DNA of 64,000 nucleotides, taken from NCBI GenBank assembly GCA_016874675.1, contig VGTL01000002.1:9021-73020 (forward strand), read 5' to 3'. The notes under the pieces were generated by a model. It ran no database searches. It was given only the letters and a program-made list of their open reading frames with translations, and was not told where the DNA came from. The position numbers and the translations under genes are program-made. How positions within the stretch are numbered: the first letter of the stretch is position 1; each line of letters starts with the position of its first letter. Of the stretch, positions 1 to 64,000 are shown in pieces. This DNA comes from Methanobacteriota archaeon. GTDB lineage: Archaea > Thermoplasmatota > DTKX01 > VGTL01.

Positions 1-160
1 GGTGGCCGATACGCAGGACCTCTATCACCGTATTCCCTTCATCACTCCCACAACAACGAACGGCTCGCATACGCTCCCGTTCGTTGTTGACTCGTGCGAC
101 CATCCCTCTCGCCGGGACGGGATGTCCGCACTCGTCTCCAACGGCCTTCGGTCGTTGTAG

Positions 161-233
161 AGCCGCCAGGGGGAGTCGGACCCCCGACCTGCTGCTTACA
201 AGGCAGCCGCTCTACCAGCTGAGCCATGGCGGC
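161..233 (-). tRNA. tRNA-Thr (anticodon TGT)
   Basis: Reverse complement folds as a 73-nt cloverleaf: acceptor GCCGCCA/TGGCGGC, D-arm GCTC..GAGC, anticodon stem GCTGC/GCAGC with loop CTTGTAA, T-arm GGGGG-TCCGACT-CCCCC. CCA not encoded. Confidence 0.8.
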
Positions 234-373
234 ATCGCGGGAGCATATCGGGGCCTCTGAATAAAAGCGTTACTGGGCGCGCGATGGCGCAACCGGGCGG
301 GGAGGGGGCGTTCACCGACCTCCCCTCAGGGTTCTTATACCCGGCGCCGGATACCAACCGGCAAGGTGCCGGC

Positions 374-2338
374 ATGGACCGTTTCCAGCTCGAATCCCAG
401 TTCTCCCCGACGGGGGACCAGCCCGAGGCGGTGGACCGGCTGGCCCGTGGCGTCGAGTCCGGGATGGGGGCCCAGACGCTTTTGGGCATCACCGGCTCGG
501 GCAAGACCTTCACCATGGCCAACGTCATCGCCCGCGTCAACCGGCCGACGCTCGTCATATCGCACAACAAGACGCTCGCGGCCCAGCTCTACTCCGAGTT
601 CCGCTCCTTCTTCCCGAAGAACGCCGTCGAATATTTTGTCTCGTACTACGACTACTACCAGCCGGAGTCCTACCTTCCCGAGACGGACACCTACATCGAA
701 AAGGACACGGATGTCAACGCCGAGATAGAGAAGCTGCGTTATGCGGCCACGGGGGCGCTGATGTCGCGGCGCGACGTCATCATCGTCTCGTCGGTGTCGT
801 GCATCTACGGCCTGGGGATGTCGCTCGAGGACTACAAGGCGATGCACGTCGTGCTCAACAAGGGGGACCGCGTCTTGCGCGAGAAGCTCATGTCGCGCCT
901 CGTGGAGATGCAGTACGAGCGCACGCGGGCCCGGGTGGAGAAGGGGCAGTTCCGCGTCACCGGCGGCGTCATCGACCTCCAGCCGCCCGGCGAGGACGTC
1001 AACCTTCGGATAGAGCTCGAGGGCGACAGGGTCGACCGCCTTTCCCTGGTGGACACGGTCACGGGCGACGTCCTCAAGTCGAAGGACACGCTCTACATCT
1101 ACCCGGCCAAGCACTTCGCCACCCCGCCCGAGAAGGTGGAGGCGGCGCTCGGAACGATAAAGAAGGAGCTGAAGGAGAGGCTCTCGTTCTTCAAGGAGGA
1201 GAAGAAGGTCGTCGAGGCCTACCGTTTGGAGACGAGGACCAACCACGACATGGAGATGATCCGCGAGATGGGCTACTGCTCCGGCATCGAGAACTACTCC
1301 AGGCACTTCACCGGGCGGTCGAAGGGCCAGCCGCCGTACACGCTCATGGACTATTTCCCCCAAGACTACCTGCTCATTATCGACGAGAGCCATGTCACGC
1401 TGCCGCAGATACGCGGGATGCACCGCGGGGACCTTTCGAGGAAGCAGTCGCTGGTCGATTACGGGTTCAGGCTCGAGTCCGCTTTCGACAACAGGCCCCT
1501 GCGGTTCGAGGAGTTCGAAAAGAAGGTCAACACCGTCATATATACCTCGGCGACGCCGGCCGAGTACGAATTGAAGGCCAGCGACCAGGTGGTCGAGCAG
1601 ATCCTGCGCCCGACGGGCCTGCTCGATCCGGCAATCGATGTGCGGCCGACGAAGAACCAGATCGACAATCTGCTGGAGGAGATACATGCCACGGTCGGGC
1701 GGGGCAACCGGGTGCTGGTCACGACGCTCACGAAGAAGATGGCCGAGGACCTCACGGAATACCTGCAGGACAAGGACATCCGGGCGCGCTACCTGCACTC
1801 CGAGATAGACACCCTGGACCGCATAGAGGTCCTGCGGGGCCTGCGGAAGGGGGAGTTCGACGTCCTGGTCGGGATAAATCTGCTGAGGGAGGGCCTCGAC
1901 ATGCCCGTGGTCGAGCTCGTGGCCATCCTGGATGCGGACAAGGAGGGCTTTCTCCGGTCGGAGACCTCGCTCATCCAGACGATTGGCAGGGCCTCGCGCA
2001 ACGAGAACGGTCGCGTCATAATGTACGCCGACCACATCACCCGGTCGATGAAGGCGGCCATCGAGATAACGAGGGGCCGGAGGCGCAAGCAGGAGGCCCA
2101 CAACCGCAGGAAGGGCATAACGCCGAGGACCATAACGCAGACGGGCGAGCTCATGGCGACGGCCCGGAAGGCGGAGATCAGCAAGGAAGGTTTGACGGTC
2201 GCCATGGCCAGGGACATGCTCATAGACCTCGAGCGCGACATGCGCTTCGCCGCCCGGCGGCAGGAGTTCGAGCTGGCGGCGAAGTACCGCGACGAGATAA
2301 AGGGGCTCAGGGAGTGGCTGGAGATTAACGAGGGCTGA
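374..2338 (+). CDS. uvrB: excinuclease ABC subunit B (UvrB)
   Basis: ORF 284..2338. Likely true start is ATG 374 (MDRFQLESQFSPTGDQPEAV, the typical UvrB N-terminus). Helicase motifs GITGSGKTFT and DESH, plus C-terminal UvrB/UvrC interaction motif. Confidence 0.9.
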   Translation: MDRFQLESQFSPTGDQPEAVDRLARGVESGMGAQTLLGITGSGKTFTMANVIARVNRPTLVISHNKTLAAQLYSEFRSFFPKNAVEYFVSYYDYYQPESYLPETDTYIEKDTDVNAEIEKLRYAATGALMSRRDVIIVSSVSCIYGLGMSLEDYKAMHVVLNKGDRVLREKLMSRLVEMQYERTRARVEKGQFRVTGGVIDLQPPGEDVNLRIELEGDRVDRLSLVDTVTGDVLKSKDTLYIYPAKHFATPPEKVEAALGTIKKELKERLSFFKEEKKVVEAYRLETRTNHDMEMIREMGYCSGIENYSRHFTGRSKGQPPYTLMDYFPQDYLLIIDESHVTLPQIRGMHRGDLSRKQSLVDYGFRLESAFDNRPLRFEEFEKKVNTVIYTSATPAEYELKASDQVVEQILRPTGLLDPAIDVRPTKNQIDNLLEEIHATVGRGNRVLVTTLTKKMAEDLTEYLQDKDIRARYLHSEIDTLDRIEVLRGLRKGEFDVLVGINLLREGLDMPVVELVAILDADKEGFLRSETSLIQTIGRASRNENGRVIMYADHITRSMKAAIEITRGRRRKQEAHNRRKGITPRTITQTGELMATARKAEISKEGLTVAMARDMLIDLERDMRFAARRQEFELAAKYRDEIKGLREWLEINEG

Positions 2339-2370
2339 GGGGCGGTATCCGCCCACCCCTCCACAATCCC

Positions 2371-2377
2371 TATATAG
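2371..2377 (+). promoter_or_regulatory. TATA-like box (ccTATATAG) upstream of uvrA
   Basis: AT-rich TATATAG in GC-rich context, 7-22 nt upstream of the candidate uvrA starts (TTG 2384 / GTG 2399). Suggests a leaderless or short-leader transcript. Confidence 0.3.
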
Positions 2378-2383
2378 TGCGTC

Positions 2384-5236
<2,853 letters not shown>

Positions 5237-5240
5237 GGAT

Positions 5241-5262
5241 TGAAGGGGCAAGGGGCAAGGGT
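5241..5262 (+). repeat. GGGGCAA heptad mini-array (G-quadruplex-capable) in uvrA-uvrC junction
   Basis: aaggggcaaggggcaaggg lies between the uvrA stop (TAA 5234..5236) and the uvrC ATG 5264. Same heptad unit as the dispersed repeat family. Doubles as a purine-rich RBS. Confidence 0.6.
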
Positions 5263-5263
5263 T

Positions 5264-7123
5264 ATGACGGGCAGGAGGGACCGCAGGGAAGGACCGCAAA
5301 AGCCCCCGCAGGGGTTCGATGTGAGGGCACGGGCCCGGGAACTGCCCGAGCTGCCCGGCGTCTACCAGTTCCTCGACGCTTCGGGAAAGGTCCTTTACAT
5401 CGGAAAAGCGCGGAACCTGCGGAAGCGGATAGACTCCTACATACGGCCGCACTCGTGGCTCATCCCCGCGATGCTCGAAAGGGCGCGCTCGCTCGATTAT
5501 ACCGTTACGAAGACGGACCGCGAATCCCTCATCCTGGAGGCGTCGATGGTCCGCCACCACAAGCCGAGGTACAACGTGAAGCTCAAGGACGACAAGAGGT
5601 TCCCGTACCTCAAGCTCACGAAGGAGGGGTTCCCCCGCCTGATCCATGTCCGCCGGACCGCCGACGACGGGGCGACCTACTTCGGGCCTTTCACCTTCGG
5701 CCCGATAAACCGGACGATGAGGTTCGTGCGCAGGCTCTTCGGGCTGCGGCCCTGCGCCAGCCTGCTCCCGCGGGGCTGCATCTACGGGGACATGGGGAAC
5801 TGCCTGGCGCCGTGCCGGGGGAAATGCACCCAGAAGGAGTACGCGGAGGCGGTGGGGCAGGCGGCCAGATACCTCTCGGGGGAGCACCGCGCCCTCCTGA
5901 CCGGCCTCGAAGAACGGATGGAGGAGCTCTCCGAGCGGCAGGAATACGAGAAGGCTGCGGCGATCCGGGACCAGATAAGGACCGTATCCAGGCTCGCGGC
6001 GCGGCAGAGGGTGGATTTCCTCGACCCGGCCGACCGCGACGCGATCGTCGTGAGGAGGGCCGGGGCGGAGAGGGCGCTTGCGCTCCACTACTCGATAAGG
6101 GGCGGCATCGTGGTGGCGAAGAAGCACTTCAGCCTCGACGCGCCCGAAGGGTTGGGGCCCGGCGATGTCCTCGAGGGCTTCCTGACGCAGTACTACGGCA
6201 ATGCCTCCCCGCCACCGGAGATAATGATGCCCGCGGCCGTCCCGGGGCGCGCCCTGGTCGAGGACTGGCTCTCCTCGGTGGCGGGGCGCAGGGTGCGCCT
6301 GCTCCTGCCGAAGAAGGGCCCCCGGAGGAGATTGCTCGGGCTTATGGAATCGGACCTCGCCGCGCTGGCGGCCGCGATGGAGGGCGGGAAGCCGAGGGAC
6401 GGAGCCTACGACGAGGCGGCGGCCGAGCTGCAGAAGTGGCTCTGCCTTCCCCGTGTGCCGGAGAGCATCGAGGCCTACGACATATCGACGATCCAGGGGA
6501 CGAGCTCGGTCGGGGCGAAGGTGCGCTTCGAGAACGGCCTGCCGGCGAAGAGCGGGTACCGGAGGTTCAGGATCAAGAGCGTCGCCGGGCAGGACGATTT
6601 CGCCATGATGGGCGAGGTCCTCTCACGGAGGATGGGTCATATGGACGACGACCCCTTGCCGGACCTGATGTTGATCGATGGAGGCAAGGGGCAGCTAGGG
6701 GCGGCGCTAGGAGCGATGAAGAGGGCCGGAGCGAAGGGCGAGGGCGTGAAGGGAGGGGACGCGAATGTGGCGGGCGCCCGGCCGGCCCTGGCCGCGCTTG
6801 CGAAAAGGGAGGAGGAGGTGTTCGTTCCGGGAGAGGAGGCGCCCCTGCCGATTCCCCCCGGGTCGAAGGCGCGGCTCCTGCTCCAGAGGGTCCGGGACGA
6901 GGCGCACCGCTTTGCGGTCGGCTACCACCGCAAGCTCCGATCGAGGGGGCAGACCGGTTCGGCGCTGGACAGGGTCGAGGGGCTGGGCGCGAAGAAGGCG
7001 GCGGCGCTGCTCCGGCGGTTCTCGTCCGTGGCGGGAATACGGGCGGCGTCCGAGGACGAGCTGAGGCAGGTGGAGGGGATCGGGCCGAAACTGGCCAGGC
7101 AGGTCAAGGAAACCCTCGGATAA
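5264..7123 (+). CDS. uvrC: excinuclease ABC subunit C (UvrC)
   Basis: GIY-YIG N-terminal nuclease domain (LPELPGVYQFLDASGKVLYIGKARNLRKRIDSY), UvrB-interacting region, and C-terminal RNaseH-like/HhH domain (GLGAKKAAALLRRFSSVAGIRAASEDEL). ORF track starts at TTG 5240; ATG 5264 is preferred. Confidence 0.9.
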   Translation: MTGRRDRREGPQKPPQGFDVRARARELPELPGVYQFLDASGKVLYIGKARNLRKRIDSYIRPHSWLIPAMLERARSLDYTVTKTDRESLILEASMVRHHKPRYNVKLKDDKRFPYLKLTKEGFPRLIHVRRTADDGATYFGPFTFGPINRTMRFVRRLFGLRPCASLLPRGCIYGDMGNCLAPCRGKCTQKEYAEAVGQAARYLSGEHRALLTGLEERMEELSERQEYEKAAAIRDQIRTVSRLAARQRVDFLDPADRDAIVVRRAGAERALALHYSIRGGIVVAKKHFSLDAPEGLGPGDVLEGFLTQYYGNASPPPEIMMPAAVPGRALVEDWLSSVAGRRVRLLLPKKGPRRRLLGLMESDLAALAAAMEGGKPRDGAYDEAAAELQKWLCLPRVPESIEAYDISTIQGTSSVGAKVRFENGLPAKSGYRRFRIKSVAGQDDFAMMGEVLSRRMGHMDDDPLPDLMLIDGGKGQLGAALGAMKRAGAKGEGVKGGDANVAGARPALAALAKREEEVFVPGEEAPLPIPPGSKARLLLQRVRDEAHRFAVGYHRKLRSRGQTGSALDRVEGLGAKKAAALLRRFSSVAGIRAASEDELRQVEGIGPKLARQVKETLG

Positions 7124-7289
7124 TCCTCCACAATGTATATACGGCGGGGGGCGAATAATTGAGCATGGCCCGGCGAAGGACCCCGGCTCAACGGAAAAAG
7201 GACCAAGACCTGGGCTACATGCTAGTCCGGCCGGAAAGGCTGGACCGCCTGTTCGAGTACTGGGACCTGCACGGATTGGGGCTAAAGGC

Positions 7290-7808
7290 ATGGAAAAAAC
7301 GGCGGGCGCGAAAACCGGGACGGTAGAGCTCTTTCTCGAGCTTGGGAAAGAGGGGCTCCGGTTCCTGGTCACTGGTGGCTTCGCAGCCAATCTTTATGGC
7401 GTGGAGAGGGCGACCTACGACATCGACCTCGCCATCTCGCCCGAGCCGGCAGCGATCACCGGCTTGATTTCAGCTTTGCGCCGAGCTGGATATACGGAGG
7501 TTGTCAACATCAACTCGGGAAAGAGAATCGCCGTCCTCAAGGATATCGCGCCGGAGAGGATAATGGAGATGGAATCCGTCCGCATAAGGAACAGGAAGGA
7601 GGTCGATGTGTTGATCGTTCCCTCGGCGCAGTTCGAGTACCTCTGGGAATACAGGTTGGAAATCGACTACGCGGGCACAAAGATCCCCTTGCCCAACCCA
7701 ATGGACCTTGTTCACATGAAGGAGCAGTCGTCCCGACGGGTCGACCGGGAGGATGCGAAGCGGCTCAGGCATCTTATCGGGTCGAAGAAAAAGCAGGCGG
7801 GACGATGA
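7290..7808 (+). CDS. uncharacterized nucleotidyltransferase-fold protein
   Basis: 172 aa. N-terminal segment LRFLVTGGFAANLYGVERATYDIDLAI resembles the GG...D.D motif of minimal nucleotidyltransferases. No recognisable partner gene. Confidence 0.4.
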   Translation: MEKTAGAKTGTVELFLELGKEGLRFLVTGGFAANLYGVERATYDIDLAISPEPAAITGLISALRRAGYTEVVNINSGKRIAVLKDIAPERIMEMESVRIRNRKEVDVLIVPSAQFEYLWEYRLEIDYAGTKIPLPNPMDLVHMKEQSSRRVDREDAKRLRHLIGSKKKQAGR

Positions 7809-7898
7809 AGCCATCCCGCCCGATGGCAATCGGGTAGACCGCCCACAGACCTTTCTCCGACAGATAGCCTTAAGAATGCACCCCGCCATCAATGCGGC

Positions 7899-8654
7899 GT
7901 GTCCAAGCGCTGGTTCCGGGAGAAAAAGCGCGAGCACTTCTACAAGCTAGCCAAGAAGGAGCACTACCGCTCCCGCGCGGCCTACAAGCTCAAGCAGATA
8001 CAGGGCCGGTTCAACGTGATTCACTATGATTTCCTGGTCGTCGACCTGGGCGCATCCCCGGGCGGCTGGTCCCAGGTGGCGGCCGGGATAGCCGGCCGCA
8101 ACGGGAAGGTGGTCGCCATCGACCGGGCACGCATGAAGCCCGTGGAGGACGTCTTGGTCCTGCGCGGGGACATGACCAAGGACGAGACCGTGGCCGCGCT
8201 GTTCCGGGCCCTCGGGGGCCGGAAGGCGGACGTGGTGCTTTCGGACATGTCCCCGGACATCTCCGGGAACTACTCCATCGACCACGCCCGGTCAATCGAG
8301 CTTTGCGGGACCGCCCTGGCCTTCGCCCGCCGGGCCCTTCGCCCCGGGGGCAACCTCGTGGTCAAGGCCTTCCAGGGAGACCTCTTCGGCCGCTTCCTGG
8401 CCGCGGTCCGCCAAGACTTCAGAAACGTCCACGCCTTCCACCCGGAGGCCTCCCGCCCCTCGAGCTCGGAGATATACGTTGTCGCCAAGGGATACGGCAT
8501 GGAGGGCGATGGGGGGAAGGCGCGGGGCGCAGGGCGCAGGGCGCAAGGGAAGGAGCAAGGCGCAGGGCGCAAGGCGCAAGGGAAGGAGCAAGGGGCAAGG
8601 GGCAAGGGGCAAGGGATGGACGGAGGATTTCGGGAAAGGGCTGAGGAGGAATAG
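7899..8654 (+). CDS. rlmE: 23S rRNA (uridine-2-prime-O)-methyltransferase RlmE/FtsJ, with repeat-encoded low-complexity C-terminal tail
   Basis: N-terminus SKRWFREKKREHFYKLAKKEHYRSRAAYKL and SAM-binding VVDLGASPGGWSQV with K-D-K-E residues are typical FtsJ. GTG start. The last ~50 aa (GKARGAGRRAQGKEQGAGRKAQGKEQGARGKGQG...) are encoded by the heptad array. Confidence 0.85.
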   Translation: MSKRWFREKKREHFYKLAKKEHYRSRAAYKLKQIQGRFNVIHYDFLVVDLGASPGGWSQVAAGIAGRNGKVVAIDRARMKPVEDVLVLRGDMTKDETVAALFRALGGRKADVVLSDMSPDISGNYSIDHARSIELCGTALAFARRALRPGGNLVVKAFQGDLFGRFLAAVRQDFRNVHAFHPEASRPSSSEIYVVAKGYGMEGDGGKARGAGRRAQGKEQGAGRKAQGKEQGARGKGQGMDGGFRERAEEE

Positions 8655-8745
8655 GCCCCCGCTTCCCCCCTTGCTCCTTGCACCTTGACCCTTGCGCCTC
8701 CAGCCTTGCGCCTTGCGCCTTGCGCCTTGCGCCTTGATATTGCCC
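8515..8745 (+). repeat. heptad-array hairpin repeat (G-rich arm 8515..8627, C-rich complementary arm 8665..8745)
   Basis: Tandem GCGCAGG / GCGCAAG / GGGGCAA heptads, followed after a ~40-nt spacer by the complementary CCTTGCG / CCTTGCC heptads. Can form a very long imperfect hairpin. The G-rich arm contains a (G4 CAA)x3 GGG G-quadruplex motif at 8592..8615. Confidence 0.85.
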
Positions 8746-8756
8746 AAGCGCAATGC

Positions 8757-8763
8757 TTTTAAA
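8757..8763 (+). promoter_or_regulatory. TATA-like box (TTTTAAA) upstream of the L18e operon
   Basis: Only AT-rich heptamer between the repeat arm and the rpl18e ATG 8831. Confidence 0.25.
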
Positions 8764-8830
8764 CCCTTCCCGCGTTAGGGACACTTCACCGAGAGAAAGC
8801 CCGAGAGAAACGGGAAGGCGAGTGCGACCG

Positions 8831-9202
8831 ATGGGTAAAAGCAAGCTTGGGGGCAAGACCAGCGACGTCGTCAGGACGACGATAGAGGAGCTCAGGCTCG
8901 TCTCGAGGGCCAAGGGCGCCCCGGTCTGGCGGACCGTGGCGGACCGGCTCGAGCGGCCCCTCAGGAACTGGGCCGAGGTCAACCTGGACAAGGCCTCCGC
9001 CAGCCTCAAGGAGGGCGAGCTCGGCGTCGTCCCCGGCCGCGTCCTGGGCGGCGGCTCCGCCCGCAGGGGCCTCCAGATCGCCGCGTTCGGGTTCTCCAAG
9101 GGGGCCCGGGAGAAGCTTCTGGCCGCCGGCGGGAGGGCGATGAGCCTCACGGAGGCCGCGGACTCGAACCCCAAGGGCACCAATGTCAGGATTCTGGGGT
9201 GA
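8831..9202 (+). CDS. rpl18e: 50S ribosomal protein L18e (eL18)
   Basis: MGKSKLGGKTSDVVRTTIEELRLVSRAKGAPVWRTVADRLERP is the typical L18e N-terminus. ORF 8753 includes an upstream GTG/TTG extension; ATG 8831 is preferred. Confidence 0.85.
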   Translation: MGKSKLGGKTSDVVRTTIEELRLVSRAKGAPVWRTVADRLERPLRNWAEVNLDKASASLKEGELGVVPGRVLGGGSARRGLQIAAFGFSKGAREKLLAAGGRAMSLTEAADSNPKGTNVRILG

Positions 9203-9206
9203 CCGG

Positions 9207-9617
9207 ATGACGTTCATCGACGCCGACGGAGCGGTCCTGGGGAGGCTCGCCAGCGAGGTGGCCAAGCGCATCCTCAAGGGCGAGGAGATAACGGTCGTGA
9301 ACGCCGAGAAGGCGCTGGTCACCGGCTCCCGGGAAGACGTCTTGGACCACTACAAGGAGCAGAGGTTCATCGGGAGCACCCGCAAGGGGCCCTATTTCCC
9401 GAGGATGCCCGACCGCATCCTGCGGCGGACGGTCCGGGGAATGCTCCCTTTCAGGCAGCACCGGGGCCGCAGCGCCTACAAGCGGCTCAGGGTTTTCATC
9501 GGGGTCCCCCGGGAGCTTGGCAAGGTCCAGGCGGAGAAGGCGGGCGCCCGCCTCCTCCGGAACCCCCGGTTCATGGAGCTGGGCGAGGTCTCCCGCCTGC
9601 TGGGAGCGAAGTTCTGA
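9207..9617 (+). CDS. rpl13: 50S ribosomal protein L13 (uL13)
   Basis: [36 protein letters not shown] is the canonical archaeal L13 start. Located 4 nt after the L18e stop. Confidence 0.9.
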
Positions 9618-9627
9618 GGTGCGATGC

Positions 9628-10041
9628 ATGCCGTCCAAGACAGTCCAGGCAGTCGTTGCGACCGGGCGCCGCAAGACCGCGCTCGCCCGGGCCACGGTGA
9701 CCAAGGGCACCGGGAGGATAAGGGTGAACCGCATCCCGCTTGACATATACCGGCCGGAGCTCGCGAGGCTGCGCATCGCCGAGCCGCTGCACATCGCCGG
9801 GGCCGCCGTCAGGAAGGTGGACATCGAGGTCGCCGTCAGCGGCGGCGGTGTCATGGGGCAGGCCTCCGCCGCCCGCACCGCCATTGCCCGCGGCCTCGTC
9901 CGCTTCCTCGACGACAAGGAGCTCGACGACACCTTCCGGCTGTTCGACCGGAGCATCATGGTCAACGACGTGCGCCAGAAGGAGCCCAAGCACCAGCTGG
10001 GCCGGGGCGCACGGAAGAAGCGCCAGAAATCGTACAGATGA
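9628..10041 (+). CDS. rps9: 30S ribosomal protein S9 (uS9)
   Basis: [34 protein letters not shown] and C-terminal KKRQKSYR are typical S9. Confidence 0.9.
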
Positions 10042-10050
10042 GGGGAGACA

Positions 10051-10242
10051 ATGATAATACCGGTGCGCTGCTTCACCTGCGGCAAGGTGATTGGGTCGTC
10101 CTACGAGGCGTACAAGAAGCGCCTGGAGCTCGGCGAGAAGCCCAAGGAGGTCCTGGACTCGCTGGGCATCAACCGGTACTGCTGCCGCAGGATGATAATC
10201 TCCCACGCCGACCTCATAGACGACGTCATGCCCTACAGCTGA
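10051..10242 (+). CDS. rpoN: DNA-directed RNA polymerase subunit N (RpoN/Rpb10)
   Basis: 63 aa: [25 protein letters not shown]...YCCRRM. Carries the Rpb10 zinc-binding CxxC...CC motif. Confidence 0.9.
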
Positions 10243-10333
10243 GCGGCGGGCCCCCGGGCCCGCCGGCACGGACGGCACCGGCCCGGCCCGGCCGGGCGGG
10301 CGGCCGTCCCGAGACCGCAAGGGGGAACGGAAG

Positions 10334-10882
10334 ATGCCCACGAACGTGGAGCTGGTAAAGAAGGTCTGCCTTATTGGCGACCCCGGGGTGGGCAAGACCA
10401 GCCTCATCCGGCGCTTCGTGCTGGACCAGTTCTCCGACGACTACCTGTCCACCATCGGCGCCAAGGTGACCAAGAAGGAGAAGCTCATAGACATCAAGGA
10501 GCACGACCTGCGGGTCCACCTCAACCTGATGATCTGGGACGTCGCCGGCCAGAAGGAGTACCAGCAGTTCCACGAGATGTACCTCAAGGGCATGGAGGGC
10601 GTCCTGGCGGTCTGCGACCTCTCGCGGCGAAACACCTTCGAGCGGCTCAAGGACTCGCTTCGGCTCGTCGAGAAGCACGCCGGGAGCATCCCGGTCGTCT
10701 TCATGCTCAACAAGGCCGACCTGGTCGACCTCCCGGCCTTGGACCTGAGGGAGGTCAACGCCCTGGCCTCACAGCGGGGCATACCGGTCCTGCCCACGAG
10801 CGCCAAGACCGGGCAGAACGTCGAATCCTCCTTCAGCAAGCTGACGATGATGATAATTCGGGACTGGCTGGCGACGAAATAG
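10334..10882 (+). CDS. Ras-superfamily small GTPase (Rab/Ras-like, all five G motifs)
   Basis: G1 GDPGVGKTSL, G2 T in STIGA, G3 WDVAGQ, G4 NKAD, G5 SAK. 182 aa. RBS GGGGGAA before ATG. Immediately follows rpoN, in the position normally held by rpoK/eno/rps2. Confidence 0.8.
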   Translation: MPTNVELVKKVCLIGDPGVGKTSLIRRFVLDQFSDDYLSTIGAKVTKKEKLIDIKEHDLRVHLNLMIWDVAGQKEYQQFHEMYLKGMEGVLAVCDLSRRNTFERLKDSLRLVEKHAGSIPVVFMLNKADLVDLPALDLREVNALASQRGIPVLPTSAKTGQNVESSFSKLTMMIIRDWLATK

Positions 10883-10898
10883 CGGCCGCGCCGGTGCC

Positions 10899-11909
10899 TC
10901 AGGAGGCCCTGGGGCCGGAGCTCTTCCACCCCTTCGGGTAGGTCCCCGTCGGCATGAGGATTCTCTGGGGCGTGACGGCGATTCCCTGGTTGGTCTCCAT
11001 CATGGCCTCGGAGGCCATCTCGGCGGTGCCCAGGGCGACGCCCTCGCCCTTGGCGGTGAGCACCGCCACCCGGTCCCCCTTCGCTATCCCGCTGTCGAGG
11101 GCCACGAGCCCCGGGACCGCCAGCCGGGCCCCGTGGCACACGGCGTCCACCGCCCCGTCGCGGATGACCACCGCCGGGAGGTGCGAGAGGAGGGCCTCCA
11201 TGGGCCGCACTGCCGCCCGGAGCGGCCCCTCCTCATGGTCCTCCTTCCAGAACACGAAGGCGTCCTTGAGGTCGTGGAGCGTCACGGCCTCCCTCTCGAC
11301 GAAGCGGGCGGTCCTGGTGCGCCGGAGCTCCTGCATGTGGGCGCCCACGCCCAGAACCTCGCCGACGTCGGCGCAGAGGGTGCGGATGTAGGTGCCGGCC
11401 TGGCAGGCCGCCGAGAAGAGCACGTCCCGCCCGTCCACCTCGAGCACCGCGAGCCTGTACACCCGCCGGCTCCTCTGCTGGCGCTTTACCGCCGACCGCA
11501 GGGGCGGCACCTGGAAGATCTCGTCTTCGAACTCCGATAGCACCGAGCGGACCTTGTCCTCGCGCACGTCCTTGTGGAGCTTCATGTAGCAGACGTACTC
11601 CTTGCTCGCGTATAGCAGCGAGCCCACCGCCTTGGTGGCCTGGTCCAGCGTGACCGGCAGCACGCCCGTGACGTTGGGGTCCAGCGTGCCCCCGTGGCCG
11701 GCCCGGGGGACGCCCAGAAGGTCCCGCGCCCAGGCCGCCACCTGGTGGCTGGTCGGCCCGGCCGGCTTGTCCAAGACGACCACGCCCAGGCGGAGCAGGG
11801 CCTCGGCGCAGCGCTTCCCGGGCTCGGCGCCGAAGGCCGGGTCGGACGAAAAATCCGCCCTGACCAGCCGCCGGCGGTTGACGAACGAGGGGTCGGTGGT
11901 CTCGGGCAT
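10899..11909 (-). CDS. cbf5: tRNA/rRNA pseudouridine synthase Cbf5 (TruB family, H/ACA RNP catalytic subunit) with PUA domain
   Basis: TruB catalytic motif GHGGTLDPNVTGVLPV and C-terminal PUA region. ORF track extends the start to 12182, but that extension overlaps cmk and is low-complexity. ATG 11909 (MPETTDP) is chosen. Confidence 0.85.
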   Translation of the reverse strand: MPETTDPSFVNRRRLVRADFSSDPAFGAEPGKRCAEALLRLGVVVLDKPAGPTSHQVAAWARDLLGVPRAGHGGTLDPNVTGVLPVTLDQATKAVGSLLYASKEYVCYMKLHKDVREDKVRSVLSEFEDEIFQVPPLRSAVKRQQRSRRVYRLAVLEVDGRDVLFSAACQAGTYIRTLCADVGEVLGVGAHMQELRRTRTARFVEREAVTLHDLKDAFVFWKEDHEEGPLRAAVRPMEALLSHLPAVVIRDGAVDAVCHGARLAVPGLVALDSGIAKGDRVAVLTAKGEGVALGTAEMASEAMMETNQGIAVTPQRILMPTGTYPKGWKSSGPRAS

Positions 11910-11914
11910 CGTCG

Positions 11915-12442
11915 CTATTCCTTGATGCCCCGCATTATCGTCTCGGCGACCTCTTGGGCGCTTATCGGGGCGCTGTCTATCACGGCGTTGTATATGGTGA
12001 GGTCGTTGAGGTCGAGGTTGTATATCTTGTAGTAGCGGTCCCACTCGCTCTTCTCCCTGACCTGGATCTCGGCCAGGGCCGTGTCGAACGACTTGGACTC
12101 GCGCTCGGCCACCCTCTGGGCCCGCACCTTCAGGGGCGCCTCCAGCCAGACCTTGACGGCCCGGATGCCGCCCCGCTCGCACATGCTGCCGGCGAGCCGG
12201 CCCTCGAGGATGACGTTGTCCTTCTTGGCGATCTCCACTATCTTCCTGTCGATGGTCTGGTCCACGCCCGGGTTCTTCTCGGCGAACAGCCCGAACTCCT
12301 CGAGCGTCAGGCCCTTCTTCGACGCGAGATTCCGGAATATGTCCCCGGCGTTCACGTACTCGAGCTTGAGCTTTTCGGCCAGTATCCTTGCCACCGTGGT
12401 CTTTCCGCTACCGGGCAATCCACCGATCGTGACCACCGTCAT
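11915..12442 (-). CDS. cmk: cytidylate kinase (archaeal type)
   Basis: MTVVTIGGLPGSGKTTVARILAEKLKLEYVNAGDIFR carries the P-loop. 175 aa. Start ATG overlaps the DUF106 stop (ATGA). Confidence 0.8.
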   Translation of the reverse strand: MTVVTIGGLPGSGKTTVARILAEKLKLEYVNAGDIFRNLASKKGLTLEEFGLFAEKNPGVDQTIDRKIVEIAKKDNVILEGRLAGSMCERGGIRAVKVWLEAPLKVRAQRVAERESKSFDTALAEIQVREKSEWDRYYKIYNLDLNDLTIYNAVIDSAPISAQEVAETIMRGIKE

Positions 12443-13188
12443 GAGGTCCCCTCCCCCAGCGCGTTCAGCGAAACCGTCGAAAGCGACCGAAGCTTCCTGC
12501 GGAAGCTCCATATCTTCAAAAGCGCCCCGAGGACCTGGCCCAGTGGTATCGACAGCACCGAGTAGAAGAGGATCCAGTTGGGTATTATGTGGAGGAACGG
12601 CCCGGGCTGGTTGTAGTCCACGGTCGTGTCCCAGGGGGTCGAGATGAAATGGGTGACTGTCCCCGTGTACATGAACACGCCAAGCCAAAGGAAGATGGCC
12701 ATGGCGATGACTATGGTGACGAGCGTGGTCTTCATCTGGGAGCCCATGGTGTCCGTGGACTTCTTCATCATCTCCGACTGGTACTGGTTGAGCCTCCTAA
12801 GCTTGGTCACGTTGCCCTTGAGCCGGACCTCCCGGGCCTGGGACTGGACCCAGGAGGAGAGGTGCTTCTGCCGGCCCTGGTCCACCCAGTTGGTGAAGAA
12901 GTGCCGAACGGTCGTGGTGAATACTATGAGCACGAGGGAGCAGGCGAAGAGCGTCCACACGGGGAACTCGCCCCCGAACCCGAAGAGCGGCGTGAAGAGG
13001 CCGCCCACGGCCCCGCCCAGGGCGGTCCGGGCGTTGGGGTCCATTATGACGATGAGCAGGATGGGCAGCATCATGAGTATCATCATGGACGAGGGGTTGC
13101 TCCTTGGCGGAGCGCCCGGTGCTGGGGCCTTGTCATCCGGCACTGTCGGACCCTGCCTGCCCTGCTTGGGATGCACGAACGAGTACAT
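12439..13188 (-). CDS. DUF106 / EMC3-TMCO1-Oxa1-like membrane protein
   Basis: 249-aa multi-TM protein in the conserved archaeal position downstream of secY. Signature hydrophilic loop with charged coiled segment (QAREVRLKGNVTKLRRLNQYQSEMMKK). Confidence 0.7.
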   Translation of the reverse strand: MYSFVHPKQGRQGPTVPDDKAPAPGAPPRSNPSSMMILMMLPILLIVIMDPNARTALGGAVGGLFTPLFGFGGEFPVWTLFACSLVLIVFTTTVRHFFTNWVDQGRQKHLSSWVQSQAREVRLKGNVTKLRRLNQYQSEMMKKSTDTMGSQMKTTLVTIVIAMAIFLWLGVFMYTGTVTHFISTPWDTTVDYNQPGPFLHIIPNWILFYSVLSIPLGQVLGALLKIWSFRRKLRSLSTVSLNALGEGTS

Positions 13189-13204
13189 AACGGTTGTTGA
13201 GGTT

Positions 13205-13328
13205 GGTCAAAGGCAGCAAGGCAGAAGGGCAGGAAGGGAGAAAGGCAGAAAGGGAGAACGGGGGGTCGACCGTCAGTCCCTTTCTGCCTTCCTGCCTTCC
13301 TGCCTTTGCCCGTTGCCCCTTGCCCCCC
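13205..13328 (+). repeat. heptad-array hairpin repeat between secY and DUF106 gene
   Basis: aaaggcagcaaggcagaagggcaggaagggagaaaggcagaaagggag, spacer, then complement ccctttctgccttcctgccttcctgcctttgccc. Contains the 21-mer ggcaggaagggagaaaggcag, also present at 29217 and (reverse complement) 28462. Confidence 0.85.
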
Positions 13329-13341
13329 GTGGGGCCGCTTA

Positions 13342-14937
13342 TTAGTCTTTGCCGAAGAACTGCCGGAGCATCGGGTGCATCTCCATGGCCTTCTCCTTGC
13401 CTATCTGCTCGTACATCCGGATGATGATGCCGGTCATGAGGAGCACGCCTGTCCCGGAAGCGTTGCCCACCGTCCCTATCATGTCGGCGAAGGCCGCGAG
13501 CGCCCCCACCATCGCGCCCGAGAGCACCGTGACCATCGGTATGTAGCGCTCCAGCACCCGCTTGAGCACCCGCGGGTCGCGTCGGAATCCCGGTATCTGC
13601 ATGCCCGACCGCTCTATCTGCTTGGCCACGGCCTCCGGGCCCATGTTGGTGGTGTCTATCCAGAACTTTGCAAACAGTATCGAGCCGCCGATCATCATCG
13701 CCAGGTAGACGATGAGGTGGATGAAGACCTGGAAGTGCGAGTGCCCGCGCATGTAGGCGCTGTACTGGACCGGGTTCATGAGCGGCAGCAGCCACTCGGA
13801 TAGACCGGCGATCTGGTAGGTGTAGTATGCGCCCCCCATGGTCGGCACGGTGGGATTCAACGGGTCGGTGTAGGCGCCGATGTACGGGTTGTGGCCCAGG
13901 ATGGGCGTCTGGCTGAGGGTCGGGTGCTGCCAGAAGAGCAGCGCGAACATGTTGATGTTGGCCAAAAGCGCCGCCATCAGGATGACCGGGATGTTGGAGG
14001 CGTATATGAGGCGTATGGGGTAGCGGCCCCGGGCGCCCCTCACCTTGCCGTGGGCCAAAGGCAGCTCGATGCTCGAGGATTCGGCATACGCGACTATGAG
14101 GAAGATGAATATCGTCCCGATGAAGGCGATCATCGGGTTGGGGTTCTGTATGAATATTATCTCGTAGCCGCCCCGGGTCAGGTCCGAGGAGCTCATGGTG
14201 GTGGCGAGGTAGATGGTCTTGGGGATGGTGCCCGAGGGCGGGTTGGTGAGGCTCATCGGCAGGCTGTCGGACACCGGGGCCCAGTTCACCGACCCGATGA
14301 ATATCGACTCTGCGACGCCGGCGGCGATGAAGAGCGAGACGCCGGACCCTATGCCCCACTTGGAGACCACCTCGTCCATCAGGAACACTAGGTAGGAGCC
14401 CACGAAAAGCTGCATGACGATGGCAAACCGCGCCAGGTTCTCGCCGTTGCCCGGCGAGAGGTTGTTGAGCTGGGCGTCGAACGAGACAGAGGGCACGAGC
14501 AGGCCGTAGGTCTGGGGCACCGACTCCACGAATATCATGATTATGACCAGGAGCTTCTGGGTGCCCTGGTAGATGGCCTTGTCCTCCTTCTTGGTGAGGT
14601 CCAGGCCTATTATCTTGGCGCCGGTGAAGAGCTGCATTATGATGGAGCCCGTGACTATGGGGCCGATGCCCAGGTGCATCAGCGAGCCGCTCGCGCCCGC
14701 CATGATCGCCCGGAACCCCGCGAAGACGTCCACCGCCTTCTGCTGGTCCAGCCCGTAGATCATGACGTTGGTCAGGATGAAATAGATGACAAGAAGGCCG
14801 AACGTCCACCACATCTTGGTGCCGAACCTGACGTGTATCTCGGGCTTCTTGACGGCGGGCAGCCTGTCCAGGATCGGCTTGAGCTTGTAGAGGCGGCTCT
14901 TCTTCTTCCCGCCCTCCTCCTCCTCGTCCTCAGGCAT
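13342..14937 (-). CDS. secY: preprotein translocase subunit SecY
   Basis: 531 aa, 10 TM segments. Conserved SecY regions (GLDQQKAVDVFAGFRAIMAGASGSLMHLGIGPIVTGSIIMQLF). Confidence 0.9.
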   Translation of the reverse strand: MPEDEEEEGGKKKSRLYKLKPILDRLPAVKKPEIHVRFGTKMWWTFGLLVIYFILTNVMIYGLDQQKAVDVFAGFRAIMAGASGSLMHLGIGPIVTGSIIMQLFTGAKIIGLDLTKKEDKAIYQGTQKLLVIIMIFVESVPQTYGLLVPSVSFDAQLNNLSPGNGENLARFAIVMQLFVGSYLVFLMDEVVSKWGIGSGVSLFIAAGVAESIFIGSVNWAPVSDSLPMSLTNPPSGTIPKTIYLATTMSSSDLTRGGYEIIFIQNPNPMIAFIGTIFIFLIVAYAESSSIELPLAHGKVRGARGRYPIRLIYASNIPVILMAALLANINMFALLFWQHPTLSQTPILGHNPYIGAYTDPLNPTVPTMGGAYYTYQIAGLSEWLLPLMNPVQYSAYMRGHSHFQVFIHLIVYLAMMIGGSILFAKFWIDTTNMGPEAVAKQIERSGMQIPGFRRDPRVLKRVLERYIPMVTVLSGAMVGALAAFADMIGTVGNASGTGVLLMTGIIIRMYEQIGKEKAMEMHPMLRQFFGKD

Positions 14938-14968
14938 CCTTCAGCCTCTCCGGTGGTGTGTCTCCACT

Positions 14969-15553
14969 CTACTGCTGCGTCTTCTGTCCCGCTCTAGGCC
15001 CCTGGGGCGCCTTGGCCTTCTCTTTCGCCGGTCCGGCCGGCGGCGCGCCCTTGCCCGCTATCGCCGCGGGCGAGGCGGGCGCCGCGCGGGCGGCCCGGGC
15101 CTTCCGCTTGCCCTCGTCGCTTGTGACCTCCTCTGCCACCACGACGCCGCCGGCGCCCTTCATCTTCTCCACGGCGCTGGCGGAGGCCTTGGGCACGGTT
15201 ATCGCAAGCGGGAGGGTCGCCCTTCCGGCCCCCAGGAGCTTGTCGAAGCCCAGCGCCCCCAGATCGACCTGTATCTTCCCCTCGACCTGCTTTGCCGCCC
15301 CCGAGAGCAGGTACCTGCCCAGGTTGGATTCGACCTCGCCGATGTTGATGGTCCTGTCCGACGCCACGAGCGGCCGGGGGCGCTTGAAGCCGTGCCGCCC
15401 GAAGTGGTCGGGGTCGTACTTCAGCATCCACTTGAACTTGTGCTTGTGCAGGCCGGCGTTGCCGAAGCCGCCCCTCTTGCCCTTCCCCCGGCCGGCCTTC
15501 ATGCCGCGGCCGTGGGTGCGGCTTCCCCGTAACTTCCTGGTGCGGCTAGGCAT
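14969..15553 (-). CDS. rpl15: 50S ribosomal protein L15 (uL15) with Ala/Pro/Lys-rich C-terminal extension
   Basis: MPSRTRKLRGSRTHGRGMKAGRGKGKRGG is the canonical L15 N-terminus. ~45 extra low-complexity residues at the C-terminus. Confidence 0.9.
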   Translation of the reverse strand: MPSRTRKLRGSRTHGRGMKAGRGKGKRGGFGNAGLHKHKFKWMLKYDPDHFGRHGFKRPRPLVASDRTINIGEVESNLGRYLLSGAAKQVEGKIQVDLGALGFDKLLGAGRATLPLAITVPKASASAVEKMKGAGGVVVAEEVTSDEGKRKARAARAAPASPAAIAGKGAPPAGPAKEKAKAPQGPRAGQKTQQ

Positions 15554-16091
15554 GCCCTGCGCCTCCCTTCGCGGCGAGCCCCCTGCGGCCGGGCGGCCTC
15601 CTGGCCGGCCAGTTGCCCGAGCCGGGGCCGAGCATCCGGGCGATAAGGGCGCTGATGTCGCCGCCGCGGTCGCCCAGCGAGCCCCCCGCCTTCCAGGACA
15701 TCTTCGTGCCCTCGTATCCGCCGCGGGGAGGGTGCAGCCGTATCACCGGTGTCACGTCCTTGAGGTCCGAGAACCGCGCCTTCTGCCGCACGATGGCGTC
15801 GGCGAACTCCCGGGCGGTGCCGTAACCGCTGTTTTCCTTGATATAATCATCTGTGATGGGCCTTCCCCCTGATAGCCGGCCGCGCAGGCGTATGACCAGC
15901 GCCACGGTCTCGGCGTCGGGCCGGCCCCAGGTCACGTAGTCCTTCACCTTCTGGAGCATTCCCCTCATGCCCGGGTCCTCGGGAATGAGCACCAGGTGGT
16001 TCTGCCGCGTCAGCCGGAGCATGTCAAGGGTGTCGCGTATGTCCTGGTTGGTCCGGCAGCCCCCCCGTATCCTCACGACGGCCACGGTCAT
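15546..16091 (-). CDS. rpl30: 50S ribosomal protein L30 (uL30)
   Basis: MTVAVVRIRGGCRTNQDIRDTLDMLRLTRQNHLVLI is the canonical L30. ORF track start at 16610 is an upstream artefact; ATG 16091 is chosen. Confidence 0.85.
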   Translation of the reverse strand: MTVAVVRIRGGCRTNQDIRDTLDMLRLTRQNHLVLIPEDPGMRGMLQKVKDYVTWGRPDAETVALVIRLRGRLSGGRPITDDYIKENSGYGTAREFADAIVRQKARFSDLKDVTPVIRLHPPRGGYEGTKMSWKAGGSLGDRGGDISALIARMLGPGSGNWPARRPPGRRGLAAKGGAGHA

Positions 16092-16993
16092 TTGCCGCCA
16101 CCCCCTGCGGCCGGCTTGGATTCGGGCTTCCTGGGCTCGGCCTTCGCGGGGGCCTTCGCCTCGGGGGCCCCGGCCGGGCCGCCCTTCTGGTCGGGGGCCT
16201 TGGGCGGCGGGACCGAGGAGGCGTCCTCGGGCGTGGGCACGTTCGACTCCTTCTCGATGGCCACCGACTGGTCCGCCTTGGTAGGGTCGGTCACCAGCGC
16301 GCCCTCGGCCACGCCGGAGGCGCCGCTGAGGATCCGCAGCCTGGCGACCTGCTCTTCGCGGACCTTCTGGCGGGCCGTGCCCCGAAGCGACTCGAACGCG
16401 GCCCGGGCCATGTTCACCGTGGTGCGGGTCTTGCCGTCCGTTATCGACCAGGCATCCTTGACGCCGGCGAGGCGCAGCACGTGCTTGGCGACGTTGCCCA
16501 CGGCCAGCCCCACGCCCCGGGGGGCTGGGATGAACGTTATCTCCACCGAGCCGCTCTTGCCGAAGACCCTGTACGGTAGCGTGTGGGGCTTCATGCAGCC
16601 GCACTGCCACGAGCCGCAGCCGCGCTTTATCTCGATGAGGTTGAGCTTGGCGTCGTCGATGGACCGGCGGATCGCCTGCCCGACCTCCTTGCCCTTGACG
16701 TGGCCCAGCCCGACGAAGCCGTCGCCGTTGCCCACGACGGTGGTGATGGCGAACTTGATGCGCCGCCCTGAGTCGGTCATGCGCTGGACCATGTTGACGC
16801 TGAGGACCTCGTCCTCGATGTTGGGCAAGAGGATGTCCACTATCTCCGCCTCGCGGAGCGGGAGCCCGCTCGACAGGGCCTCCGACATGGACGTTATCTT
16901 GCCCTCGCGCACCATCCGGCCCAGCTTCGTGCGGGGCTTCCAGTCGGTGACGGGTTCCTTCCTCCTCTCCATCCTCCTCTGCTCCATCTTCAA
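16088..16993 (-). CDS. rps5: 30S ribosomal protein S5 (uS5) with Pro/Ala/Lys-rich C-terminal extension
   Basis: S5 dsRBD and C-terminal domain (VGNGDGFVGLGHVKGKEVGQAIRRS...GSVEITFIPAPRGVGLAVGNVAKHVLRLAGVKDAWS). ~70-aa low-complexity tail. Confidence 0.9.
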   Translation of the reverse strand: MKMEQRRMERRKEPVTDWKPRTKLGRMVREGKITSMSEALSSGLPLREAEIVDILLPNIEDEVLSVNMVQRMTDSGRRIKFAITTVVGNGDGFVGLGHVKGKEVGQAIRRSIDDAKLNLIEIKRGCGSWQCGCMKPHTLPYRVFGKSGSVEITFIPAPRGVGLAVGNVAKHVLRLAGVKDAWSITDGKTRTTVNMARAAFESLRGTARQKVREEQVARLRILSGASGVAEGALVTDPTKADQSVAIEKESNVPTPEDASSVPPPKAPDQKGGPAGAPEAKAPAKAEPRKPESKPAAGGGGK

Positions 16994-17006
16994 TCCCCCT
17001 TGAACC

Positions 17007-17510
17007 TCAGCCGCTGAGAATCCTCCGCCTGACCTCCTCGAACTGCCTGGCCACCTCCGGTTTGTTGAGGTGGCCCCCCCTTACCCGCTCCTCCGAGGGA
17101 AGCACCCCGTCGGAGTGGGGGACCTGGACCCCGGCGTCGATGACGCCCTTGAGGGCCGCGAAGACCTTCGAGCCCCTCGACGGGCGGATGAGGCCGATGT
17201 CCAGGACCGCCTCCGTGATGTTGGCGCGCGAGGCGTTGCGCCCGGCCAGCAGGCCGGCGAGGTAGGCCGCCGGCGTGTTGCCTGTGGGCGCCTTCCACCC
17301 GAGCCCGCCGAGCTGCGCGGTGGTCGACGAGGCGAGCACGCGGTCCCCGGCCTCCTCGTAGCCGACGAGCTGGACGACGGTGTGCCTGAGGCTGCGGCGG
17401 ACGACGAGCCGCGGCTTGCCCGAGCGGACGAGCCTAAGCCGCGCCCGGTAGTCCGTCTTGCCCTCCCTTCTCCTCCTGAAGGGCACCCTGTGCCTGGGGT
17501 CGGTCGCCAT
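17007..17510 (-). CDS. rpl18: 50S ribosomal protein L18 (uL18)
   Basis: MATDPRHRVPFRRRREGKTDYRARLRLV is typical archaeal L18. Confidence 0.9.
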   Translation of the reverse strand: MATDPRHRVPFRRRREGKTDYRARLRLVRSGKPRLVVRRSLRHTVVQLVGYEEAGDRVLASSTTAQLGGLGWKAPTGNTPAAYLAGLLAGRNASRANITEAVLDIGLIRPSRGSKVFAALKGVIDAGVQVPHSDGVLPSEERVRGGHLNKPEVARQFEEVRRRILSG

Positions 17511-17512
17511 GC

Positions 17513-18196
17513 TCAGCCCTCCTTACGGCCGGCTTCGCCGGCCACTTCCGCCGCCCTCTCCGGAGGGGCCGGGGCTGCCGGCGCGGGCTTCTCCCCCGGC
17601 CGGGCCTTCTTGGCCTTCTTGCCCTTCTTCCCCCGGTGGCGCAGCTTGCGGTCGGCCTTCTTGAGCCTCCCGGGCATGATGATGCTGCGGGCCGCCTCGC
17701 GGCGGCGACGGCGCCTCTCCTCGGCGCGCTTGGCGGAGGGGCGGGCCTCGGTCCTGATTAGCCCGCGGAGCCGAAGCTGGGTGTCCAGGTGGTGGCGGTT
17801 GTGGAACATCCCGCCCTTGGCCTGCCGGTAGAGCGTCCGGTACACCGTGCGGTCGATGGTGCCCTCGTCGCGCAGCTCCCGGAGGCGCTTCCTTATGGGC
17901 CTGATGCGCGTCATCCACCGGCGCTTCGTGTCGAGGCGGGCGTTGGTGCCGCCGCGCCGGTGGGCCGGGCCCCGCCGGCGGCCCTTCTTCTTCTGGGCCC
18001 TCCTGAGGAGGCCCCGGAACCGGCCCTGGCCGGCGATCTGCCGGGCGGAGATGGCGCCCGACACGATGAGCTTGCGTACGTCCTTGCGCGTCACCGCCTC
18101 GGAGATGTCCTCGAGGCGGTTGGGGTCCATGTGGACCCGGTGCTTTCCGCAGCCGAGCATCATGGCCGCCATCCTCTTCTGGTTCGATATGTCCAT
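17513..18196 (-). CDS. rpl19e: 50S ribosomal protein L19e (eL19) with basic C-terminal extension
   Basis: MDISNQKRMAAMMLGCGKHRVHMDPNRLEDISEAVTRKDVRKLI is the canonical L19e. Confidence 0.9.
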   Translation of the reverse strand: MDISNQKRMAAMMLGCGKHRVHMDPNRLEDISEAVTRKDVRKLIVSGAISARQIAGQGRFRGLLRRAQKKKGRRRGPAHRRGGTNARLDTKRRWMTRIRPIRKRLRELRDEGTIDRTVYRTLYRQAKGGMFHNRHHLDTQLRLRGLIRTEARPSAKRAEERRRRRREAARSIIMPGRLKKADRKLRHRGKKGKKAKKARPGEKPAPAAPAPPERAAEVAGEAGRKEG

Positions 18197-18209
18197 GCCG
18201 GGTCCCTCC

Positions 18210-19058
18210 TCACTCCTGAAGCCGGTTCAGTATCCTGATGCCCTTCCTCTCGGCCCGCTGCTCGATCATGCGCCGCTTGCGGGTGCCGACGCCGCGGGCT
18301 ATCCGCGCCGCCATCGTCTTGGGGTCGACGCGATCGAGGTCCAGCGGGTGGTGCACGAGCACCTCGGCGAAGCCCGACGGGTGCAGCCCCCTCGCCGCGG
18401 CAGGCCCGCCGTAGCCGATCGAGACCACGTTGATGCGGTATCTTATGTGGTGCCTGAGCTTCGAGTGCGTGCCCTTGGGCCGCCTCCAGGACGGCGCCAG
18501 CCGCTTGTAGTTGTAGGCCTCCTGGCGGATGAAGCGGGGGGTCTTGCCCTTGAGCACCTTCCGCAGGGCCATCGCCCTGACCACGTCGGCACCGAGCGTG
18601 GGCTTGATAGTCGGGGCGGCCTTCTTCCTGCCCTTCCCCTTCTTGGCCTTTCCCGCCCCCTTCTCCCCCTTCTCGGCCTTCTCGTCCTTCTCCTCCGCCC
18701 CCGCCCCGTCCTCCTCCTCCATTATCTCGGCCTCGACCTCGCCCTCCTCGGGCGGGGACCCGGCCTCCTCGGTCTTTCCGGCGGCGGGCCTCTCGGCCGG
18801 TCCCTTGGGCCTCTCCGGGGCCTTCCGCGGGGCCTCTTCGGGGCCCTCCTTCACCGTCGGGGGCGCGGGGGCGGCCTTCGCGGCGGCGGCGCGCTGGCTC
18901 GCCTCAGGCGCGGCCGTTTCCTTCCCGGCCACGGGGGCCGGCCCGGGGGAGACCTTCTTCACCGGGGCGGGAACCTCCGCGGGCCTTTGCTTGACCACCT
19001 TCTTCTCCAGCTTCCTCTCCACCTTCTCCTCCGCCTTCTTCCCGTGCCGTTCGGCCAA
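18210..19058 (-). CDS. rpl32e: 50S ribosomal protein L32e (eL32) with ~140-aa low-complexity N-terminal extension
   Basis: C-terminal half (RFIRQEAYNYKRLAPSWRRPKGTHSKLRHHIRYR...) is L32e. N-terminal half is Ala/Pro/Glu/Lys-rich low complexity. Confidence 0.85.
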   Translation of the reverse strand: MAERHGKKAEEKVERKLEKKVVKQRPAEVPAPVKKVSPGPAPVAGKETAAPEASQRAAAAKAAPAPPTVKEGPEEAPRKAPERPKGPAERPAAGKTEEAGSPPEEGEVEAEIMEEEDGAGAEEKDEKAEKGEKGAGKAKKGKGRKKAAPTIKPTLGADVVRAMALRKVLKGKTPRFIRQEAYNYKRLAPSWRRPKGTHSKLRHHIRYRINVVSIGYGGPAAARGLHPSGFAEVLVHHPLDLDRVDPKTMAARIARGVGTRKRRMIEQRAERKGIRILNRLQE

Positions 19059-19061
19059 ATC

Positions 19062-19604
19062 TCACACCCCCTTGCCCTTGTGCGTGATGAATATCCCGTC
19101 CTGGAACACGCGGGGGTCCCGGTCCTTCACCCGGGTGGCGTTCTCGATGTTGGCGGCGGTCTGGCCGACCATCTCGAGGACCGGGCCGGAGAGCTCCAGC
19201 TCCTGGCCCTTGACGGTCACCTTCGTGTCGCCCAGTATCTTGGCGCGTCGCGGGTGGTGCTCGCCGAGGAAGTTCTCGATGACGAGCTCCTGGCCCTTGA
19301 CCGCCATCTTGATGGGGAAGTGGGCGTACACCGCCTTCATCCTGTACTCGAACGGCTCGAGCTGGCCCCTCATCATGTTCCGGGCGTGGGCCGCCCAGGT
19401 CCCGACCAGGGCCTTTTCCCGGCGGGAGACGTATCGGGCCTCGACGACGATTCTTTCGCCCGACACCGCCATCCGGAGCGACGGGTGGAAGAACCTGCGG
19501 GAGACGCTTCCCCGGGGGCCCCTCACCGAGAGCACGTTGTCCTTCAAGGTCACGGTGGTCCCCTTCATCACCGGTACCTCCTCCTTCACCATGGCTATCC
19601 TCAT
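19062..19604 (-). CDS. rpl6: 50S ribosomal protein L6 (uL6)
   Basis: Two L6 repeats (VTLKDNVLSVRGPRGSVSRRF ... KVTVKGQELELSGPV). Confidence 0.9.
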   Translation of the reverse strand: MRIAMVKEEVPVMKGTTVTLKDNVLSVRGPRGSVSRRFFHPSLRMAVSGERIVVEARYVSRREKALVGTWAAHARNMMRGQLEPFEYRMKAVYAHFPIKMAVKGQELVIENFLGEHHPRRAKILGDTKVTVKGQELELSGPVLEMVGQTAANIENATRVKDRDPRVFQDGIFITHKGKGV

Positions 19605-19616
19605 ATCCGGTCCCCC

Positions 19617-20006
19617 TCAGTAGACGTAGGCCAGGAGCTTGCCGCCCGTCCCTATCTCCTTGGCCTTGAAGTGCGAGATTACCCCCTTGGTCGTGGTCAG
19701 GATGAGAACCCCGAAGTCCTGCGCCGGCAGGAAGCGGCTCTCCCATTTCTCGAACTCCTGCGAGCGGACCGAGTAGCGCGGCTTGACCACGCCGCAGTCG
19801 TTTATCTGGCCGGTGAGCTGCACGCGGAACTTGCCGCCCCTCCCGTCCTCGATTGGCTGGAAGCCGCGTATGTAGCCCATCTCGTGCATGACCTTGAGCA
19901 CCCGCCCGATGAGCTTCGAGGACGGCCGGACCATGCAGTCGTTCTTGCCGGCCCGCTCGGCGTTCCTTATCACGGACATGGCGTCCGACAGCGGATCGTG
20001 GAGCAT
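19617..20006 (-). CDS. rps8: 30S ribosomal protein S8 (uS8)
   Basis: MLHDPLSDAMSVIRNAERAGKNDCMVRPSSKLIGRVLKVMHEMGYIRGF is the canonical S8. Confidence 0.9.
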   Translation of the reverse strand: MLHDPLSDAMSVIRNAERAGKNDCMVRPSSKLIGRVLKVMHEMGYIRGFQPIEDGRGGKFRVQLTGQINDCGVVKPRYSVRSQEFEKWESRFLPAQDFGVLILTTTKGVISHFKAKEIGTGGKLLAYVY

Positions 20007-20016
20007 TGCATCACCC

Positions 20017-20163
20017 TCACTTGTACTTCTTGAAACCGATCTCGGGAGCGATCTCGCGGAAGCACTGGCGGCAAAGGTGCATCCCGTAGCGGCGCACGAT
20101 GCCGCGCTTGCGGCCGCACCTGTGGCAGCCGACCCTGCGCCCGTAGAGTTTCTTGCGCTCCAT
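20017..20163 (-). CDS. rps14: 30S ribosomal protein S14 type Z (uS14, zinc-binding)
   Basis: Not in the ORF track (48 aa). Manual translation of the minus strand gives [48 protein letters not shown], with the CxxC...CxxC zinc motif. Sits in the expected slot between S8 and L5. Confidence 0.8.
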
Positions 20164-20754
20164 CTAGTCCACCACCTCTATGCCGTACTTCTTCCTCATG
20201 TGCTCGATGACCTCGGCCCGGGAGAGCCTCTGGTGACTGGGCATCCTCCTGGGGGCCCGGGCCCTTCGGGCGACCCGGTGCCCGGCGCGCCTCATCACGA
20301 CCGAGACGTCCATGCCGAATATCCCTATCTCGGGGTTGTACTTCTGGCCGGGGAAGTCGGTGTAGTCGGATATCCCAAACGAGAAGTTCCCCTCGGGGTC
20401 GAAGGAGTAGGAGGGCATCCGGTTCTCCTTCACCCAGAGCGCGGTCTTGAGGAACTCCTCGGCCGCCTTCTTGCGCATCGTGACCTTGACGCCCAGGGGC
20501 ATGCCCCAGCGGATGCCCAGGTCCTTGTTCGTGGTCCGAGAGATCGTCCGCAGGGGCTTCTGGCCGGTGACCATCTTGAGCACGCGCTCGGCCTTGGCCA
20601 GCTTGTCGCCGGCCTCGCCGACGCCGATGTTCACGACGATCTTCTCTATGCGGGGCTCCCTCATGCGGTTGGCGCCCGATGCCGCTGGCGTAGCTTTTGC
20701 CCCCTCCTGCCCGCCGGCCGGCGCCGGGGCGGGCGCGTCGCCGTCGTCGCTCAC
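20164..20754 (-). CDS. rpl5: 50S ribosomal protein L5 (uL5)
   Basis: REPRIEKIVVNIGVGEAGDKLAKAERVLKMVTGQKPL is the L5 signature. Short acidic N-terminal extension. Confidence 0.9.
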   Translation of the reverse strand: MSDDGDAPAPAPAGGQEGAKATPAASGANRMREPRIEKIVVNIGVGEAGDKLAKAERVLKMVTGQKPLRTISRTTNKDLGIRWGMPLGVKVTMRKKAAEEFLKTALWVKENRMPSYSFDPEGNFSFGISDYTDFPGQKYNPEIGIFGMDVSVVMRRAGHRVARRARAPRRMPSHQRLSRAEVIEHMRKKYGIEVVD

Positions 20755-21464
20755 TTGTCCACCTCCACCTGCGGGAGCTTGATCTCGGGCACCGTGACGC
20801 CTATCGTGAACACGTAGGGCCGGATGGTGTAGAAGCCCTCCTTGAACTTGACCAGGTTGGGCATCGGGTTCTTCTTCTCCTCGAAGCCGGCGATGGTGGC
20901 GAGCTCGCCGACGTGGTGGCCGCCGGTGAGCATGGCCAGGCTCCCCACCGCCTCGGGGAACGAGGCGAGGACCTTCTGGCCGGGGAGCTCGATTTTGAGC
21001 ACGTCGCCGGTCTTGTGCTCGTTTCTCTCGACCAGCATGTTGCGGCCGTCATGGAGGTTGAGCTGGACCCGCCCGCCCGGGACGACCTTCTTGTCCTCGA
21101 TGCGCACGAGCTTCCAGCGGGCCTCCTCGGGCCCGATGCGCTGGAGGACGAGCTTGCCCCGGCGGTCCTTGAGCACCCGGAAGTGCTCCCTGGTCTTGGG
21201 GATGGACAGCACGTCCATGAGCCCCAGCGGGAACTTGGGGTCGGTGACGATCCGGCCGTCGGCCAGGATGTTGCGCCCGCCGATTATCTGCTTGGCCTCC
21301 TGGTAGGTGTCGCAGTGGTGCAGCATGTCCCGGAGCACCACGGCGAGCGGCACCGCCTCGTCGATGGGGTGCGGGCCCGGGCTGGGCTTGGCTATCCAGT
21401 GCGAGGTCTTCCTCTCGACCCTCCAGGACCTCGGCGCCGTCAGGCGCTTCATGTGCTTGCTCAT
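20751..21464 (-). CDS. rps4e: 30S ribosomal protein S4e (eS4)
   Basis: MSKHMKRLTAPRSWRVERKTSHWIAKPSPGPH is the canonical S4e N-terminus. Confidence 0.9.
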   Translation of the reverse strand: MSKHMKRLTAPRSWRVERKTSHWIAKPSPGPHPIDEAVPLAVVLRDMLHHCDTYQEAKQIIGGRNILADGRIVTDPKFPLGLMDVLSIPKTREHFRVLKDRRGKLVLQRIGPEEARWKLVRIEDKKVVPGGRVQLNLHDGRNMLVERNEHKTGDVLKIELPGQKVLASFPEAVGSLAMLTGGHHVGELATIAGFEEKKNPMPNLVKFKEGFYTIRPYVFTIGVTVPEIKLPQVEVDK

Positions 21465-22138
21465 TTGCCTTCCTCCTTCGCATGGGATTGCTTGTGACCG
21501 GGCTTCGGCGCCTCCTTGTGCTCCGCCTTGGGCGCCTCCTTGGGCCCAATCCTCGAAGACTTCGCCTTTTCCTCCTCGGCCCGGGCCTTATCCTCCTCCG
21601 CCTCCGCCCCCGCCTCCCCTTCGGCCTTCTCCTTTTCCGCCTCCGCCCCCTCCTCCCCTTCGGCCTCGTCCTCCCCCTCGACGGCCTCCCCTTCCTCCTC
21701 CAGCTCCTCCTCGGTCCCCTTCTCCTCCTTCTCCTCCCTGTCCTCCTTCGCCCCGCGGGAGGGGGCCTTGAACTGCTGGAGCTTCTCGCGCCTCCAGGGG
21801 TCCGAGAGGTCGAGCTTCGTGATTATCACCTTGGACGGACGGAAGAGGCGCGCCACCTTCTTGTTGTCCGCCTTCGTCAGGGTGGCCTCCTCTATCGAGA
21901 TCATCCCCCGGCGGGGCACGACCTTGATGACCTTGGCGGTGTGCCCCTTGAACACGCCGCGCACGACCTTCACGGTGTCGCCCTTGCGCACCGTCACCGA
22001 ACGGACGCGGCTGTACTCCTTGAGCAGCTCGTCGCTGAGGTGCGCCGCCATAGCCCGTCCCCGGTCGTGGGCGTTCATGTTGTAGCGGGCCAGTCTCTGC
22101 TTCCTGGGTTGGCTGGAGTAAGACCTCATCGTCCTCAC
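21461..22138 (-). CDS. rpl24: 50S ribosomal protein L24 (uL24) with ~100-aa acidic (Glu-rich) C-terminal extension
   Basis: N-terminal KOW domain (SQPRKQRLARYNMNAHDRGRAMAAHLSDELLKEYSRVRSVTVRKGDTVKVVRGVFKGHTAKV). Tail is EEKEEKGTEEELEEEGEAVEGEDEAEGEEG..., encoded by GAG/GAA purine repeats. Confidence 0.9.
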   Translation of the reverse strand: MRTMRSYSSQPRKQRLARYNMNAHDRGRAMAAHLSDELLKEYSRVRSVTVRKGDTVKVVRGVFKGHTAKVIKVVPRRGMISIEEATLTKADNKKVARLFRPSKVIITKLDLSDPWRREKLQQFKAPSRGAKEDREEKEEKGTEEELEEEGEAVEGEDEAEGEEGAEAEKEKAEGEAGAEAEEDKARAEEEKAKSSRIGPKEAPKAEHKEAPKPGHKQSHAKEEGK

Positions 22139-22139
22139 C

Positions 22140-22538
22140 TCAGACTATCATCGCGGCCTTGGCCGCCACCATCGCCCACCGCTCGGCCGCCTCGCGCGCC
22201 ACCGGGCCCTTGATGTCCGAGCCCTTGACCTCGCCCGTCTCCGTCACTATTATCGCGGCGTTGTCCTCGAACTCCACCATCGTCCCGTCTGGCCGCCGGA
22301 AGGGCCGGCGCTGGCGGATCACCACCGCGCGCACGACCTGCTTGCGCATCTCGGGGGTGCCCTTCTTCACCGCGACCACGATGACATCGGCCACCCCGGC
22401 CGCGGGATACCGCCGGTGAACGCCGTGGAGCTTGGGGACGTCGATTATCTGGACCACCTTCGCGCCGGTGTTGTCGACGCAGTCGAGGCGGGCTCCCTTG
22501 GGCAACCCCCTCGTGACATTCGCTGGAACCGCCTTCAA
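22140..22538 (-). CDS. rpl14: 50S ribosomal protein L14 (uL14)
   Basis: GARLDCVDNTGAKVVQIIDV is the L14 signature. Confidence 0.9.
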   Translation of the reverse strand: MKAVPANVTRGLPKGARLDCVDNTGAKVVQIIDVPKLHGVHRRYPAAGVADVIVVAVKKGTPEMRKQVVRAVVIRQRRPFRRPDGTMVEFEDNAAIIVTETGEVKGSDIKGPVAREAAERWAMVAAKAAMIV

Positions 22539-22550
22539 CGCCCATCCCTC

Positions 22551-23120
22551 CTATTCGGCCCTCTCCTTCCGCTCGGAGTGCTTGCTCACTATCGTGAACG
22601 CCACGGTCTTGCTCAGGGGCCGGCACTCCATGACGGTCACCCTGTCCCCCGTCCGGGCCCCGATGCAGGGCGGGCTGTGCACGGACATGCGGCTGGTGCG
22701 CTTGAGGTAGCGCTCGTACTTGGGGACGTAGACCAGCCTCTCCCGCCTTATGACGGCGCTCTTGTCCATCCCGTCGGAGACCACCTCGCCCTCGAATATC
22801 TGGCCCCGGACGGGGAGCCTCCCGTGGAAGGGGCAGTTTCGGTCGGTGCAGGCCTTCGCCGGCGGCCTGACGTCTATCCCGATGTTGGTCTTGCCGACCG
22901 GCTTGGGCCTGGCCGCCTTGGGGGCGGGCGCCTTCTTCCTGGACGCGGCATTCGGCGCGGCCGCCTTGGCCGCCCGGTGCTCCCTGGCCGGCTCGTGCTC
23001 GGCCGTCCGGTGCTCCTTTTGGGCCTCCTTGTCATGCGCCGGCCTGTGCGGCCTCGCTTCCTTGTCGACCGGCTTCTTGACAGTCTCGTTCTCTTCAGCC
23101 ATTTTCCCACTCACCTGCAT
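22551..23120 (-). CDS. rps17: 30S ribosomal protein S17 (uS17) with basic/His-rich N-terminal extension
   Basis: C-terminal OB fold (GQIFEGEVVSDGMDKSAVIRRERLVYVPKYERYLKRTSRMSVHSP). Start may be the internal ATG 23102 (MAEENE), which avoids overlap with the rnp1 stop. Confidence 0.85.
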   Translation of the reverse strand: MQVSGKMAEENETVKKPVDKEARPHRPAHDKEAQKEHRTAEHEPAREHRAAKAAAPNAASRKKAPAPKAARPKPVGKTNIGIDVRPPAKACTDRNCPFHGRLPVRGQIFEGEVVSDGMDKSAVIRRERLVYVPKYERYLKRTSRMSVHSPPCIGARTGDRVTVMECRPLSKTVAFTIVSKHSERKERAE

Positions 23121-23386
23121 CTCTTTACACGGTCCTCGGGCCTGAACGCGATAAAGCTCCCCTCGAGCTCCGCGAATGTCCCGTTGGGGAGGGCGAACCT
23201 GAAGGCGCAGCCTGCCTTGGGCACCCGGATGGCCCGCCGGCCATCGGCGCGCTCTAGCACCAGGGTGTTGCGGGTCTCGTCGACCACCCGCCCCTCGACG
23301 CCCTCGACCGAGGGGTCGGGGCTCCGGGACACCCTGACCGAAAGCCCGATGAGCTCGTGCCTGGCCAGATTGCCTTGCGTCCTCAT
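23111..23386 (-). CDS. rnp1: RNase P protein component 1 (Rpp29/Pop4)
   Basis: 91 aa: LIGLSVRVSRSPDPSVEGVEGRVVDETRNTLVLE. Conserved archaeal position between SUI1/L29 and S17. Confidence 0.8.
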   Translation of the reverse strand: MRTQGNLARHELIGLSVRVSRSPDPSVEGVEGRVVDETRNTLVLERADGRRAIRVPKAGCAFRFALPNGTFAELEGSFIAFRPEDRVKRCR

Positions 23387-23453
23387 GCCGTCTCCTCCCC
23401 TGCTGTCCGTCCGCGTGGTCCCGGCCGCCCGCCCGGGCGGCCCGCCCGGCCGC

Positions 23454-23753
23454 CTACGAGACCGATATCGGAAAACCGAGCTCCTGGAGGACCGCCTCCA
23501 CCTTGCGCTTGTGGTCCCCCTGCAGCTCGATCTTGCCGTCCTTCACGGTCCCTCCCGCGGCGCACTTGGTCTTCAGCTGGCGGGCGAGGTCGTCGATGTC
23601 GATGTCGGAGGCGTCGATGCCCTCGACGATCGTCACTATCTTCCCGTAGCGGCGCTTGGCGGTGGTGATGCGTATCTCCTGCTGCTCCCGGGCTATCTCC
23701 TCGCACGCGCATATCTCCTTGGGCAACCCGCACGTCGGACAGATTCCAGCCAT
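23454..23753 (-). CDS. translation initiation factor SUI1 (aSUI1/eIF1)
   Basis: SUI1 domain ([67 protein letters not shown]) with N-terminal CPTCG...CAC zinc ribbon. Confidence 0.85.
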
Positions 23754-23779
23754 GTCTGCTCACATCCTCCTTTCCCCTA

Positions 23780-23995
23780 CTAGGACTTTTCGCCCTTCTC
23801 CTTCATTACAGTCAGCACTCGCGCGACCGCGGTGCGCATCGCCCGGATCTTGCCGGGGCTCGGGGGCGCGCCGCCCATCGCGGCCTGCCCGCGGGCGTGC
23901 ATGAGCTCGTCGCGGGTCTCCTTGAGCTTCACCTTCCGCTCCTCGGGGCTCATCTCCCGGATGGCCCTGATGTTCATCGGCGAGACCATCTCCAA
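23780..23995 (-). CDS. rpl29: 50S ribosomal protein L29 (uL29)
   Basis: IREMSPEERKVKLKETRDELMHARGQAAMGG is the L29 signature. Confidence 0.85.
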   Translation of the reverse strand: MEMVSPMNIRAIREMSPEERKVKLKETRDELMHARGQAAMGGAPPSPGKIRAMRTAVARVLTVMKEKGEKS

Positions 23996-24781
23996 TCACG
24001 CCCCCTGACCATCGGCGCCCTTCTTCGCGGCCGGCGGGGGCGCCTCGGGCTTCTGCGGCTGCTGCACCTGGTCGGGCTTCCTTTCGGATGCCGGCGGCTC
24101 CGGCGGCCTTCCCGCCGGCTGCGTCTCCGGCCTCCCGGGCGCGGGCGCGCCCGGCGCCGGCTGGGCCTGCGCCCCCTCGGCCCCCGCCTGCTCCTTTATC
24201 CTTATCTCGTCGGGAAGCCGGGCGTCCGGCCACATTATCTGGACCTTTATGCCGATTATCCCGGGCTTCTTCTTGGCGACGGCGAACCCGGTCTTCATGA
24301 AGAGCTGCTTGGGCTCCCCGCAGTACTTGATGTGTCCCTCCCGGAACTTCTCGGTCCGGTGCCTCTCGCCGGTGAGCTTCCCCGAGATTATGACCTGGCA
24401 GCCGCGGGCCCCCGCCTCCATTATCCTTCTCACGGTGGAGTGCCCGGCCCGCCGGAAGTGCCAGCCCCGCTCTATGGCCGAGGCGAGCTTCTGGGCCATG
24501 ATGTGGGGGTTGAGGTTGGGGTCGCGGTCCTCCTGGACCTCTATCTGGGGATTGTCGAACTTGAACCGGTTCTCGACGACTTCGGTGAGGTCCTTGATGC
24601 TGGCCCCGCGCTGGCCGATTATCATGCCGGGGCGCTCGGCCACCAGCGTGATGCGGGTGCCCATGGGGGTCCTCTGGATGTCCAGGCCGCCGAATCCCGC
24701 CTTCTCGGTCTCCTTCATTATGTACTCCTTGAGCAGGACCCTCCGGATGTTCTCGGTGACGAGCTTGCGTTCTGCGACCAT
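23996..24781 (-). CDS. rps3: 30S ribosomal protein S3 (uS3) with Pro/Ala/Gln-rich C-terminal extension
   Basis: KH domain (GMIIGQRGASIKDLTEVV) and S3 C-terminal domain. ~50-aa low-complexity tail. Confidence 0.9.
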   Translation of the reverse strand: MVAERKLVTENIRRVLLKEYIMKETEKAGFGGLDIQRTPMGTRITLVAERPGMIIGQRGASIKDLTEVVENRFKFDNPQIEVQEDRDPNLNPHIMAQKLASAIERGWHFRRAGHSTVRRIMEAGARGCQVIISGKLTGERHRTEKFREGHIKYCGEPKQLFMKTGFAVAKKKPGIIGIKVQIMWPDARLPDEIRIKEQAGAEGAQAQPAPGAPAPGRPETQPAGRPPEPPASERKPDQVQQPQKPEAPPPAAKKGADGQGA

Positions 24782-24782
24782 C

Positions 24783-25244
24783 CTATTCCTCCAGCTTCTC
24801 CAGTACTATCTCGACGTTGACCGTCTGGCGGTCCTTCTGGGTCCAGCGCCCGTGGGCCCGGGGCATCCTCTGGTGCCAGGTCCGCCCGTGGTGGGCGGCG
24901 GCCACCGCCACCCGGAGCGCCTCCGTGTCGAAGCCCTTGTACTCGGCGTTGCTCTCGGCGTCGGTGAGAACGTAGAGGACGTGCTTGGCCACCTTCCGGG
25001 GGAACCTCCCCGGGCCGACGCCGCCCTTCTGGTGGACGATCTGGTAAAGGTGGCGCCTGTACGGCACCGCCACCTTCCCGGCGATGACGCCCTCGAGCAG
25101 GCTGCGGGCCTTCTCTATCGGCAGCCCCCTTATCGCCCGGCAGACCTCCACGGCGCCCTTGGGCGAGATGGGCATCTCCTTGCCTATCGACCGGGCGGTC
25201 TTCTCCGGGTCGGTCTGGACCGTGTATCCGGCGTGCTTTGCCAT
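24783..25244 (-). CDS. rpl22: 50S ribosomal protein L22 (uL22)
   Basis: ISPKGAVEVCRAIRGLPIEKARSLLEGV is the L22 signature. Confidence 0.9.
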   Translation of the reverse strand: MAKHAGYTVQTDPEKTARSIGKEMPISPKGAVEVCRAIRGLPIEKARSLLEGVIAGKVAVPYRRHLYQIVHQKGGVGPGRFPRKVAKHVLYVLTDAESNAEYKGFDTEALRVAVAAAHHGRTWHQRMPRAHGRWTQKDRQTVNVEIVLEKLEE

Positions 25245-25345
25245 CCTTGCACCCTCCTTCCTCTTCTCCCCTTCCCGTCCTTCCCTCTCTCCCCTTTCCT
25301 TTCTTCCTTCTTCCCCGCACCCTGCGCCCTGCGCCCCGCACCCCG
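25245..25345 (+). repeat. C-rich heptad array (single arm) between rps19 stop and rpl22 start
   Basis: ccttcctcttctccccttcc...ccccgcaccctgcgccctgcgccccgcaccccgcgcgc. On the mRNA (minus) strand this is a purine-rich GCGCAGG/GAAGGAA leader ending in GGAGGGTGCAAGG ATG (the rpl22 RBS). Confidence 0.75.
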
Positions 25346-25350
25346 CGCGC

Positions 25351-25824
25351 TCACTTGAGCGGCATGAACTTGGACGACCTCGTGGCGCCCACGCCGGGCC
25401 CGGCGTGCTTCATGAACCTGCGGGTCAGGGCGAACTCCCCAAGGTAGTGCCCGATCATCTCGGGGATTATCTCGACGATCTTGAAATCGTTGCCCTTGTG
25501 GACGCCGATTCTTTTGCCGACGAGCTCCGGGAGCACTATCACATCGCGGCAGTGCGTCTCGACCACCTCGCGGCCGCCCTTGCGGACGGCCTCCCAGAAC
25601 TTGCGGGCGTCCTCGCTGGGGCCGCGGCGCAGGCAGCGGCGCGCCCGGGCGGTGAGCAGGGGCGCAAGCTCCTCGAGCGGCATCGCCCGGAGCTCCTCGA
25701 GCGTGTAGCCGCGGTAGGTGAACTCCTTCTTCCTGCGGCCCAGGAGCTTGCCGACCTTCTTCCGGGCCCTCCTGCGGCTCGCCTTCCCCGAGCCTGCGAA
25801 CTTCTCGTCAGCCATGGTGGACAC
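25351..25824 (-). CDS. rps19: 30S ribosomal protein S19 (uS19)
   Basis: KEFTYRGYTLEELRAMPLEEL ... GKRIGVHKGNDFKIVEIIPEMIGHYLGEFA is canonical S19. Confidence 0.9.
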   Translation of the reverse strand: MSTMADEKFAGSGKASRRRARKKVGKLLGRRKKEFTYRGYTLEELRAMPLEELAPLLTARARRCLRRGPSEDARKFWEAVRKGGREVVETHCRDVIVLPELVGKRIGVHKGNDFKIVEIIPEMIGHYLGEFALTRRFMKHAGPGVGATRSSKFMPLK

Positions 25825-25825
25825 C

Positions 25826-26536
25826 TCACCTCTTCCTCTTCTTCCGCTGCGGGCTCAGCCGGCCGACCTTCTGGCCGGGCCACGAGCCGCGCCCGACGGT
25901 CGAGGGCCTCCCGACATGCGGGTGGCCGCCGCCTCCGTGCGGGTGGTCGATCGGGTTCTTCGAAAGCCCCTTCACGTTGGGGAATATGACCGCCGTGGAG
26001 CGGAGGGCCCAGAACTTCTTGCCGGCCTTCGCGAACGGCTTCTCCTTCCGGCCGCCACCGGCGGTGAAGCCGACCGTGGCCCGGCAGAGCGGGCTGAGGG
26101 CCTTGAACGCCCCCGAGGGGAGCTGCACCACGGTCAGCCGGCCCTGGCTGGTGATCGTGGCGCCCACGCCGCCGGCACGGGCGAACTTGCCCCCGTCCCC
26201 CGGCCTGGCCTCGACGTTGTGGACCTGGACGCCGACCGGTATCCTCCCGACGGGCAGGGTGTTGCCCACCTCCACGGGGGCGTCGGAGCCGACGCGGACC
26301 TGCTGGCCCACCTGGACGCTGTCGGGCGCTATGACCAGCGCCTCGGCCGTCCTGCCCCGGTCCTCGAAGACGACGCGCGCAAGGGGCGTCGTGCGGCCGC
26401 GGGCGTGGAAGAGCTCCTCGACCGTCCCGGTGCAGCTTGCGGAGGGTATGTGCCGGATGTCGCCCCTGTGCTGGTGGCCCGGCGAGCCGTACACGCCGCC
26501 CTTGCCCCTCCTTCGGACTATGATGCGCTTCCCCAT
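25826..26536 (-). CDS. rpl2: 50S ribosomal protein L2 (uL2)
   Basis: MGKRIIVRRRGKGG...; conserved PHGGGGHPHVGRPSTV and C-terminal KKRKR. Confidence 0.92.
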   Translation of the reverse strand: MGKRIIVRRRGKGGVYGSPGHQHRGDIRHIPSASCTGTVEELFHARGRTTPLARVVFEDRGRTAEALVIAPDSVQVGQQVRVGSDAPVEVGNTLPVGRIPVGVQVHNVEARPGDGGKFARAGGVGATITSQGRLTVVQLPSGAFKALSPLCRATVGFTAGGGRKEKPFAKAGKKFWALRSTAVIFPNVKGLSKNPIDHPHGGGGHPHVGRPSTVGRGSWPGQKVGRLSPQRKKRKR

Positions 26537-26547
26537 ATCCGGTCCCC

Positions 26548-26811
26548 CTAGAACACCCCTATCCTCATGCCGAGGTCCTCGGCCGAGTAGTCCTTCGTGA
26601 GTTTGACTATGGCGTGCTTTCCCTCCGAGTTTATGAACGTGTTGACGGACTGCACCTTGACCTCGAAGAGGGCTTCGACCGCGAGCTTCACGTCCTTCTT
26701 GTTGGCCCGCCGGTCGACGATGAACTCGAGCTTGTTCTGCTCGGACATGAGGTTCATGGTCTTTTCCGTGACGTGCGGGTGGTAGACCACCGTGTACGGG
26801 TCCTTGCTCAT
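26548..26811 (-). CDS. rpl23: 50S ribosomal protein L23 (uL23)
   Basis: MSKDPYTVVYHPHVTEKTMNLMSEQNKLEFIVDRRANKKDVKLAVEALF. ORF track start 27396 is an artefactual upstream extension; ATG 26811 is chosen, abutting the L4 stop. Confidence 0.85.
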   Translation of the reverse strand: MSKDPYTVVYHPHVTEKTMNLMSEQNKLEFIVDRRANKKDVKLAVEALFEVKVQSVNTFINSEGKHAIVKLTKDYSAEDLGMRIGVF

Positions 26812-27626
26812 GATCTCCACCTCCGCAGCTCCTCGATGGCGCTCTCGGTGAAGACCGAGAGCCTCCCCGGGTCGCCGCCGGGGGCCAAAAGCTCGGTGTT
26901 GAGCTGGCGCGGCGTGACGATGTCCACGCCGGCCAGGTTGCGCGCGCCCTTCTCCACGCCGTCCTTGCGCGAGACCACTATGAGCACGCTGCGGGGCGAG
27001 CGGAACCGGCGGCCGCGAATCTTGCCCACCCCGGCGCGCACATGCTTGCCCCTCCAGGCCCGGGCGATGTCGTCGTACACCCCGACCTTCTGCAGGACCT
27101 CGATGACGTCGCGGGTGGCGTCCACCTTCTCGAAATCGTCCTCGAGGACCACCGGGAGCGTCAGCCCCTCCTTGAAGCGGTGGCCCCGGCGGGCGACGAG
27201 ATCGGCGCGGACGCAGGCGCCCAGCGCCGAGGCCCGGGCGCCCAGCCTCTCCTTGTGGTTGATCTTTTTCTCCCAGACCCTCTCGGGGCGGGGCGGGTTG
27301 GCCGGGCGGCCGCCCACCGTGCAGGGCGCCTGGGCGCCCCGGGACTGGCCCTTGAGGCGCGTGACGCGGCTTGCGCCCCGTCCCTTGCCCCACCACTCGA
27401 CGCTGTGCCTCATCCCGGCGCGCTCGTTCGGGCCGTAGGGCTGGCGGCGGCCCGCCCGGATGGCCAAAACGTCCCTCCGGATGAGGTCCTGGCGGAGCGG
27501 GCTGGAGAAGACCTCCGGGAGGTCGACCGTGCGGGATTTCTCGCCCTTCATCGTGTAGATGTTGACGCTCGCGCCACCGTGCCCCGGCTTCGGGCGGGCT
27601 TCCCTGGCATGCTCCTTTTCAGCCAT
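26808..27626 (-). CDS. rpl4: 50S ribosomal protein L4 (uL4)
   Basis: VNIYTMKGEKSRTVDLPEVFSSPLRQDLIRRDVLAIRAGRRQPYGP is canonical archaeal L4. ATG 27626 is chosen (the ORF track extension overlaps L3). Confidence 0.88.
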   Translation of the reverse strand: MAEKEHAREARPKPGHGGASVNIYTMKGEKSRTVDLPEVFSSPLRQDLIRRDVLAIRAGRRQPYGPNERAGMRHSVEWWGKGRGASRVTRLKGQSRGAQAPCTVGGRPANPPRPERVWEKKINHKERLGARASALGACVRADLVARRGHRFKEGLTLPVVLEDDFEKVDATRDVIEVLQKVGVYDDIARAWRGKHVRAGVGKIRGRRFRSPRSVLIVVSRKDGVEKGARNLAGVDIVTPRQLNTELLAPGGDPGRLSVFTESAIEELRRWRS

Positions 27627-27639
27627 TCCCCATACCCCC

Positions 27640-28863
27640 TCACGCACCCTGCTTCGACTCCTTCGAGATGTAGAGCACCTCGGTCTTCTCGGTTTCGGGG
27701 CCCTGCCACCGGATGGCGTCGCGCAGCTTGATGAGCCGCTTGGCGGGCCCGGGCACGGACCCCTGGATGAGGACGTAGCCGTTGCGGACACTGCCGTAGC
27801 CCAGGAAGCCGCCGGCGGGCGTCACCTCCTCGCCCCTGTCGCCGACCTTGAGGATGCGCTTGTTGAACTCGGTCCTCTGGTGCAGGCCCAGCTGCCCCGA
27901 CTGGGGGACCGTGCGCTGCACGTAGCTCGGGAAGTGCGGGCCCAGCGTGCCTATCATTCGCCGGTGCTTGCTGTTCTTGTGCGAGAGCAGCTTGGGGTGC
28001 CATTTCTTTATCGTGCCGGAGAAGCCCTTGCCCTTCGTCACCCCGGCAACGTCCACCATGAGCCCGTCCTCGGCGAACTGCTCTACCTTGAGCTCCTTTC
28101 CCAGGAGGCCCTTCGCGAACTCGACGCGCTGGTCGACGGTCCCGCCGCCGATCCGGACCTCCATCAGGTCGGGGACCTTCTTGGGCACGCCCGAGACGAG
28201 ATGCGGCTGGGTGTGCACCAGAAGCCTCACATCCTCGATCGCGGCCCGGTCCAGCTTCTTGAACCTCTCGATTGTCCCGCCTGAAAGCGACTCTTCGTGC
28301 TTCCTCTTCTTGCCCTTCCCTTCCTTGTCGCCCTTCTCTCCCTTGCCGCCCTTCTCCTCCGCCTCCGTCTCCGCCCTCTCCGCCTCCTCCCCCTTTCTGC
28401 CTTCCGTAGACGAGCTTCGCTCGTCTCGGCCTAAAAGACCGGCCCGCCGGTCTTTCAAGGTCTGCCTTTCTCCCTTCCTGCCCTCGTCCTTCCCCGCCCC
28501 CTCCGTATCGACGGTGAGCAGCCGCCCCAGGTGCTTCTCCAGCCGGTCGGCCCATATCTCGGTCGAGGTCTTCAGGCCGTAGGGAGAGCCCGAGTAGAAG
28601 CGGACCGCAACGGCCCGCATCGGCGGCACCTCGAGGACCGTCACCGGCGATTGAATCTCCTGGTCGGCGGTGGGGCTGTTCTTGTTCGGGTCGCGGACGA
28701 TGGCGTGGGTCATGCCCGCCTTGTAGCCGGCGAAGCCCTGCAGGCGCGGCGGCTGGGAGGCCCCGCGCTCGGGCCAGGCGTTGAAGTGGGCCCGGTGGCT
28801 CTGTATCCTCTTTCGGGGCCAGTAGCCCCTCGATCCGCGCTTCGGATGGCTCTTCTGCGCCAT
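27640..28863 (-). CDS. rpl3: 50S ribosomal protein L3 (uL3) carrying ~70-aa in-frame low-complexity insertion
   Basis: MAQKSHPKRGSRGYWPRKRIQSHRAHF...FAGYKAGMTH is the canonical L3 N-terminus, and the C-terminal region is conserved. RBS GGAGGAAA before ATG 28863. Internal segment EGAGKDEGRKGERQTLKDRRAGLLGRDERSSSTEGRKGEEAERAETEAEEKGGKGEKGDKEGKGKKRKHEE is encoded by repeat-family sequence. Confidence 0.9.
   Translation of the reverse strand: MAQKSHPKRGSRGYWPRKRIQSHRAHFNAWPERGASQPPRLQGFAGYKAGMTHAIVRDPNKNSPTADQEIQSPVTVLEVPPMRAVAVRFYSGSPYGLKTSTEIWADRLEKHLGRLLTVDTEGAGKDEGRKGERQTLKDRRAGLLGRDERSSSTEGRKGEEAERAETEAEEKGGKGEKGDKEGKGKKRKHEESLSGGTIERFKKLDRAAIEDVRLLVHTQPHLVSGVPKKVPDLMEVRIGGGTVDQRVEFAKGLLGKELKVEQFAEDGLMVDVAGVTKGKGFSGTIKKWHPKLLSHKNSKHRRMIGTLGPHFPSYVQRTVPQSGQLGLHQRTEFNKRILKVGDRGEEVTPAGGFLGYGSVRNGYVLIQGSVPGPAKRLIKLRDAIRWQGPETEKTEVLYISKESKQGA
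28290..28500 (+). repeat. repeat-family sequence (heptads + two small hairpins) embedded in-frame in the rpl3 coding region
   Basis: Plus strand reads cttcccttccttgtcgcccttctctcccttgccgcccttctcc...cctttctgccttccgtagacgagcttcgctcgtctcgg cctaaaagaccggcccgccggtctttcaagg tctgcctttctcccttcctgcc. Contains the 21-mer ctgcctttctcccttcctgcc (28462..28482), the reverse complement of the 21-mer at 13228 and 29217. Confidence 0.8.
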
Positions 28864-29188
28864 GTCGTTTCCTCCTTTGCCGTGAGCGGGCGCGCTTTTC
28901 GGAGCTTTTGGCGCCAGCCGCCTGGGCAAGCGCTCTCCGGCCTGCGTAGGCCCGCCTCGAACTGCTCCGCGGGGGTTCACGGGTCCGGCCGCGTGCGCCT
29001 GTGGCGCCGGGGACCGTCGGTCCGCCGCGGCACTTTGCGACACAAACCGTAACGCTTAGCGCCGCGGCCATAACGGGTGGCCGCCGCGCCACAGGGGTAA
29101 TTTCCGGTTAACCCTTTGGCGTTGGGTTTGCGCCCCGCCTTGCATTTCGCTCCCCGGCTTTTCCGGGGAACGGTCGATAGAAGTTCCC

Positions 29189-29198
29189 CTATATAAAC
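29189..29198 (-). promoter_or_regulatory. TATA box (cTATATAAAc) of the main ribosomal-protein (L3) operon
   Basis: Strong TATATAAA in the AT-rich island 29180..29215, ~325 nt upstream of the rpl3 ATG on the minus strand. Nearly palindromic, so it could also fire on the plus strand. Confidence 0.4.
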
Positions 29199-29214
29199 TA
29201 TACTATGTAATAAG

Positions 29215-29275
29215 AAGGCAGGAAGGGAGAAAGGCAGCAAGGCAGCAAGGGGCGGTGGCGCAGGGCGCAAGCGAC
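29215..29275 (+). repeat. purine-rich heptad array adjacent to L3 operon promoter
   Basis: aagaaggcaggaagggagaaaggcagcaaggcagcaaggggcggtggcgcagggcgcaagcg, including the shared 21-mer at 29217..29237. Confidence 0.8.
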
Positions 29276-29415
29276 CATAATAATGGTCATGACCACAGAG
29301 CCGAAATATACAACGTCCGACCGGATACGATTCCGGTGAAGAAAATGTCCATCAGCCCGATCCCAATCCCGTCCCACCGAACAAGTTTTATACCCGACGC
29401 ACGAATGAAGACCCG

Positions 29416-29733
29416 ATGCCCCGAAGGGGTCGTCCCATGCTGAGCCCCGGCGGTCAGCCCGCCTGGGCCGCACGCCTGCTTCAAGAAGTCGACCTCGGCG
29501 AGATAGCGGGCGACATAGAGCGCTTCGGGCGCGATGACCGCTGGCTCCGGGAGAAATTGGGCCTTTTGCGGAAGGATTTCCCGGGAATGTTCATCGCCGT
29601 CCATGAGAGGAGGGTGGTCGCCTCCGGGAGGACCCTGCTGGAGGTCCGGCGGAAACTGGTCTCAGCCGGAATGGACCCCCGAAGGTGCGTCATCAGGCTC
29701 GTCCTGGCCGTAGAGCCCGACTGGATGTTGTAG
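29416..29733 (+). CDS. hypothetical small protein (upstream partner of retropepsin-like gene)
   Basis: 105-aa ORF (alternative ATG at 29437). TATA-like ttttata at 29384..29391 and hairpin ccccgaagggg just upstream. 13-nt gap to the next gene. Confidence 0.5.
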   Translation: MPRRGRPMLSPGGQPAWAARLLQEVDLGEIAGDIERFGRDDRWLREKLGLLRKDFPGMFIAVHERRVVASGRTLLEVRRKLVSAGMDPRRCVIRLVLAVEPDWML

Positions 29734-29746
29734 GGGGAGCGGCCGC

Positions 29747-30196
29747 ATGGACATCCCGCTCCTTTTCGACGAGGCAGGGAAGCTGTTCCTTTACGCGCAG
29801 GTATTCAGCCCGGGAATCCCCCGGCCGAAACCGCTCAGGATGCACCTCGACACCGGGGCAAGCTCGACGACCCTTTCCCTCAAGGACGCCGAGGAGCTCG
29901 GCGTGGATGCCGGGAGCCTTCGCCCGAGCGGAAGAACGAACTACGGCTACGGCGGCAGGATGGATGTGCGAAGGCTCCCGGAGGCGTGCCTGGTCTTTCT
30001 CACCGTGGACAGGACCGCGTTCACCGTGCCGTTGGACAGTGTCCAGGTCAACTGCACATTCTCCGCGGTCAGGGGAAAAGGCAAGGACCTGGTGGTCTAC
30101 GGGATGCCGTCCGTTCTCGGCGTGGACCTCCTTCTCAAAGCCGGCATGGGCCTGAGCGCGAGCTGGAAGGACAGGACGGCGCGTCTTTCGGCCTGA
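29747..30196 (+). CDS. retropepsin-like (clan AA) aspartic protease
   Basis: Active-site motif HLDTGASSTTLS (D-T-G-A) in the N-terminal third, second hydrophobic flap-like segment (LVVYGMPSVLGVDLL). 149 aa, about right for a single-lobe retropepsin-like fold that dimerises. Confidence 0.7.
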   Translation: MDIPLLFDEAGKLFLYAQVFSPGIPRPKPLRMHLDTGASSTTLSLKDAEELGVDAGSLRPSGRTNYGYGGRMDVRRLPEACLVFLTVDRTAFTVPLDSVQVNCTFSAVRGKGKDLVVYGMPSVLGVDLLLKAGMGLSASWKDRTARLSA

Positions 30197-30289
30197 GCGC
30201 TCCGGCGCGGGGCGGTCGGCGTTCAGAGCCCAGGCACCGGAACGGGCACCCCGTCTATGACCCGGAGTGCGTCCCAGACGCCCGTATGT

Positions 30290-30515
30290 CCCCTGCACCC
30301 TGCACCCTGAGTTTCCCTTGCGCCTTGCGCCTTCCTAACCCCGCACTGAAGTGCGGGGCTTCAACGCTTTCCTATGTTGACCGACCCCGGACTCAAGTCC
30401 GGGGTATCTAGCTTTCAACCTTGCGCCTTGCGCCTTGCGCCCTGCGCCTTCCCATCGCGCCTTGCGCCGTCGTCCCCTGCTCCCTTGCTGCCTTGCTGCC
30501 TTGCTCCCTTGCTCC
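30290..30515 (+). repeat. composite repeat module between convergent genes: heptad arrays + two near-identical GC hairpins + atctagctttca box
   Basis: cccctgcaccctgcaccctg...cccttgcgccttgcgcc; hairpin ccccgcac-tgaa-gtgcgggg (30339..30358); hairpin ccccggac-tcaa-gtccgggg (30385..30404); atctagctttca (30406..30417); then accttgcgccttgcgccttgcgccctgcgcc...cccttgctgccttgctgccttgctccc. Confidence 0.85.
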
Positions 30516-30521
30516 CCTCGT

Positions 30522-30992
30522 CTATTCCTTCACCATATACACTTTCTTCATCCTGTCGCCCATCTGTATCCGGTCGACGACCTCGATGCCCTCGAGGACC
30601 TGGCCGAAGACGGTGTGCTTGCCGTCGAGGTGCGGCGTCGGGACGTGGCAGATGAAGAACTGGCACGAGCCGGTGTCGCGCCCCTTGTGGGCCATGGACA
30701 GCGAGCCGCGCTGGTGGCGCCGGCGGTTGTGGTCCACCTCGCACTTTATCGTGTAGCCGGCGTCGCCCGTGCCGTTGCCCTTGGGGTCCCCGCCCTGGAT
30801 CATGAAGCCCGGGATGACGCGGTGGAACTTGATACCGTTGTAGAAGCCCTTCTTGACGAGCTTCAGGAAGTTGTCCACCGTGCCGGGAGCGTCGTTCTTG
30901 TAGAGCTCCAAAACGATCTTGCCCTTGTCCGTCTCCATCGCCACCACTGGAAGGTTCCCCTCTGCCGGCATCATGACCACCTTCGAGCCCAT
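30522..30992 (-). CDS. peptidyl-prolyl cis-trans isomerase, cyclophilin type
   Basis: [25 protein letters not shown] and [20 protein letters not shown] are cyclophilin signatures. True start probably internal (MPAEG.. or METDKG..). Confidence 0.88.
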
Positions 30993-31099
30993 CGGCTGGC
31001 GGGTATATAACGGTGGCGGAGCGCTCCCGCGGCCCGCCCGTCACGGCGGGGCCGCGCGGCCGCGCGCCGGTCCCCAGCCACGCCCCGTCCGCCGGCCGC

Positions 31100-33628
31100 T
31101 CACCACTTGAGCACGGGCTGCTCGAGCTTCGCCGGTGCCGCCGGTTCCTTCTTCCGGCCCCGGGCCATCAATGCGATCGCGATGGACACCACCACCCCGG
31201 CCGCTATCCCGCCGACGATGTACAGGCCGTAGTCGGCCGCCGCCGCGCCCGGCTCGACCACCTCGAAGTCCAGCGTCTGCTGGACCACGGCCGTCCCGTC
31301 CGACACGGCGAGCTGGAGGCGGTGCTTGCCGACAGGGAGGCCCGAAAGCGTGAGGGAGGCGTTGGTGCCGATGAGCCGCCCGTCCTCGGTCCAGCAGTAG
31401 ACGAGCTCGTCGCCGTCGGCGTCCATGACCTCGGCGAAGACCGAAACGATCTTGCCCCGGGCGAATTTCTGGCCCTTCTCCGGCGATAGCGAAAGAATCG
31501 TCGGCTTGGCGTTGACCTTGACCGAGACGCTGATGGTGGCCGAACGGACGGACGCGGTCCCGTCGGAGACCTCGAGCGTTATCTTGTGCTCGCCGACCGG
31601 AAGCCGGATGCTCAGGTTGCGGCCCGTGCCGAGCTCCATGAGCCCCTCGTACCAGAAGAAGGTCAGGAGGTCGCCGTCCGGGTCGGAGGAATCGCCCTCC
31701 AGCGTTATCGGGAGGCCCTCCTTGAAAGAGGCGCCCGGCCGGGGCGACACTATCGTGGCCTTGGGGGGCGGCCGGTTGACGTTCTCCACGGTCACCTCCC
31801 AGCTCAGGGAGGTCGAAAGCTCGCCGTCGCTTGCGACCACCTTCACCTTGTGGACGCCGGCCGAGCCGTAGTCCGTCTGGAGCTTGTATCCCGTCACGCC
31901 GGTGGCGACCTGGACGTCGTCGAGCAACCAGGCGTAGGTCACGCCCGCGCCGCTCTCCGGGTCGGAGACGGCCACCGAGAAGTCCAGGCCGTCGTTCTCC
32001 CGGAGCGTGACGTTCCCCGGCGGGCTGTACGAGGTTATCCGGGGCGGGTCGTTGACCGGGACGACCGTGACGTTCACCGTCACCGGCCCGCTGGCGAGCC
32101 CCTTGTCGTCCCGGGCCCGGATGGTCACCCTCTCGGTGAAGCCGGAGGCGTCCGGCCGCGGGGTGAAGGTGGCGTTCTGGAGCTCGAACGCCACGGCCAG
32201 CTGCTCGTTCCCGGAGGCCTCGAAGGTCATCGGGTCCCCGTCGGGGTCCCAGAACACCGGGCCCAAAAAGACCGTGACGCTCTCGTCCTCGCGGACGGAG
32301 GTGTCGGGCGGGCCGGACCTGGCCTGCGGGGCCTGGTTGACGTGGTACACCACCACGCGCGCCTCCGCCGTGGCCGAAAGCTCGGTCCGGTCGGTCGCCG
32401 TGAAGGAAAGCTCGAGCTCGCCCCAGAAATCGATCGGGGCGACGACCGTCACGAGGCCGCCGGCCGCGATGGAGACCTGGAGCCGGCCGGTGCCCTCCCA
32501 GGAGTAGGCTAGCGCGTCCGTCCCGCCGTGGAGCGTGTCGTTGTCGAAGAAATGGGCCGAGAGGTTCAGGGAGGAGTTCGCCCCCGCCTGGGGCACGTTG
32601 ATGTCGGGGATGGGCTCAAGCAGGCACGGCGCGTCCGGGACCGGCGTCACCGTAACGCGTATCTGCGCCTTTATAAAGAGGCCGAAGCGGTCCGTGGCCT
32701 TGATGTTGGCGAACTCCGCGCCGTTCCAGTTGGCAATGCCCCAGACCTCGAGGTCGTTTCGGGTCTCGTTGAACGCGCCCTTGATGTGGGCCGAGTCCGT
32801 GACCTCGAAGACCAGCTCATCCCCGTCGGGATCGGAAAGGTGGGTGGATATGTCCAGCCCGAGGCGCTCGTCCTCCCTGACGGACACCGGAGTGAACGGG
32901 TCCGTAATGGCGGGCGGGCGGTTGGGGGCGCCGACGCGGAAGTAGTCGAAGTCGGTGGCGAAGTCGGCGTTGGCGTTGCCGTCGGCGATAATGAGGCCGA
33001 TGCTCAGAGGATCGTTCAATGACACCGAGCCGCTCCACACGAACGTCCAGCCGGTGCCGTTCGTGGAGTAGTAGCTCGTGAAGGTCTGGCCGTCGCGCTC
33101 CAGGCGCAGCCAGACGGGGCTTGCCGAGACGTCCACGATGTTGTCGTTGGCGCTGCCCCCTATCTTGGTGGTGAGCTCGACCTTCTTTCCGCTCTGGGCC
33201 TGGTAGAACAGGCCGACCCAGTTGCTGGCGTTGTACCGGACCATTATCCCCGATTTTTCGAAGTTGGCGGCCGGGTCGGAGGAGAGCTTGGTCTCGATGG
33301 AGAAGTTGCCCGAGGCGTTCTGGTAGAGCAGGGCGCCGCTGTCGGAGCTTTGGCCGAAGTTGGTGTTCCGCCGGGCGACCAGGTGCAGGTGGCCGGCGGT
33401 GGTGACGCCCATGTCGTAGGAGGCGGGGGAGTTGTACCAGCTCCATTTCGGGTCCAGCACGGGCCCGTCGAACTCGTCGGAGAGGTCCTCCCGGGCGGCA
33501 GCGCGCGGGCACTCCATCCCGGTCTCCGGCGACGCGGCCGGGAAGAGCGAGACCGGGCCAAGGAGCAGGCTGAACATAAGGAATGCTGCGGCTTTCCTCG
33601 ACAAGGACCTTCCCCCGTCCCTGAACAT
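31100..33628 (-). CDS. large secreted surface protein: signal peptide, LamG/jelly-roll-like N-domain, multiple cadherin-like repeats, C-terminal TM anchor
   Basis: Start chosen at ATG 33628 (MFRDGGRSLSRKAAAFLMFSLLLGPVSLFPAAS is a signal peptide). The ORF track extension to 33919 runs through the intergenic repeat. Repeated motifs VTVVPVNDPP, VENVNRPP, VYHVNQAP and DPDGD pairs are typical of cadherin-like domains. Many N-x-S/T sequons. C-terminal YGLYIVGGIAAGVVVSIAIALMARGRKKE anchor. Confidence 0.75.
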   Translation of the reverse strand: MFRDGGRSLSRKAAAFLMFSLLLGPVSLFPAASPETGMECPRAAAREDLSDEFDGPVLDPKWSWYNSPASYDMGVTTAGHLHLVARRNTNFGQSSDSGALLYQNASGNFSIETKLSSDPAANFEKSGIMVRYNASNWVGLFYQAQSGKKVELTTKIGGSANDNIVDVSASPVWLRLERDGQTFTSYYSTNGTGWTFVWSGSVSLNDPLSIGLIIADGNANADFATDFDYFRVGAPNRPPAITDPFTPVSVREDERLGLDISTHLSDPDGDELVFEVTDSAHIKGAFNETRNDLEVWGIANWNGAEFANIKATDRFGLFIKAQIRVTVTPVPDAPCLLEPIPDINVPQAGANSSLNLSAHFFDNDTLHGGTDALAYSWEGTGRLQVSIAAGGLVTVVAPIDFWGELELSFTATDRTELSATAEARVVVYHVNQAPQARSGPPDTSVREDESVTVFLGPVFWDPDGDPMTFEASGNEQLAVAFELQNATFTPRPDASGFTERVTIRARDDKGLASGPVTVNVTVVPVNDPPRITSYSPPGNVTLRENDGLDFSVAVSDPESGAGVTYAWLLDDVQVATGVTGYKLQTDYGSAGVHKVKVVASDGELSTSLSWEVTVENVNRPPPKATIVSPRPGASFKEGLPITLEGDSSDPDGDLLTFFWYEGLMELGTGRNLSIRLPVGEHKITLEVSDGTASVRSATISVSVKVNAKPTILSLSPEKGQKFARGKIVSVFAEVMDADGDELVYCWTEDGRLIGTNASLTLSGLPVGKHRLQLAVSDGTAVVQQTLDFEVVEPGAAAADYGLYIVGGIAAGVVVSIAIALMARGRKKEPAAPAKLEQPVLKW

Positions 33629-33671
33629 GCGCGCGCGAGTATAATAAGATGTCGCAATGAAAGGTGGGAAG

Positions 33672-33850
33672 AAGAAGGCACAGGGCGCAAGGCGCAGGGC
33701 GCAGGGCTTGAGGGTAAAGGCGCAAGGGGCAAGGGGCAAGGTGAAGAACCCTTTCCTCCCTTGCGCCTTCACCCTTGCGCCTTTACCCTCAAGCCCTGCG
33801 CCCTGCGCCTTGCGCCTTGCGCCTTCCCTTGCGCCCTGCGCCTTGCGCCC
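33672..33850 (+). repeat. heptad-array hairpin repeat in divergent promoter region (surface protein / thrS)
   Basis: ggcacagggcgcaaggcgcagggcgcagggcttgagggtaaaggcgcaaggggcaaggggcaaggtg; short spacer; complementary ccttgcgccttcacccttgcgcctttaccctcaagccctgcgccctgcgccttgcgccttgcgcc. A long near-perfect palindrome. Confidence 0.85.
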
Positions 33851-33902
33851 CGTTCTCGGGAAACCTTTATCTTGGCCCGTCCGTCTAGGGGGCCCGATAG
33901 CG

Positions 33903-35747
33903 ATGCGGCTGCTCCTCATCCACTCGGACTACATGCGCTACGAGACCAAGGACAAGGCCATGAAGGCCGCCGAGGACATCCCGGGGGGGCACAAGAAGGG
34001 CTCCATGGACGAGGTCCTCGTGGCCTTCGCCTCCGTGGAGGAGAGGGACACGGCCGACCACAAGGCTGCGGCGGCCGTCACCGCCGCCTCCGTGAAGGAG
34101 GTGCTCGCGCAGGTCCGGGCCGACAAGGTGATGCTCTACCCCTACGCCCACCTCTCCCCGTCCCTGGCGGACCCGGCCTCCGCGATGGCCGTGCTCGTCG
34201 AGACCGAGAAGCTGCTCCGGGCCGACGGGATCAACGTCGAGCGCTCGCCCTTCGGGTGGTACAAGGCCTTCCAGCTGTCGTGCAAGGGCCACCCGCTCTC
34301 CGAGCTCTCGCGCGAGGTGGCCGCCGGGGAGGAGAAGGTGACCCGCGAAGAGGTGGTCAAGGGCATCAAGAAACAGTTCGTCGTGCTCACCCCCGAGGGC
34401 AAGGAGTACCCGCTGGAGATGGAGAAGGCCGAATCCGACCCGAATCTGGAAAAGCACCCGTCCCTGCGCAGCTTCATCCTGACGGAGGAGGCACGGACGA
34501 GAAAGACAGAAGAGCCCCCGTCCGTCAAGGCGATGCAGAGGCTGGAGCTCGTCGACTACGAGGAGGCCAGCGACAGCGGGCACTTCCGGCTCTACCCCAA
34601 GGGCCATTTGGTTTTCCACCTGCTCCAGGAATGGGCCCGGCAGCTCGCCCTCGAGCGCCTGAACGCGATACAGATCGACACGCCCATCCTGTACGACTGG
34701 ACGCTCCCCGACATCCAGGCGCAGGGCAGGTCGTTCCACGAGAGGCACTACGTCATCAAGACCGACGAGAAGAGGCAGTTCGTGCTGCGCTTCGCCGGCG
34801 ACTTCGGCCTCTTCCGGATGATGGCCCAGTCCACGCTGAGCTACCGCCACCTGCCCATCAAGGTCTACGAGTTCTCCAAAAGCTTCCGCCTGGAGCAGCG
34901 CGGGGAGCTCACCGGGCTCAAGCGCCTCCGGGCCTTCCACATGCCCGACATCCACTACTTCACGAAGGACCTCGACCAGGGCTGGGACGTGTTCATGGAG
35001 CTCTTCCAGGGATACACGGAGTACCACCGCGCGATAGGCGCCGAGTACGCCATCGCCTTCCGCATCGTGGACGAGTTCTACGGGAAGTACAAGGACCGGC
35101 TGGTGGGGCTCCTGAAATACGCCGGCAAGCCGGCCCTCATCGAGATACTCTCCCAGCGCAAGCACTACTGGGTCGTCAAGTACGAGTCGCAGGCCCTGGA
35201 CGCGCAGGGCGGGGCGGTCCAGCTCAACACCGTCCAGCTCGATGTGGAGGACGCCGAGCGCTACGGCATCCTCTACACGGACAGCGACGGCCAGAAGAAA
35301 CCGTGCATCATCGGCCACTGCTCCGTCGGCTCCCTGGAGCGGTGGATATACACGCTGCTCGAGAACGCCCTCAAGATGCCGAAACCGGAGTTGCCGTACT
35401 GGCTGTCCCCGACGCAGGTGCGCCTGCTCCCGGTCGCGGGCGAGCACGTCCAGGACTGCGAGGCGCTGGCGCGGAAGCTCCACGCCCGCGTCGACATCGA
35501 CGACCGCGACGAGAAGGTCGGGCGCAAGATAAGGGACGCGGAGAAGGAGTGGATAAACCTCATCATCGTCGTCGGCGAAAAGGAGAAGGCGAGCGGCAAG
35601 TTCCCCGTCCGTTTCCGGACGGGCGAGGTGAGGGAGTTCACGGTCGACGAGCTGAGGGCGGAGATCGCGCGGCTCCAGGGCGAATACCCGTACGACAACC
35701 TTCCGCTGCCGGTCCTGATGAGCAGGAGGCCGATTTTCAGGGGCTGA
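33903..35747 (+). CDS. thrS: threonyl-tRNA synthetase, archaeal type (N-terminal archaea-specific editing domain)
   Basis: Start ATG 33903 (MRLLLIHSDYMRYETKDKA is the archaeal ThrRS editing-domain start). Class II catalytic motifs (FRLEQRGELTGLKRLRAFHMPD ... GHCSVGSLERWIY) and C-terminal anticodon-binding domain. The ORF track N-terminal extension is repeat sequence. Confidence 0.9.
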   Translation: MRLLLIHSDYMRYETKDKAMKAAEDIPGGHKKGSMDEVLVAFASVEERDTADHKAAAAVTAASVKEVLAQVRADKVMLYPYAHLSPSLADPASAMAVLVETEKLLRADGINVERSPFGWYKAFQLSCKGHPLSELSREVAAGEEKVTREEVVKGIKKQFVVLTPEGKEYPLEMEKAESDPNLEKHPSLRSFILTEEARTRKTEEPPSVKAMQRLELVDYEEASDSGHFRLYPKGHLVFHLLQEWARQLALERLNAIQIDTPILYDWTLPDIQAQGRSFHERHYVIKTDEKRQFVLRFAGDFGLFRMMAQSTLSYRHLPIKVYEFSKSFRLEQRGELTGLKRLRAFHMPDIHYFTKDLDQGWDVFMELFQGYTEYHRAIGAEYAIAFRIVDEFYGKYKDRLVGLLKYAGKPALIEILSQRKHYWVVKYESQALDAQGGAVQLNTVQLDVEDAERYGILYTDSDGQKKPCIIGHCSVGSLERWIYTLLENALKMPKPELPYWLSPTQVRLLPVAGEHVQDCEALARKLHARVDIDDRDEKVGRKIRDAEKEWINLIIVVGEKEKASGKFPVRFRTGEVREFTVDELRAEIARLQGEYPYDNLPLPVLMSRRPIFRG

Positions 35748-35750
35748 GAA

Positions 35751-38690
35751 TCAGACGATCCCGGGGCGCCCCCCCTTGCGGCGGACCATCCAGGCCCCGA
35801 TAGCCGCCACACCACATATGACCGCGGCCAATACCCAGGGCCAACAGGCCGGCCCGGTCGTGGGGGCCGGTGCCCTCGGAAGGACCGTCACGGTCCAGTT
35901 GCGAGAAATTTCGAACTCGCCGTCGCTGACTACGACCTTTATGTTCCTGGCCCCGGACCCGCCCTTTGCCACGAATGCAAAGTTCCCGGATTCGGCGGCC
36001 TTCTGACCGTCCACGAACCAGGAATATTGAAGATCGTCATCTTCAAAATCCTCGGCCTTTGCCCAGAAGTGGATGCGCTCGTTTGGATAGGCCGTGTTGT
36101 TCCAATAGACGGGGGACCACTCCCGAAGTACGGGGGGCGTGTTGAAGTTCATCACCGAGAGATTCCAGCAAAAGCTCGTCTCGACCTTTCCGAAATAAAA
36201 ATAGCCCACGACGACCTTCACGGTGTAACGGCCGCTGGAGCTCCAGTTCGTGGAGAATAAAAGGCTGGAGATGGGGCCGTCGTCATATCGTTCTTTATAC
36301 AAAGAGAATTTCCCGCAGGGCCATTCCGTCTCGTTTTCCGCAATCCCGATGCCGTTGACCGTCCACTGGAAGTCCGCCTCGAGCGGGCGCGCCCAGAGGA
36401 CCTGCGAGACGAACTCCACTTGCGCGCTCTCGGTCGCGGCAATGTCCTGCGGGGGGGAGAACGCGACCTTGGGCATTGGATTGTCGACCAGGACCCGTAC
36501 CGATGCCATGGATTCGACCCAGCCGTTCGTTGCGGCCGCGCTGATGTTGTACCAGCCGTTGGGAACCGCCGTCGTGTCCCAGCTCCGGCGCCAGCTGCCG
36601 TCGGAGAACAGGAGCAGTTCCAAGGCAGGGCTGTCACCGAGCGCAAGGCGCAGGACCGGCTCGCCCCACACGCTAACGACCCGCCCGGCGATCTCGAACG
36701 TGCCGTTCACTCTGGAGCCGTCGGCCGGGGACAGGATCTCCACCGAGAACACTGCTGGCGCCACCGTGATCGTCCTCTTTAGCGAATTGTTGGAAAGCTC
36801 CAGCTCGTAAGGGTCGGTCCCGTCCATGGCGGCGACAACGGAATAGCTGCCCGGGAGCCCGGCCGTCCATTCCGTCGAGCAGTTGGCCCGCTCTCCCGGC
36901 CCGAGGCGGGCCGCAGCACCCTCCAAGACCGAGCCGTTCAGCTCGATGCACCAGCTGAAATCGCCTGCGGTCTCGCCGGAGTTGAGGACGCGGGCGGAGA
37001 TGTTGACCCGGTCGCCGACCGCCGGCGAGGGCGGGTCCCAGACGATGTCCTCGACAGAGATGTCGGGCCTTCCGTAGACATACAGCGAGGCGTTCATCTC
37101 GTTGTTGGTAAGGTTCAGCTCGGCGAGCCCCGACACGATTCGGGCCGTGAAGTTGTGCAGGCCCCCCGTGGCGGTCCAGTTAAAGTTCACAGTGTCCATT
37201 TTAAATACCGATCCGTGGCTGGATCCTGCCAATGCTCCATCGACGAACAGTTCAACATCGAAATCCATCGGATAGGTCGCCGGCGGGTAGCTGCTGAAGT
37301 ATTCAACCTCTACCCGTATCGTGATATTATCCTTCTCGAGCGGGCCTTGGTCCGAAAATCCAATCCAGGCGGTTCTTAGATCAGCAGTGTAAGGTCCGAG
37401 GATGTCAAGGTAGATGTTCATGCCGCCGGGAGGGTCCTCCCATGCCAGCCGGTCGTCCGAGTAGGCGACATGGGCATAGCTTCCGGACTGGTCCGGGAGA
37501 GTTACTTGGGCGGAGAAAGGCGGCCCGACACCGGAGTATCCCTTGTCGACGAGGTCCATACCCTCGACGGTCTGGAAATGCAGCTGTCTCGTGCCTTCTT
37601 CGTCGGTCATTCCCATTATGATATCATACGGGAAGGTATGGCCGCCCTGGCGTTCGATGTGGCCATACCCGAAGAGGTGGTTCAAACCCCTGGCATCCGA
37701 TTCTGCGACAAATGGATATCGCAAATCATAATTGAATATCTGGCCCTGTCCCTGCCCTTGGTGCAGAAATACGGTCCTGGCGGTCCCGTTTAGGGAAATG
37801 CTGCACATATGGATATCCCACTCGTTCCAGAAGATGTTGGCACCGGGACTATTACGCTTCGCAACTATGGTGAAATGAAATATGCTGAAATTGATTCCCC
37901 GTATCTGGTCTATCCTGCATGTCTCGGTACCGTTCTGGTCAAGCCTGCTATACGTGAGGTTTCCGGTCTCGTTGCGCCAGACCAGGTGGACATTGTCCCA
38001 CGCGTCCACCGCCACCCCCACCTCCGTCTCGTTTTTCGCCAAAAACTTCGAAAAGAGCCTCGCCCCGGTCGAATTGGTCTTGACATACCAGACATACGGC
38101 TCGCCGTACCACTCCGAGTTCCCGGCGTAGGCGAAATGCATGTTCCCCTTCGAGTCGAAGGCGTAGAGCGGGTTCCCGTAATACAAGCGGTCGATGGCAT
38201 ATATCGGGAGCCAGCATTCCCTCCTCGTCTTGAGGTCCGGCGAGAACCGGAGCATCCGAAGATTCTCGTCGTGGTCGGTCTGCCCGCTGGGATGGTTCTC
38301 GGTGCTGTTCCAGAACAGCACCAGAGAGCCGTTGTTGTGGTCCAGCCGCGGGGAATAGGGCCGGCCGGAGACATAGACCGGCGGCTGCGGGTCGTAGTAG
38401 TTCACGAGCACCGTGTCGTTGACGGTGACCTCGCCCGAAGGCGCAAATGACTTGTACCGTATGCTCGTTTTGTCCGTGCCGTCCTGCCACGCCAGATGGA
38501 TGTTCCCCGAGCCGTCGACAAGAATCGACGGGTCCCACGACGAGTTCGCCGAGTTGGTGAGCTGGACCGGGCCGGACCGGGTCGAGCGCGCCGACGGCGC
38601 TGCAGCGCCCGAATCGGGAGGCTCCGGCAGGGCAGGCGGCGCGACGGATAGAAGGACTATCAGAATGGGCAGCAGGCGGGTCCGGGGCAC
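35751..38690 (-). CDS. very large secreted surface protein with CARDB-like and Ig/Fn3-like domains, C-terminal TM anchor (S-layer/adhesin candidate)
   Basis: GTG start with signal peptide MPRTRLLPILIVLLSVAPPALP. CARDB-like segment (ISVEDIVWDPPSPAVGDRVNISARVLNSGETAGDFSWCIELNGSV). Dozens of N-x-S/T sequons. C-terminal CWPWVLAAVICGVAAIGAWMVRRKGGRP anchor. Confidence 0.7.
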   Translation of the reverse strand: MPRTRLLPILIVLLSVAPPALPEPPDSGAAAPSARSTRSGPVQLTNSANSSWDPSILVDGSGNIHLAWQDGTDKTSIRYKSFAPSGEVTVNDTVLVNYYDPQPPVYVSGRPYSPRLDHNNGSLVLFWNSTENHPSGQTDHDENLRMLRFSPDLKTRRECWLPIYAIDRLYYGNPLYAFDSKGNMHFAYAGNSEWYGEPYVWYVKTNSTGARLFSKFLAKNETEVGVAVDAWDNVHLVWRNETGNLTYSRLDQNGTETCRIDQIRGINFSIFHFTIVAKRNSPGANIFWNEWDIHMCSISLNGTARTVFLHQGQGQGQIFNYDLRYPFVAESDARGLNHLFGYGHIERQGGHTFPYDIIMGMTDEEGTRQLHFQTVEGMDLVDKGYSGVGPPFSAQVTLPDQSGSYAHVAYSDDRLAWEDPPGGMNIYLDILGPYTADLRTAWIGFSDQGPLEKDNITIRVEVEYFSSYPPATYPMDFDVELFVDGALAGSSHGSVFKMDTVNFNWTATGGLHNFTARIVSGLAELNLTNNEMNASLYVYGRPDISVEDIVWDPPSPAVGDRVNISARVLNSGETAGDFSWCIELNGSVLEGAAARLGPGERANCSTEWTAGLPGSYSVVAAMDGTDPYELELSNNSLKRTITVAPAVFSVEILSPADGSRVNGTFEIAGRVVSVWGEPVLRLALGDSPALELLLFSDGSWRRSWDTTAVPNGWYNISAAATNGWVESMASVRVLVDNPMPKVAFSPPQDIAATESAQVEFVSQVLWARPLEADFQWTVNGIGIAENETEWPCGKFSLYKERYDDGPISSLLFSTNWSSSGRYTVKVVVGYFYFGKVETSFCWNLSVMNFNTPPVLREWSPVYWNNTAYPNERIHFWAKAEDFEDDDLQYSWFVDGQKAAESGNFAFVAKGGSGARNIKVVVSDGEFEISRNWTVTVLPRAPAPTTGPACWPWVLAAVICGVAAIGAWMVRRKGGRPGIV

Positions 38691-38710
38691 GAATCAATAC
38701 TCGAATTGCC

Positions 38711-38719
38711 AATATTTAG
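38711..38719 (-). promoter_or_regulatory. TATA box (TAAATATT on minus strand) for the CARDB surface-protein gene
   Basis: AT-rich aatatttag ~21-29 nt upstream of the GTG start at 38690. Implies a leaderless mRNA. Confidence 0.35.
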
Positions 38720-38748
38720 ACTTTGTCAGTCTGCAGTCGAATGGTATG

Positions 38749-40548
38749 TCAGGCGAACAGTCTCACGACATAGTGCCACGCAAAAGCGCCGAGGAACGCG
38801 CCCATCAGGCTCAACACGACCGATGTCCGCAGGATCGCGACCGTCGAGTTGATGGCCGTCGTGAGGCGCGCGGTGTTCCCGTGCCCGAACACGCGCAACT
38901 GCACCTTTCCGGAGCCGACACCCACCTCGACATCCTCCAGATCGGCTATCGCCCTCTCCACCGTCTCCTTGGCCTTCTGCGCCAGCGACTCCCGCGAGTA
39001 CTTGGCCCCGACCGGGTTGTAGCCTCCCATCGTGGCGTGCACGACGTGGTTGTCGGTGGTGAAGACCTCCGCCTCGTCCACCATCCCCTTGACGGCGTCG
39101 AGCACGAGCTCCCGGAGGCCCTTCACCATGTTGTTCCCGTCGAAGAGGATGTAGGCGGCCTTCCTCCCCTCCGATTCCAGCACGGCCACCTGGATTCCCT
39201 GCTCGCCCAGTCCGTCCCTCTCCTTGTGGAAGCCGCCGGTCGATGCGAACCCGGCGCGCAAGGTGCTGGCAGGCTTCGTCGTTGCGGAGGCGGCCTCCTC
39301 CGTGACGCGCAGGAGCTCCTCCGCTTCCGGGCTCCCGGAGTGCACCGCCCCGCCGCCGCGCTCCAGGCAGTTGTGCGCGTCGATGAAGAGCGGGTGGACG
39401 AAGCCGTGCCTGCGGAAGGCGTGCGAGACGAGATGGCCCACGGCGTGGTCGACGTCGTCCGTCGGGTCCGGGGCCGAGGTGTGCATCGCGAGCACCGATT
39501 TCCCCAGCGGCTGGACGCAGAGCGCCACCCTCTCGCCCCTGAAGCGCCGGAAGGCCCCGGCCCCACTAGCATATTCGAGCCCCTCGAGGACCGACCTGGC
39601 CGTGGCGGCCAGTTTCGCGACCTCCGTGTCGGAGGCCGGGTTCTGGTCGTGCGTCGCCGGGCCGTGGAAGACCATCAGGTTGTCGAAAGCAAGCGGCTTT
39701 TTGAGCTTCGCCGGGAGATCGCTCCCGCCAAGCGTCCCGAACGGGCCCGGATGCACTGACGGGACTACCCAGAGGCCCTTGAGCTTCCCGCCGGCGCGGA
39801 AGCCCACCACACCGAGCTCGGCCCTGAACGGCACCGAGAAGGTGGAGAAGAAGCGCTCCATCCCGTCCTTTCCGGCGTCCCCTCCCTCGGTCCAGTGGGC
39901 CAGCATGTTGCGCACGAGCTCCATGCCGCTCGCGCCGAAGTTTCGCTTCAAGGGCGATTCGGCCATCTTCCTGAAGGCGGAGGCGGAGAGCAGGAATATC
40001 GCGAAGAAGCCGGCGACAAGCAGAAGCTCCCTCGCCCCGAAGGGCGGGAGCAGGAAGGCCACCGACAATGCTCCGAGGACAGGCATGCCGAGGGAAACGG
40101 GCAGGCTGCGGCCGTGGCTCGTGTTCGACGTCGTCAAGAGCACGAGGTGCCAGAGCCAGAGTATCAACGCCCAGGAGAAGAGCAGGATGTCGGACAGGCG
40201 TCCGGCAAAGTGGGGTCCGATGACCAGGCGCCACGCCAGGACCATCGGAAAGAGGACCATGAGCGATATCAGCGCGAGGAGGGTGCTCCGGCGCAGATAG
40301 ATGGTCCCGCCCAGCCCCCGGGCCAGCGGGACGGCGACAAGCGCGCCGATGGCCGCCGGGACGAAGAACAATCCGATCGTCTGCACAATCCAGATCTGGA
40401 ACGGGTACGATGGCACGGCGACCGCGCCCAGGACGAGCGACAGCACGAAGAGCACCGGGAAGGTCTTCCACGGCCTGGGCGAGGTGAAGACATAATCGGC
40501 CACGCGCGTGGCCTGCACGACGCCCTGTTCGGTCGTCGGGGCGGGCAA
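38749..40548 (-). CDS. integral membrane protein with N-terminal multi-TM region and C-terminal soluble domain (DUF2070-like)
   Basis: 599 aa. ~8 predicted hydrophobic helices in the first 230 aa, then a mixed alpha/beta soluble region. Family assignment is tentative. Confidence 0.55.
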   Translation of the reverse strand: MPAPTTEQGVVQATRVADYVFTSPRPWKTFPVLFVLSLVLGAVAVPSYPFQIWIVQTIGLFFVPAAIGALVAVPLARGLGGTIYLRRSTLLALISLMVLFPMVLAWRLVIGPHFAGRLSDILLFSWALILWLWHLVLLTTSNTSHGRSLPVSLGMPVLGALSVAFLLPPFGARELLLVAGFFAIFLLSASAFRKMAESPLKRNFGASGMELVRNMLAHWTEGGDAGKDGMERFFSTFSVPFRAELGVVGFRAGGKLKGLWVVPSVHPGPFGTLGGSDLPAKLKKPLAFDNLMVFHGPATHDQNPASDTEVAKLAATARSVLEGLEYASGAGAFRRFRGERVALCVQPLGKSVLAMHTSAPDPTDDVDHAVGHLVSHAFRRHGFVHPLFIDAHNCLERGGGAVHSGSPEAEELLRVTEEAASATTKPASTLRAGFASTGGFHKERDGLGEQGIQVAVLESEGRKAAYILFDGNNMVKGLRELVLDAVKGMVDEAEVFTTDNHVVHATMGGYNPVGAKYSRESLAQKAKETVERAIADLEDVEVGVGSGKVQLRVFGHGNTARLTTAINSTVAILRTSVVLSLMGAFLGAFAWHYVVRLFA

Positions 40549-40552
40549 CGGC

Positions 40553-41302
40553 TCACCCCTTCCTCACCGCGGCCACTATCCTGGAGAGCAGGTCGCCCCG
40601 GCCCTGGTTGAACTCGGCCACGGTGCCGGTCACGACAATGTCGGCCCCGGCCCGGACGACCGCGCGCGCCGATTCGGGCGAGGTCACGCCACCGCCCACT
40701 ATCACCGGTATCCCGACGCTGCGCTTGACCGCACGGACCGTCCCGGCCGGAAGGGGCTCGGGCGCCCCCGAGCCCGATTCGAGGTACACGCAGGCCATGC
40801 CGAAGAGCTCGGCGGCGATGGCGTACTCGACGGCAAGCCGGATGTCGTCGCGCCCCACGAGCTCGGCGTGCCCCACCTCCCCCACGCGCATGCCCGGCTC
40901 GAAGACGATGTAGCCCATCGATATGGGCTCGAGCCTGAACCGTTTCACGTAGGGCGCCCCCCGGCGCTGCTCCTCTATCAGGAAGCGCCGGTCCCGGGAG
41001 TTGAGAAGGCTCATGAAGAACAGGGCGTGGGCGTGCCTCGACAGGCAGGCGGCCCCGGCCGGGAAGAGGATCGTCGGGAGGGGGCAGCTCTTCCGTATCT
41101 GCAGGACGGTGGCGTCCGTGATGCGCGGGTCCACCCCGGTGGAGCCGCCGATCATGATGCCGTCGCTCCCGGCGCGGAAGAACGCCCCGGCGAGCTCCCC
41201 GGCCCGCTCGGGGCCCTGCTTATCGGGGTCGACGAGCCCCAGGTGGGCCGGCCTCCTTCCTATCGTCGCGGTCAGCGTCCTCCAGACCTCGCCACGCTTC
41301 AT
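40553..41302 (-). CDS. geranylgeranylglyceryl phosphate synthase (GGGPS, PcrB family)
   Basis: TIM-barrel PcrB/GGGPS motifs (GIMIGGSTGV...; GIPVIVGGGVTSPESARAVVRAGADIVVTGT). Start ATG 41302 (MKRGEVW); the ORF track extension is upstream low-complexity. Confidence 0.8.
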   Translation of the reverse strand: MKRGEVWRTLTATIGRRPAHLGLVDPDKQGPERAGELAGAFFRAGSDGIMIGGSTGVDPRITDATVLQIRKSCPLPTILFPAGAACLSRHAHALFFMSLLNSRDRRFLIEEQRRGAPYVKRFRLEPISMGYIVFEPGMRVGEVGHAELVGRDDIRLAVEYAIAAELFGMACVYLESGSGAPEPLPAGTVRAVKRSVGIPVIVGGGVTSPESARAVVRAGADIVVTGTVAEFNQGRGDLLSRIVAAVRKG

Positions 41303-42171
41303 CGTTGCACCGTCAGGGCCCCCAGCAGGAAGGCCGAGAGGGCCAGGAGCATCGCGAGCTTGGCCGCCCGCTGCGCCCCGCCGGGGTTCCGGAATAGAAC
41401 CCAAACAGAATATATAAACATTGCATCCGCCGCAAGCACCGCCGGGAAATACCACTCGGCCCGGAACGCCCCGAGGGGGAACACCGGCAGGGGGGAAAGG
41501 GCCACCGCCAGGAGGATCCAGGCCGCCGCCGTCCGCCCCGCTATCAGCGGGCCCACGAGGCGCGGCAGCGTCCGGCGGTCGGTGTCCCCCGCCATGTCCT
41601 CGATGCCCTTGATTATCTCGCGCCCCATTGACGCCAGGAAGGCCAGCAGGGCGAGCACCAGCACCGGGGCCGGGAAGGGCTCCGGCCCCGGGAAGGGGGC
41701 CGCGGCCGCGCCGCCGAACACGAAGAGGGAGGCGGTCAGCCAGCTGACGGTCAGGTTCCCCAGGAGGCCCCGGGCCTTGAGCTCCATCTCGTAGCCGGCG
41801 AGGAGCAGGCTGTTGAGCGCCGCTATCCCCAGCGTCAGCCAGTTGAGCCGGGGGTGGCCGATGAACAGGGCAAGCAGCATGCCCGCGGCGAACAGCGCCA
41901 CGGAGAAACGGCGGGCCCCCTCCGGGCTGATCCGGCGGGAGGGTATGGGCCTTCCGGGATGGTTCACCCGGTCGGTGAACCGGTCGTAGTAGTCGTTGAG
42001 GGCGTTCCCGGCGCCGGTGTAGAGGAACGCCACGAGCATCGCCGCCCCGACGGCCCAGAGCCCGCCCGAGGAGAGCAGGGGGAGCCCGGCCCCCACCAGC
42101 GCCCCGGCGGCGACGGCCACCCCGGACATGACGGAGTTCCCCGGCCGCAGGAGCTCGGTACGCGGTCCCAT
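41299..42171 (-). CDS. UbiA-family prenyltransferase, likely digeranylgeranylglyceryl phosphate synthase (DGGGPS)
   Basis: Multi-TM protein with the UbiA Asp-rich motif NALNDYYDRFTDRVNHPGRP and second motif. 4-nt overlap with the GGGPS start, i.e. a lipid-synthesis operon. Confidence 0.75.
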   Translation of the reverse strand: MGPRTELLRPGNSVMSGVAVAAGALVGAGLPLLSSGGLWAVGAAMLVAFLYTGAGNALNDYYDRFTDRVNHPGRPIPSRRISPEGARRFSVALFAAGMLLALFIGHPRLNWLTLGIAALNSLLLAGYEMELKARGLLGNLTVSWLTASLFVFGGAAAAPFPGPEPFPAPVLVLALLAFLASMGREIIKGIEDMAGDTDRRTLPRLVGPLIAGRTAAAWILLAVALSPLPVFPLGAFRAEWYFPAVLAADAMFIYSVWVLFRNPGGAQRAAKLAMLLALSAFLLGALTVQR

Positions 42172-42192
42172 CGGGTGGTGATGGGGCTCGCG

Positions 42193-42236
42193 TTTAAAAT
42201 TCTTAACACTGCCCCCGAGGCCAAAGGATTATATAA
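42193..42236 (+). promoter_or_regulatory. divergent promoter island: tttaaaa (42193..42199, for minus-strand DGGGPS operon) and ttatataa (42229..42236, for RHH gene)
   Basis: Two TATA-like elements in an AT-rich island, each 20-30 nt from the respective start or putative TSS. Confidence 0.35.
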
Positions 42237-42315
42237 GAGGATGGATATATCTGTCGGACAAGCGGAGGACAAAAGAGGCCTATTCGACCTCCACTATCCC
42301 CCCGGAAGGACACCG

Positions 42316-42552
42316 ATGCCGAACCGGACCGAAAAGATCACAATACGGCTCCCCTCGAGGTTCGTCGAGGCCCTCGACCTCCTGGTCGGGGTCGACGACT
42401 TCCCGTCCCGCTCGGAGGCCATCCGGACGGCGGTCCGGGACCTGGTGTACCTGCGCGCCGGGCTGGTCATGAAGAAGGCCAAGAAGCTGGGACGGCTCCA
42501 GAGGGACGTTACCAGGCTCAGGGACGTCGAGCTCAAGTACCTGGGCAAATGA
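42316..42552 (+). CDS. ribbon-helix-helix (CopG/NikR-N-like) DNA-binding protein
   Basis: EKITIRLPSRFVEALDLLVGVDDFPSRSEAIRTAVRDLV is the RHH beta-strand + two helices pattern. Start ATG 42316 with RBS ggaagga. Alternative upstream ATG 42241 would lie within the promoter. Confidence 0.7.
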   Translation: MPNRTEKITIRLPSRFVEALDLLVGVDDFPSRSEAIRTAVRDLVYLRAGLVMKKAKKLGRLQRDVTRLRDVELKYLGK

Positions 42553-42570
42553 CCCGTTCACGATCGCTCC

Positions 42571-42590
42571 TTTCCCCTTTTTTTTTGATT
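42571..42590 (+). terminator. oligo-T terminator (T9) after RHH gene
   Basis: cctttcccctttttttttgatttc. The longest T-run in the window. Archaeal intrinsic terminators are oligo-T tracts. Confidence 0.6.
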
Positions 42591-42595
42591 TCGCC

Positions 42596-42611
42596 GAGAG
42601 TGGACACTCTC
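42596..42611 (+). promoter_or_regulatory. perfect palindrome GAGAGTG-GA-CACTCTC (candidate RHH operator) 25-40 nt upstream of khtT-like gene
   Basis: 7-bp inverted repeat between the T-tract and the RBS gaggagg (42622..42628) of the 42636 ORF. Confidence 0.4.
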
Positions 42612-42635
42612 TTGCTGAGCTGAGGAGGCGCAAGG

Positions 42636-43121
42636 ATGGCCGACATAACCGAAAACGAGCTGCCGGGAATCGGCAAGAGGTTCTCGCTGGACACCGTCGA
42701 GGGCGGGACCGTCACTGTCATCGCCCACCTTTCGGGCAGGCGCGACGTCTACTACTCGACCGGCGAGGACCGGAGCCCGACCTTCTTCACCCTCACGGAC
42801 GAGGAGGCCAGGAGGCTGAGCGCCGTGCTCGGCGACACGTTCTACAAGCCCGCCCCGATGGAGATGCTGCGCTCGGCCCTTTCGGCGAGCGGCGGCATCG
42901 AGCTCCTGCATATCGCCGAGGGCTCGCCGGTCGTGGGGCGCACCCTGAGGGAGCTGGACGTGCGCCGCAAGACGGGGGCGACGGTGGTGGGGATAAAGCG
43001 GGGCGAGGACACCCTGACCAACCCGCCGGCCTCGGCGACGCTCCAGAGGAACGACTACCTGATAGTGATGGGCGGGTCGGCGCAGCTGCGCAGGCTCGAC
43101 AGGATGATCCGGGGGACCTGA
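42636..43121 (+). CDS. TrkA-C domain regulatory protein (KhtT/YhaT-like antiporter ancillary subunit)
   Basis: C-terminal TrkA-C/RCK_C pattern (GSPVVGRTLRELDVRRKTGATVVGIKRGEDTLTNPPASATLQRNDYLIVMG). 13 nt upstream of a CPA2 transporter gene. Confidence 0.6.
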   Translation: MADITENELPGIGKRFSLDTVEGGTVTVIAHLSGRRDVYYSTGEDRSPTFFTLTDEEARRLSAVLGDTFYKPAPMEMLRSALSASGGIELLHIAEGSPVVGRTLRELDVRRKTGATVVGIKRGEDTLTNPPASATLQRNDYLIVMGGSAQLRRLDRMIRGT

Positions 43122-43134
43122 GGAGAGCGGAAGC

Positions 43135-44997
43135 GTGGCCTCCTTCTTCCTCGACATCGGGATAATCATCTTCCTGGCCTTCCTGGGGGCGTTCCTGGCG
43201 GGCCGGGCGCGCCTGTCCGCCATAGTGGGCTACATCATCGTGGGCATCCTCATCGGGCCGTCGATGAACCTCAACCTCTTCGGCATGGAGTACCGCGGGC
43301 TGGTAACCAACACCGACTTCATTACGCAGATGTCCCGCCTGGGGCTCATGTTCCTGCTTTTCTTCACGGGGCTGGGGTTCTCCACCTCGGCGCTCAAGAC
43401 CACCTGGAAGCCGGCCATCCTGCTTGCGGTCTCCGACGTCCTGCTCAACCTCTACGTCGGCTTCATCATAGGCTCGCTCTTCGGCTGGCCCCTGCCAGAC
43501 ACCCTCTTTTTGGCGGCGATAATCGGGATGACCTCGGTGGCGGTGGCCGCCAAGTCGGCCCTAGAGGGCAAGCAGCTCTACCGCAAGGAGTACAGCTACC
43601 TTTTCAGCACGATGATAGTCGAGGACTTCATCTCGATAGTGCTGCTCACCTTCGCCAGCGCGTTCGTGCTGGGCAACACCCTGCGGCCCGAGCAGCTGGT
43701 CAACATGGGCTTCGGCGTGGTCATAATATACTCCTTCTTCTTCGTCCTGGCGCTCTACATCGCGCCCAAGGCGTTCCACTACTTCGAGAGGATACAGGGC
43801 AACGAGCTCTTCGTGCTCTTCGCCCTGAGCGTTGTCTTCCTTTCGTCCGCGTTCGCCGACTTCCTGGGCATACCTCCGGCCATCGGCGCATTCCTCGTGG
43901 GCATGGCCTTCGCCGAGACCGCCCTCAAGGAGAAGCTCGAGCGGCAGATGCTCTCTATGAAGGACGCCTTCGTGGCCATCTTCTTCGTGACGTTCGGGAT
44001 GCTCGTCGACCCGGGAAGGATAGGGGACGTCCTCCCCATGGTGGCGCTGGCGGTGCCCCTGGTCATAATGAACGAGGTCTTCATACTGGGCGCGCTGGCC
44101 TACATCGTCGGATTCACGCGCCGGGCCGCGGTCTCCATCGGCGCCGGCTTCCTGGGGCGGGGCGAGGACGCCGTGCTGTTCGCCTCGGTGGGCTCGGGGC
44201 TTCAGGACCCCGCCACCGGGAAGCCCATACTGAGCCGCGCCGGGGATATCAGCCCGTTCACCGGGGTCTTCTGCTTCGTGATGAGCATCCTGACGCCTTT
44301 CATGATGAGGCTCTCCATAAGGCTCGCGGACCTCATCGGCAGGGTGCTGCCGGATTCGGTCAAGTTCGGAGGGAGCCTGCTCTCCCGTGTGCTGCGCGCC
44401 ACGATGATGGTGTCCGGTTTCTCGCCCACCGGCTCCGAGAAGCGGCTGCTCCTTGCGATGCTGGCCTACGGGGCCTCCATCTGCGTCACCCTGGTGACCC
44501 CGGGGATGCTGCACATCGTGTCGGCCTCCCTGAGCCTGGTGCTGCTGCTCCTGGTGTGGCGGGGGCTCCACCGCTTCTTCGGGCCGCGGGCGGGGGCCGT
44601 GGACCTCCAGGACCAAGACATCCTCAGGCCGGACCAGGCCGCGGTGGGGCGCTTCGCCACCCTTGTCTCGGTGTCCCTGCTCGCCATGCTTTTCGTGACG
44701 GCAGCCTTCTGGAGGTACAGCTGGCAGGCGGCGCTCCTTGTCAATATCGGTCTGCTGGCCGGCGTGTTGCTGTCGATGAGGCTGGTATATCGCCACCTAA
44801 AGGTCCGGGCCCCGCCCATGAGCAAGGAGCACATCCTGCCGACCGGCAGGCCCCAGCCGCGGCGCGAGCCGCTGGGCTTCGAGCCGCGCAAGGATAGGCG
44901 GAAGGTGAGGCGGCCCATGAGGCCGCGACCGGTGCCCCGGGAGTACCGGCCGGTGCCCAGGGAACTGCTTCTGCCCCGCTCCGGGCCCAGGCGCTAG
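43135..44997 (+). CDS. monovalent cation:proton antiporter-2 (CPA2/Kef-type) family transporter with long C-terminal region
   Basis: 12-13 TM Na_H_Exchanger-like region (LGLMFLLFFTGLGFS; GAFLVGMAFAETAL). GTG start. ~190 extra C-terminal residues with additional hydrophobic segments. Confidence 0.75.
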   Translation: MASFFLDIGIIIFLAFLGAFLAGRARLSAIVGYIIVGILIGPSMNLNLFGMEYRGLVTNTDFITQMSRLGLMFLLFFTGLGFSTSALKTTWKPAILLAVSDVLLNLYVGFIIGSLFGWPLPDTLFLAAIIGMTSVAVAAKSALEGKQLYRKEYSYLFSTMIVEDFISIVLLTFASAFVLGNTLRPEQLVNMGFGVVIIYSFFFVLALYIAPKAFHYFERIQGNELFVLFALSVVFLSSAFADFLGIPPAIGAFLVGMAFAETALKEKLERQMLSMKDAFVAIFFVTFGMLVDPGRIGDVLPMVALAVPLVIMNEVFILGALAYIVGFTRRAAVSIGAGFLGRGEDAVLFASVGSGLQDPATGKPILSRAGDISPFTGVFCFVMSILTPFMMRLSIRLADLIGRVLPDSVKFGGSLLSRVLRATMMVSGFSPTGSEKRLLLAMLAYGASICVTLVTPGMLHIVSASLSLVLLLLVWRGLHRFFGPRAGAVDLQDQDILRPDQAAVGRFATLVSVSLLAMLFVTAAFWRYSWQAALLVNIGLLAGVLLSMRLVYRHLKVRAPPMSKEHILPTGRPQPRREPLGFEPRKDRRKVRRPMRPRPVPREYRPVPRELLLPRSGPRR

Positions 44998-45980
44998 TAC
45001 TCGTCGTGGATCTCGTCCATGTCCGCCACGGGCTCGATGAAGCAGTCCAGCACCGTCGGGATTTCGCGCTTTATGCGCTTTTCGACGTTCTGGAGCAGGT
45101 CGTCGAGCCGCTCCAGCCTAAGCTCGGGATCGAACTCCACCAGGAGGTGGACTATTATCCGGTTGGAGCCCATGAACATGGTCTTGATGCTCAGGACGTC
45201 CTTGATTCCGGGCGCCGCCCGGGCTATGTCGGCGATCTTGCGCTCCGTGCCCTCGTCGGCCGCGGCACCGATGAGCTTCTCCCGGTTCTCCATCGCCAGG
45301 ATTACGGCCAGCACGCCCAGGACGACCCCGATGATTATCGAGGCGTAGCCGTCGAGGACGTGGATGTCGGTCTGGTGCACCACGACGAGGAACCCCAGCG
45401 CTATGGCGACCCCGGAGAGCGCCACTGTGTCCTCGACGAAGACGAGCTTGAGGGTCGGGTCGTGGACCTTGCGGAAGGCCTTGAAGGGGTTTTTGGTCTT
45501 GAGGCCGCTCAGCCTGTTGGCATACCTCAGAAGGCCCTGGACTGCGAATGACACCGACACCACCTCCAGGCAGACCGATGCCACCAAGGCCACGATGGCG
45601 ACCTCGATTGTATCCACGCTCTGGTCGTGTGTTATCTGGTCGAACCCGCGGTATATCGAGCTGACCGATATCACCCCCAGCATGAAGACCGCGGCGACGA
45701 ATGCCCAGAAGTAGACCTCCTTGCCGTACCCGAAAGGGTGGGTCCGGTCGGCCGGGCGCGAGGCCAGATAGAGGCCGATGAGGAGAAAGACGCTGTTCAT
45801 CGCGTCGGCCAGGCTGTGGAGGGTTTCCGAGAAAAGGGCCGCGGAACCGGTGATGTGGGTCGAGACCGCCTTGATGATGAACCCGAGGATATTGGCGGCG
45901 AACGCTATCTTGACCGGCCTGCTGCCGAACTGAATCTCAGTGGCCAACCGTCTTCGTCCTCCACCAGGTGGATAGGGCAT
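44994..45980 (-). CDS. cation diffusion facilitator (CDF) family metal efflux transporter
   Basis: Six TM helices with the CDF signature (SAALFSETLHSLADAMNSV; HQTDIHVLDGYASI) and C-terminal cytoplasmic domain. Start ATG 45980. Confidence 0.8.
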   Translation of the reverse strand: MPYPPGGGRRRLATEIQFGSRPVKIAFAANILGFIIKAVSTHITGSAALFSETLHSLADAMNSVFLLIGLYLASRPADRTHPFGYGKEVYFWAFVAAVFMLGVISVSSIYRGFDQITHDQSVDTIEVAIVALVASVCLEVVSVSFAVQGLLRYANRLSGLKTKNPFKAFRKVHDPTLKLVFVEDTVALSGVAIALGFLVVVHQTDIHVLDGYASIIIGVVLGVLAVILAMENREKLIGAAADEGTERKIADIARAAPGIKDVLSIKTMFMGSNRIIVHLLVEFDPELRLERLDDLLQNVEKRIKREIPTVLDCFIEPVADMDEIHDEY

Positions 45981-46022
45981 ATGAATAATTAAACTATGCC
46001 GGAAAATTACTATACGATTCGC

Positions 46023-46153
46023 GAAAGGCAGAAAGGCAGGAAGGCAGCAAGGCAGCAAGGGGGAACGGAACGAACCGTCGTCCCCTTGTTGCCCTGCTGC
46101 CTTTCTGCCTTGCTGCCTCCCTTGCTGCCTTGCTGCCTTTCTCCCTTGCTGCC
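46023..46153 (+). repeat. heptad-array hairpin repeat between CDF gene start and tRNA-Ile
   Basis: gaaaggcagaaaggcaggaaggcagcaaggcagcaaggggg; spacer; ccccttgttgccctgctgcctttctgccttgctgcctcccttgctgccttgctgcctttctcccttgctgcc. Confidence 0.85.
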
Positions 46154-46211
46154 CGATCTTCCCTACTGGAAATATATTAAAATACCCCGGTGTTATTTAG
46201 TGCCCCGCAAC

Positions 46212-46286
46212 GGGCCCATAGCTTAGACTGGCTGGAGCGCCCGGCTGATAACCGGGCGGTCGAGAGTTCAAATCTCTCTGGGCCCA
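46212..46286 (+). tRNA. tRNA-Ile (anticodon GAT)
   Basis: 75-nt cloverleaf: acceptor GGGCCCA/TGGGCCC, anticodon stem CCCGG/CCGGG with loop CTGATAA, T-arm GAGAG-TTCAAAT-CTCTC, discriminator A. Confidence 0.85.
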
Positions 46287-46469
46287 TGCATCCCCGAAGG
46301 GGATGCAGGCGCCTCAGCGCACAGAGATTTCAAGATTTTGATGAAACTTTTAATTGCGAACAAAGGAAGGAATTAAAAGTTTCGTTCAAATCTCTCTGGG
46401 CCCATGCATCCCCGAAGGGGATGCAGGCGCCTCAGCGCACAGAGATTTCAAGATTTTGATGAAACTTTT
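46267..46469 (+). repeat. 85-bp tandem direct repeat (2 copies, 118-bp period) including the last 20 nt of tRNA-Ile; att-site-like
   Basis: Copy 1 at 46267..46351 and copy 2 at 46385..46469 are identical: ttcaaatctctctgggcccatgcatccccgaaggggatgcaggcgcctcagcgcacagagatttcaagattttgatgaaactttt. Each contains the 9-bp-stem hairpin gcatcccc-gaa-ggggatgc. Confidence 0.85.
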
Positions 46470-46623
46470 TGACCGCAAGCCTCGCGCCATGCGCCTCGAA
46501 CCGGGCGCCCGCGCCATCGGCCCGCCCGCGCAAACGACGGCTGCCGCATCGCCCATTCCGGCGTCCGGACCCTGGACCGTCCCGGCAAAAGGTTGATAAT
46601 GTCGGAGCCTGGTCCACATACCC

Positions 46624-47469
46624 GTGTCGGCGCCTTCTGCGGAGAAAACGGTGACCTTCACCTCCATAGCGTGGAAGGGCGCCTACAAGAAGGCGTTCAT
46701 CCTGCTGGCAGTCCTGGCGGTCGCCGGTACGGTCGCCGGGGCCTCGATGGTCCCCATCCGTCCGCCGCAGCGCGCGGGGACCACCGAGCGCGATTATGTC
46801 CCCATCGAGGTGCCGGACCATGCCGAGCCGCCCATGAAGATCCAGATCTCCCACGGCTTCCGGCTCGTCACGGTGCCGTTCTCGGGCTACTTCGCCGTCG
46901 ACGACGGGGTGGAGGAGATCAGCTATAACCTCACAATCGAGGACGGAAACGGCCGCCTGGTCGCGGAGGATTTCTCGCGCCTCCACGCCCCCCAGGAGCA
47001 CGCATTCAGCGGTTCCGCGACCGAGGAAACGGTCGTCGTGACCAGAGAGCACGAGTTCTCGCTTCCGCCCGGCCAGTACATCGTGGAGATCGGGTCCGAC
47101 CACCCGGTGGACTATCGCATCGAGCAGAAGTCGAGGTACTTCGCCCCCGGGGCGCTGCTCCTGGGGCTGGGCATCTCCTCGTTCATCCTCATCGGGGCCC
47201 TGGCGATGATCGTGCTCCGAAAGCGCGATTCGCTGCGTGTGTCACAGGTCGCAGCCGGGCCTGTCTCAGGGCCGGCCGCCCCGCCGACAATGGCCCCTCC
47301 CGCGGCCGCATCCCGGGCGACCGACCCCCGCCGCTCCTCGCTGGAGTACGTGCCGCCCCAGTTCTTTGCCGAGTTCATCTGCACCGCCTGCGGGTGGAGC
47401 ATCCGGAACCCCCCGGTCAAGGGGATCATCGTCTGCGACCGGTGCGGCGAGATGGGGCGCCTCCTCTGA
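46624..47469 (+). CDS. hypothetical membrane-associated protein with C-terminal zinc ribbon
   Basis: N-terminal hydrophobic segment AFILLAVLAVAGTVAG, second TM GALLLGLGISSFILIGALAMIVL, and C-terminal CTACG...CDRCG (CxxC-x17-CxxC). GTG start. Confidence 0.5.
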   Translation: MSAPSAEKTVTFTSIAWKGAYKKAFILLAVLAVAGTVAGASMVPIRPPQRAGTTERDYVPIEVPDHAEPPMKIQISHGFRLVTVPFSGYFAVDDGVEEISYNLTIEDGNGRLVAEDFSRLHAPQEHAFSGSATEETVVVTREHEFSLPPGQYIVEIGSDHPVDYRIEQKSRYFAPGALLLGLGISSFILIGALAMIVLRKRDSLRVSQVAAGPVSGPAAPPTMAPPAAASRATDPRRSSLEYVPPQFFAEFICTACGWSIRNPPVKGIIVCDRCGEMGRLL

Positions 47470-47475
47470 GGGCGG

Positions 47476-48189
47476 TCAGGCCCGCTCCCGGAGGATCCCG
47501 AACAGAACGAAGAGCGGCGCCGACAAGAGCGTTATGAGCCCGGAGGACAATGCCGCGGTCTCGGAGAAGGTCAATGCTATCCCGGCCGTCAGGGCCCCGT
47601 TCTTTATCCCGATGCACACCGCCAGCGCCTTGGCGTTTGGCAGCGAAAGGAGCCCCCGTCCCGCCATCCTCCCGAGGGCCCACCGGAGGCCGAAGAAGAA
47701 GGCGTACTCCTGGAGTAGGGCCAGCCCCACCAGGACCGGGACGGAGAGGAGGTCGACCCCCCCGAGGCTGGAGGCGATCACGCCCCACATGAAGAAGAAG
47801 AACAGTATCGAAGTGGCGATCCTCTCTCCGGGGAGCGGGCCTTCTATTAGGGAGGGGCGGGCCCTGCGCAGCGCGAGCGCTACGAGCACCGGGAGCCCGA
47901 CGAGCGCGCCGGCGTTGAGGGCTATCGTCCAGACGGGCACGGTCACGGCCCTCCCGACCAGCGCCTCCAGCATCGCCGGCACGAGCAGGGGAGAAAGCAG
48001 CGTGGACACCACCGACACCATCGCCGCCAGCACCCGGTTGCCGCCGATCATGTCCGTGAAGAATGGGGCAAGCACTATGGCGGGCGACAGGGCGGCCAGC
48101 GTCGCGCCGAAGAGGATGTCGGGCGCAAGCCCCGCCGCCAGGGCCGCGCCCCAGATCGAGAGCGGGACGGGGCCGTAGAGGAACACCAA
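47476..48189 (-). CDS. bile acid:sodium symporter (BASS)-like / AEC-type membrane transporter (possibly N-terminally incomplete)
   Basis: 237-aa polytopic membrane protein. TTG start. A 77-aa ORF (48075..48308) in another frame upstream also looks membrane-like. Confidence 0.45.
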   Translation of the reverse strand: MVFLYGPVPLSIWGAALAAGLAPDILFGATLAALSPAIVLAPFFTDMIGGNRVLAAMVSVVSTLLSPLLVPAMLEALVGRAVTVPVWTIALNAGALVGLPVLVALALRRARPSLIEGPLPGERIATSILFFFFMWGVIASSLGGVDLLSVPVLVGLALLQEYAFFFGLRWALGRMAGRGLLSLPNAKALAVCIGIKNGALTAGIALTFSETAALSSGLITLLSAPLFVLFGILRERA

Positions 48190-48361
48190 CCCGGCGGCCA
48201 GCAGGTCCGGTCTCCGAAGGAGGGTACGAGCAGGCCGAAGAGGGTGCCCAGGAAGGTGCCGGCGGGGAAGGCCCAGAGCTCGATCCTCTGGCGGGTGGAC
48301 TCTTCCACGGGCGGGAAACGGGGTCAGGTAGAAATAGATTGTTGCAGGCCGAAGGGTCCGG

Positions 48362-49528
48362 TCAGCTTTCGCGCTTTGCCATGAACCTCATGAGGGCCTT
48401 GAACTTCTCGGCCTGCTCCCGGCTGCCGAAGCCCCTCATCTCGTCCACCATCGACACGGCCTGCCTGCAGAGCGCCGCCGCCGCCTCCACGGCCCAGCCG
48501 GAGACCTTCTTCTTCCCGTCGACGACCTCCCAGTCCACTATGCCGTGCTTCCGGAACAGGCCCGCCACCCAGGCGATGTCCTTTCCGGTGGTCCGCTCGC
48601 GGGGCTTGCGGAATATCGCAACGAGCCTCTCCTTCTCCGAAGGCGAGGCGCAGTCGAGCGCCCTGGCGAAGAGCGCCGAGGGCTTGCCCTCGCGGATGTC
48701 GTTGCCCAGCTCCGGCCTCCCGTCCCTCCCGACCCGACCCTTGCCGGAGGTGAGGTCGATGACGTCGTCGAGCATCTGGAAGGCGACGCCGACGTTACCG
48801 CCGAGCTTCCAGAGCGTGTCGATGGAGGCGCGGTCCAGCCCGGCGAGCACGGCCGAGCCCACCACGCCGAAGATGAGGTAGTAGCCCGTCTTGAGGGTGG
48901 CGAGCTCGACGTACCGGTCCACGGTGAAGCCGGCGTCCGCCCGGAGGTTGACGTCGAGCGACTGGCCCTCGCCGGTCTTCACGAGCGTGGTCGCCAGGAT
49001 GCCGCAGAGCGCCGCCCGCTTCCCGGGAGGAAGGTGCGAGGAGGTGACGGCCTCGAAGGCCTTGGCCATCATGTAGTCGCCGGCGTTGATGCCGTTGGCG
49101 ATGCCGATGTCACCGAGCTTGAGCCCGCGGGTTATGGAGCGCCGGTAGTCGCCCTTCCGCCTCTCGGCGTCGGTGCCGTACCTCACCCACACCGCCGGCA
49201 GGTCGCGCCGCGAGGTGTCGCCGTCCATCACGTCGTCGTGGCATATCAGGTAGTTGTGGGCGAGCTCGGTGGCCGCGGCGAACGGGAGCGCGTCCGCAAG
49301 CGGCACCCCGAGGCACTCGGCCGAAAGCAGGCAGAACATCGGGCGGGAGCGCTTGGGGCCCTTCCCGGTCGCCGGGTCTATGCAGTCGTCGCCGATGTGG
49401 TACCAGACCGGGCCGTTGAGGTGGCGGGCGTAGGGGCCGTCCCGGGGCAGCACCCGCTCTATCTGGGCCCGCACGAGGGGCCACTTCTCGGCGGTGTAGC
49501 CGAGCACCCAGCCGCTCTCGAACTCCAT
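48362..49528 (-). CDS. idsA: polyprenyl diphosphate synthase (geranylgeranyl diphosphate synthase, IdsA-like)
   Basis: First Asp-rich motif LICHDDVMDGD and second motif FQMLDDVIDL. Start ATG 49528 (MEFESGW). Confidence 0.85.
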   Translation of the reverse strand: MEFESGWVLGYTAEKWPLVRAQIERVLPRDGPYARHLNGPVWYHIGDDCIDPATGKGPKRSRPMFCLLSAECLGVPLADALPFAAATELAHNYLICHDDVMDGDTSRRDLPAVWVRYGTDAERRKGDYRRSITRGLKLGDIGIANGINAGDYMMAKAFEAVTSSHLPPGKRAALCGILATTLVKTGEGQSLDVNLRADAGFTVDRYVELATLKTGYYLIFGVVGSAVLAGLDRASIDTLWKLGGNVGVAFQMLDDVIDLTSGKGRVGRDGRPELGNDIREGKPSALFARALDCASPSEKERLVAIFRKPRERTTGKDIAWVAGLFRKHGIVDWEVVDGKKKVSGWAVEAAAALCRQAVSMVDEMRGFGSREQAEKFKALMRFMAKRES

Positions 49529-49547
49529 GGCGTTCCCCCGGTGCCAT

Positions 49548-49642
49548 TGCGGTTGCGGGGATTCGAACCCCGGTTTGAAGCTGGTCCCGGCGCGCGGTGG
49601 CGCCATGGGAAGCTCCAGTCCTAACCACTAGACTACAACCGC
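49548..49642 (-). tRNA. tRNA-Gly (anticodon CCC) with a ~23-nt canonical-position intron
   Basis: Reverse complement: GCGGTTG TA GTCT AGTGGTTA GGAC T GGAGC TTCCCA [TGGCGCCACCGCGCGCCGGGACC] A GCTTC AAAC CGGGG TTCGAAT CCCCG CAACCGC A. Intron follows anticodon-loop position 37. Confidence 0.65.
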
Positions 49643-49662
49643 ACGGAGCTGGGGATATCTGG

Positions 49663-49735
49663 CGTTGGGGTTTGGGGTTCGGGGCATGCGAGGCAGGGGT
49701 CGGGGTACGGGGTGCGGGGTGCTGGGAAGGGAGGA
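49663..49735 (+). repeat. G-tract array (telomere-like TTTGGGG/GGGGTNC units), strong G-quadruplex motif
   Basis: ggcgttggggtttggggttcggggcatgcgaggcaggggtcggggtacggggtgcggggtgctggg. Seven G4 tracts within 65 nt. Lies between tRNA-Gly and the small ORF. Confidence 0.8.
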
Positions 49736-49739
49736 GGCC

Positions 49740-49961
49740 TCAGATCGTTTCGAGCTTGAAGAGGACGTTGTAGCCCTTGAGGACAGAGTGGATCTTGTCG
49801 CCGAACCATATGGCGTCCTTGACGGTGGCCTTCTTGTCCCACTCGTAGATGAAGTCGTACGTCCCCTGCGTCGGCCGGAAGCCGATCATGCAGAGGCGGT
49901 CCACTATCTCGGAGGGTTTCGCCCCCTCGCTGTTGAACGTAACCGTAAGGTAGGTCTTCAT
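49740..49961 (-). CDS. hypothetical small protein (73 aa)
   Basis: MKTYLTVTFNSEGAKPSEIVDRLCMIGFRPTQGTYDFIYEWDKKATVKDAIWFGDKIHSVLKGYNVLFKLETI. ATG 49961 chosen over the upstream ORF extension. Confidence 0.45.
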   Translation of the reverse strand: MKTYLTVTFNSEGAKPSEIVDRLCMIGFRPTQGTYDFIYEWDKKATVKDAIWFGDKIHSVLKGYNVLFKLETI

Positions 49962-50085
49962 CCCCATCCCCGACCGTAAAAGCACTATGCCCTTTTAATA
50001 GATTTCGTACGACGGGCCCGCCCAACGATAGGATTAATACTCCAGATGCCGTTCCGAAGCGACGGTACGTTCCGGGGGCCCCGGC

Positions 50086-51492
50086 GTGGACGAAGAAACC
50101 GGGCAGGATGGCAGGCGCAAGCGGGAGGACGCGCTCATAAAGGACTACCTGACGGAGCGCGAGGAGCTCGCTTCCGGGCCCCGGTTCCACGTTCCCCCGT
50201 TCACCATCAAGCGCATCGAGGGGACCAGGACAATCTACTACGCTCCCATCGGCGAGGACCCCGAAAGCCAGCTCGAGGGAATGCGTCGGAGGCCGGCCGG
50301 GGACGGTGAGAGCCAAAAGCCGGCGGAAGCCCCGCCGGCACCGAAACCGCAGCCGGTCGAGGCCGGGCCGGGCCGGCGTCCGACGGAGACGACCGCCCCG
50401 CGGCATGCGGAGCCCGGCATGCCCAGGGCGTTTGCGCACCTGCAGGCCGGGGCCCTGGAGCGATCCGACGGGCCACCGGCCGCGCCATCGGGCACGATCC
50501 AGGCACCTCGGGTTGAGGAGCGCACCCCTGAACCGGAGGAGCCCGCCCCCGAGCCAGTTGCGGCCCCCTCTTGGGCGGCCAATGTGATCGAGGCGGCCGA
50601 CGAGCGGCTGCCTGCGGCGGTGGAGAGGGTCACCGGGGCTCTCAGGGCCGAGGAGGCGCCGGCCGCGCCCGAAACGCAGCCCGAAGGAGCGCGGCCCGTC
50701 TCTTTCCGCAAGCCATTCGTGAAGGCTGACACCTTCCCCCAGAGGAGGACCGGCCTCCCGCCGCTGCCCGGGAGGGTCTCGGCGAAGGAGCTCATCGCCA
50801 GGCTGCGCGTCGTGAAGGAGGGCGTCGAGACGCGGGAGCAGCTGGCCAGGAGGACGGCCGCGGCGGGCGGGCAGACGCGGGTGCCCGCGCCGGAGGCTCC
50901 CGATGGAGAAGGGGAGGCGGAGGGCCCTGCCACCGGCCAGGCCGCAACCGATGGGCCGGCCGGGGAGGCCGAAAAGCCGGCGGCCGTTGCCGGAGGCGTC
51001 CCCGCCCTGGCCGCGCCATCGGGGCCGGCCGGAGGGGCCCTGGAGCAGAAGAGCGAGGGGGGCAAGCTCTGCCCCTCCTGCGGAATGCCCATCTCCGAAC
51101 GCAACGACCTGCTCATATGCACCGGCTGCGGTCGCAAGAACTGCGCCACCTGCGGCCGCTACGAGAAGAGCCACATGAGGTCCGATGTCTATTACGAGTA
51201 CCAGTTCGACTGGCCGCTGTGCCTCACCTGCTACGAGAAGGCCTACACCATCCAGAGGATGCTCGGCCGGGCCTCGGTGTGCTATGGCAACGGCAACTTC
51301 TCGTACGCGCTTTGGTACGCCAGGAACGCCCTGCAGCAGGACCCCGGCTCGAGGTACATCCCGAAGATAAACGACCTCATGGAGAAGATAGACAAGGCCA
51401 GCAAGGCCGCCGGCGAGCGGGACCGCGAGTGGCATTTCGCGCGCCGGCAGTTCTCGCGCCACCCGGTAGAGGACCCTCGGTGGAGGCAGTAA
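50086..51492 (+). CDS. hypothetical protein with long Pro/Ala/Glu-rich disordered region and C-terminal double zinc ribbon
   Basis: C-terminus CPSCG-x12-CTGCG-x3-CATCG...CLTCYEK (four CxxC pairs). N-terminal ~330 aa low complexity. GTG start uncertain. Confidence 0.45.
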   Translation: MDEETGQDGRRKREDALIKDYLTEREELASGPRFHVPPFTIKRIEGTRTIYYAPIGEDPESQLEGMRRRPAGDGESQKPAEAPPAPKPQPVEAGPGRRPTETTAPRHAEPGMPRAFAHLQAGALERSDGPPAAPSGTIQAPRVEERTPEPEEPAPEPVAAPSWAANVIEAADERLPAAVERVTGALRAEEAPAAPETQPEGARPVSFRKPFVKADTFPQRRTGLPPLPGRVSAKELIARLRVVKEGVETREQLARRTAAAGGQTRVPAPEAPDGEGEAEGPATGQAATDGPAGEAEKPAAVAGGVPALAAPSGPAGGALEQKSEGGKLCPSCGMPISERNDLLICTGCGRKNCATCGRYEKSHMRSDVYYEYQFDWPLCLTCYEKAYTIQRMLGRASVCYGNGNFSYALWYARNALQQDPGSRYIPKINDLMEKIDKASKAAGERDREWHFARRQFSRHPVEDPRWRQ

Positions 51493-51499
51493 CGCGGCG

Positions 51500-51605
51500 C
51501 GATTGGTTCGGGGGACATGCTGGCGCAGCTGGTCAAGGGGACGTGTTGGTCCTATTGGTTCGGGGGACGTGTTGTTGATGTGGGTCAGGGGGACGGAGGG
51601 GGGCG
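51500..51605 (+). repeat. ~52-bp tandem duplication with G5 tracts at convergent gene junction
   Basis: gattggttcgggggacatgctgg...ggtcaaggggacgtgttgg / ctattggttcgggggacgtgttg...gggtcagggggacggagggggg. Four copies of gggggacRtg-like cores. Confidence 0.7.
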
Positions 51606-53522
51606 GCAGCCGGGAGACCAGAAATCCGCGACGTCCCTTGCGGGGTCCGATGATTCGCGAAGGTCCGGGAGGTATTCCCTGAACTGGACGGCGCGGCGGT
51701 CCAGGATGACGGCCACGCCGCGGTCGCGCTCGCTGCGGATGAGCCTGCCGATGGTCTGCAGGAGGCGCCGGGCGGTCGGGGCCCTCACGGCGTAGTCCCA
51801 GCCCTTCCCGAACCGTATGTCGTAGTAGTACTGGAGCGCCTTCTGGCGGGCCGTCGGCTTCGGGTAGGGGATGCCCACGATGACGGCGACGTCCAGCTCC
51901 CGGTCGGGGAAGTCGATGCCCTCGCTGACCCGGCCCCCGATCACGGAGAGCAGTACCGCGCCCTCCTCGCCCCTCCGGCCCTCCTCCTTGAAGCTGTCCA
52001 CGGTCTCGAGCAGGTCCTGCTGGCTGGCGCCCCGCTCCTCGACGAATATCCGGCGGCCGGCGGACCGCCCCAGCCCCATCGCCAGGGAGCGCTCCAAAAG
52101 GTCGAAGCTCGGGAAGAACACCGCGGTGTTGCGGGAGGTGGCGCGGCAGATCTCCCCGGCCTTGCCAAGTATCCCGGAGAACATCTCCTCGTCGGTGAGC
52201 CGGTCCTCGTACTTCATCGAGACCGACGGGTCGCAGAGCACGAGGCGGTTCTCCGGGGGGAAGATGCCGGGGAAGGCGCGTAAAAGCGTCCGGTCGCCCA
52301 ACCCCAGGGAGTCCCGGTACTCCTCGAGGGGCGAGAGCGTCCCGGACATGTGCAGGCCCGAGTGGCAGCGGCCCAGGGGTTCGGAGGCGAGGCCGGGGTC
52401 CATGCAGTAGGCCTCGAGGCGGGGGCTCTCCCCGTCCTTCACGAGCTTGACATAGGCGTCGCTCTCCAGGCCCATCCAGAGCGCCAGGAAGGAGCCCACG
52501 GAGTGGAGGTGGGACCGCGGCACGCGGCCCCCCTTGCGCCGGTTCTCCCTTATCGCCTCGCCGTGGGCGGCCAGGTTCGCCACGGCCGACTCGAGCCGGT
52601 TGGAGGTCCAGCGGAAGGAGTACATGAGCTCCTCCTCCACCGCGCCCGGCGGCACCATGCCGTCCTCGTCGATGAGGTACTCGTCGCGCAGCTGGAGGAC
52701 TATCTGCTCCATCCGGGCGCAGAGATCGCTGACCCGGACCTCGTCTTGGACGTACAGCCCTCCCAGCTCCGTCGCCTCCTGCGAGGCGAGCCTGAGGGTC
52801 TGCAGGCCCAGCGAGAGCGACTTGAGCGAGCGGGCGAACTCGGGCAGGTTGTGCGCCTCGTCCACCACCACCACGAGGTCCTCGAGCGGGCAGTTCATCC
52901 AGTCGAGGAGCCGGGCGCGTATGAACGGGCTGAGAAAGTAGACGTAGGGCGCGACCACCACCGCGGCGGAGCGCGCGAGGAGCTTGGCGGCCTCATATGG
53001 GCAGAGCCCCGCCTCCCGGCAGTGCCGGGCCATCTCCTCCACCGTGGGCAGCGTGCGCTCGCACCAGGACTGGAGCTCTCCGGTCCCGGCGGCCCGGAGC
53101 TCCTCGAAGAACGGGCAGCCGCCCGGCTCGCGACGGCGGGAGGTCTCCTTCCGGTCGTTGCAGAGCACCGAGAGCTCCTCGGGGGAGGCCGTCCTCCACT
53201 CCCGCTCGGTCGCGAGCAGGAGGCAGGTGCTGTGGCGCCCCTGGATGCCCGTGCCCAGCACGCGGGAGCGGCCCGAGATGGCCCGAAGCTCCCGGAACAC
53301 CTGCACCTGCTGGGAGTTGGTCCGGGTGAGATACAGCAGCCGCTTGCCGTGCCGGGCGGCACCGAAGAGCGCCGGCACGAGGGCGCAGACCGTCTTGCCC
53401 GTGCCGGAGCCCGCCTCGGCGAGGGCGCTCGTCCCCGACCCCACCGCACCGGCGAAGAGCCCCATCAGCTCGAGCTGGACGGGGCGGGGCTCGTAGGGGA
53501 ACATCCCGAGGTGGGAATCCAT
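51585..53522 (-). CDS. xpd: ATP-dependent DNA helicase, XPD/Rad3 (ERCC2) family with Fe-S domain
   Basis: Motif I EAGSGTGKT, motif II VVVDEAHNL (DEAH), four Fe-S cysteines in the Arch/FeS insertion (HSTC...C..C..C), C-terminal HD2 motifs (GIDFPDRELDVAVIVGIPYP, RLIRSERDRGVAVILD). Confidence 0.88.
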   Translation of the reverse strand: MDSHLGMFPYEPRPVQLELMGLFAGAVGSGTSALAEAGSGTGKTVCALVPALFGAARHGKRLLYLTRTNSQQVQVFRELRAISGRSRVLGTGIQGRHSTCLLLATEREWRTASPEELSVLCNDRKETSRRREPGGCPFFEELRAAGTGELQSWCERTLPTVEEMARHCREAGLCPYEAAKLLARSAAVVVAPYVYFLSPFIRARLLDWMNCPLEDLVVVVDEAHNLPEFARSLKSLSLGLQTLRLASQEATELGGLYVQDEVRVSDLCARMEQIVLQLRDEYLIDEDGMVPPGAVEEELMYSFRWTSNRLESAVANLAAHGEAIRENRRKGGRVPRSHLHSVGSFLALWMGLESDAYVKLVKDGESPRLEAYCMDPGLASEPLGRCHSGLHMSGTLSPLEEYRDSLGLGDRTLLRAFPGIFPPENRLVLCDPSVSMKYEDRLTDEEMFSGILGKAGEICRATSRNTAVFFPSFDLLERSLAMGLGRSAGRRIFVEERGASQQDLLETVDSFKEEGRRGEEGAVLLSVIGGRVSEGIDFPDRELDVAVIVGIPYPKPTARQKALQYYYDIRFGKGWDYAVRAPTARRLLQTIGRLIRSERDRGVAVILDRRAVQFREYLPDLRESSDPARDVADFWSPGCRPPPSP

Positions 53523-53594
53523 CCGCCCGTGAATCGTCGGGGAGAAGTATATCCTTTCGGGGGGATGGGTGAAACCGGCGGCCCGGCCGAGCCG

Positions 53595-54086
53595 TCACTG
53601 CTTGTCCGGGATCTCCTCGATGCCGTTCTCCTGGACGCGCGTCCAGACGTCCTCGGGGATGTCCTGATAGACCGACGCCTCCACCGGACAGGCGGACTCG
53701 TCTTTCTCCTTCCCGGCGTCGATGAGCGCCGCGATGCGGTCCATCCGGAAGAGCCAGTAGTGGATCCTCCACTCGCGGCCGTCGTAGAGCGTGGTCTCCT
53801 CGCGCTCGGTGGTCAGCAGGCCGGCGTCCTCGAGCATGTAGAACGCGTCCCGGTCCTCCGGCTCCAAGACATTGTCGATGATCCTGTCGTTGTAGCCGAA
53901 GAAGTTCATGATGTGCTTGGCCATGTCCCGGGCGGCGGTCTCCTCCATTCCCTTCCGGTCGATGCTGTTCTTTATCGCTTTGGTGAGTCCCTCGACCGAG
54001 AGCAGATGGCCCGAGCACTGCATATTATCGGGGCCGTTCATAGGCTCCTTTCCCCCATTTTCACCTTGGTAAAAATGTATATGCAC
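53595..54086 (-). CDS. hypothetical acidic protein
   Basis: 163-aa ORF; the GTG start lies inside the AT-rich promoter island, so the true start is probably internal (MNGPDNMQ...). No recognisable motifs. Confidence 0.45.
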   Translation of the reverse strand: MHIHFYQGENGGKEPMNGPDNMQCSGHLLSVEGLTKAIKNSIDRKGMEETAARDMAKHIMNFFGYNDRIIDNVLEPEDRDAFYMLEDAGLLTTEREETTLYDGREWRIHYWLFRMDRIAALIDAGKEKDESACPVEASVYQDIPEDVWTRVQENGIEEIPDKQ

Positions 54087-54123
54087 GGGAGTATGATATA
54101 AACATTTTGGTCTTTACACGTAC

Positions 54124-54801
54124 TCAGGAACCGTCGTGCAGGCGTTCCGAGAGCCGGGCTGGCAGGCCGCATGCTGCCACGGCTGACGCCGTCTTGGCCC
54201 GGTCGTAGTCGACCCTGTGGAGGCGGATCCCCAGACCGCGGGTGTCCAAGGTGGCGAAGGCCGCCCTGGGGTCGCTGTCGCGCGGCTGGCCGACAGACCC
54301 GGGGTTCACCACCAGCAGGTCCCCGAAGATCCCCTCCCACTGGACGTGGGTGTGCCCCATGACAAGGACCTCCACGTCAAGCTCCCCGAACGGCCAGGCG
54401 TCAGGGCCCAGGGGATACACATACTCGTCGTCGTCGCGGGGGCTTCCGTGGACCAGGAGCACGCGGCGGCCGTCCACCTCCAGTCGGTGCCGGCGCGGGA
54501 GCCGCTCCAGAAACGCCCGGGAGGCCGGGGCGATCCGCGCCGCGGTCCAGCGGGCGGCGACGGCGGCGACCTCGTTCAGGCGGGAGAAGTCGCCCGTGGC
54601 CACCGCCCGGTCGTGGTTGCCGGCGATGGAGCGCACTCCCCGCGCCGCGAGAAGCTCCAAAACCTCGTCGGGGAAGGTGTAGTAACCGACAAGGTCCCCG
54701 GCGCCAAGAACGCATGACACCCCGAGCCGGCCCATTTCCGAAAGGACGGCCCGGAGGGCCGTCAGGTTGGAATGGACATCGGATATCATCCCGACTAGCA
54801 T
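54124..54801 (-). CDS. metallophosphoesterase (calcineurin-like, MJ0936/YfcE-type)
   Basis: GMISDVHSN (motif I D-x-H), GDLVGY (motif II), GNHD (motif III), MGHTH (motif V). Confidence 0.8.
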   Translation of the reverse strand: MLVGMISDVHSNLTALRAVLSEMGRLGVSCVLGAGDLVGYYTFPDEVLELLAARGVRSIAGNHDRAVATGDFSRLNEVAAVAARWTAARIAPASRAFLERLPRRHRLEVDGRRVLLVHGSPRDDDEYVYPLGPDAWPFGELDVEVLVMGHTHVQWEGIFGDLLVVNPGSVGQPRDSDPRAAFATLDTRGLGIRLHRVDYDRAKTASAVAACGLPARLSERLHDGS

Positions 54802-54819
54802 GCGACCGACCGCGAAGGA

Positions 54820-55188
54820 CTAGCTCAGGGTCTCCTTGATGAGCCGGCTGGCGACCTCGGCGCTGGAGAGGAGCTGCTCCACCCCGTCGCGGCCCTCCTT
54901 GAGCACGACCAGGATGGCCTTCGTGCCGGCATCGACCGCCACCAGGACGCAGTCGTGCCCCTCCACGACGATGCGGTCCGGGCCGGTCTTGTTGAACTCG
55001 GACAGGGCCGCGCTGGCTGCACCGCTCATGGTCGCCCCCATGGCGGCGAAGGTCTCGGAGTGGGCCTCCTCGGAGGCGCTGGCCGTTATGACTATACCAC
55101 CGCGGCTGACCAGGACCGCGCCGATGACGTTTGGGAGCTGGCGCAATTCCCGGACAATCCGCTCAAGTTGCTCGGCCTTGGCAACCAT
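54820..55188 (-). CDS. Roadblock/LC7 domain protein (MglB-like)
   Basis: 122 aa: LPNVIGAVLVSRGGIVITASASEEAHSETFAAMGATMSGAA...HDCVLVAVDAGTKAILVVL. Alpha-beta-beta-alpha-beta-beta Roadblock pattern. TATA-like atataaac ~27 nt upstream on minus strand (55214..55221). Confidence 0.7.
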   Translation of the reverse strand: MVAKAEQLERIVRELRQLPNVIGAVLVSRGGIVITASASEEAHSETFAAMGATMSGAASAALSEFNKTGPDRIVVEGHDCVLVAVDAGTKAILVVLKEGRDGVEQLLSSAEVASRLIKETLS

Positions 55189-55271
55189 TAATTCCTACAA
55201 CAGACTTCAATGTTTATATCCTTATTGGTCTTTTTCATGTCGGGTATTGAGACTTGGCCCGATAGGCGGAC

Positions 55272-55360
55272 GGGGAAGGGGAGCGGGCAGCGGGCAGCGG
55301 GCAGCGGGGAGCGGTGACGGAACGAATCCGTCCGTCCACCGCTCCCCGCTGCCCCGCTGG
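55272..55360 (+). repeat. GGGCAGC heptad-array hairpin (15-bp perfect stem cagcggggagcggtg / caccgctccccgctg)
   Basis: ggggaaggggagcgggcagcgggcagcgggcagcggggagcggtgacggaacgaatccgtccgtccaccgctccccgctgccccgctgg. Confidence 0.85.
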
Positions 55361-55377
55361 ATCAATTGGAGGGAATG

Positions 55378-55450
55378 TGCCGAGGGAGGGAGTCGAACCC
55401 CCAGGAAACGGATCTGCAGTCCGTCACATTAGCCGCTCTGTCACCTCGGC
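55378..55450 (-). tRNA. tRNA-Cys (anticodon GCA)
   Basis: Reverse complement: GCCGAGG TG ACAG AGCGGCTA ATGT G ACGGA CTGCAGA TCCGT TTCCT GGGGG TTCGACT CCCTC CCTCGGC A. D-stem only 3 bp, so confidence is moderate. Confidence 0.6.
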
Positions 55451-55497
55451 TTGTCCATCCCACATCGGGGGGAACCGATTTGAATATTTCGCGCGAT

Positions 55498-55630
55498 GGC
55501 AGGGTGCAGGGTGCAGGGTGCGGGGTGCGGGGTGCGGGGTAACGTACGGTGTCCATCTTGAACCCGGTACCCCATGCCCCGAGATATCCCCCGCACCCTG
55601 CACCCTGCACCCTGCACCCCGCACCCTGCG
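55498..55630 (+). repeat. GCAGGGT/GCGGGGT heptad-array hairpin with G-quadruplex motif
   Basis: (gcagggt)x3(gcggggt)x3; 50-nt spacer; complement (cccgcac)(cctgcac)x3 cccgcaccctgcgg. Confidence 0.85.
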
Positions 55631-55703
55631 GTCGGCCACGAGCTTTATATTGTCGTTCGGACATCCCGGTTTCCCTTCGCCAGGGGGAGCTGGTAGGGTT
55701 CGC

Positions 55704-56705
55704 ATGAACCTTGGTCGGCGGCTTGTGATCGCCATCGGTGGAAATGCAATCCTGCAAGAGGGCCAGAGGGGCACCGCCGAGGAGCAACGGGCCAACCTGG
55801 AGGTCGCCTGCGAGTCCCTCGCCGCGCTCATCCGCCCCGGCGTCAATGTCGTCCTCACGCACGGGAACGGCCCCCAGGTGGGGAACATTCTCGTCCAGAA
55901 CGAGGCCGCCAGGGCGCAGGTGCCGGCGCTCCCGCTCGATGTCTGCGGGGCCCAGTCCCAGGGCTCCCTGGGCTATCTGATCCAGCAGGTCCTGTCCGGA
56001 GTCCTCCGGAGCCGCAACATCCGGCGCGATGTGATGGCGCTCGTCACCCAGACCGTGGTGTCCCCCGACGACCCGGCGTTCCTCTCCCCGAGCAAGCCCA
56101 TCGGCCCATATTACAGGGAGCCCGAGGCCCGCGCTCTCTCGCAGGAGAAGGGATGGAAGCTCGTCGAGGTCGGCAAGCGCCACTGGCGGAGGGTGGTGGC
56201 CTCGCCCGACCCGCTGGAGATCGTGGAGAAGGGGATGATCCGGAAGCTCATGCGCCAGGGGACGGTCGTCATAGCGGCAGGCGGCGGGGGCATCCCGGTG
56301 GTGCGGCGCGACGGGAGGCTCGCCGGCGTGGAGGCGGTTGTCGACAAGGACCTGGCCTCGGCCACCCTGGCGCGCGATGTCGGGGCCGACGCGATGATCC
56401 TGCTCACTGACATAGAGAAGGTGGCCATCAACTTCCGCACCCCGGAGGAGCGGTTCCTGGACCGGATGACCGTGGAGGAGGCGGGGCGATATCTCAAGGC
56501 GGGCCACTTTCCGGCGGGGAGCATGGGACCGAAGATAGAGGCGGCGATCAGGTTCCTGGCCCCCAGGCCGGAGCCCACGCTGGACTCGTTTGGCGCGCCG
56601 GGAGCCCGGTTCTCCCGCCCGCAGCTCAAGGTCATCATAGCCTCCCTGAACGCCGCCGAGCGGGCAGCCCGCGGGAAGACCGGCACCACCATCACCCCGG
56701 ACTGA
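55704..56705 (+). CDS. arcC: carbamate kinase
   Basis: MNLGRRLVIAIGGNAI start, HGNGPQVG, and AAGGGGIPV are carbamate kinase signatures. ATG 55704; the ORF track extension runs through the repeat and tRNA. Confidence 0.85.
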   Translation: MNLGRRLVIAIGGNAILQEGQRGTAEEQRANLEVACESLAALIRPGVNVVLTHGNGPQVGNILVQNEAARAQVPALPLDVCGAQSQGSLGYLIQQVLSGVLRSRNIRRDVMALVTQTVVSPDDPAFLSPSKPIGPYYREPEARALSQEKGWKLVEVGKRHWRRVVASPDPLEIVEKGMIRKLMRQGTVVIAAGGGGIPVVRRDGRLAGVEAVVDKDLASATLARDVGADAMILLTDIEKVAINFRTPEERFLDRMTVEEAGRYLKAGHFPAGSMGPKIEAAIRFLAPRPEPTLDSFGAPGARFSRPQLKVIIASLNAAERAARGKTGTTITPD

Positions 56706-56736
56706 TGTCCGGGGCTCTACGCTATGCTGTGGTGAA

Positions 56737-56900
56737 ACGACCCGGAATGAGAGCCGGGGCATCTAGCTTTCAGGCGGACCGCACCCTGCCCGCTGCCCGC
56801 TGCCCGCTGCCTGCAGCTCCCTCACCCTTCCATCACCTCACCCCCCTGCATCCCGCGCCCTGCACCTTGTAGCCTCGCAACCCTGCCCCTTGACCCTTGA
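56737..56900 (+). repeat. second copy of composite module (hairpin + atctagctttca + C-rich heptad arrays)
   Basis: cgacccggaatgagagccggggcatctagctttca (56737..56772) is ~80% identical to 30381..30417. Followed by ggcggaccgcaccctgcccgctgcccgctgcccgctgcc ... ccctgcaccttgtagcctcgcaaccctgccccttgacccttgacccttgaccc. Confidence 0.8.
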
Positions 56901-56965
56901 CCCTTGACCCGTTCCCCGATAGTATAAATATCCCCTGCCCTCTATACGGGTACGAAGGAGACCGG

Positions 56966-57313
56966 ATGCCGGGCGAAGAGGAGGCCTACGAATCCGATGC
57001 GGAGCCGCCGGAGGGAGGCGAGGAGTTCAGGGTCCGCCTGCCCCGCCGCAACGAGGGCGAACTCTTCGGGATCGCCGACCAGCTCCTCGGGGCCTCGCGC
57101 ATAAAGGTGATGTGCGCCGACGGAAAGACCCGGATGGCCCGCATCCCGGGGAAGATGAAGAAGCGGATGTGGATTCGGGAGGGGGACCTGGTCATCATCC
57201 GGCCCTGGAAGTTCCAGGATGAAAAATCCGACGTCCTGTGGCGCTACACGAAGACGCAGGCGAGCTACCTGAGCCGGCGCAAGCTCCTCCCCAAGGAGAT
57301 CGACATATTCTGA
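56966..57313 (+). CDS. translation initiation factor 1A (aIF-1A/eIF1A)
   Basis: S1-like OB fold (RIKVMCADGKTRMARIPGKMKKRMWIREGDLVIIRPWKFQDEKSDVLWRY). ATG 56966 with RBS gaaggag. Acidic N-terminal extension. Confidence 0.85.
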   Translation: MPGEEEAYESDAEPPEGGEEFRVRLPRRNEGELFGIADQLLGASRIKVMCADGKTRMARIPGKMKKRMWIREGDLVIIRPWKFQDEKSDVLWRYTKTQASYLSRRKLLPKEIDIF

Positions 57314-57335
57314 GGCGGTATTCCCGGGACCTTTC

Positions 57336-58184
57336 ATGCAATCCAGAGTTCTAGATTTCCTGGAGACCCGCGTCGACGCCCTCAAGCACAGGGACAAGGA
57401 CCAAGACGAGATGCGCCGCACCGGATCGGAGATCTTCGACGAGCGCACGCTGATGGTCCTCTACAAGCTCCTCAGCACGGGCGTGTTCGACACGCTCGAG
57501 TTCCCCATCTCTACTGGGAAGGAGGCCAACATCTTCCGGGGGACCAAGGGCGACCGGTTCGTCGCCGTCAAGATCTACCGCGTCGCCACGGCCACCTTCA
57601 AGAGCTTCGGCAAGTACATCATCGGCGACCCGCGCTTTAGGAGCATCGGCCGGGACCACCGCGGCCTCATCGGCCTTTGGGCCCAGAAGGAGTACAAGAA
57701 CCTGCTGCGCCTGGGAGAGGCGGGAGTGCGCGTCCCGGAGCCGATCACCTGCCGCGAGCACGTGCTTGTCATGGAGTACATCGGGCAGCCGGACGCCGCC
57801 GCCCCGATGTTGCGCGACGCCGGGCTCGACCGCGCCGGCCTCGAGCGCGTCAGGCACGAGGTGCTCGCATTCTTCGACCGCAGCCACAACCGGGCCGGCC
57901 TCGTCCACGGCGACCTGAGCGAGTACAACATACTCGTCGACCGCGGAAGGACCGTCTTCATCGACCTCGCCCAGGCGGTGGTGCTGGAACATCCGATGGC
58001 CGCGGAGCTCTTGGTGCGCGACCTGCACAACATGGCCGCCTGGTTCGGGAGGAAGGGCCTGCCGTTCGACTGGAAGGTCGTCCACAACCAGGTGCTCTCG
58101 AGGAGCAGGCGGCTCGTCTCGGACCGGTCAAAGGCGCGGCGGCGGACCCGGCGGGCCGGGCGCCGATGCGAAGAGGAGGAGTGA
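57336..58184 (+). CDS. RIO-type serine/threonine protein kinase (Rio1-like)
   Basis: STGKEANIFRG (RIO P-loop), VAVKIYRV, VMEYIG, catalytic LVHGDLSEYNILV, and DLAQAV. Confidence 0.85.
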   Translation: MQSRVLDFLETRVDALKHRDKDQDEMRRTGSEIFDERTLMVLYKLLSTGVFDTLEFPISTGKEANIFRGTKGDRFVAVKIYRVATATFKSFGKYIIGDPRFRSIGRDHRGLIGLWAQKEYKNLLRLGEAGVRVPEPITCREHVLVMEYIGQPDAAAPMLRDAGLDRAGLERVRHEVLAFFDRSHNRAGLVHGDLSEYNILVDRGRTVFIDLAQAVVLEHPMAAELLVRDLHNMAAWFGRKGLPFDWKVVHNQVLSRSRRLVSDRSKARRRTRRAGRRCEEEE

Positions 58185-58186
58185 GT

Positions 58187-58756
58187 GTGGAACATTTCCT
58201 GAAGATTCCCAGGGACAGGATCGGCGCCCTCATAGGACCCGGGGGCAGGGTCAAGCGGGAGATGGAGAAAAGGACGGGCATCCGGGTCGATGTCGAGTCC
58301 GAGACCGGGGAGGTCACCATCCACTACGATTCGGCCCGAGACCCGGCCCTGGTGCTAAAGGTCAACGACCTCGTGAAGGCCGTCGGCAGGGGGTTCTCCC
58401 CCCAGCGCGCCATGCGGCTGCTCAAGGACGACCAGTTCTTCGCCGTCATCGACATCCAGGACTACGTCGGCAAGAAGGTGGACCACGTCCGCCGGATGCG
58501 GGCGCGCGTCATAGGCACCGGCGGCAAGACCCGCCGGGTGATCGAGGAGCTCTCCGAGGCGGAGCTCTCCGTCTACGGCGACACCGTCGCCATCATCGGC
58601 GACCCGGTCTCGCTGGACATCGCCCGGACCGCGGTGGACATGATTCTCAACGGCTCGGAGCACTCGGCCGTCTACTCCTACCTTGAGCACACCAGGCGCG
58701 AGCGGCGGCTGGCCGAGCTCCGGCCCCCGGAGGACCGGGTCAAAGAGGAAGAATAA
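58187..58756 (+). CDS. KH-domain RNA-binding protein (archaeal Dim2/Pno1-like)
   Basis: Two KH-like GxxG motifs (IGALIGPGGRVKRE; VIGTGGKTRRVIEE). GTG start 3 nt after the Rio stop, with RBS gaggagg. Confidence 0.75.
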   Translation: MEHFLKIPRDRIGALIGPGGRVKREMEKRTGIRVDVESETGEVTIHYDSARDPALVLKVNDLVKAVGRGFSPQRAMRLLKDDQFFAVIDIQDYVGKKVDHVRRMRARVIGTGGKTRRVIEELSEAELSVYGDTVAIIGDPVSLDIARTAVDMILNGSEHSAVYSYLEHTRRERRLAELRPPEDRVKEEE

Positions 58757-58860
58757 AGGCAGCAGGCAACTGGCAGCGGGCAGTGGTGGGACGACGGACA
58801 ATCGTCCCCCGCTGCCCGCTGCCTCTGCCCCGCTGCCCCCCCGCCGCTCCCCGCTGCCCC
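58757..58860 (+). repeat. GGCAGCG heptad-array hairpin between convergent genes
   Basis: aaaggcagcaggcaactggcagcgggcagtggtgggacgacggacaatcgtcccccgctgcccgctgcctctgccccgctgcc. Confidence 0.8.
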
Positions 58861-58872
58861 TTTCAACAAGAG

Positions 58873-59226
58873 CTAGGAAAAACTTGGCGGTATTATGACC
58901 ACGAAGTACCGGGCCTTCTTCTTGCCGGGGTTCCGCAGCGTGTGCGGCACCTCGGAGGCATGCCAGAGGCAGTCCCCCTCCTTGAGACAGTATTTCTTGC
59001 CGGCGATGTCCACCTCGAGGGTCCCTTCTAGGAGGTATCGTATCTCCTCGCCCCGGTGGGAGTAGGCCTCGCCCCAGTCGGTTCCCGGCTCGACCGTGAC
59101 CAGCAGGCCCTCCATGTTTTCGGACCTGGCGAGCACCTGGATGGACTTCCCGTCAATGGTCTGGATCGTGGCGCCGCCGCTCTCCCGGGGTTCCTCCTCC
59201 GCCGGCATCTTCCCCTGCCCCGTCAA
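58873..59226 (-). CDS. cupin-domain protein
   Basis: Cupin motifs G(X)5HXH-like (EAYSHRGEEIRYLLEGT) and second motif (GDCLWHASEVPHTLRN). Confidence 0.6.
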   Translation of the reverse strand: MTGQGKMPAEEEPRESGGATIQTIDGKSIQVLARSENMEGLLVTVEPGTDWGEAYSHRGEEIRYLLEGTLEVDIAGKKYCLKEGDCLWHASEVPHTLRNPGKKKARYFVVIIPPSFS

Positions 59227-59319
59227 CGTGGAACGCCTTCACCGAATAAATAATCTGCCCAATCGAACCAAAAACTATAATTAGGGTCCACCGGCTAGAC
59301 CCTTATCGGAGGTGAAACG

Positions 59320-61377
59320 GTGCAAAGGGCGCTGCTTATGGTCCTTCTGTCCTGCCTGGTGGCCCAGGCCGCCGCCGTCCCGCTCACCCTTCCCGACCGC
59401 CCCGGCGCCCCTCCGGATTCCGCCGGGGAGGCGACCTACTCGTGGCCCGCCTGGTCCCGCGACGCCGACGGTGACCGGCTGGACGACGAGCTCGAGCACT
59501 GGATGGCGGGACCGGGGGACGGCCCCCTTCCCGTGGTCGTGTGCTACGACCGGCACCCCGGCCCCGCCCAGGAGCGCGCCCTGGAGCGCCTCGGGGGCCG
59601 TGTGGACTACACCTGCCGGTATGTCCCCTGCATCGTCGCGACATTGCCGGAGCCTTCCATAGGCGCGGCGCTGTCTCTGCCCGGCGTGGCCCGCCTCGAG
59701 GCCGCGGTGCCGCTCGCGCCCGCTCTCGACACCTCCGTCCCCTCCGTCGGCATCGACCGCGTCCGGGAGACCTCGGGCCTCCGGGGCACCGGGGTCACCA
59801 TCTGCGTCATCGACTCAGGGATCGACGCCAACCACACGGCCCTCGACGACCTCGACGACGTCAACACCACGAAGGACCCCAAGGTCATCGCATTCTACGA
59901 CGCCACCGACTCCACCGGCGTCACGGATGGCTCCACCCGGCCCTTCGACCTCGACGGCCACGGCACCCACGTCGCCGCCATTGCGGCCGGGACGGGGCAC
60001 GGAACGCCCGACTTCAGGTACATTGGCGCGGCGCCCGGCGCCCGGCTGGTCGGGGTGAAGATCCTCGAAAACGGAAGCGCATTGATATCCACCGACGACG
60101 CCCTGCGGGGCATCGAGTGGGCCATCACCAATAAGGACCGGTTCGGGACAAGGGTGCTGAGCATGTCCTTCGGGGCGGTGTTCGCGGCGCCCGGGATATC
60201 CAACGACGGCACATCCGCCATGAGCCAGCTTTGCAACCGTGCGGTGGCGGATGGCCTGGTGTGCGTCGTGGCGGCCGGGAACAACGGGCCGCTCCGGCGC
60301 TCCATCGCTCCCCCGGCCGACGCCATCGACGTCATCACGGTCGGCAACGTGGAGGACGACCACACCCTCAACCCGACCTCCTCCCGCGGCCCGGTCGGCC
60401 GCCTCACGAGCAGCTACACAAAGCCCGACGTCTGCGCCCCCGGGACGGACGTCTACTCGGCCGAGGCGGGCTCCGGCGACCGCTTCGCCACGAAGACCGG
60501 GACCAGCATGGCCTGCCCCCACGTGTCCGGGCTGGCGGCGTTGATGATAGAGGCCTCATCGGGCCTTCGCCCCCAGGACCTCAAGGACATCTTCCACAGC
60601 ACCGCCGAGCCCGGGAAGAGCGTGCCCTGGCAGTCCTCCCCCAACAACGACTACGGCTGGGGCACCGTGAACGCGCCGAGGGCCTTGGAGAACTGCACCA
60701 ACGGCACGCTCCCGCCGGTGGTCCACATCAACCCTCTGGAGAGGGCCAACGGCACCGCCCTCATCACCGGCACGGCGAGCTCGGCCAGGGGGACGGTCGT
60801 GTCGGTCGATGTCCGCATCGACGCCGGCGAGTACCGGACCGCCGCCGGCACGACCGTGTGGAGCTACAGCTGGGACACCACCGCATCCCAGAACGGGGCG
60901 CATACAGTCACCGCCCGGGCGTTCGACGGGACCATCTACTCCTACGAGTACCGGCTGGTGGTCACGGTGGACAACCTCTACGTCACGATCTCGACGCCGC
61001 CGGCGATACCGGTCAGCGGGGAGTACACCTTCTCGGGGAGAGCCGACGGCCTGGAGGTCCAAAGCGTCGAGGTCCGGATAGACTCCGGGCCCTGGACGGA
61101 GGCCCGGGACAGCTCCGGCTCCGGGTTCCGCACCTGGGACTTCACCCTCAACACCACCCGGCTCGCCAACGGCAGGCACCGCCTGGAGGCGCGGGCCTTC
61201 GACGGGTCGCGATACTCCCAGCTCTCCGACGTCGAGTTCGAGGTCAACAACCGCTCGGAGCCGCGGCCGGCGGGCGGGTCCGTACCTGGGTTCGAGGTGG
61301 CGGTCGTGCTTCTTTCGGCCCTGGCACTCCTGGCCGTCCGGGGCCGGAGGGGCCGTCAGGCCGGCCCCGGGGAGTGA
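59320..61377 (+). CDS. subtilisin-like serine protease (S8 family), secreted with C-terminal membrane anchor
   Basis: Catalytic triad motifs VIDSGIDANH (Asp), HGTHVAAIAAG (His), GTSMACPHVSGLAAL (Ser). N-terminal signal peptide. C-terminal Ig-like repeats and PGFEVAVVLLSALALLAVRGRRGR anchor. GTG start with RBS ggaggtg. Confidence 0.88.
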   Translation: MQRALLMVLLSCLVAQAAAVPLTLPDRPGAPPDSAGEATYSWPAWSRDADGDRLDDELEHWMAGPGDGPLPVVVCYDRHPGPAQERALERLGGRVDYTCRYVPCIVATLPEPSIGAALSLPGVARLEAAVPLAPALDTSVPSVGIDRVRETSGLRGTGVTICVIDSGIDANHTALDDLDDVNTTKDPKVIAFYDATDSTGVTDGSTRPFDLDGHGTHVAAIAAGTGHGTPDFRYIGAAPGARLVGVKILENGSALISTDDALRGIEWAITNKDRFGTRVLSMSFGAVFAAPGISNDGTSAMSQLCNRAVADGLVCVVAAGNNGPLRRSIAPPADAIDVITVGNVEDDHTLNPTSSRGPVGRLTSSYTKPDVCAPGTDVYSAEAGSGDRFATKTGTSMACPHVSGLAALMIEASSGLRPQDLKDIFHSTAEPGKSVPWQSSPNNDYGWGTVNAPRALENCTNGTLPPVVHINPLERANGTALITGTASSARGTVVSVDVRIDAGEYRTAAGTTVWSYSWDTTASQNGAHTVTARAFDGTIYSYEYRLVVTVDNLYVTISTPPAIPVSGEYTFSGRADGLEVQSVEVRIDSGPWTEARDSSGSGFRTWDFTLNTTRLANGRHRLEARAFDGSRYSQLSDVEFEVNNRSEPRPAGGSVPGFEVAVVLLSALALLAVRGRRGRQAGPGE

Positions 61378-61403
61378 CGGCCGCGGCGGGGTCCCGCCGG
61401 CGG

Positions 61404-61431
61404 TGCGGAACCCGGTGCCCGACGGCACCGG
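61404..61431 (+). terminator. GC hairpin (10-bp stem aaccggtgcc / ggcaccggtt) after subtilase gene
   Basis: Perfect inverted repeat with loop cgac, 27 nt after the stop. No T-tract, so terminator function is speculative. Confidence 0.25.
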
Positions 61432-61531
61432 TTCGTGGTCGGCGGCGGCGATGCCCGGCCGGGCCTGCCATGATTAGAACGATACTCCAATACTATTTTA
61501 TCGGTCTAGTACACTTGATGGTCCCGGGTAA

Positions 61532-64000
61532 ATGGCCAAATACCGGGCGCGGCGGCCTTCCCGCGGGTTTCGCCGCCTGCTCCAGCTTGGTGTCTTCCTC
61601 GCCCTGGCAGCCCCGCTGCCGATCCTCCCGGCCGCCGCGGGGGGCGCCCCGCCGCCGTTCGGCATCGGCGACTGGACGGTCACCGGCACGGAGCTTTTCA
61701 TCGACCGGGGCCTGGTCCTTGACGGGAACCTGACCGTCGCCGCCGGGGGCTCGCTCACGCTCGTCAACTCGTCGCTATTGTTTTTGCCGGGCCCGCACGA
61801 GCTCCGGGTGCTTTCGGGCGGGTCGCTCCGGATGCTCTCCGGCTCCTCGGCCTCCTCGTTCGACGCCACCGAGAAGGACCTCCACCGCGCCGGTTTCTGG
61901 GTGGAGCGGGGCGCCCGGGCCGAGTTCCGGAACGCCAGCTTCGACTCGATCGGCATCATCTACCGCTGGCAGGGCTCGACGAAGCTCGGGGGCGTGTGCG
62001 TCTACGCCGACGGGGCGGTGGTGGACAACTGCACCTTCTCGGGCAACTACATAGGCCTCACGCTATTCGACCGGGCCGCGGTCACCAACTGCCGTTTCAG
62101 CGAGAACGGCTGGGCCGGGGCCGTCTCCTACGGCGCCGACACGGAATGGACCGGCTGCACTTTCGTCCGCAACTTCTACGGCGCGGTCGCCTATCGCGGG
62201 AACCCGGCGTTCGAGCGCTGCTCGTTCACGGACAACGCCATCGGGGCCGCCGCCGACAGCACGGCCGTGAGGTTCTCGCGATGCGATTTCACGGACAACG
62301 TCCGCAAGGGGCTGTACGTGTCGCTCGAGCAGGGCTCCTCCCCCGTGCCGTCCGCCTCCCAGGTGCGCGCCGAATATTGCCTGTTCGAGAACAATTCGTA
62401 CGGCATAGACGGGGTGTTCTTCTACAGCGACGAGGGCGGCAACATCTGGCCGCTGGAGCACGAGCTTCTGCTCGTTGACCCCGCTTTCATCAAAAACCGG
62501 GAGGCGGGCATCAAGTGGGACCGGTTGATTCCCGACGGCGAGAAGCGCAGAAGCTCCTCCACCTGGACGGTGAGGGGGCGCTCGGAGGTGCTGGCCAACC
62601 GGGCGCTGTTCAAGGGCAACCTCATCGTCGAGGGCGAGCTTGATGTGTCCGGCTCCCAGCTCCTGGTGGACTGCGAGGACGACGGCTGGCAGCAGCTCGA
62701 GGTCCGCCCCGGCGGGCGGCTCAATGTTTCGGACAATTCGACGCTGGCGGCAGCCTCGGGCCACGCCTTCGCCCTCCGCTGCCGGCCGGGCTCATCTTTC
62801 GCGATGGACCGGTCGGTACTGCGCGGCTGCGGCTGGGACGCGTCGGAACCCTACCGCGCCGGCCCGCTCCTCGAGACGGGGGATGTGCGCCTTTCCCGCA
62901 CGACGGTCGCCTGGTGCCCGGCCGCCCTGGTCCTCGACGGCGCCCGGGGTGTGCTGGTCGAGGACTGCGCTCTCGGCGGGAACATCACGGGCCTGCTGAT
63001 GGACGGCTCCTCCGTCCTGCTCCGGAACTGCACGGTCGGGGCGCGGGGGCCATCCCGGTGCCGGCTGGACGGTGGCTCGTTCCTCGACAGCGTCAACTCG
63101 ACGGTCGACCGCTTCGGCATCGAGCTCCTCGACGAACGAAGCCGCGCCAACATCTCCTGGTACCTGGACGTCCTGGCCGTGTGGTCCGACGGGCGGCCGG
63201 CGGCCGGCGCGACCCTGGTGGTGACCGACGTGGACGGCGTCGAGGTCGCGGTGGCCGCCGCCGACGCCGGTGGGTCGGTGGACGACCTGGTGGTGCTGGA
63301 CACTTCCGTGACGCCCTCGGGCTACGAGGTCCGCACGCCCCACCACCTGAACTGCACCCTGGGCCCCGTCTGCAACGAGACCGACGTGGCGGTCACGTCC
63401 AGCCTGCGCGTCGAGCTCGTGCTCAGGGACACCGAGCCGCCGTCCATATCGGTCACCTCCCCACGGCCCGACGAGCACCTGGGGTCCCGCCGGGTGAGGC
63501 TTGCGGGCCTTGCGGAGGACAATTTGGCCCTGGCCACTGTGGCGCTGGTCCTGGACGGCCACCGCCGGCATCTCGTCCACCAGCAGGCGTCCGGCGGGCC
63601 CGCGCGAATCGACTGGGACCTCGTCGTGGAGCTGGCCGAGGGCCCCCACACGCTCGAGGCCCTGGCGGTGGACGCCGGCGGCACCTCCGCCAGATCCTCT
63701 TTCGGGTTCACGGTGGACGCCACGCCACCCAGGGTGTCCATCACCTCGCCGCGGGACCGCCACCTCACGAACGCCGCGGAGCTCGACGTGGAGGGCCGCA
63801 CGGAGCCGGGGACGGCCGTCGAGGTCAACGGCGTGCAGGCCCGGGTGGCCGGCGGCTCGTTCACCGCCCGGGTCCGCCTCTCCGAGGGTGAGAACCTCGT
63901 CACCGCCCGGGCCACGGACCGGGCGGGAAACCGGGACGAGGACTCAGTTTCGGTCCGGCTGGACTCCGTGCCCCCGGCCCTCTGGGTCTCGTTCTCGCCC
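61532..64000 (+). CDS. right-handed parallel beta-helix (PbH1) repeat surface protein, 3-prime truncated by window edge
   Basis: Not in the ORF track because it is open to the window end. Manual translation from ATG 61532 gives MAKYRARRPSRGFRRLLQLGVFLALAAPLPILPAAAG (signal peptide). Six consecutive ~23-aa PbH1 repeats follow with pattern x-C-x-F-x-x-N (DNCTFSGNYIGL, TNCRFSENGWAG, TGCTFVRNFYGA, ERCSFTDNAIGA, SRCDFTDNVRKG, EYCLFENNSYGI), then more repeats and many N-x-S/T sequons. TATA-like attttat ~35 nt upstream. Confidence 0.65.
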   Translation, partial: MAKYRARRPSRGFRRLLQLGVFLALAAPLPILPAAAGGAPPPFGIGDWTVTGTELFIDRGLVLDGNLTVAAGGSLTLVNSSLLFLPGPHELRVLSGGSLRMLSGSSASSFDATEKDLHRAGFWVERGARAEFRNASFDSIGIIYRWQGSTKLGGVCVYADGAVVDNCTFSGNYIGLTLFDRAAVTNCRFSENGWAGAVSYGADTEWTGCTFVRNFYGAVAYRGNPAFERCSFTDNAIGAAADSTAVRFSRCDFTDNVRKGLYVSLEQGSSPVPSASQVRAEYCLFENNSYGIDGVFFYSDEGGNIWPLEHELLLVDPAFIKNREAGIKWDRLIPDGEKRRSSSTWTVRGRSEVLANRALFKGNLIVEGELDVSGSQLLVDCEDDGWQQLEVRPGGRLNVSDNSTLAAASGHAFALRCRPGSSFAMDRSVLRGCGWDASEPYRAGPLLETGDVRLSRTTVAWCPAALVLDGARGVLVEDCALGGNITGLLMDGSSVLLRNCTVGARGPSRCRLDGGSFLDSVNSTVDRFGIELLDERSRANISWYLDVLAVWSDGRPAAGATLVVTDVDGVEVAVAAADAGGSVDDLVVLDTSVTPSGYEVRTPHHLNCTLGPVCNETDVAVTSSLRVELVLRDTEPPSISVTSPRPDEHLGSRRVRLAGLAEDNLALATVALVLDGHRRHLVHQQASGGPARIDWDLVVELAEGPHTLEALAVDAGGTSARSSFGFTVDATPPRVSITSPRDRHLTNAAELDVEGRTEPGTAVEVNGVQARVAGGSFTARVRLSEGENLVTARATDRAGNRDEDSVSVRLDSVPPALWVSFSP

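Follow-up and report, generated by a model that had tools for sequence, protein, structure and literature searches.

STRR sequences were reportedly described in heterocystous cyanobacteria by Mazel and colleagues in 1990. Proteobacteria carry many copies of REP/BIME sequences, extragenic imperfect palindromes that often lie at the 3' ends of genes or separate convergent genes and may influence mRNA stability, termination, and DNA topology; REPs measure 20–40 nt, share one consensus throughout the genome (5' GTAG), and have a dedicated Y1 transposase gene (RAYT). In the ampliconic palindromes of the human Y chromosome and the inverted repeats of plastids, gene conversion between the arms maintains their identity, and bacteria and yeast correct quasipalindromes by template switching. 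Heptamer simple sequence repeats (SSRs) are well described in bacteria, including Nostoc, Xanthomonas, and Beggiatoaceae (PMC4692102, PMC4679880); Rehm et al. 2015 (PMC4692102) described GGGAATC and GGGGA(C/T)T repeats in Xanthomonas and Nostoc, and MacGregor 2015 (PMC4679880) described TAACTGA repeats in Beggiatoaceae, cyanobacteria, and Bacteroidetes. In PMC4692102, the LSSR(5–11) class is cited from Mrazek et al. 2007, and slippage is proposed for heptamers with reference to the same study. Surveys place archaea last among the domains in short tandem repeats, at 1.02 bp/kb with STRs defined differently from the arrays considered here (PMC12699852), and recurrent potential G-quadruplex (G4) sequences followed by a 3' C-rich tract have been described in Methanomicrobiaceae (Chashchina et al. 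2021, PMC8044849).

We analyzed a 64-kb stretch of DNA (the window) from a contig of 66% GC that belongs to an uncultured Thermoplasmata archaeon; the sequence covered amounts to ~76 kb of the host genome and ~64 kb of sister genomes. Tandem Repeats Finder (TRF) returned ~30 rows of period 7 or 8 in the window, totaling 1,173 bp. Dinucleotide-preserving shuffles of the window contained a mean of 1.7 arrays (39 bp) and a maximum of 5 arrays (118 bp), that is, ~30-fold fewer array bases than observed. Non-coding DNA holds 95% of the 7/8-nt array bases, which make up ~18% of all non-coding DNA in the window, and 79% of the bases in arrays of 3n period lie within genes. Some units are octads rather than heptads (e.g., AAGGCAGN). 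The initial annotation had listed heptad arrays at 15 loci, and period-7/8 arrays are present at 13 of these. The remaining two were rejected: 28290–28500 is a low-complexity, K/E/G-rich in-frame insertion of the ribosomal protein L3 gene with 9/18-nt periodicity, not an intergenic array, and 51500–51605 is a repeat with a period of 26 nt. The further claim that most arrays have a complementary C-rich partner is accurate for seven loci, which are true palindromes (elements A–G), and the other six are single-arm. The array-bearing loci are as follows, with gene and promoter coordinates that are partly approximate and no strand assigned to the hairpins.

5243–5261, plus strand: short single-arm array of AAGGGGC (×2.7) occupying the 27-nt spacer from the uvrA stop to the uvrC start.
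8505–8745, no strand: element A, hairpin between the FtsJ 3' end and the TATA box of the L18e operon (TTTTAAA near 8757); −158 kcal/mol; G-arm 8514–8620, C-arm 8662–8738 (TRF array 8514–8738).
13203–13330, no strand: element B, octad/heptad hairpin from the secY stop (13342) to EMC3/DUF106, both genes on the minus strand; z −6.1 (TRF 13209–13326).
25255–25348, minus strand: single-arm purine- and G-rich array, on the gene strand, in the S19–L22 gap inside the ribosomal operon.
29215–29275, plus strand: single-arm octad array of AAGGCAGN (×4.5) and GGCGCAG, antisense to the promoter region of the L3 operon and lying upstream of it (TRF 29215–29250).
30291–30516, minus strand: arrays that are C-rich on the plus strand (CCCTGCA, CCTTGCG, TCCCTTGC), between convergent genes and split by an 85-nt two-hairpin module; the sense strand is G-rich, directly past the PPIase stop (30522).
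33668–33856, no strand: element C, hairpin of irregular mirrored units in the divergent-promoter spacer of a minus-strand surface-protein gene and plus-strand ThrRS; the longest palindrome, with arms 33674–33741 and 33759–33826 (68 nt, 93% complementary; TRF 33675–33849).
46020–46156, no strand: element D, octad hairpin whose apex is GGAACGGAACGAACCGTCGTCC; on one side is the promoter of a cation-efflux gene (minus), on the other the divergent promoter of tRNA-Ile (plus) (TRF 46023–46153).
49665–49726, plus strand: single-arm G-rich array (TTGGGGT, GGGGTGC) from the stop of a 73-aa gene to tRNA-Trp.
55268–55362, no strand: element E, GGGCAGC hairpin with loop GGTGACGGAACGAATCCGTCCGTCCACC, located past the 3' end of tRNA-Cys and ahead of the promoter of the Robl operon (TRF 55278–55359).
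55494–55636, no strand: element F, GGGTGCR hairpin in the spacer where the promoters of tRNA-Cys and carbamate kinase diverge; z −10 (TRF 55499–55629).
56786–56910, plus strand: single-arm C-rich arrays (CTGCCCG ×3.7, CCCTTGA ×3.4) from the carbamate kinase stop to the eIF-1A TATA box.
58754–58862, no strand: element G, GGCAGCG hairpin filling the spacer of convergent KH-domain and cupin genes; z −8.3 (TRF 58757–58860).

The palindromes consist of a G-rich arm, a loop, and a C-rich arm, with arms of 27–68 nt that are 78–100% complementary. Hairpin length is variable (95–240 nt), predicted folding energies range from −60 to −158 kcal/mol, and z-scores are −6 to −10 for B, E, F, and G, the four in the window that were compared with shuffled sequence. 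The G-arm of element A is a 33-nt higher-order repeat made of GGCGCAR/GGGGCAA heptads, through which the FtsJ open reading frame continues to a stop at 8654. The G-rich arm lies 5' of the C-rich arm in every heptad hairpin found in the clade, as well as in 22 of 24 hairpins on unrelated metagenome contigs (0 reversed). Cyanobacterium-like contigs and contigs of high-GC bacteria built on the same plan also turned up in the metagenome scan. Arrays typically start 0–15 nt past a stop codon and end ~12–24 nt short of the following TATA box. Of the three convergent gene pairs in the window, two have arrays, as do four of the seven divergent-promoter spacers (full hairpins in three, a single-arm array in one), and the contexts originally named, which also include both sides of tRNA-Cys and the secY–DUF106/EMC3 gap, were confirmed.

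Sister species, whose SecY and carbamate kinase are 90% and 75–76% identical to those of the window, respectively, have hairpins in the same spacers, with conserved, alignable flanks and mostly different units. In L203, L208, and L210, arrays or hairpins of other units occupy the secY–EMC3, uvrA–uvrC, carbamate kinase–eIF1A, and KH/cupin spacers and both sides of tRNA-Cys. The uvrA–uvrC spacer of L203 contains a different heptad (CCGTGAR ×5), and its secY–EMC3 spacer, the site of element B, contains an orthologous hairpin of GGGTGCC units. Orthologues of element E in L208 and L210 are hairpins of GGGTGGAA units, those of element F are composed of CCGTGAR units, and those of element G are composed of CCGTGAG units in L208 and GAAGGGT units in L210. 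The site of 56786–56910 holds full hairpins in L208 and L210, the tRNA-Trp spacer holds arrays of the window's unit family in both, and the cupin/S8 spacer has no array in any of the compared genomes. Hairpin pairing is kept across species, as all orthologous hairpins tested fold with z-scores of −2.4 to −10 and control spacers have z-scores of ~0. Within the population, the single variant seen is an 8-nt indel at 13276, where L003, from another sample, has one extra octad (GAAAGGGA) in element B. The arrays are not confined to this region: contig L171, which on its composition (r = 0.895 with the window) and three matching unit families appears to belong to the same clade, has five arrays within 11.8 kb, one of them being a copy of element E at an unrelated locus.

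We consider it reasonably probable (about 0.6) that the arrays are long-unit (7–8 nt) microsatellites of the STRR/LSSR(5–11) type, remodeled in place in a high-GC Thermoplasmata lineage. About half are organized as inverted pairs that form palindromes with arms of 30–70 bp. Arrays gain or lose whole units within the population, and the same spacers stay occupied across sister species while the units mostly differ; this in situ turnover follows microsatellite dynamics. Replication slippage would create the arrays and keep remodeling them, as supported by the L003 octad indel, the higher-order repeat of element A, and assembly breaks in hairpins. Selection against frameshifts would restrict 7/8-nt periods to non-coding DNA, and 3n periods would build up in genes. 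Slippage alone explains neither the recurrence of a few units at many loci nor arm complementarity, and for these we infer conversion and fold-back steps. Complementarity may be kept by DNA-level copying from arm to arm, through fold-back or template-switch synthesis or arm-to-arm gene conversion, and the frequent apex mini-palindrome ACGG...CCGT could serve as a fold-back point. Ectopic conversion between arrays would homogenize the unit repertoire of each genome and now and then copy a whole hairpin elsewhere; the pair formed by element E and L171 7944–8059 supports dispersal or conversion. The system is restricted to a lineage, with arrays absent from more distant relatives (SecY 85–87% identical and lower), L205–L207 (85–87%) among them, and from 80 syntenic loci of other Thermoplasmata, and operates at the level of DNA rather than RNA, given hairpins between divergent promoters and no sense-strand bias in stability.

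Hairpins at at least seven orthologous sites, despite unit turnover at most of them, are also expected from selection on structure. We regard it as unlikely that the hairpins are selected as bidirectional terminators, insulators, or 3'-end stabilizers of a GC-rich archaeon with scarce oligo-U, with structure kept while sequence drifts. The spacing of arrays from stops and TATA boxes and their presence between convergent genes agree with such a role, as does the G-first polarity, by which a polymerase from either side first makes G-rich RNA on a C-rich template, a configuration that favors pausing and R-loops. Reporter work also suggests that Nostoc heptamer repeats modulate promoter use (bioRxiv 10.1101/2022.06.06.494920). 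However, read-through transcription is not expected in the four occupied divergent-promoter spacers, six loci are single arms, no consistent T-tract follows the hairpins in the window, and the relatives L205–L207 lack hairpins. Archaeal termination as currently understood, moreover, requires oligo-U and not hairpins, and folding does not favor the sense strand (the antisense strand is favored in five of the eight compared). A structured-RNA family, as the initial annotation had proposed, is likewise unlikely because an Rfam search of the window returned tRNAs only, no sequence consensus exists across loci, four hairpins or arrays separate divergent promoters, and stability is not biased toward the sense strand. 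The alternative proposal of a MITE- or REP/BIME-like non-autonomous family, whose hairpins would be copied by a trans-acting transposase and whose heptad periodicity would be an element property, correctly describes the hairpins as real, palindromic, dispersed, extragenic, and similar to REPs in where they lie and how they are shaped. Every genome has a small set of unit families of its own that recurs at many loci, the ACGG...CCGT core is common to several apices, the sequences at 29215 and 46025 match at 92% over 38 nt, and the reported perfect 21-mer does occur three times (none expected from shuffles), once in the 29215–29275 array and once in the L3 insertion, where it encodes GRKGERQ. 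Element E and L171 7944–8059 have arms and a 12/12-nt loop core in common (~80% identical); this pair and the 21-mer could reflect real transposition. We nevertheless consider mobility of a defined element quite improbable: neither target-site duplications nor conserved termini were found at window loci, length is not fixed, no clean empty site was found, about half of the loci are single arms, and the sole polymorphism is a one-unit indel. The window has no Y1 or other transposase gene, the only Y1 gene found being an IS200-like pseudogene in the relative L204, and with the same spacers filled in three or four species, for the most part by sequences that differ, insertion would have had to hit identical sites repeatedly and independently.

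It is very doubtful that the arrays are G4 regulatory repeats, as proposed for the GGGAATC repeats of Xanthomonas and Nostoc and the potential G4 sequences (PQS) of Methanomicrobiaceae. Some arrays contain canonical G4 motifs (8592–8615, 49696–19, 55272–94, 55502–25, and others), ~14 of the 25 window PQS fall in arrays, and the order of G-tract and C-tract agrees with PMC8044849; however, 25 PQS are no significant excess over shuffles (19.0 ± 3.9), the commonest families (AAGGCGC and AAGGCAGN; in relatives CCGTGAR and AAGTTGAC) have only GG runs or none, and the complementary arm would out-compete G4 folding. Chance low-complexity sequence or assembly artefact is refuted for practical purposes. 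Independent assemblies break inside hairpins, contigs often end there, and L204 departs from L203 within a C-arm, perhaps through a chimeric join, but independent JGI and Logan assemblies from different samples have identical sequence through the arrays, shuffles are far poorer in array bases, and orthologous hairpins are present in other species and other studies.

Under the microsatellite reading, about a fifth (~18%) of the host's non-coding DNA consists of fast-evolving 7–8-base tandem repeats, about half in hairpin palindromes. A polymerase from either side likely meets these very stable hairpins or cruciforms G-rich strand first, so that they may passively block polymerases or insulate neighboring transcription units from each other, although their existence needs no such function.

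Compared with REP/BIME, the window elements lack a consensus and any RAYT seen, have a 7/8-nt internal period, and have arms two to three times longer. Gene-conversion palindromes offer a DNA-level route by which inverted arms can co-evolve without selection per base pair, and conversion-style copying may operate in the window; those palindromes span kilobases rather than tens of bases, and the window arms are in themselves microsatellites. The view that no archaeal equivalent is known was nearly right, the exception being the Methanomicrobiaceae repeats, which are also archaeal, interspersed, strictly intergenic, and represented by lineage-specific variants, and in which a G-rich segment precedes a complementary 3' C-rich tract so that hairpin and G4 compete (PMC8044849). 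About half of them lie between tail-to-tail genes, with no strand correlation with neighbors; in contrast to the tandem heptads and long arms of the window, they are single short (~20–35 nt) motifs of four G-runs, and positional conservation with unit turnover is not described for them (PMC8044849). The bacterial heptamer SSRs are alike in their 7-nt (and 8-nt) tandem units, strong non-coding bias, few units common to many loci per genome, inverted stem-loop-capable pairs, and high-GC genome. They show the same positional asymmetry, with the G-rich strand sense after stops and antisense upstream of genes, and the same variability between close species, in which the same gene pairs are occupied and length and sequence are highly variable (PMC4692102). 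The window differs in its archaeal host, its very high array density, its long palindromes (arms up to 68 nt), the mixing of several unit families in one arm, and the lack of a preference for four units or of general G4 potential; its arrays are also common between divergent promoters, where those of Xanthomonas and Nostoc are under-represented. On balance, we favor the interpretation that the window arrays are an archaeal version of the heptamer microsatellites of cyanobacteria and Xanthomonas rather than a transposon or RNA gene family.

The window has a GC content of 66% and encodes an archaeal ribosomal-protein/secY cluster (L32e, L19e, S4e, Rpp29, SUI1, and EMC3/DUF106), uvrABC, a ThrRS with an archaeal editing domain, and four tRNAs, one of which contains an intron. 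Several independent assemblies (JGI 3300020109 and 3300020083; Logan SRR7008372 and SRR7989281) contain contigs with the same or almost the same sequence; the Ga01941xx sample series is probably from Lake Tanganyika. The best matches of its SecY among GTDB species representatives are Thermoplasmata proteins with only 60–68% identity; among the homologous proteins compared with the window, those of SecY share 90% (P0002), 87% (P0004), and 85% (P0006) identity, and those of carbamate kinase 76% (P0124) and 75% (P0128).

The repeat arrays of this region are a genuine and striking feature of the genome, best explained as long-unit microsatellites that evolve in situ and are paired into palindromes. 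The initial annotation listed 15 heptad-array loci, and at 13 of these TRF finds arrays of period 7 or 8 with 2.6–14.6 copies, arranged head to tail as in long-unit simple sequence repeats (SSRs). Merged, the period-7/8 arrays amount to 1,173 bp, compared with a mean of 39 bp and a maximum of 118 bp in 30 dinucleotide-preserving shuffles. The other two loci are repeats of different kinds:

27640-28863, minus strand: ribosomal protein L3 gene, enlarged in frame by some 70 residues of low-complexity, K/E/G-rich sequence, especially at 28290-28500
51502-51606: 26-nt repeat, three copies (ATTGGTTCGGGGGACGTGTTGG...), between two convergent genes, one of 468 aa and one for an XPD-like helicase

The L3 insertion, taken for an intergenic array, has 9/18-nt periodicity; it includes, in translated form, the 21-mer whose other occurrences lie in intergenic octad arrays, and all three exact occurrences reported for this 21-mer (13228, 29217, and its reverse complement at 28462) are real. 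The repeat at 51502-51606, read as heptads, has a period of 26 nt and is missing from L208 and L210, two contigs of sister species in which the spacers are much shorter. The L32e, S5, L24, S17, and L19e genes also look enlarged by repeats with periods of 9–21 nt (17603, 18656-18693, 18995-19041, and 21491-21749).

True palindromes, composed of a G-rich arm followed by a C-rich arm, are confined to seven of the loci; the six remaining array loci have a single arm, and the initial annotation's description of most loci as imperfect palindromes is too wide. The seven hairpins are:

8505-8745: element A
13203-13330: element B
33668-33856: element C
46020-46156: element D
55268-55362: element E
55494-55636: element F
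58754-58862: element G

Their arms are 27–68 nt long with 78–100% complementarity, their predicted folding energies range from -60 to -158 kcal/mol, and the folding z-scores of four of them (B, E, F, and G) are -6 to -10 relative to shuffles. In element C the mirroring extends to the irregular units (arms of 68 nt, 93% complementary); its two arms are thus not independent arrays, one having been copied from the other.

Comparison with relatives places the trait in a sub-clade. None of 80 syntenic secY loci of other Thermoplasmata, some with a GC content of 0.66–0.73, contains arrays of the window type, and their period-7/8 repeats amount to 0–4.5 bp/kb versus 16.3 bp/kb in the window. The sister-species contigs L203, L208, and L210 (GC 0.64–0.67) have arrays or hairpins at the orthologous secY-EMC3, uvrA-uvrC, carbK-eIF1A, KH/cupin, and tRNA-Trp spacers and on both sides of tRNA-Cys; the flanks of these spacers align well, TATA boxes included, and the units differ from those of the window except at the tRNA-Trp site. 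The window families are AAGGCGC (six arrays), AGGGTGC (three), AGCGGGC (three), and AAGGCAGN; the relatives use AAGGGTGG, A[AG]CCGTG, and AAGGGACGT, with the first two replacing the window's units in L208 and L210. Thus, as in long-unit SSRs, a few units are reused at many loci within a genome and are different in related genomes. Every orthologous hairpin tested has a much more favorable predicted fold than its shuffles, unlike the control spacers. The divergent-promoter spacer between cupin and S8 has no array in L203, L208, or L210, and in the more distant relatives L205–L207 (GC 0.60–0.63) the spacers are short or plain and lack hairpins. From these orthologous spacers we conclude that the sites are old and the sequences young, each genome having its own unit repertoire; the sister species provide a clean natural experiment in which position and hairpin are retained and the sequence is replaced at most sites. 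We also note that in L203 the place of element A (compared at window 8738-8760) is taken by an IS element with rve/HTH transposase genes (16100-18097); the IS element lies upstream of the conserved L18e TATA box and is preceded by a short G-rich remnant, GAAGGGGAAAAGGAAGGCGCAC.

Change on a shorter time scale is seen in L003, a contig from another sample: across 8.7 kb it carries two substitutions and a single insertion of 8 nt relative to the window. This insertion is exactly one octad, located within element B at 13276; as a single instance of unit-number polymorphism, it directly supports a slippage origin of the arrays. The two arms of a hairpin presumably change together, and units are probably homogenized within a genome. 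Several independent contigs terminate within a hairpin (window 13278, 55314, and about 55598). In addition, L203 and a relative's contig, L204, which have identical SecY sequences, part ways inside the C-rich arm of the secY hairpin (L203 11658-11690 and L204 1840-1880); beyond this point L204 contains unrelated genes, among them an IS200-like TnpA pseudogene, and a further octad hairpin at 4250-4370. This divergence is either an array-mediated rearrangement or a chimeric assembly join.

The arrays had been interpreted as a MITE/REP-like element family, a reading that the window does not bear out: shared termini, target-site duplications, and a clean empty site were all looked for and not found, and the window encodes no transposase. 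A MITE is delimited by terminal inverted repeats with fixed ends and bordered by a target-site duplication; when the flanks of the seven hairpins are compared, neither common termini nor direct repeats emerge. At secY-EMC3, L205 and L206 lack the hairpin, but their short spacer cannot be aligned as a clean empty site, and in the sister species a different hairpin occupies this position. REP/BIME elements are palindromes of 20–40 nt with a genome-wide consensus; here, the arms measure 27–68 nt, at least five unit families are in use, and the loops are only partly related to one another. A RAYT/Y1 system was considered given the Y1_Tnp gene beside an L204 hairpin; however, this gene is an N-terminally disrupted, degraded IS200-like TnpA, and a tblastn search with its protein gave no match in the window or the other loci. 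One sign of copying between loci was found: element E and positions 7944-8059 of L171, an 11.8-kb contig, are unrelated loci that have arms and the loop core GGTGACGGAACG in common (12/12). L171 has a tetranucleotide signature that correlates with the clade at r = 0.895 (0.37–0.79 for the other compared contigs, outside the clade), encodes archaeal HTH domains, has TATA-like boxes, and has three unit families in common with the window. We read this likeness as more probably the result of ectopic conversion or occasional duplication than of transposition.

The alternative proposal of a structured-RNA family fares no better. An Rfam scan of the window at the gathering score recovers four tRNAs and nothing else, arrays lie between divergent promoters, and there is no alignable consensus across loci. 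The sense RNA is the better folder in only one of the eight hairpins with a defined direction of through-transcription; this lack of bias between sense and antisense folding leads us to reject selection at the RNA level. With respect to intrinsic termination, a T-run follows the stem in elements A and G but not in B or E, and terminators have far shorter stems. The Rfam result, the divergent placement, the folding test, and the inconsistent T-tracts point to an origin or constraint at the DNA level. The complementary C-rich tract 3' of the G-rich arm, a feature of G-quadruplex repeat elements, is present in all hairpins, and only a subset of elements has four or more G3+ tracts with short loops. 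G4 formation is not the unifying property, given the dominant units, which carry GG runs only, and the number of potential quadruplex sequences (25 in the window versus 19.0 +/- 3.9 in shuffles, no excess). In addition, an 85-nt repeat occurs twice (30335-30417 and 56690-56772; about 70% identity, 63/92 aligned columns). It is composed of two small GC hairpins, the first with a compensatory change (CCCCGC...GCGGGG versus CCCCGG...CCGGGG), followed by ATCTAGCTTTCA, and C-rich heptad arrays directly follow both copies. The carbamate kinase stop codon lies in a loop of the 56690-56772 copy, and the repeat is absent after carbK in L208 and L210; possible readings are a module resembling a terminator and a segmental copy of small size.

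Our interpretation of the arrays as microsatellites is accompanied by a characteristic placement. According to an approximate gene map based on the called genes of two matching contigs (L001 and L005), Pfam matches, and GC3, 9.8% of the window is non-coding; this fraction holds 95% of the period-7/8 array bases, which make up about 18% of it, whereas 79% of the array bases with periods of 3n lie inside genes. Such a partition would be expected if a genome is prone to slippage and selection then removes frameshifts. Arrays occupy 13 of the 33 spacers of at least 40 nt: two of three convergent spacers (the third holds the 26-nt repeat), four of seven divergent-promoter spacers (full hairpins in three), and seven of 23 tandem spacers. 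They start 0–15 nt past stop codons and end about 12–24 nt before TATA-like boxes, thereby filling the free spacer between the two. Because neither arm contains a stop codon in any of the six frames, ORFs run through the arrays and ORF calls are inflated, as for the ThrRS, surface-protein, and cation-efflux ORFs and for the following:

7899-8654: FtsJ methyltransferase ORF, for which public calls cross the G-rich arm of element A

The array-encoded tail of this ORF, GKARGAGRRAREGARRRAQGARKEQGARGKGQG..., spans roughly 45 residues, giving 251 aa versus 197–240 aa in orthologs of relatives. Broken metagenome assemblies and inflated ORF calls are the practical cost of the arrays.

Two features near tRNA genes were recorded alongside the arrays:

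46266-46351 and 46384-46469: 86-nt perfect direct repeat, 118 nt from start to start
49547-49643, minus strand: intron-containing tRNA, undetermined type with a 4-base anticodon (ccca) in ARAGORN; 55 bits with the Rfam tRNA model

The final 21 nt of tRNA-Ile (46212-46286) form the beginning of the first 86-nt copy, and the repeat thus duplicates part of a tRNA 3' end, an arrangement like that of an integrase att site. Between the copies lies an AT-rich hairpin (46333-46393), and one Logan contig, L006, ends in this region. Either the excision of an integrative element or a tandem duplication could have left this repeat. L208 and L210 retain both the intron-containing tRNA and the G-rich array upstream of it, and the polyprenyl synthase ORF upstream is over-called across it.

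The order of the arms is a further regularity of the hairpins. Reverse complementation of a palindrome composed of a G-rich arm, loop, and C-rich arm preserves the order, which is therefore independent of the strand, and the 5' arm is G-rich in every heptad hairpin found in the window, L171, L203, L204, L208, and L210. A metagenome scan for three successive GGSGCAR units matched at least 116 contigs (not a census; the window's own contigs are not among the matches listed), and since the pattern was scanned on both strands it introduces no orientation bias. The matches listed include 24 hairpins in which each arm is a 7/8-nt array; of these, 22 are G-first, two neutral, and none C-first. Several of these listed contigs are bacterial, and the low-GC ones resemble cyanobacterial STRR arrays. 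The high-GC bacterial contigs L107, L128, L157, L175, and others among the matches listed contain GGGGCAA units, CAGGGCG units (up to 25 copies), and G-first hairpins, and some of them come from the window's JGI sample series. L107, L128, and L157 do not belong to the window's organism given their bacterial genes (RsmB, formate dehydrogenase-N, and ribulokinase), and only L171 groups with the window among the high-GC contigs of that series. The occurrence of the window's unit types in bacterial contigs indicates that the heptad vocabulary is common to both domains. The apex frequently contains a palindrome of the form ACGG...CCGT or GACG...CGTC, for example, GGAACGGAACGAACCGTCGTCC:

Window 13256-13276, 46061-46083, 55312-55340, and 58783-58808, and also 50-88: apex motif
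L171 7987-8016: apex motif
L208 about 9600-9625 and 11050-11085: apex motif

A 13-bp hairpin near tRNA-Thr, caacaacgaacgg...ccgttcgttgttg, carries the same motif. Searches of the window and loci with the core motif (GACGGAACGAAYCCGTC and short variants) gave matches too short or gapped for significance, so the apex motif stands as an observation only; a scan of viral contigs gave apex-motif matches at the chance level for 14 specified bases and seven sporadic, uninformative matches to an octad triple.

It is tempting, though in our estimation unlikely, to regard G-first polarity and the ACGG...CCGT apex as the signature of one process common to bacteria and archaea. Such a process might be DNA synthesis primed by a nascent, G-rich 3' end after snap-back or a template switch, in which case the hairpins would be scars of break or fork repair that grow by slippage. 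Alternatively, selection might favor a "G-rich-first" barrier to transcription that works in both directions, polymerases from either side being met by a G-rich non-template strand; if so, this clade would possess a hairpin-type terminator/insulator of a type not known in Archaea. As far as we could find, the polarity rule is not stated explicitly in the literature; it offers a constraint, both simple and testable, that any mechanism must satisfy.

In cyanobacteria, knowledge of heptamer microsatellites goes back more than 30 years, and in Xanthomonas about a decade, with no agreement on their origin and function. They are over-represented in large high-GC bacterial genomes, lie scattered between genes, and vary among closely related species (PMC4692102, PMC4679880, PMC6749651), and reporter assays in Nostoc hint at promoter modulation (bioRxiv 10.1101/2022.06.06.494920). 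Archaea are reported to be the domain poorest in STRs (PMC12699852), the cases so far being idiosyncratic simple G-rich repeats and a short Methanomicrobiaceae motif (PMC8044849), and our non-exhaustive literature search turned up no account of an archaeon with dense heptad-array palindromes. The arrays described here are best read as an archaeal variant of the known bacterial phenomenon, and as neither a MITE/REP family nor an RNA family, and they extend the same heptamer architecture, at very high density, beyond cyanobacteria and Xanthomonas. Given that this archaeon differs from bacteria in its replisome and in its transcription machinery and lacks Rho, explanations that invoke the bacterial polymerase, Rho, or Shine-Dalgarno mimicry are not general. 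In the Xanthomonas and Nostoc repeats the G-rich strand is sense after stop codons and antisense upstream of ORFs (PMC4692102), a positional asymmetry that matches the polarity rule observed here, as does the 3' C-tract of the Methanomicrobiaceae repeats (PMC8044849).

Follow-up and report, generated by a model that had tools for sequence, protein, structure and literature searches.

The rlmE gene and its surroundings

The window, as the whole 64-kb stretch of DNA analysed is called here, comes from an uncultured lake archaeon. It carries an rlmE gene whose 3′ coding sequence forms one arm of a hairpin repeat, followed by a spacer and by rpl18e (Table 1).

Table 1. Positions of genes, repeats and hairpins in the window
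Feature	Position	Strand	Description	Evidence
rlmE CDS	7899..8654	+	GTG start, 251 aa, TAG stop	ORF list, Pfam FtsJ, PDB FtsJ/RlmE matches
FtsJ/RlmE methyltransferase domain	7965..8495	+	aa 23-199	Pfam, PDB alignment, relatives, AF2
C-terminal extension	8499..8651	+	aa 201-251, Gly/Arg/Lys/Gln/Ala-rich, predicted disordered	ORF list, relatives, AF2
G-rich 5′ arm	8514..8620	+	heptamers GGCGCAR/GGGGCAA in a 33-nt (11-codon) unit, 3.2 copies; encodes aa 206-241	Tandem Repeats Finder, direct-repeat family D1
Canonical G-quadruplex motif	8592..8615	+	(GGGGCAA)x3GGG, mRNA strand; formation predicted only in the absence of the C-arm	
Hairpin loop/spacer	8621..8655	+	last 10 rlmE codons; EEE codons 8643-8651, TAG 8652-8654	sequence and fold
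C-rich 3′ arm	8656..8736	+	(CCTTGCG)n, non-coding, complements the G-arm	repeats and fold
Conserved promoter-like block	8750..8830	+	CAATGCTTTTAAACCC...GCGTTAGGGACACTTCACCGAGAGAAAGCCC, upstream of rpl18e	near-identical in 9 orthologous loci
rpl18e	8831..9202	+	first gene of the downstream rpl18e-rpl13-rps9-rpoN operon	Pfam, synteny
Sister hairpin	13208..13326	.	(AAGGCAG)n/(CTGCCTT)n, directly 3′ of secY	
Sister hairpin	33674..33853	.	GGCGCAA unit type as at rlmE; between divergent secreted-protein and thrS promoters	
Sister hairpin	46023..46153	.	(GAAAGGCA)n/(CCTTGCTG)n, upstream of tRNA-Ile	
Sister hairpin	55278..55359	.	(GGGCAGC)n, 19 nt 3′ of tRNA-Cys	
Sister hairpin	55494..55634	.	(GCAGGGT)n/(ACCCTGC)n, between divergent tRNA-Cys and carbamate-kinase promoters	
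Sister hairpin	58757..58860	.	(GGCAGC)n, fills the spacer between convergent KH and cupin genes	
Rio1 kinase gene	57336..58184	+	product ends ...RRCEEEE	orthologues EEE-ended
KH/Dim2-like ribosome-assembly gene	58181..58756	+	product ends ...VKEEE	homologue comparison

Pfam FtsJ (PF01728) matched residues 23–199 of the rlmE product over profile positions 1–181 of 181 (E = 8.7e-56), and the alignment with E. coli FtsJ (1EIZ, E = 3.7e-36) stopped at residue 198. Residues K30, D116, K156 and E191 aligned with the E. coli catalytic tetrad (K38, D124, K164, E199), and the K-D-K-E tetrad was invariant across 28 RlmE sequences. The domain was modelled by AF2 with pLDDT >90. With the full domain and tetrad present, the product is a predicted RlmE/FtsJ-type 23S rRNA 2′-O-methyltransferase. 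The sequence-only reading had placed the end of the domain near VVAKGYG, with the ORF running on for about 50 codons. This proved accurate: VVAKGYG occupies residues 194–200, and 51 codons follow, whose translation includes GKARGAGRRAQGKEQGAGRKAQGKEQGARGKGQG exactly and finishes ...MDGGFRERAEEE before the TAG.

The long ORF might be an artefact, in which a normally 200-aa RlmE is read through spuriously after an error in sequencing or assembly or after a recent frameshift. Assembly of the region is difficult: an L085 contig, 99% identical, breaks exactly at the start of the array. Against this, contigs of three independent samples (L168, L169 and L170) matched the window without differences over positions 7899–8835 (937 nt), the same 251-aa protein was found on 6 contigs, and in-frame tails with a terminal EEE occurred in all close relatives. 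An identical protein is also present in public catalogues (P0001/P0241). An assembly error behind the read-through, for which the sequence-only reading had allowed, is thus essentially refuted so far as the tools used can show, and we regard an artefact of any of these kinds as vanishingly improbable.

The C-terminal tail of RlmE

Residues 205–251 were modelled by AF2 with pLDDT <50 and without secondary structure. RlmE lengths and C-termini were compared among relatives, as the sequence-only reading had proposed. About 22 of 24 (57–84% identity) carried tails of 18–80 residues, all with an EEE end. RlmE homologues of 200–210 aa lacked the tail; in a scan of contigs with the RlmE alignment, the matches listed were relatives of at most 54% identity, and these had no tails. 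At 9 orthologous rlmE loci the frame and the EEE tip were retained while array lengths differed widely, and the EEE codons varied synonymously (GAAGAGGAA, GAGGAGGAA or GAGGAAGAG).

The pN/pS ratio was 0.16 for the FtsJ domain, 0.31 for the tail start (codons 198–217), and 0.16 and 0.13 for the last 11 and last 6 codons. These values show purifying selection on the tail start and tip; the middle evolves freely. Together, the EEE tails in about 22 of 24 relatives and the low pN/pS at start and tip confirm, at the level of sequence comparison, that the tail is a genuine conserved part of RlmE and no accidental read-through. Selection on the tail suggests in turn that it is translated.

The order of events can also be read from these comparisons. 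An EEE tip and frame common to relatives despite differences in array length, together with the synonymous changes in the EEE codons, show that the tail and its stop are older than the present array, which occupies a pre-existing variable linker. Earlier it had been suggested that a repeat insertion captured the stop codon. Capture of the stop is not supported, the EEE-stop tip and frame being shared by about 22 of 24 relatives and 9 orthologous loci. The repeat-insertion idea does hold in a weaker form: the linker in this genome was remodelled by the genome's own GGCGCAA-type repeats, also found in the arrays at 30.4k and 33.7k, in place of the relatives' (CAGGGTT)n.

The hairpin at the rlmE locus

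Tandem Repeats Finder described the array at 8514–8620 with a period of 33 (3.2 copies, 87% matches) and with a period of 7 (14.6 copies), and found a complementary array at 8669–8736 (CCTTGCG x 9.7). Complementarity between the arms reached 94% over 32 nt. The RNA was predicted to fold with −161.9 kcal/mol, compared with −120 ± 5.3 for 200 dinucleotide shuffles (z = −7.9; second window value −10.1). The pattern GGCGCAAGGCGCAAGG, with at most 2 mismatches, occurred 32 times in the window against 0.15 expected.

The reading of the tail as the translation of a hairpin repeat's G-rich arm was borne out, the array at 8514–8620 pairing with the C-rich array at 8656–8736. The TAG had been placed inside the repeat; it lies instead in the spacer (loop) of about 35 nt between the arms. 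Within the coding arm the heptamers are organised at a higher-order period of 33 nt (11 codons), and repeat growth by this unit keeps EEE in frame. In this lineage the freely evolving linker DNA doubles as a purine-rich 5′ arm, with its C-rich partner in the spacer before the rpl18e promoter and the stop codon in the loop. The block preceding rpl18e probably contains a TATA box.

Related hairpins were present at other rlmE loci. L082 has (CAGGGTW)n/(ACCCTGW)n (z = −8.8), L086 a hairpin with z = −4.8, and L081 (GCAGGCA)n/(TGCCTGC)n, lying wholly past the stop codon (z = −5.3). The hairpin has decayed in L092 (z = −1.0) and L088 (z = −0.6). The hairpin is real, with arms that co-vary from one orthologous locus to the next. 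A minus-strand ORF across the arms was dismissed as an artefact of high G+C content, and Shine-Dalgarno-like arrays were set aside, AAGGAG occurring only twice, in the rlmE arm.

A family of inverted-array hairpins

Seven inverted-array hairpins lie within the window. The family was defined by two complementary arrays of 7–8-nt units that lie in a spacer between transcription units, with the G/purine-rich arm on the 5′ side. The rlmE hairpin fits this family and has its higher-order structure in common with the arrays at 30.4k and 33.7k. The G/purine-rich arm was the 5′ arm in 13 of 13 hairpins. For 7 transcription units (secY, KH, cupin, PPIase, tRNA-Cys and two others), a G-rich array began 1–19 nt past the 3′ end, and 3 of the 7 window hairpins lay between divergent promoters, with TATA-like boxes 9–24 nt from each. 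In the relative L165, hairpins occurred at the same four intergenic positions as in the window, built from wholly different units, among them (CCGTGAR)n. The hairpins form a genome-wide family placed between transcription units, with the G/purine-rich arm 5′ on both strands, of which a relative keeps the positions and not the sequences.

No hairpins were found in the syntenic regions of L166 and L167 (59% G+C). Given this absence and the decay at rlmE in L092 and L088, the hairpins are therefore dispensable. Lone arrays without a partner were seen at 30291–30516, 56784–56917 and 49665–49731; a G-arm at 29215–29275 and the C-arrays at 30291–30516 flank a 2-gene cassette. Rfam at gathering thresholds returned only 4 tRNAs over the window, and the hairpins matched no known RNA family. 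A CRISPR identity was rejected, since the arrays lack spacers and are inverted. The motif ACGACGG was present three times in arrays against 0.5 expected, too weak a signal for a shared apical motif of the hairpin loops. The literature searched contained nothing relevant on tandem-repeat hairpins in Thermoplasmata.

G-quadruplex potential of the coding arm

A canonical G-quadruplex (G4) motif had been noted on the mRNA strand, and (GGGGCAA)x3GGG was confirmed there. At least four runs of three or more G, 1–7 nt apart, occurred at 8504–8549 and 8592–8615. Across the window there were 24 such motifs, compared with 18 ± 3.8 in shuffles, which is not above the expectation from composition. Several arrays, made of GG-only or (CCGTGAA)n units, lack a G4 motif altogether. 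With G-quadruplex energies in ViennaRNA, the G-arm alone was predicted to fold as a G4 (−41.9 vs −33.9 kcal/mol); in the full hairpin RNA, (GGGGCAA)3 was predicted to stay paired.

The G-rich sense strand might fold into an RNA or DNA G4 at which ribosomes or RNA polymerase pause before the coding region is finished, tuning rlmE expression or read-through into the rpl18e operon. Consistent with this are the two canonical motifs, the location of about half of the window's 24 motifs inside arrays, the G3N4 periodicity that (CAGGGTT)n likewise gives the rlmE arrays of relatives, the sense-strand G-rich arrays straight after 7 gene ends, and a G-arm predicted as G4 before the C-arm is made. However, the window count does not exceed composition, the G4 segment is predicted to be base-paired in the full transcript, and no three-tetrad G4 is possible in (GAAAGGCA)n at 46023, (AGGCAGC)n at 58757, (GCAGGCA)n of L081 or (CCGTGAR)n of L165. 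The trait common to most members is arm complementarity. The G4 as an active feature is thus weakly supported, and regulation by it improbable; the motif would be a by-product of the repeat-unit sequence.

Possible roles of the hairpins

The sequence-only reading had offered, as its other option, an RNA structure that modulates expression; the rlmE hairpin may be one, as a member of a genome-wide family found at the borders of transcription units. Because of their position only, our best guess is that the hairpins may be bidirectional transcript-boundary elements. They would act in termination, 3′-end protection or shielding of an adjacent promoter, in both directions, and would serve a genome of 66% G+C almost without oligo-T terminators. 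T-runs of at least five within 90 nt downstream were found at 3 of 47 gene ends in the window, and none followed the rlmE stop over that distance. Overlap with the G-rich arm would be tolerated by rlmE because the arm translates to harmless hydrophilic residues, and ribosomes on the tail would hold the hairpin open until the last one terminates in the loop.

Precedent comes from the G+C-rich archaeon Haloferax volcanii, where 503 termination sites have a hairpin ahead of them; at one such hairpin, which sits in a coding region, 59% of transcripts were terminated in vivo (PMC7237163). The likeness extends to RNA 3′ ends preceded by hairpins, one of them intragenic, and to termination in vivo without an oligo-T run (PMC7237163). 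The Haloferax hairpins are, however, ordinary ones and not inverted tandem arrays.

Some features count against a boundary role. Between divergent promoters, where 3 of the 7 hairpins lie, no transcript needs ending. Termination of archaeal RNA polymerase classically depends on oligo-T and aCPSF1 rather than on hairpins. Also on this side are the decay or absence of hairpins in some relatives, the lack of a T-run past the C-arm, the lone partnerless arrays, and the secY hairpin, which may lie inside an operon. At rlmE no T-run comes right after the 3′ arm; the sequence past 8736 is GATATTGCCC, and the first TTTT falls in the TATA-like box at about 8757. An archaeal oligo-T terminator is accordingly absent from rlmE. 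Compared with bacterial intrinsic (rho-independent) terminators, the hairpins share a G+C-rich stem-loop just downstream of a gene, of a symmetry that would allow both directions, and the rlmE stem-loop is of this kind (−162 kcal/mol, z = −7.9). They differ in the missing U-tract, in stems of 30–90 bp rather than 5–15 bp, and in the archaeal polymerase.

Sense and antisense RNA stabilities and G-U counts of 15 hairpins showed no consistent bias, and RNA-level and DNA-level roles are inseparable on this account. A DNA-level element would be a palindrome that extrudes as a cruciform or binds a chromatin or topology protein, insulating promoters or absorbing supercoils, and perhaps also a preferred insertion site. 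Besides the equal stabilities, the three hairpins between divergent TATA-like boxes (9–24 nt from each) would fit such an element, as would the arms around the 2-gene cassette and the insertions that, in L083 and L084, break synteny exactly between rlmE and rpl18e. However, neither a candidate binding protein nor a conserved recognition sequence was found, cruciform extrusion is unfavourable for imperfect arms with loops of 17–60 nt, and the chirality would have no obvious meaning for a cruciform. We give this explanation little credence.

The inverted arrays could instead be functionless, generated by slippage, template switching and gene conversion and piling up in high-G+C spacers, with one of them tolerated by the rlmE linker. 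Their units vary by locus and drift fast, they are homogenised within the genome, and lone arrays exist; decayed or missing hairpins in relatives and RNA folds without strand bias point the same way. Three observations are difficult to reconcile with this account, which we judge unlikely, if less so than the DNA-level or G4 alternatives: the four positions shared with L165 despite wholly different units, the arm complementarity kept while units change, and the uniform chirality (13/13), which a strand-symmetric mutational process does not predict.

The explanation that we favour, with fair though incomplete confidence, is that 8462–8654 is the 3′ part of a genuine rlmE, encoding a disordered, basic Gly/Arg/Lys-rich linker, variable in length and sequence, with a conserved acidic EEE cap, and that the linker DNA is also an arm of a hairpin from a putative transcript-boundary family.

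Comparison with known repeats

Rickettsia palindromic elements (RPEs) are palindromic repeats read in frame within housekeeping proteins without destroying them (PMC10969869). As with these and MITE-like repeats, the rlmE repeat is predicted to be translated in frame inside a housekeeping protein. RPEs are, however, discrete mobile elements of about 100–150 bp that share a family consensus, encode a conserved peptide and fall entirely within the ORF; the rlmE hairpin codes in its 5′ arm only, and its arms are tandem arrays of 7–8-nt units that vary by locus and species. Neither terminal repeats nor target duplications were seen at the arrays. Membership of the MITE or RPE families was rejected on these grounds: there is no fixed length, ends, duplications or consensus, and copy number varies in the tandem arrays that make up the arms.

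REP/BIME palindromes of enterobacteria are likewise G+C-rich, imperfect and numerous in each genome, in spacers at gene 3′ ends or between transcription units. They are linked to mRNA 3′-end stabilisation and termination. They also act as structured targets in mRNA turnover (PMC12320835). REPs have a genome-wide consensus and RAYT transposases, whereas the hairpins of this archaeon share architecture and chirality only. REP/RAYT membership was rejected for want of element ends and of a consensus, the units (GGCGCAA, AAGGCAG, GCAGGGT, GGGCAGC and GAAAGGCA) differing by locus. A non-exhaustive scan of the ORFs of the 64-kb window revealed no RAYT (Y1 transposase) gene; the relative L084 has one PF01797 gene close to rlmE.

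EEE carboxy termini on RNA-maturation proteins

Proteins were scored for an EEE at the extreme C-terminus, conserved in orthologues of the clade and absent from distant homologues; RlmE, the KH/Dim2-like factor, Rio1 and Trm56 all showed this pattern. The EEE end was present in all KH/Dim2-like homologues of at least 66% identity, in 4 of 4 Rio1 orthologues, and in 27 of 28 close against 1 of 92 distant homologues of Trm56. None of 286 ORFs in loci of distant Thermoplasmata ended in EEE. These counts indicate that EEE-COOH is a clade-specific trait common to the four proteins. The literature searched contained nothing relevant on a C-terminal EEE motif in archaeal ribosome biogenesis.

Two known systems offer partial parallels. 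Eukaryotic fibrillarin is a ribose 2′-O-methyltransferase with a disordered Gly/Arg-rich (GAR/RGG) extension; the RlmE tail is also a basic, glycine-rich, disordered appendage, which by analogy could bind RNA. The fibrillarin extension is, however, N-terminal, non-homologous and without an acidic tip. EEVD of Hsp70/Hsp90 is an acidic C-terminal docking motif, and like EEE it is a very short acidic sequence at the extreme carboxy terminus of otherwise unrelated proteins. It differs in that we know of no reader protein for EEE-COOH in this clade. Candidates for such a reader are a docking hub, a polyglutamylating ATP-grasp ligase and a stability system.

A broader reading, which we offer tentatively and think possible rather than probable, joins the two findings. 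EEE-COOH would be a short linear motif of the clade that marks RNA-maturation enzymes (RlmE, Trm56, Rio1, KH/Dim2 and possibly more) for a common reader, and the inverted tandem-heptamer hairpins, obligatorily G-first, would be an undescribed class of bidirectional archaeal terminators or insulators that replace oligo-T signals in high-G+C Thermoplasmata, with translation of the rlmE 5′ arm gating hairpin formation.

In this archaeon, the sequence that encodes the tail of a ribosome-modifying enzyme is also the arm of a large intergenic hairpin repeat. The locus shows how 3′ coding DNA of a housekeeping enzyme can double as a structural repeat that evolves fast: the disordered linker absorbs the repeat, and nothing but the reading frame and a tip of three residues is held by selection. 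G+C-rich archaea, where termination signals are poorly understood, may on this evidence possess a boundary signal based on hairpins. Four unrelated RNA-maturation proteins with an EEE end in one uncultured Thermoplasmata clade give an unexpected, concrete and testable hint that archaeal ribosome and tRNA biogenesis factors have a partner or modification in common. A shared reader, if true, would give an archaeon a primitive means of bringing its ribosome and tRNA maturation factors together or of regulating them jointly.

The rlmE product carries a carboxy-terminal appendage

Analysis of the rlmE ORF, in a window of 66% G+C from an uncultured archaeon whose protein hits carry the name Thermoplasmata, identified its product as an ordinary RlmE to which an unusual appendage is attached. 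The Pfam FtsJ profile was covered in its entirety by aa 23–199 (E = 8.7e-56), and alignment with E. coli FtsJ (1EIZ) stopped at aa 198. The K-D-K-E tetrad (K30, D116, K156, E191) did not vary across 28 relatives. Past the domain, 51 further codons, GMEGDGGKARGAGRRAQGKEQGAGRKAQGKEQGARGKGQGMDGGFRERAEEE, lead to a TAG at 8652–8654. AlphaFold2 gave the domain pLDDT values >90, and residues 205–251 values <50, without secondary structure.

The sequence-only reading had the tail encoded by the G-rich arm of a hairpin repeat, and this was borne out by Tandem Repeats Finder. The tail codons form a G-rich array (8514–8620; period 33, 3.2 copies, 87% matches, or alternatively 14.6 heptamers AAGGCGC), followed by a complementary array at 8669–8736, (CCTTGCG) × 9.7. 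Complementarity of the arms reached 94% across 32 nt. The RNA fold had an energy of −161.9 kcal/mol, compared with −120 ± 5.3 in shuffles (z = −7.9), and a second shuffle set for 8499–8746 gave z = −10.1. The stop codon does not lie inside the repeat, as had been thought, but in the loop between the arms, outside any repeat unit.

An assembly error is very unlikely, since three contigs from different sample assemblies were identical to the window across 7899–8835, and the identical 251-aa RlmE is recorded on six contigs. Identical contigs come from JGI samples Ga0194111, Ga0194125 and Ga0194127. Conceivably, only the number of in-frame 33-nt units might be wrong. One contig, at 99% identity with the window (Ga0194110_10080168), ends at its position 2777, rlmE codon 198, where the array starts. 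This indicates that short-read assemblies break at the arrays, which are probably under-represented in MAGs.

The tail is conserved in orthologues

Lengths and carboxy termini were compared in relatives, as the sequence-only reading had proposed. RlmE homologues at 57–84% identity had 213–273 aa and nearly all ended in EEE; those below about 60% identity had 200–210 aa and ended directly after the domain. The DNA of nine orthologous rlmE–rpl18e junctions was also compared. In the group at 75–84% identity, the tail opens with a conserved GMEW[ST]GDRLxGKGR[VI]KG, continues through a Val/Gln/Gly/Arg/Asp-rich middle of variable length, (CAGGGKT)n in the DNA, and finishes at most loci in a K(K)RGQGKKEEE-like tip. 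The EEE codons were GAAGAGGAA, GAGGAGGAA or GAGGAAGAG, with synonymous variation in the tip Arg and Gly codons too. By Nei–Gojobori counts, pN/pS was 0.16 in the domain; in the tail it was 0.31 across codons 198–217, 0.16 over the final 11 codons and 0.13 over the final 6.

Gain or loss of one heptamer shifts the frame; nonetheless, all orthologues arrive at EEE in frame, which is difficult to account for if the tip is not both translated and important. The idea that a repeat insertion captured the stop codon thus found no support, as the tip is common to relatives, in frame and low in pN/pS. By these comparisons, the RlmE tail is an old, selected feature. In the window lineage its linker has evidently been overwritten by a genome-specific repeat type, with frame and tip kept.

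A family of polar hairpins

Seven complete hairpins, each with G-arm, loop and C-arm, were found in the window, together with lone arrays (see table). The 7–8-nt unit differs from hairpin to hairpin, while both arms of any one hairpin match. Arrays at 8.5k, 30.4k and 33.7k have in common the string GGCGCAGGGCGCAA-GGGAAGG-NGCAAGGCGCA and are therefore paralogous. The G/purine-rich arm was 5′ in all seven, and likewise in 5/5 hairpins of L165 and 1/1 of L081 (loci of relatives). Because an inverted repeat reads alike on both strands, this order is a genuine polarity, which a mutation process with strand bias would not produce.

Features of the window and of relatives' loci (L-numbers)
Feature	Position	Remark
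rlmE ORF	7899–8654 (+)	251 aa
Hairpin	8511–8736	rlmE 3′ end, upstream of rpl18e promoter
Hairpin	13208–13326	directly 3′ of secY
Hairpin	33674–33853	between divergent promoters
Hairpin	46023–46153	upstream of tRNA-Ile
Hairpin	55278–55359	19 nt 3′ of tRNA-Cys
Hairpin	55494–55634	between divergent promoters
Hairpin	58757–58860	between KH and cupin genes (convergent)
Lone array	5243–5261	
Lone array	25313–25348	
Lone array	29215–29275	G-rich
Lone array	30291–30516	long, C-rich
Lone array	49665–49731	telomere-like, G-rich (TTGGGGT/GGGGTGC), no C-rich partner
Lone array	56784–56917	
Apex with mini-palindrome	46062–46090	
Apex with mini-palindrome	55314–55340	
Apex with mini-palindrome	58788–58806	
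Apex with mini-palindrome	L081:6823–6846	
Apex with mini-palindrome	L165:138–180	
DUF5678-like gene	29416–29733	cassette between arrays
Aspartyl-protease-like gene	29747–30196	cassette between arrays
Rio1	57336–58184	ends CEEEE
KH/Dim2-like assembly factor	58181–58756	ends VKEEE
Trm56	L084:1204–1722	adjoins rlmE in L084; ends REEE

At rlmE the arms co-vary across species: GGCGCAA/TTGCGCC in the window, CAGGGTW/WACCCTG in L082, L086 and L093, and GCAGGCA/TGCCTGC in L081, where the entire hairpin lies downstream of the stop. In L092 and L088 the hairpin is weak or lost and the EEE tail retained. L165 (KH 80% identical to the window's; 67.7% G+C) has hairpins in four spacers that also hold them in the window (Roadblock/tRNA-Cys, tRNA-Cys/carbamate kinase, carbamate kinase/aIF1A and KH/cupin); its units, (GAAGGGTG)n and (CCGTGAR)n, are unrelated. 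Gene order is unchanged in L166 and L167 (59% G+C), where no arrays were found.

Mini-palindromes rich in ACGG/CCGT, such as GGGACGACGGACAATCGTCCCC, are present in many hairpin loops, and ACGACGG occurred three times in arrays against 0.5 expected; this hints at a common apical module, though it is statistically weak. The G-rich and long C-rich arrays about 1 kb apart around a two-gene cassette look like a hairpin split by insertion. The rlmE–rpl18e junction is also broken by inserted genes in L083 and L084 (PemK toxin, Kelch protein, Y1 transposase).

Other elements were noted. An exact 19-nt motif, CCGGGGYATCTAGCTTTCA, occurs at 30399–30417 and 56754–56772 (0.04 expected); each copy makes up the 3′ strand of a small stem-loop that lies beside C-rich arrays, downstream of a gene. 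Directly downstream of a helicase gene (51585–53522, minus strand), a 26-nt repeat (GGTTCGGGGGACGTGTTGG...) is present in three to four copies (51502–51606); it has no relation to the heptamer arrays. The telomere-like array adjoins a 97-nt tRNA (49547–49643, minus strand; confirmed by Rfam), to which ARAGORN assigned a four-base anticodon and which probably contains an intron.

Possible function of the hairpins

The canonical G-quadruplex motif reported on the mRNA strand, (GGGGCAA)x3GGG at 8592–8615, is present, as is a second at 8504–8549. The window held 24 such motifs, compared with 18 ± 3.8 in shuffles, and several arrays have no G3 runs. With quadruplex energies included, a quadruplex was predicted solely for the G-arm folded alone (−41.9 vs −33.9 kcal/mol); when the full sequence was folded (−165.3 kcal/mol), (GGGGCAA)3 remained paired. 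A transient quadruplex may form in nascent RNA, which would be consistent with the G-first polarity. The quadruplex is not, however, the feature common to the family.

The hairpins occupy spacers between transcription units, adjoining TATA-like boxes. A conserved CAATGCTTTTAAACCC block follows the rlmE C-arm by 14–20 nt in every orthologue, and boxes resembling it flank those hairpins that lie at 33.7k, 46.1k and 55.5k. G-rich arrays begin 1–19 nt past the 3′ ends of uvrA, secY, the gene at 25351–25824, the PPIase gene, tRNA-Cys, KH and cupin. T-runs of at least five, the classical archaeal termination signal, occurred within 90 nt downstream of 3/47 gene ends (after 2338, 42552 and 54124). 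In the G+C-rich Haloferax volcanii, 503 mapped termination sites are preceded by hairpins, and in vivo one coding-region hairpin caused termination of 59% of transcripts (PMC7237163). From this, with position as the part directly observed, we infer that the arrays may be bidirectional transcript-boundary elements. They would end transcripts, guard 3′ ends, or screen the promoter that follows against read-in. For rlmE, we speculate that ribosomes on the 5′ arm would prevent the stem from closing until the final ribosome has terminated in the loop, coupling translation to hairpin formation.

Against a boundary role, three hairpins lie between divergent promoters, hairpins are gone from some relatives, and arrays without a partner occur. 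Fold energies of the two strands did not differ consistently, so the hairpins possibly act at the DNA level, or have no role.

The rpl18e upstream region (8750–8830; CAATGCTTTTAAACCC...GCGTTAGGGACACTTCACCGAGAGAAAGCCC) was near-invariant in L081, L082, L086, L088, L090, L092 and L093, relatives whose RlmE is merely 65–84% identical. This suggests that the ribosomal-protein operon has a conserved promoter together with a 5′ leader that is structured or regulatory.

The nearest analogues are the palindromic elements of Rickettsia, read in frame by ribosomes (PMC10969869), REP/BIME palindromes (PMC12320835) and the H. volcanii hairpin terminators. REP and MITE membership was rejected on the defining tests, as the elements have neither a consensus nor element ends. 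Unlike intrinsic terminators, they carry no U-tract, and Rfam holds no family for them.

An EEE carboxy terminus in RNA-maturation proteins

The EEE terminus recurs in three other RNA-maturation proteins of the clade (see table). KH/Dim2-like homologues of at least 66% identity all ended in EEE, and those below 61% in ...DGMGF or similar. Rio1 orthologues ended in DEEE (L165), GGEEE (L166) and TTEEE (L167), after otherwise unrelated linkers. For Trm56, the ending was found in 27 of the 28 closest homologues, including that of the window organism (86,666-nt contig), and in 1/92 distant ones. Among long ORFs at loci of more distant Thermoplasmata it was absent (0/286). The linker ahead of EEE ranged from 3 to about 75 residues. 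As EEE termini occur in the array-free relatives L166 and L167, the motif is independent of the repeats. No description of an EEE-COOH motif was found in the literature searched. This carboxy terminus, common to RlmE, Trm56, Rio1 and the KH/Dim2-like factor, is the most interesting lead to arise from the analysis.

Follow-up and report, generated by a model that had tools for sequence, protein, structure and literature searches.

A small GTPase gene downstream of rpoN

We analysed a 64-kb stretch of DNA (64 000 nt, 66.3% G+C; hereafter the window), in which the genes for ribosomal proteins L18e, L13 and S9 and for RNA polymerase subunit N are followed on the same strand by a gene for a putative Ras-like small GTPase. 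An Rfam scan of the window returned four tRNAs and nothing else. The features at the locus, numbered from the first nucleotide of the window, are as follows:

7899–8654, plus strand: FtsJ/RlmE-like rRNA methyltransferase (Pfam FtsJ, 8.7e-56)
8758–8764, plus strand: TATA-like box TTTTAAA, a conserved A/T run and candidate promoter of the L18e-to-GTPase operon
8831–9202, plus strand: ribosomal protein L18e (Pfam Ribosomal_L18 and L27A; gene call on the identical contig L001)
9183–9617, plus strand: ribosomal protein L13 (Pfam Ribosomal_L13, 1.8e-19)
9628–10041, plus strand: ribosomal protein S9 (Pfam Ribosomal_S9, 5.1e-36)
10051–10242, plus strand: rpoN, RNA polymerase subunit N/Rpb10 (Pfam RNA_pol_N, 3.6e-31)
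10243–10333, plus strand: spacer between rpoN and the GTPase gene, 91 bp, 87% G+C, with two hairpins and a GGGGG
10334–10882, plus strand: predicted Rab-like (Rup-type) small GTPase, 182 aa (ATG start; Pfam, NCBIfam, AlphaFold2 and Foldseek)
10899–11909, minus strand: cbf5, pseudouridine synthase, convergent (DKCLD/TruB_N/PUA gene call in L001; tblastn 100%)

The identity of rpoN was corroborated by the NCBIfam equivalog PRK04016 (114.8 bits, cut-off 79). On the 5′ side, FtsJ is separated from L18e by a gap of 176 bp that contains the candidate promoter, which argues for a separate transcription unit. On the 3′ side, the stop codons of the GTPase gene and of the convergent cbf5 are 16 bp apart. 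The plus-strand unit ends at cbf5, beyond which lie cmk, an EMC3/TMCO1-like gene, secY and a large ribosomal-protein cluster. An earlier note on this DNA had already described the GTPase gene as the last one before cbf5, preceded by a GC-rich spacer with its own ribosome-binding site, and had pointed to the absence of rpoK, enolase and rps2. These descriptions held: the spacer is exactly 91 bp long with GGGGG (10321–10325) as a Shine–Dalgarno-like element 8 nt upstream of the ATG, and Pfam scans of 37 ORFs from the 64-kb window found neither rpoK nor enolase nor rps2, which in this host must therefore lie outside the window. No second copy of the GTPase gene was found within the 64 kb.

The product is a stand-alone G domain

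Both its sequence and its structural model show that the 182-aa product consists of a single Ras-superfamily G domain that stands alone and is Rab-like, or of 'Rup' type. The ORF matched Pfam Ras (PF00071) with an E-value of 2.2e-35 and 122 bits (cut-off 21.6) over residues 10–174, followed by Roc (3.3e-29); the match to Arf was far weaker (48 bits). Of the NCBIfam models, the one to match was small_GTP (TIGR00231; 85 bits, cut-off 42.5), which describes the generic domain. All five G motifs by which membership of the Ras superfamily is judged could be read from a single G domain, at the places given in the earlier note: G1 as GDPGVGKT (residues 15–22, nt 10376–10399), G2 as T40 within YLSTIGAK, G3 as WDVAGQ (residues 68–73, with DVAGQ at nt 10538–10552), G4 as NKAD (residues 126–129, nt 10709–10720) and G5 as SAK (residues 156–158, nt 10799–10807). 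The exact protein is present in the database as 'GTP-binding protein [Euryarchaeota archaeon]'.

The protein carries no extra domain, its C-terminus (...IIRDWLATK) has no cysteine, and its N-terminus (MPTNVELVKK) passes directly into strand β1 (residues 3–15 in the AlphaFold2 model) with no N-terminal amphipathic helix. It is therefore likely to be soluble and to depend on protein partners for its recruitment.

Several properties identify the ORF as a real gene rather than a chance reading frame. Its GC3 of 0.93 and GC2 of 0.33 match those of neighbouring genes, and its codon usage ranked 13th among 60 ORFs on an index built on the ribosomal-protein genes of the window. Comparison with four orthologues (83–85% identity) yielded dN/dS values of 0.17–0.19; the gene is under purifying selection. 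Furthermore, AlphaFold2 produced a Ras-like α/β fold with a mean pLDDT of 87.1 and a pTM of 0.85. When this model was compared to the PDB with Foldseek, 1710 matches were obtained at E ≤ 1e-3, the best 45 of which were Rabs, with HRas as the first non-Rab at rank 46. The closest structures were Rab11, Rab8, Sec4, Rab1 and Rab5 (E ∼1e-15, TM 0.75–0.82), as exemplified by Rab11a (E = 8.8e-16, TM 0.75/0.80). A sequence search of the PDB likewise returned Rab, Sec4 or Ypt proteins for all of the best 60 matches (human Rab1A, 1.7e-25; a Thorarchaeota Rab, 2e-23), the closeness to Rabs over other branches being in both cases a similarity ranking and not a phylogeny.

Comparison with known GTPase families

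Rab-like proteins of a Thermoplasmatales archaeon and of Aciduliprofundum were reported by Surkont and Pereira-Leal (2016; PMC4915359), whose archaeal set also comprised Lokiarchaeum, Thermofilum and Caldiarchaeum. In their trees, the Thermoplasmatales and Aciduliprofundum proteins formed long branches and were not placed with eukaryotic Rabs. The GTPase described here resembles the proteins of that study in being single-domain and ∼180 aa long, with Rab, not Ras, Rho, Ran or Arf, as the most similar branch, as well as in having the catalytic DxxGQ and a short C-terminus without prenylation cysteines. It differs in two respects. That study recorded one copy in each of two Thermoplasmatota genomes, whereas we found the family in Thermoplasmata, Methanomassiliicoccales and Poseidoniia, with several paralogues per genome, and its text makes no mention of a ribosomal gene context ('ribosomal' occurs 0 times; PMC4915359), whereas our GTPase gene ends a ribosomal-protein operon.

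The name Rup was given by Wuichet and Søgaard-Andersen (2014; PMC4316618) to prokaryotic Ras superfamily GTPases of unknown function. These keep the aspartate of G3, have nothing inserted between G1 and G2, are shorter than 240 aa and are not coupled to mglB. With a G3 aspartate (D69), eukaryote-like G1–G5 motifs, no G1–G2 insertion, 182 residues and no Roadblock neighbour, our protein would be classed by these published criteria as Rup-type, and as neither MglA nor Arf. Of the groups named so far, Rup1 is bacterial and lacks the G3 glutamine, Rup2 is from Thermoproteaceae (PMC4316618), and Rup3 is from Heimdallarchaeia. In contrast to Rup1, the protein studied here keeps the G3 glutamine.

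MglA, the other prokaryotic small Ras-like GTPase considered, is part of the MglA/MglB polarity switch of bacteria and Euryarchaeota; it has no aspartate in G3, and its gene lies beside mglB (PMC4316618). A Roadblock/LC7 gene does occur in the same window, at positions 54820–55188, where it is both the nearest to the GTPase gene and the only one found. However, it lies 44 kb away and the G3 motif is WDVAGQ; given the G3 aspartate and the lack of an adjacent Roadblock gene, we rejected an assignment to MglA. A tblastn search with the Roadblock protein of the window (E ≤ 1e-3), which is sensitive to relatives of that protein, had no match in 178 GTPase/rpoN loci. Candidates for a GAP, GEF or effector of the GTPase were likewise not found.

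Two further assignments were rejected. Arf, Sar and ArfR proteins have WDxGGQ at G3 in place of WDVAGQ, and the Pfam score of the GTPase for Arf is well below that for Ras (48 against 122 bits). As for the ribosome-biogenesis GTPases, the protein has no KH, OB or Obg domain, and its NCBIfam scores remained far below the respective cut-offs for Era (23.5 bits, cut-off 237), Der (20.6, 306.7), YlqF (18.3, 208), Obg (∼15.7, 280–406) and HflX (15, 217).

The comparison with eukaryotic Rabs requires more attention. The two have their G motifs in common, among them WDxAGQ and the TIG of switch I, with 30–34% sequence identity and the TM values given above. However, the archaeal protein has no C-terminal CC, CXC or CCXX prenylation motif and no hypervariable tail, its P-loop reads GDPGVGKT, with proline at the position of Ras Gly12, where Rabs have GDSGVGKS, and its β2–β3 hairpin is six residues longer than that of Rab1A in the alignment. 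The RabF1–F5 motifs, which Pereira-Leal and Seabra reportedly set out in 2000, are said to be IGVDF, KLQIWDTAGQE, RFRSIT, YYRGA and LVYDIT. In the Rab1A alignment, the corresponding segments are IGAKV (2/5 identical), NLMIWDVAGQK (7/11), EYQQFH (0/6), YLKGM (2/5) and AVCDLS (2/6), amounting to ∼13 of 33 identical positions, with RabF2 largely kept and RabF3–F5 poorly so. Judged by the prenylation motif and by RabF1–F5, the protein was not assigned to the eukaryotic Rabs.

A large Rab-like family in Thermoplasmatota

Many authors regard Ras/Rab-like GTPases as almost confined to eukaryotes and Asgard archaea, and the earlier note, too, had called them rare in archaea outside Asgard. For Thermoplasmatota this does not hold. 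We obtained 4452 homologues of the GTPase at E ≤ 1e-3, with >100 of them at ≥50% identity and ∼180–200 aa in length, and confirmed at least 349 loci of the family when one genome of each GTDB species was scanned; members had also been published in 2016 (PMC4915359). Relatives with ∼65% identity carry the NCBI name 'Rab family GTPase [Thermoplasmata/Thermoplasmatota archaeon]'. The 80 matches listed in the scan were all from archaeal MAGs, and all 53 with a finer label (that is, more specific than 'archaeon' or 'Methanobacteriota') were Thermoplasmatota. The groups represented among these listed loci were Thermoplasmata, Methanomassiliicoccales, Poseidoniia (MGII/III) and Proteinoplasmatales.

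Paralogues are frequent in this family. In 35 of the 80 listed loci a second one lay no more than a few kb away, in most cases as a tandem copy, and several genomes recurred two or three times among the matches listed. In this one-genome-per-species scan, the listed matches had an identity of at most 55% and none was linked to rpoN. Other family members, at 40–66% identity, were found in contexts unrelated to the rpoN operon, namely next to HTH regulators, adhesin-like or CARDB/PKD proteins and transporters, or as tandem GTPase pairs.

We counted motif conservation over 190 distinct family sequences (median length 184 aa). D69 was invariant (190/190), and together with G72, N126, K127, S156 and A157 it belongs to a set of residues each kept in 189–190 of the sequences. 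The catalytic glutamine of G3 was more variable: it was kept in 149 of the 190 and is replaced in two of the ten rpoN-linked orthologues (by N and H), for which reason the mechanism of hydrolysis may differ among orthologues. Proline at the Ras-Gly12 position was found in 111 of 190 family sequences and in all ten linked ones. A cysteine within the last six residues was rare (6/190), which argues against Rab-style prenylation in the family.

A literature search on Ras-superfamily or Ras-like GTPases of Thermoplasmatota or Euryarchaeota gave no match. The family is also not one of the named groups (MglA, Rup1–3, RasL, ArfL, ArfR and Rag) of PMC4316618 and of a recent classification of prokaryotic GTPases, in which a term search returned no mention of Thermoplasmatota or Euryarchaeota. 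The Thermoplasmatota Rab-like family is thus known and annotated, yet little described. Taken singly, the gene in our window is ordinary, being annotated and canonical in sequence; it belongs to a known kind and, with the family so common in the phylum, is more a small oddity than an unexpected find. The most useful by-product of its analysis is the large family itself, which has no name in the GTPase classifications searched: a whole euryarchaeal phylum holds a large, paralogue-rich and essentially unstudied set of Rab-like proteins. This is relevant to arguments in which Ras/Rab-like proteins serve as indicators of eukaryote-like cell biology.

The rpoN–GTPase order is conserved in one sub-lineage

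By exact-protein look-ups and a metagenome scan, we collected ten distinct versions of the locus in which the GTPase gene is linked to rpoN. Linkage was present in every locus with a GTPase identity of ≥81% (L005/6, L095–L099 and L120) and in three deeper lineages, with GTPase identities of 66% (L100), 65% (L007/8; GCA_038870335.1) and 62% (L092). A check of synteny in relatives, which the earlier note had suggested, thus came out in favour of a conserved arrangement: wherever the linked contigs extend far enough, FtsJ and then L18e-L13-S9-rpoN precede the GTPase gene, with FtsJ seen upstream in L005, L007, L092, L097, L100 and L120. The 3′ side is less constant. The series cbf5-cmk-EMC3-secY follows in the window and in L007, and a DUF58/DUF4350/TgpA transglutaminase cluster takes its place in L005 and L092. 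Since the 3′ neighbours vary while the 5′ order is constant, the GTPase gene travels with rpoN.

The RpoN proteins of all linked loci were 89–95% identical to that of the window, compared to 85, 82, 75 and 72% in four Thermoplasmatota lineages without the link. In all four of the latter, the L18e-L13-S9-rpoN operon stops at rpoN, FtsJ is not upstream of L18e, and neither rpoK-eno-rps2 nor a GTPase gene follows rpoN; instead, we found a methyltransferase, a transposase fragment, a rubrerythrin gene on the opposite strand and an LRR protein, respectively. The earlier note had remarked that this operon continues with rpoK, enolase and rps2 in most archaea, but ends with the GTPase gene here. Because the operon of these four lineages also ends at rpoN, and does so without the GTPase, the absence of rpoK-eno-rps2 is a general trait of these Thermoplasmatota rather than an effect of the GTPase, which does not take their place. 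The site behind rpoN is a variable slot and a rearrangement hot-spot in the phylum.

The earlier note had also raised the possibility that the protein belongs to a widespread euryarchaeal family routinely found at this position. The first part proved correct, as the protein clusters firmly within such a family, but the position behind rpoN is routine in one sub-lineage only. In a neighbour-joining tree of the 190 sequences, the ten linked genes formed one clean clade. In the tree of a 48-taxon subset they were paraphyletic, with an unlinked group (51–66% identity) nesting beside two linked genes and a bootstrap of 37/100 for monophyly. A single capture of the linked GTPase is thus likely but not firmly supported. 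The rpoN–GTPase gene order is confined to one lineage and apparently has not been reported before.

Promoter and spacer sequences point to co-transcription

The TTTTAAA at position 8758 is the sole A/T run of ≥6 nt in the 200 nt upstream of L18e. A TATA-like box was present at −73 to −77, inside GCAATGCTTTTAAAC, in each of the six linked lineages for which the sequence extends far enough, and the alignment of linked lineages further revealed that a near-invariant leader, ∼45 nt long, follows it.

The 91-bp spacer between rpoN and the GTPase gene folds into GC-rich hairpins at 10244–10265 and 10270–10309. Its predicted folding energy of −61.9 kcal/mol (z = −0.87) was no better than that of shuffled sequences, and the window alone gives no indication of a selected RNA structure in the spacer. 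A scan for A/T runs and T-runs detected no TATA-like element and no T-run in these 91 bp. A scan for sigma-70 promoters and hairpin-plus-T terminators, ill-suited to archaea, found nothing near the GTPase gene. The ten linked versions have GC-rich rpoN–GTPase spacers throughout, with lengths of 6, 6, 13, 49, 49, 49, 69, 90, 91 and 95 bp. None of the ten contains an A/T-rich element, and a short TTTT run was seen in L099 alone. In the longer orthologous spacers, GGGGG is kept 8–15 nt upstream of the GTPase start.

Given the conserved gene order, the content of the spacers and the single conserved promoter upstream of L18e, co-transcription of the GTPase gene is likely; one promoter and a five-gene transcript from L18e to the GTPase gene would be the most economical reading of these sequences. 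The operonic linkage put forward in the earlier note thereby gained in plausibility, with the order conserved in relatives, spacers down to 6 bp and neither TATA-like element nor T-run in that of the window. A promoter may also exist inside rpoN, for example at the AT-rich ATGATAAT at position 10192, a sequence that is also forced by Met-Ile-Ile coding. The spacers of 6 and 13 bp disfavour such a promoter. The two strong hairpins of the 91-bp spacer could attenuate read-through.

A putative switch, probably expressed together with ribosomal proteins

Taking these observations together, we consider it probable that the gene encodes a canonical, non-lipidated GTP/GDP switch and forms the terminal cistron of the L18e-L13-S9-rpoN operon, with its expression tied to ribosome synthesis. 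Transcription would start at the TATA-like box near 8758 and read through the GC-rich spacer to the GTPase gene, which would be translated from its own Shine–Dalgarno-like GGGGG. Being part of a ribosomal-protein mRNA, its level should track the synthesis of ribosomes and RNA polymerase and hence growth. As for the protein, motifs and fold suggest that guanine nucleotide is bound via the P-loop GDPGVGKT, NKAD and SAK, that Thr40 and Gly72 coordinate Mg2+ and the γ-phosphate, and that intrinsic GTP hydrolysis would proceed through Gln73. The GTPase would then cycle between a GTP-bound 'on' and a GDP-bound 'off' state, each binding different partners. In evolutionary terms, one member of a paralogue-rich Thermoplasmatota family may have been captured into the variable slot behind rpoN and then kept. 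The arrangement offers a testable handle on the family, namely a defined orthologue with predictable expression, and this linked orthologue could be an entry to the role of such switches in archaea without endomembranes.

It seems unlikely to us that the GTPase gene has its own promoter and is parked in a permissive slot with no co-regulation. Spacers of 6, 6 and 13 bp are too short for an archaeal TATA/BRE outside the rpoN coding sequence, an A/T-rich element is present in none of the ten spacers, and the gene order is retained even where different genes follow on the 3′ side. This has to be weighed against the long, structured 91-bp spacer with its separate Shine–Dalgarno-like element, the character of the post-rpoN position as a rearrangement hot-spot in the phylum and the lack of a fixed context for the GTPase family as a whole, all of which speak for such a parked gene.

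We are similarly doubtful that the GTPase acts with its operon partners in the assembly of the ribosome, the translation apparatus or RNA polymerase, for example as a checkpoint beside FtsJ/RlmE. Down to a GTPase identity of 62–66%, the gene stays linked to L18e-L13-S9-rpoN despite rearrangement on the 3′ side, which speaks for such a role, but unrelated genes fill the same slot in sister lineages and the closest relatives outside the lineage lie beside transcription regulators, adhesin-like proteins, transporters and tandem GTPases. FtsJ is likewise a lineage-specific neighbour, yet the promoter-bearing gap of 176 bp places it in a different transcription unit. Similarly, the codon usage of the GTPase gene is near that of ribosomal-protein genes, whereas the protein itself is unlike Era, Der, YlqF and Obg, all far below their cut-offs. 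The housekeeping or regulatory role that the earlier note had derived from the neighbouring genes is weakened in the same way, because the post-rpoN slot is variable and most family members occur in unrelated contexts. We give an equally low chance to the orthologue having been fixed as a constitutive operon cistron and serving as a growth-coupled switch on the assembly of the ribosome, RNA polymerase or secretion machinery. If true, no Ras/Rab-type GTPase would have been seen before as an integral part of core archaeal information-processing operons.

Finally, a genuine Rab, or a protein derived from Asgard archaea or eukaryotes by horizontal transfer, with membrane-trafficking functions is highly improbable: eukaryotic Rabs and a Thorarchaeota Rab are indeed the best sequence and structure matches and relatives are labelled 'Rab family GTPase' by NCBI, but the C-terminus (RDWLATK) has no prenylatable cysteine, as in all but six of the 190 family sequences, RabF3–F5 are poorly conserved with ∼13/33 RabF positions identical, and published trees left the Thermoplasmatales and Aciduliprofundum Rab-like proteins unplaced with eukaryotic Rabs (PMC4915359). 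Horizontal transfer from eukaryotes or Asgard archaea was rejected on the native composition and codon usage of the gene and on the depth of the Thermoplasmatota family. The identity of 40–85% to hundreds of Thermoplasmatota proteins, as against ∼30–34% to Rabs, points to a long vertical history within the phylum.

Conserved elements around the rpoN-GTPase gene order

Alignment of the regions upstream of L18e showed that a candidate promoter and leader are kept in all lineages in which the GTPase gene follows L18e-L13-S9-rpoN, with GCAATGCTTTTAAACC first and the near-invariant GCGTTAGGGACACTTCACCGAGAGAAAGCCCG after it (L-numbers denote loci of relatives, in their own coordinates):

L18e promoter-plus-leader in linked lineages
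8745-8830, window
2509-2585, L120
2465-2541, L097
2085-2160, L100
3426-3503, L092
4502-4581, L007

The leader contains a small hairpin (GCCCG/CGGGA) with one or two compensatory changes and may serve in ribosomal-protein autoregulation. It was absent from the upstream regions of the four unlinked Thermoplasmatota compared, in which a TATA-like box sits at -49 to -54.

At 2-5 nt past the rpoN stop codon, the rpoN-GTPase spacer carries a GC-rich hairpin (GCGGGCC-loop-GGCCCGC; window 10244-10265), which is found again, with different loops, in relatives with 49-bp spacers (L095, L097 and L098) and is missing in relatives whose spacer is 6 bp. Its role might be to fix the relative expression of rpoN and the GTPase, or to shield a processed 3′ end.

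Variation and pairing in the GTPase family

Of the 190 family members aligned, 41 have another residue in place of the catalytic Gln of DxxGQ (Glu in 22, His in 13), and so do two of the ten rpoN-linked orthologues: L092 (AGNQ; GTPase at about 5001-5552) and one more, which has His. Pro occupies the Ras-Gly12 position in 111 of the 190 members, including all ten rpoN-linked ones, and on the aligned sequences is a hallmark of the family.

Among the matches listed, diverged paralogues very often form tandem pairs across Thermoplasmatota (L016, L020, L021, L024, L025, L027, L030, L034, L036, L040 and 25 more loci). The paired GTPases are about 35-45% identical to the query and lie on the same strand with gaps of 30-350 bp, an arrangement that suggests two-GTPase modules. 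The sole candidate small-GTPase regulator within the window is a Roadblock/LC7 protein encoded 44 kb from the GTPase; tblastn (E ≤ 1e-3) found no relatives of it near the 178 GTPase/rpoN loci.

Roadblock/LC7 gene and neighbours
54820-55188 (-), Roadblock/LC7 (MglB-like) protein, 122 aa
54124-54801, metallophosphoesterase
53595-54086, DUF6015

Repeats and tRNA genes in the window

Intergenic DNA of the window holds tandem-repeat arrays with units of 7-14 nt (GGCGCAAGG / CCTTGCGCC types), frequently as facing inverted pairs. One array extends into FtsJ at its 3′ end, where it codes for the protein's low-complexity tail; at the same place in relatives, upstream of the L18e promoter, the repeat units differ from those of the window.

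Arrays and tRNA genes
8500-8615, 8661-8740, 13202-13334, 29207-29260, 30411-30530, 33670-33851, 46009-46167 and 55571-55628, repeat arrays
46212-46286, tRNA-Ile(GAT)
49548-49642 (-), tRNA, 95 nt, no anticodon assigned by ARAGORN
55378-55450 (-), tRNA-Cys

The last 21 nt of tRNA-Ile(GAT) and the 65 nt downstream recur exactly at 46384-46469 (86 nt, 100%), with 32 bp of A/T-rich filler between the two copies (region 46212-46469). This duplication resembles what an element leaves behind at its att site on integration or excision; alternatively, it may be an artefact of assembly. The 95-nt tRNA, which probably contains an intron, lies inside the 5′ end of the mechanical ORF 48362-49606, and tRNA-Cys inside that of 55314-56705; the real start codons of both ORFs must be further in.
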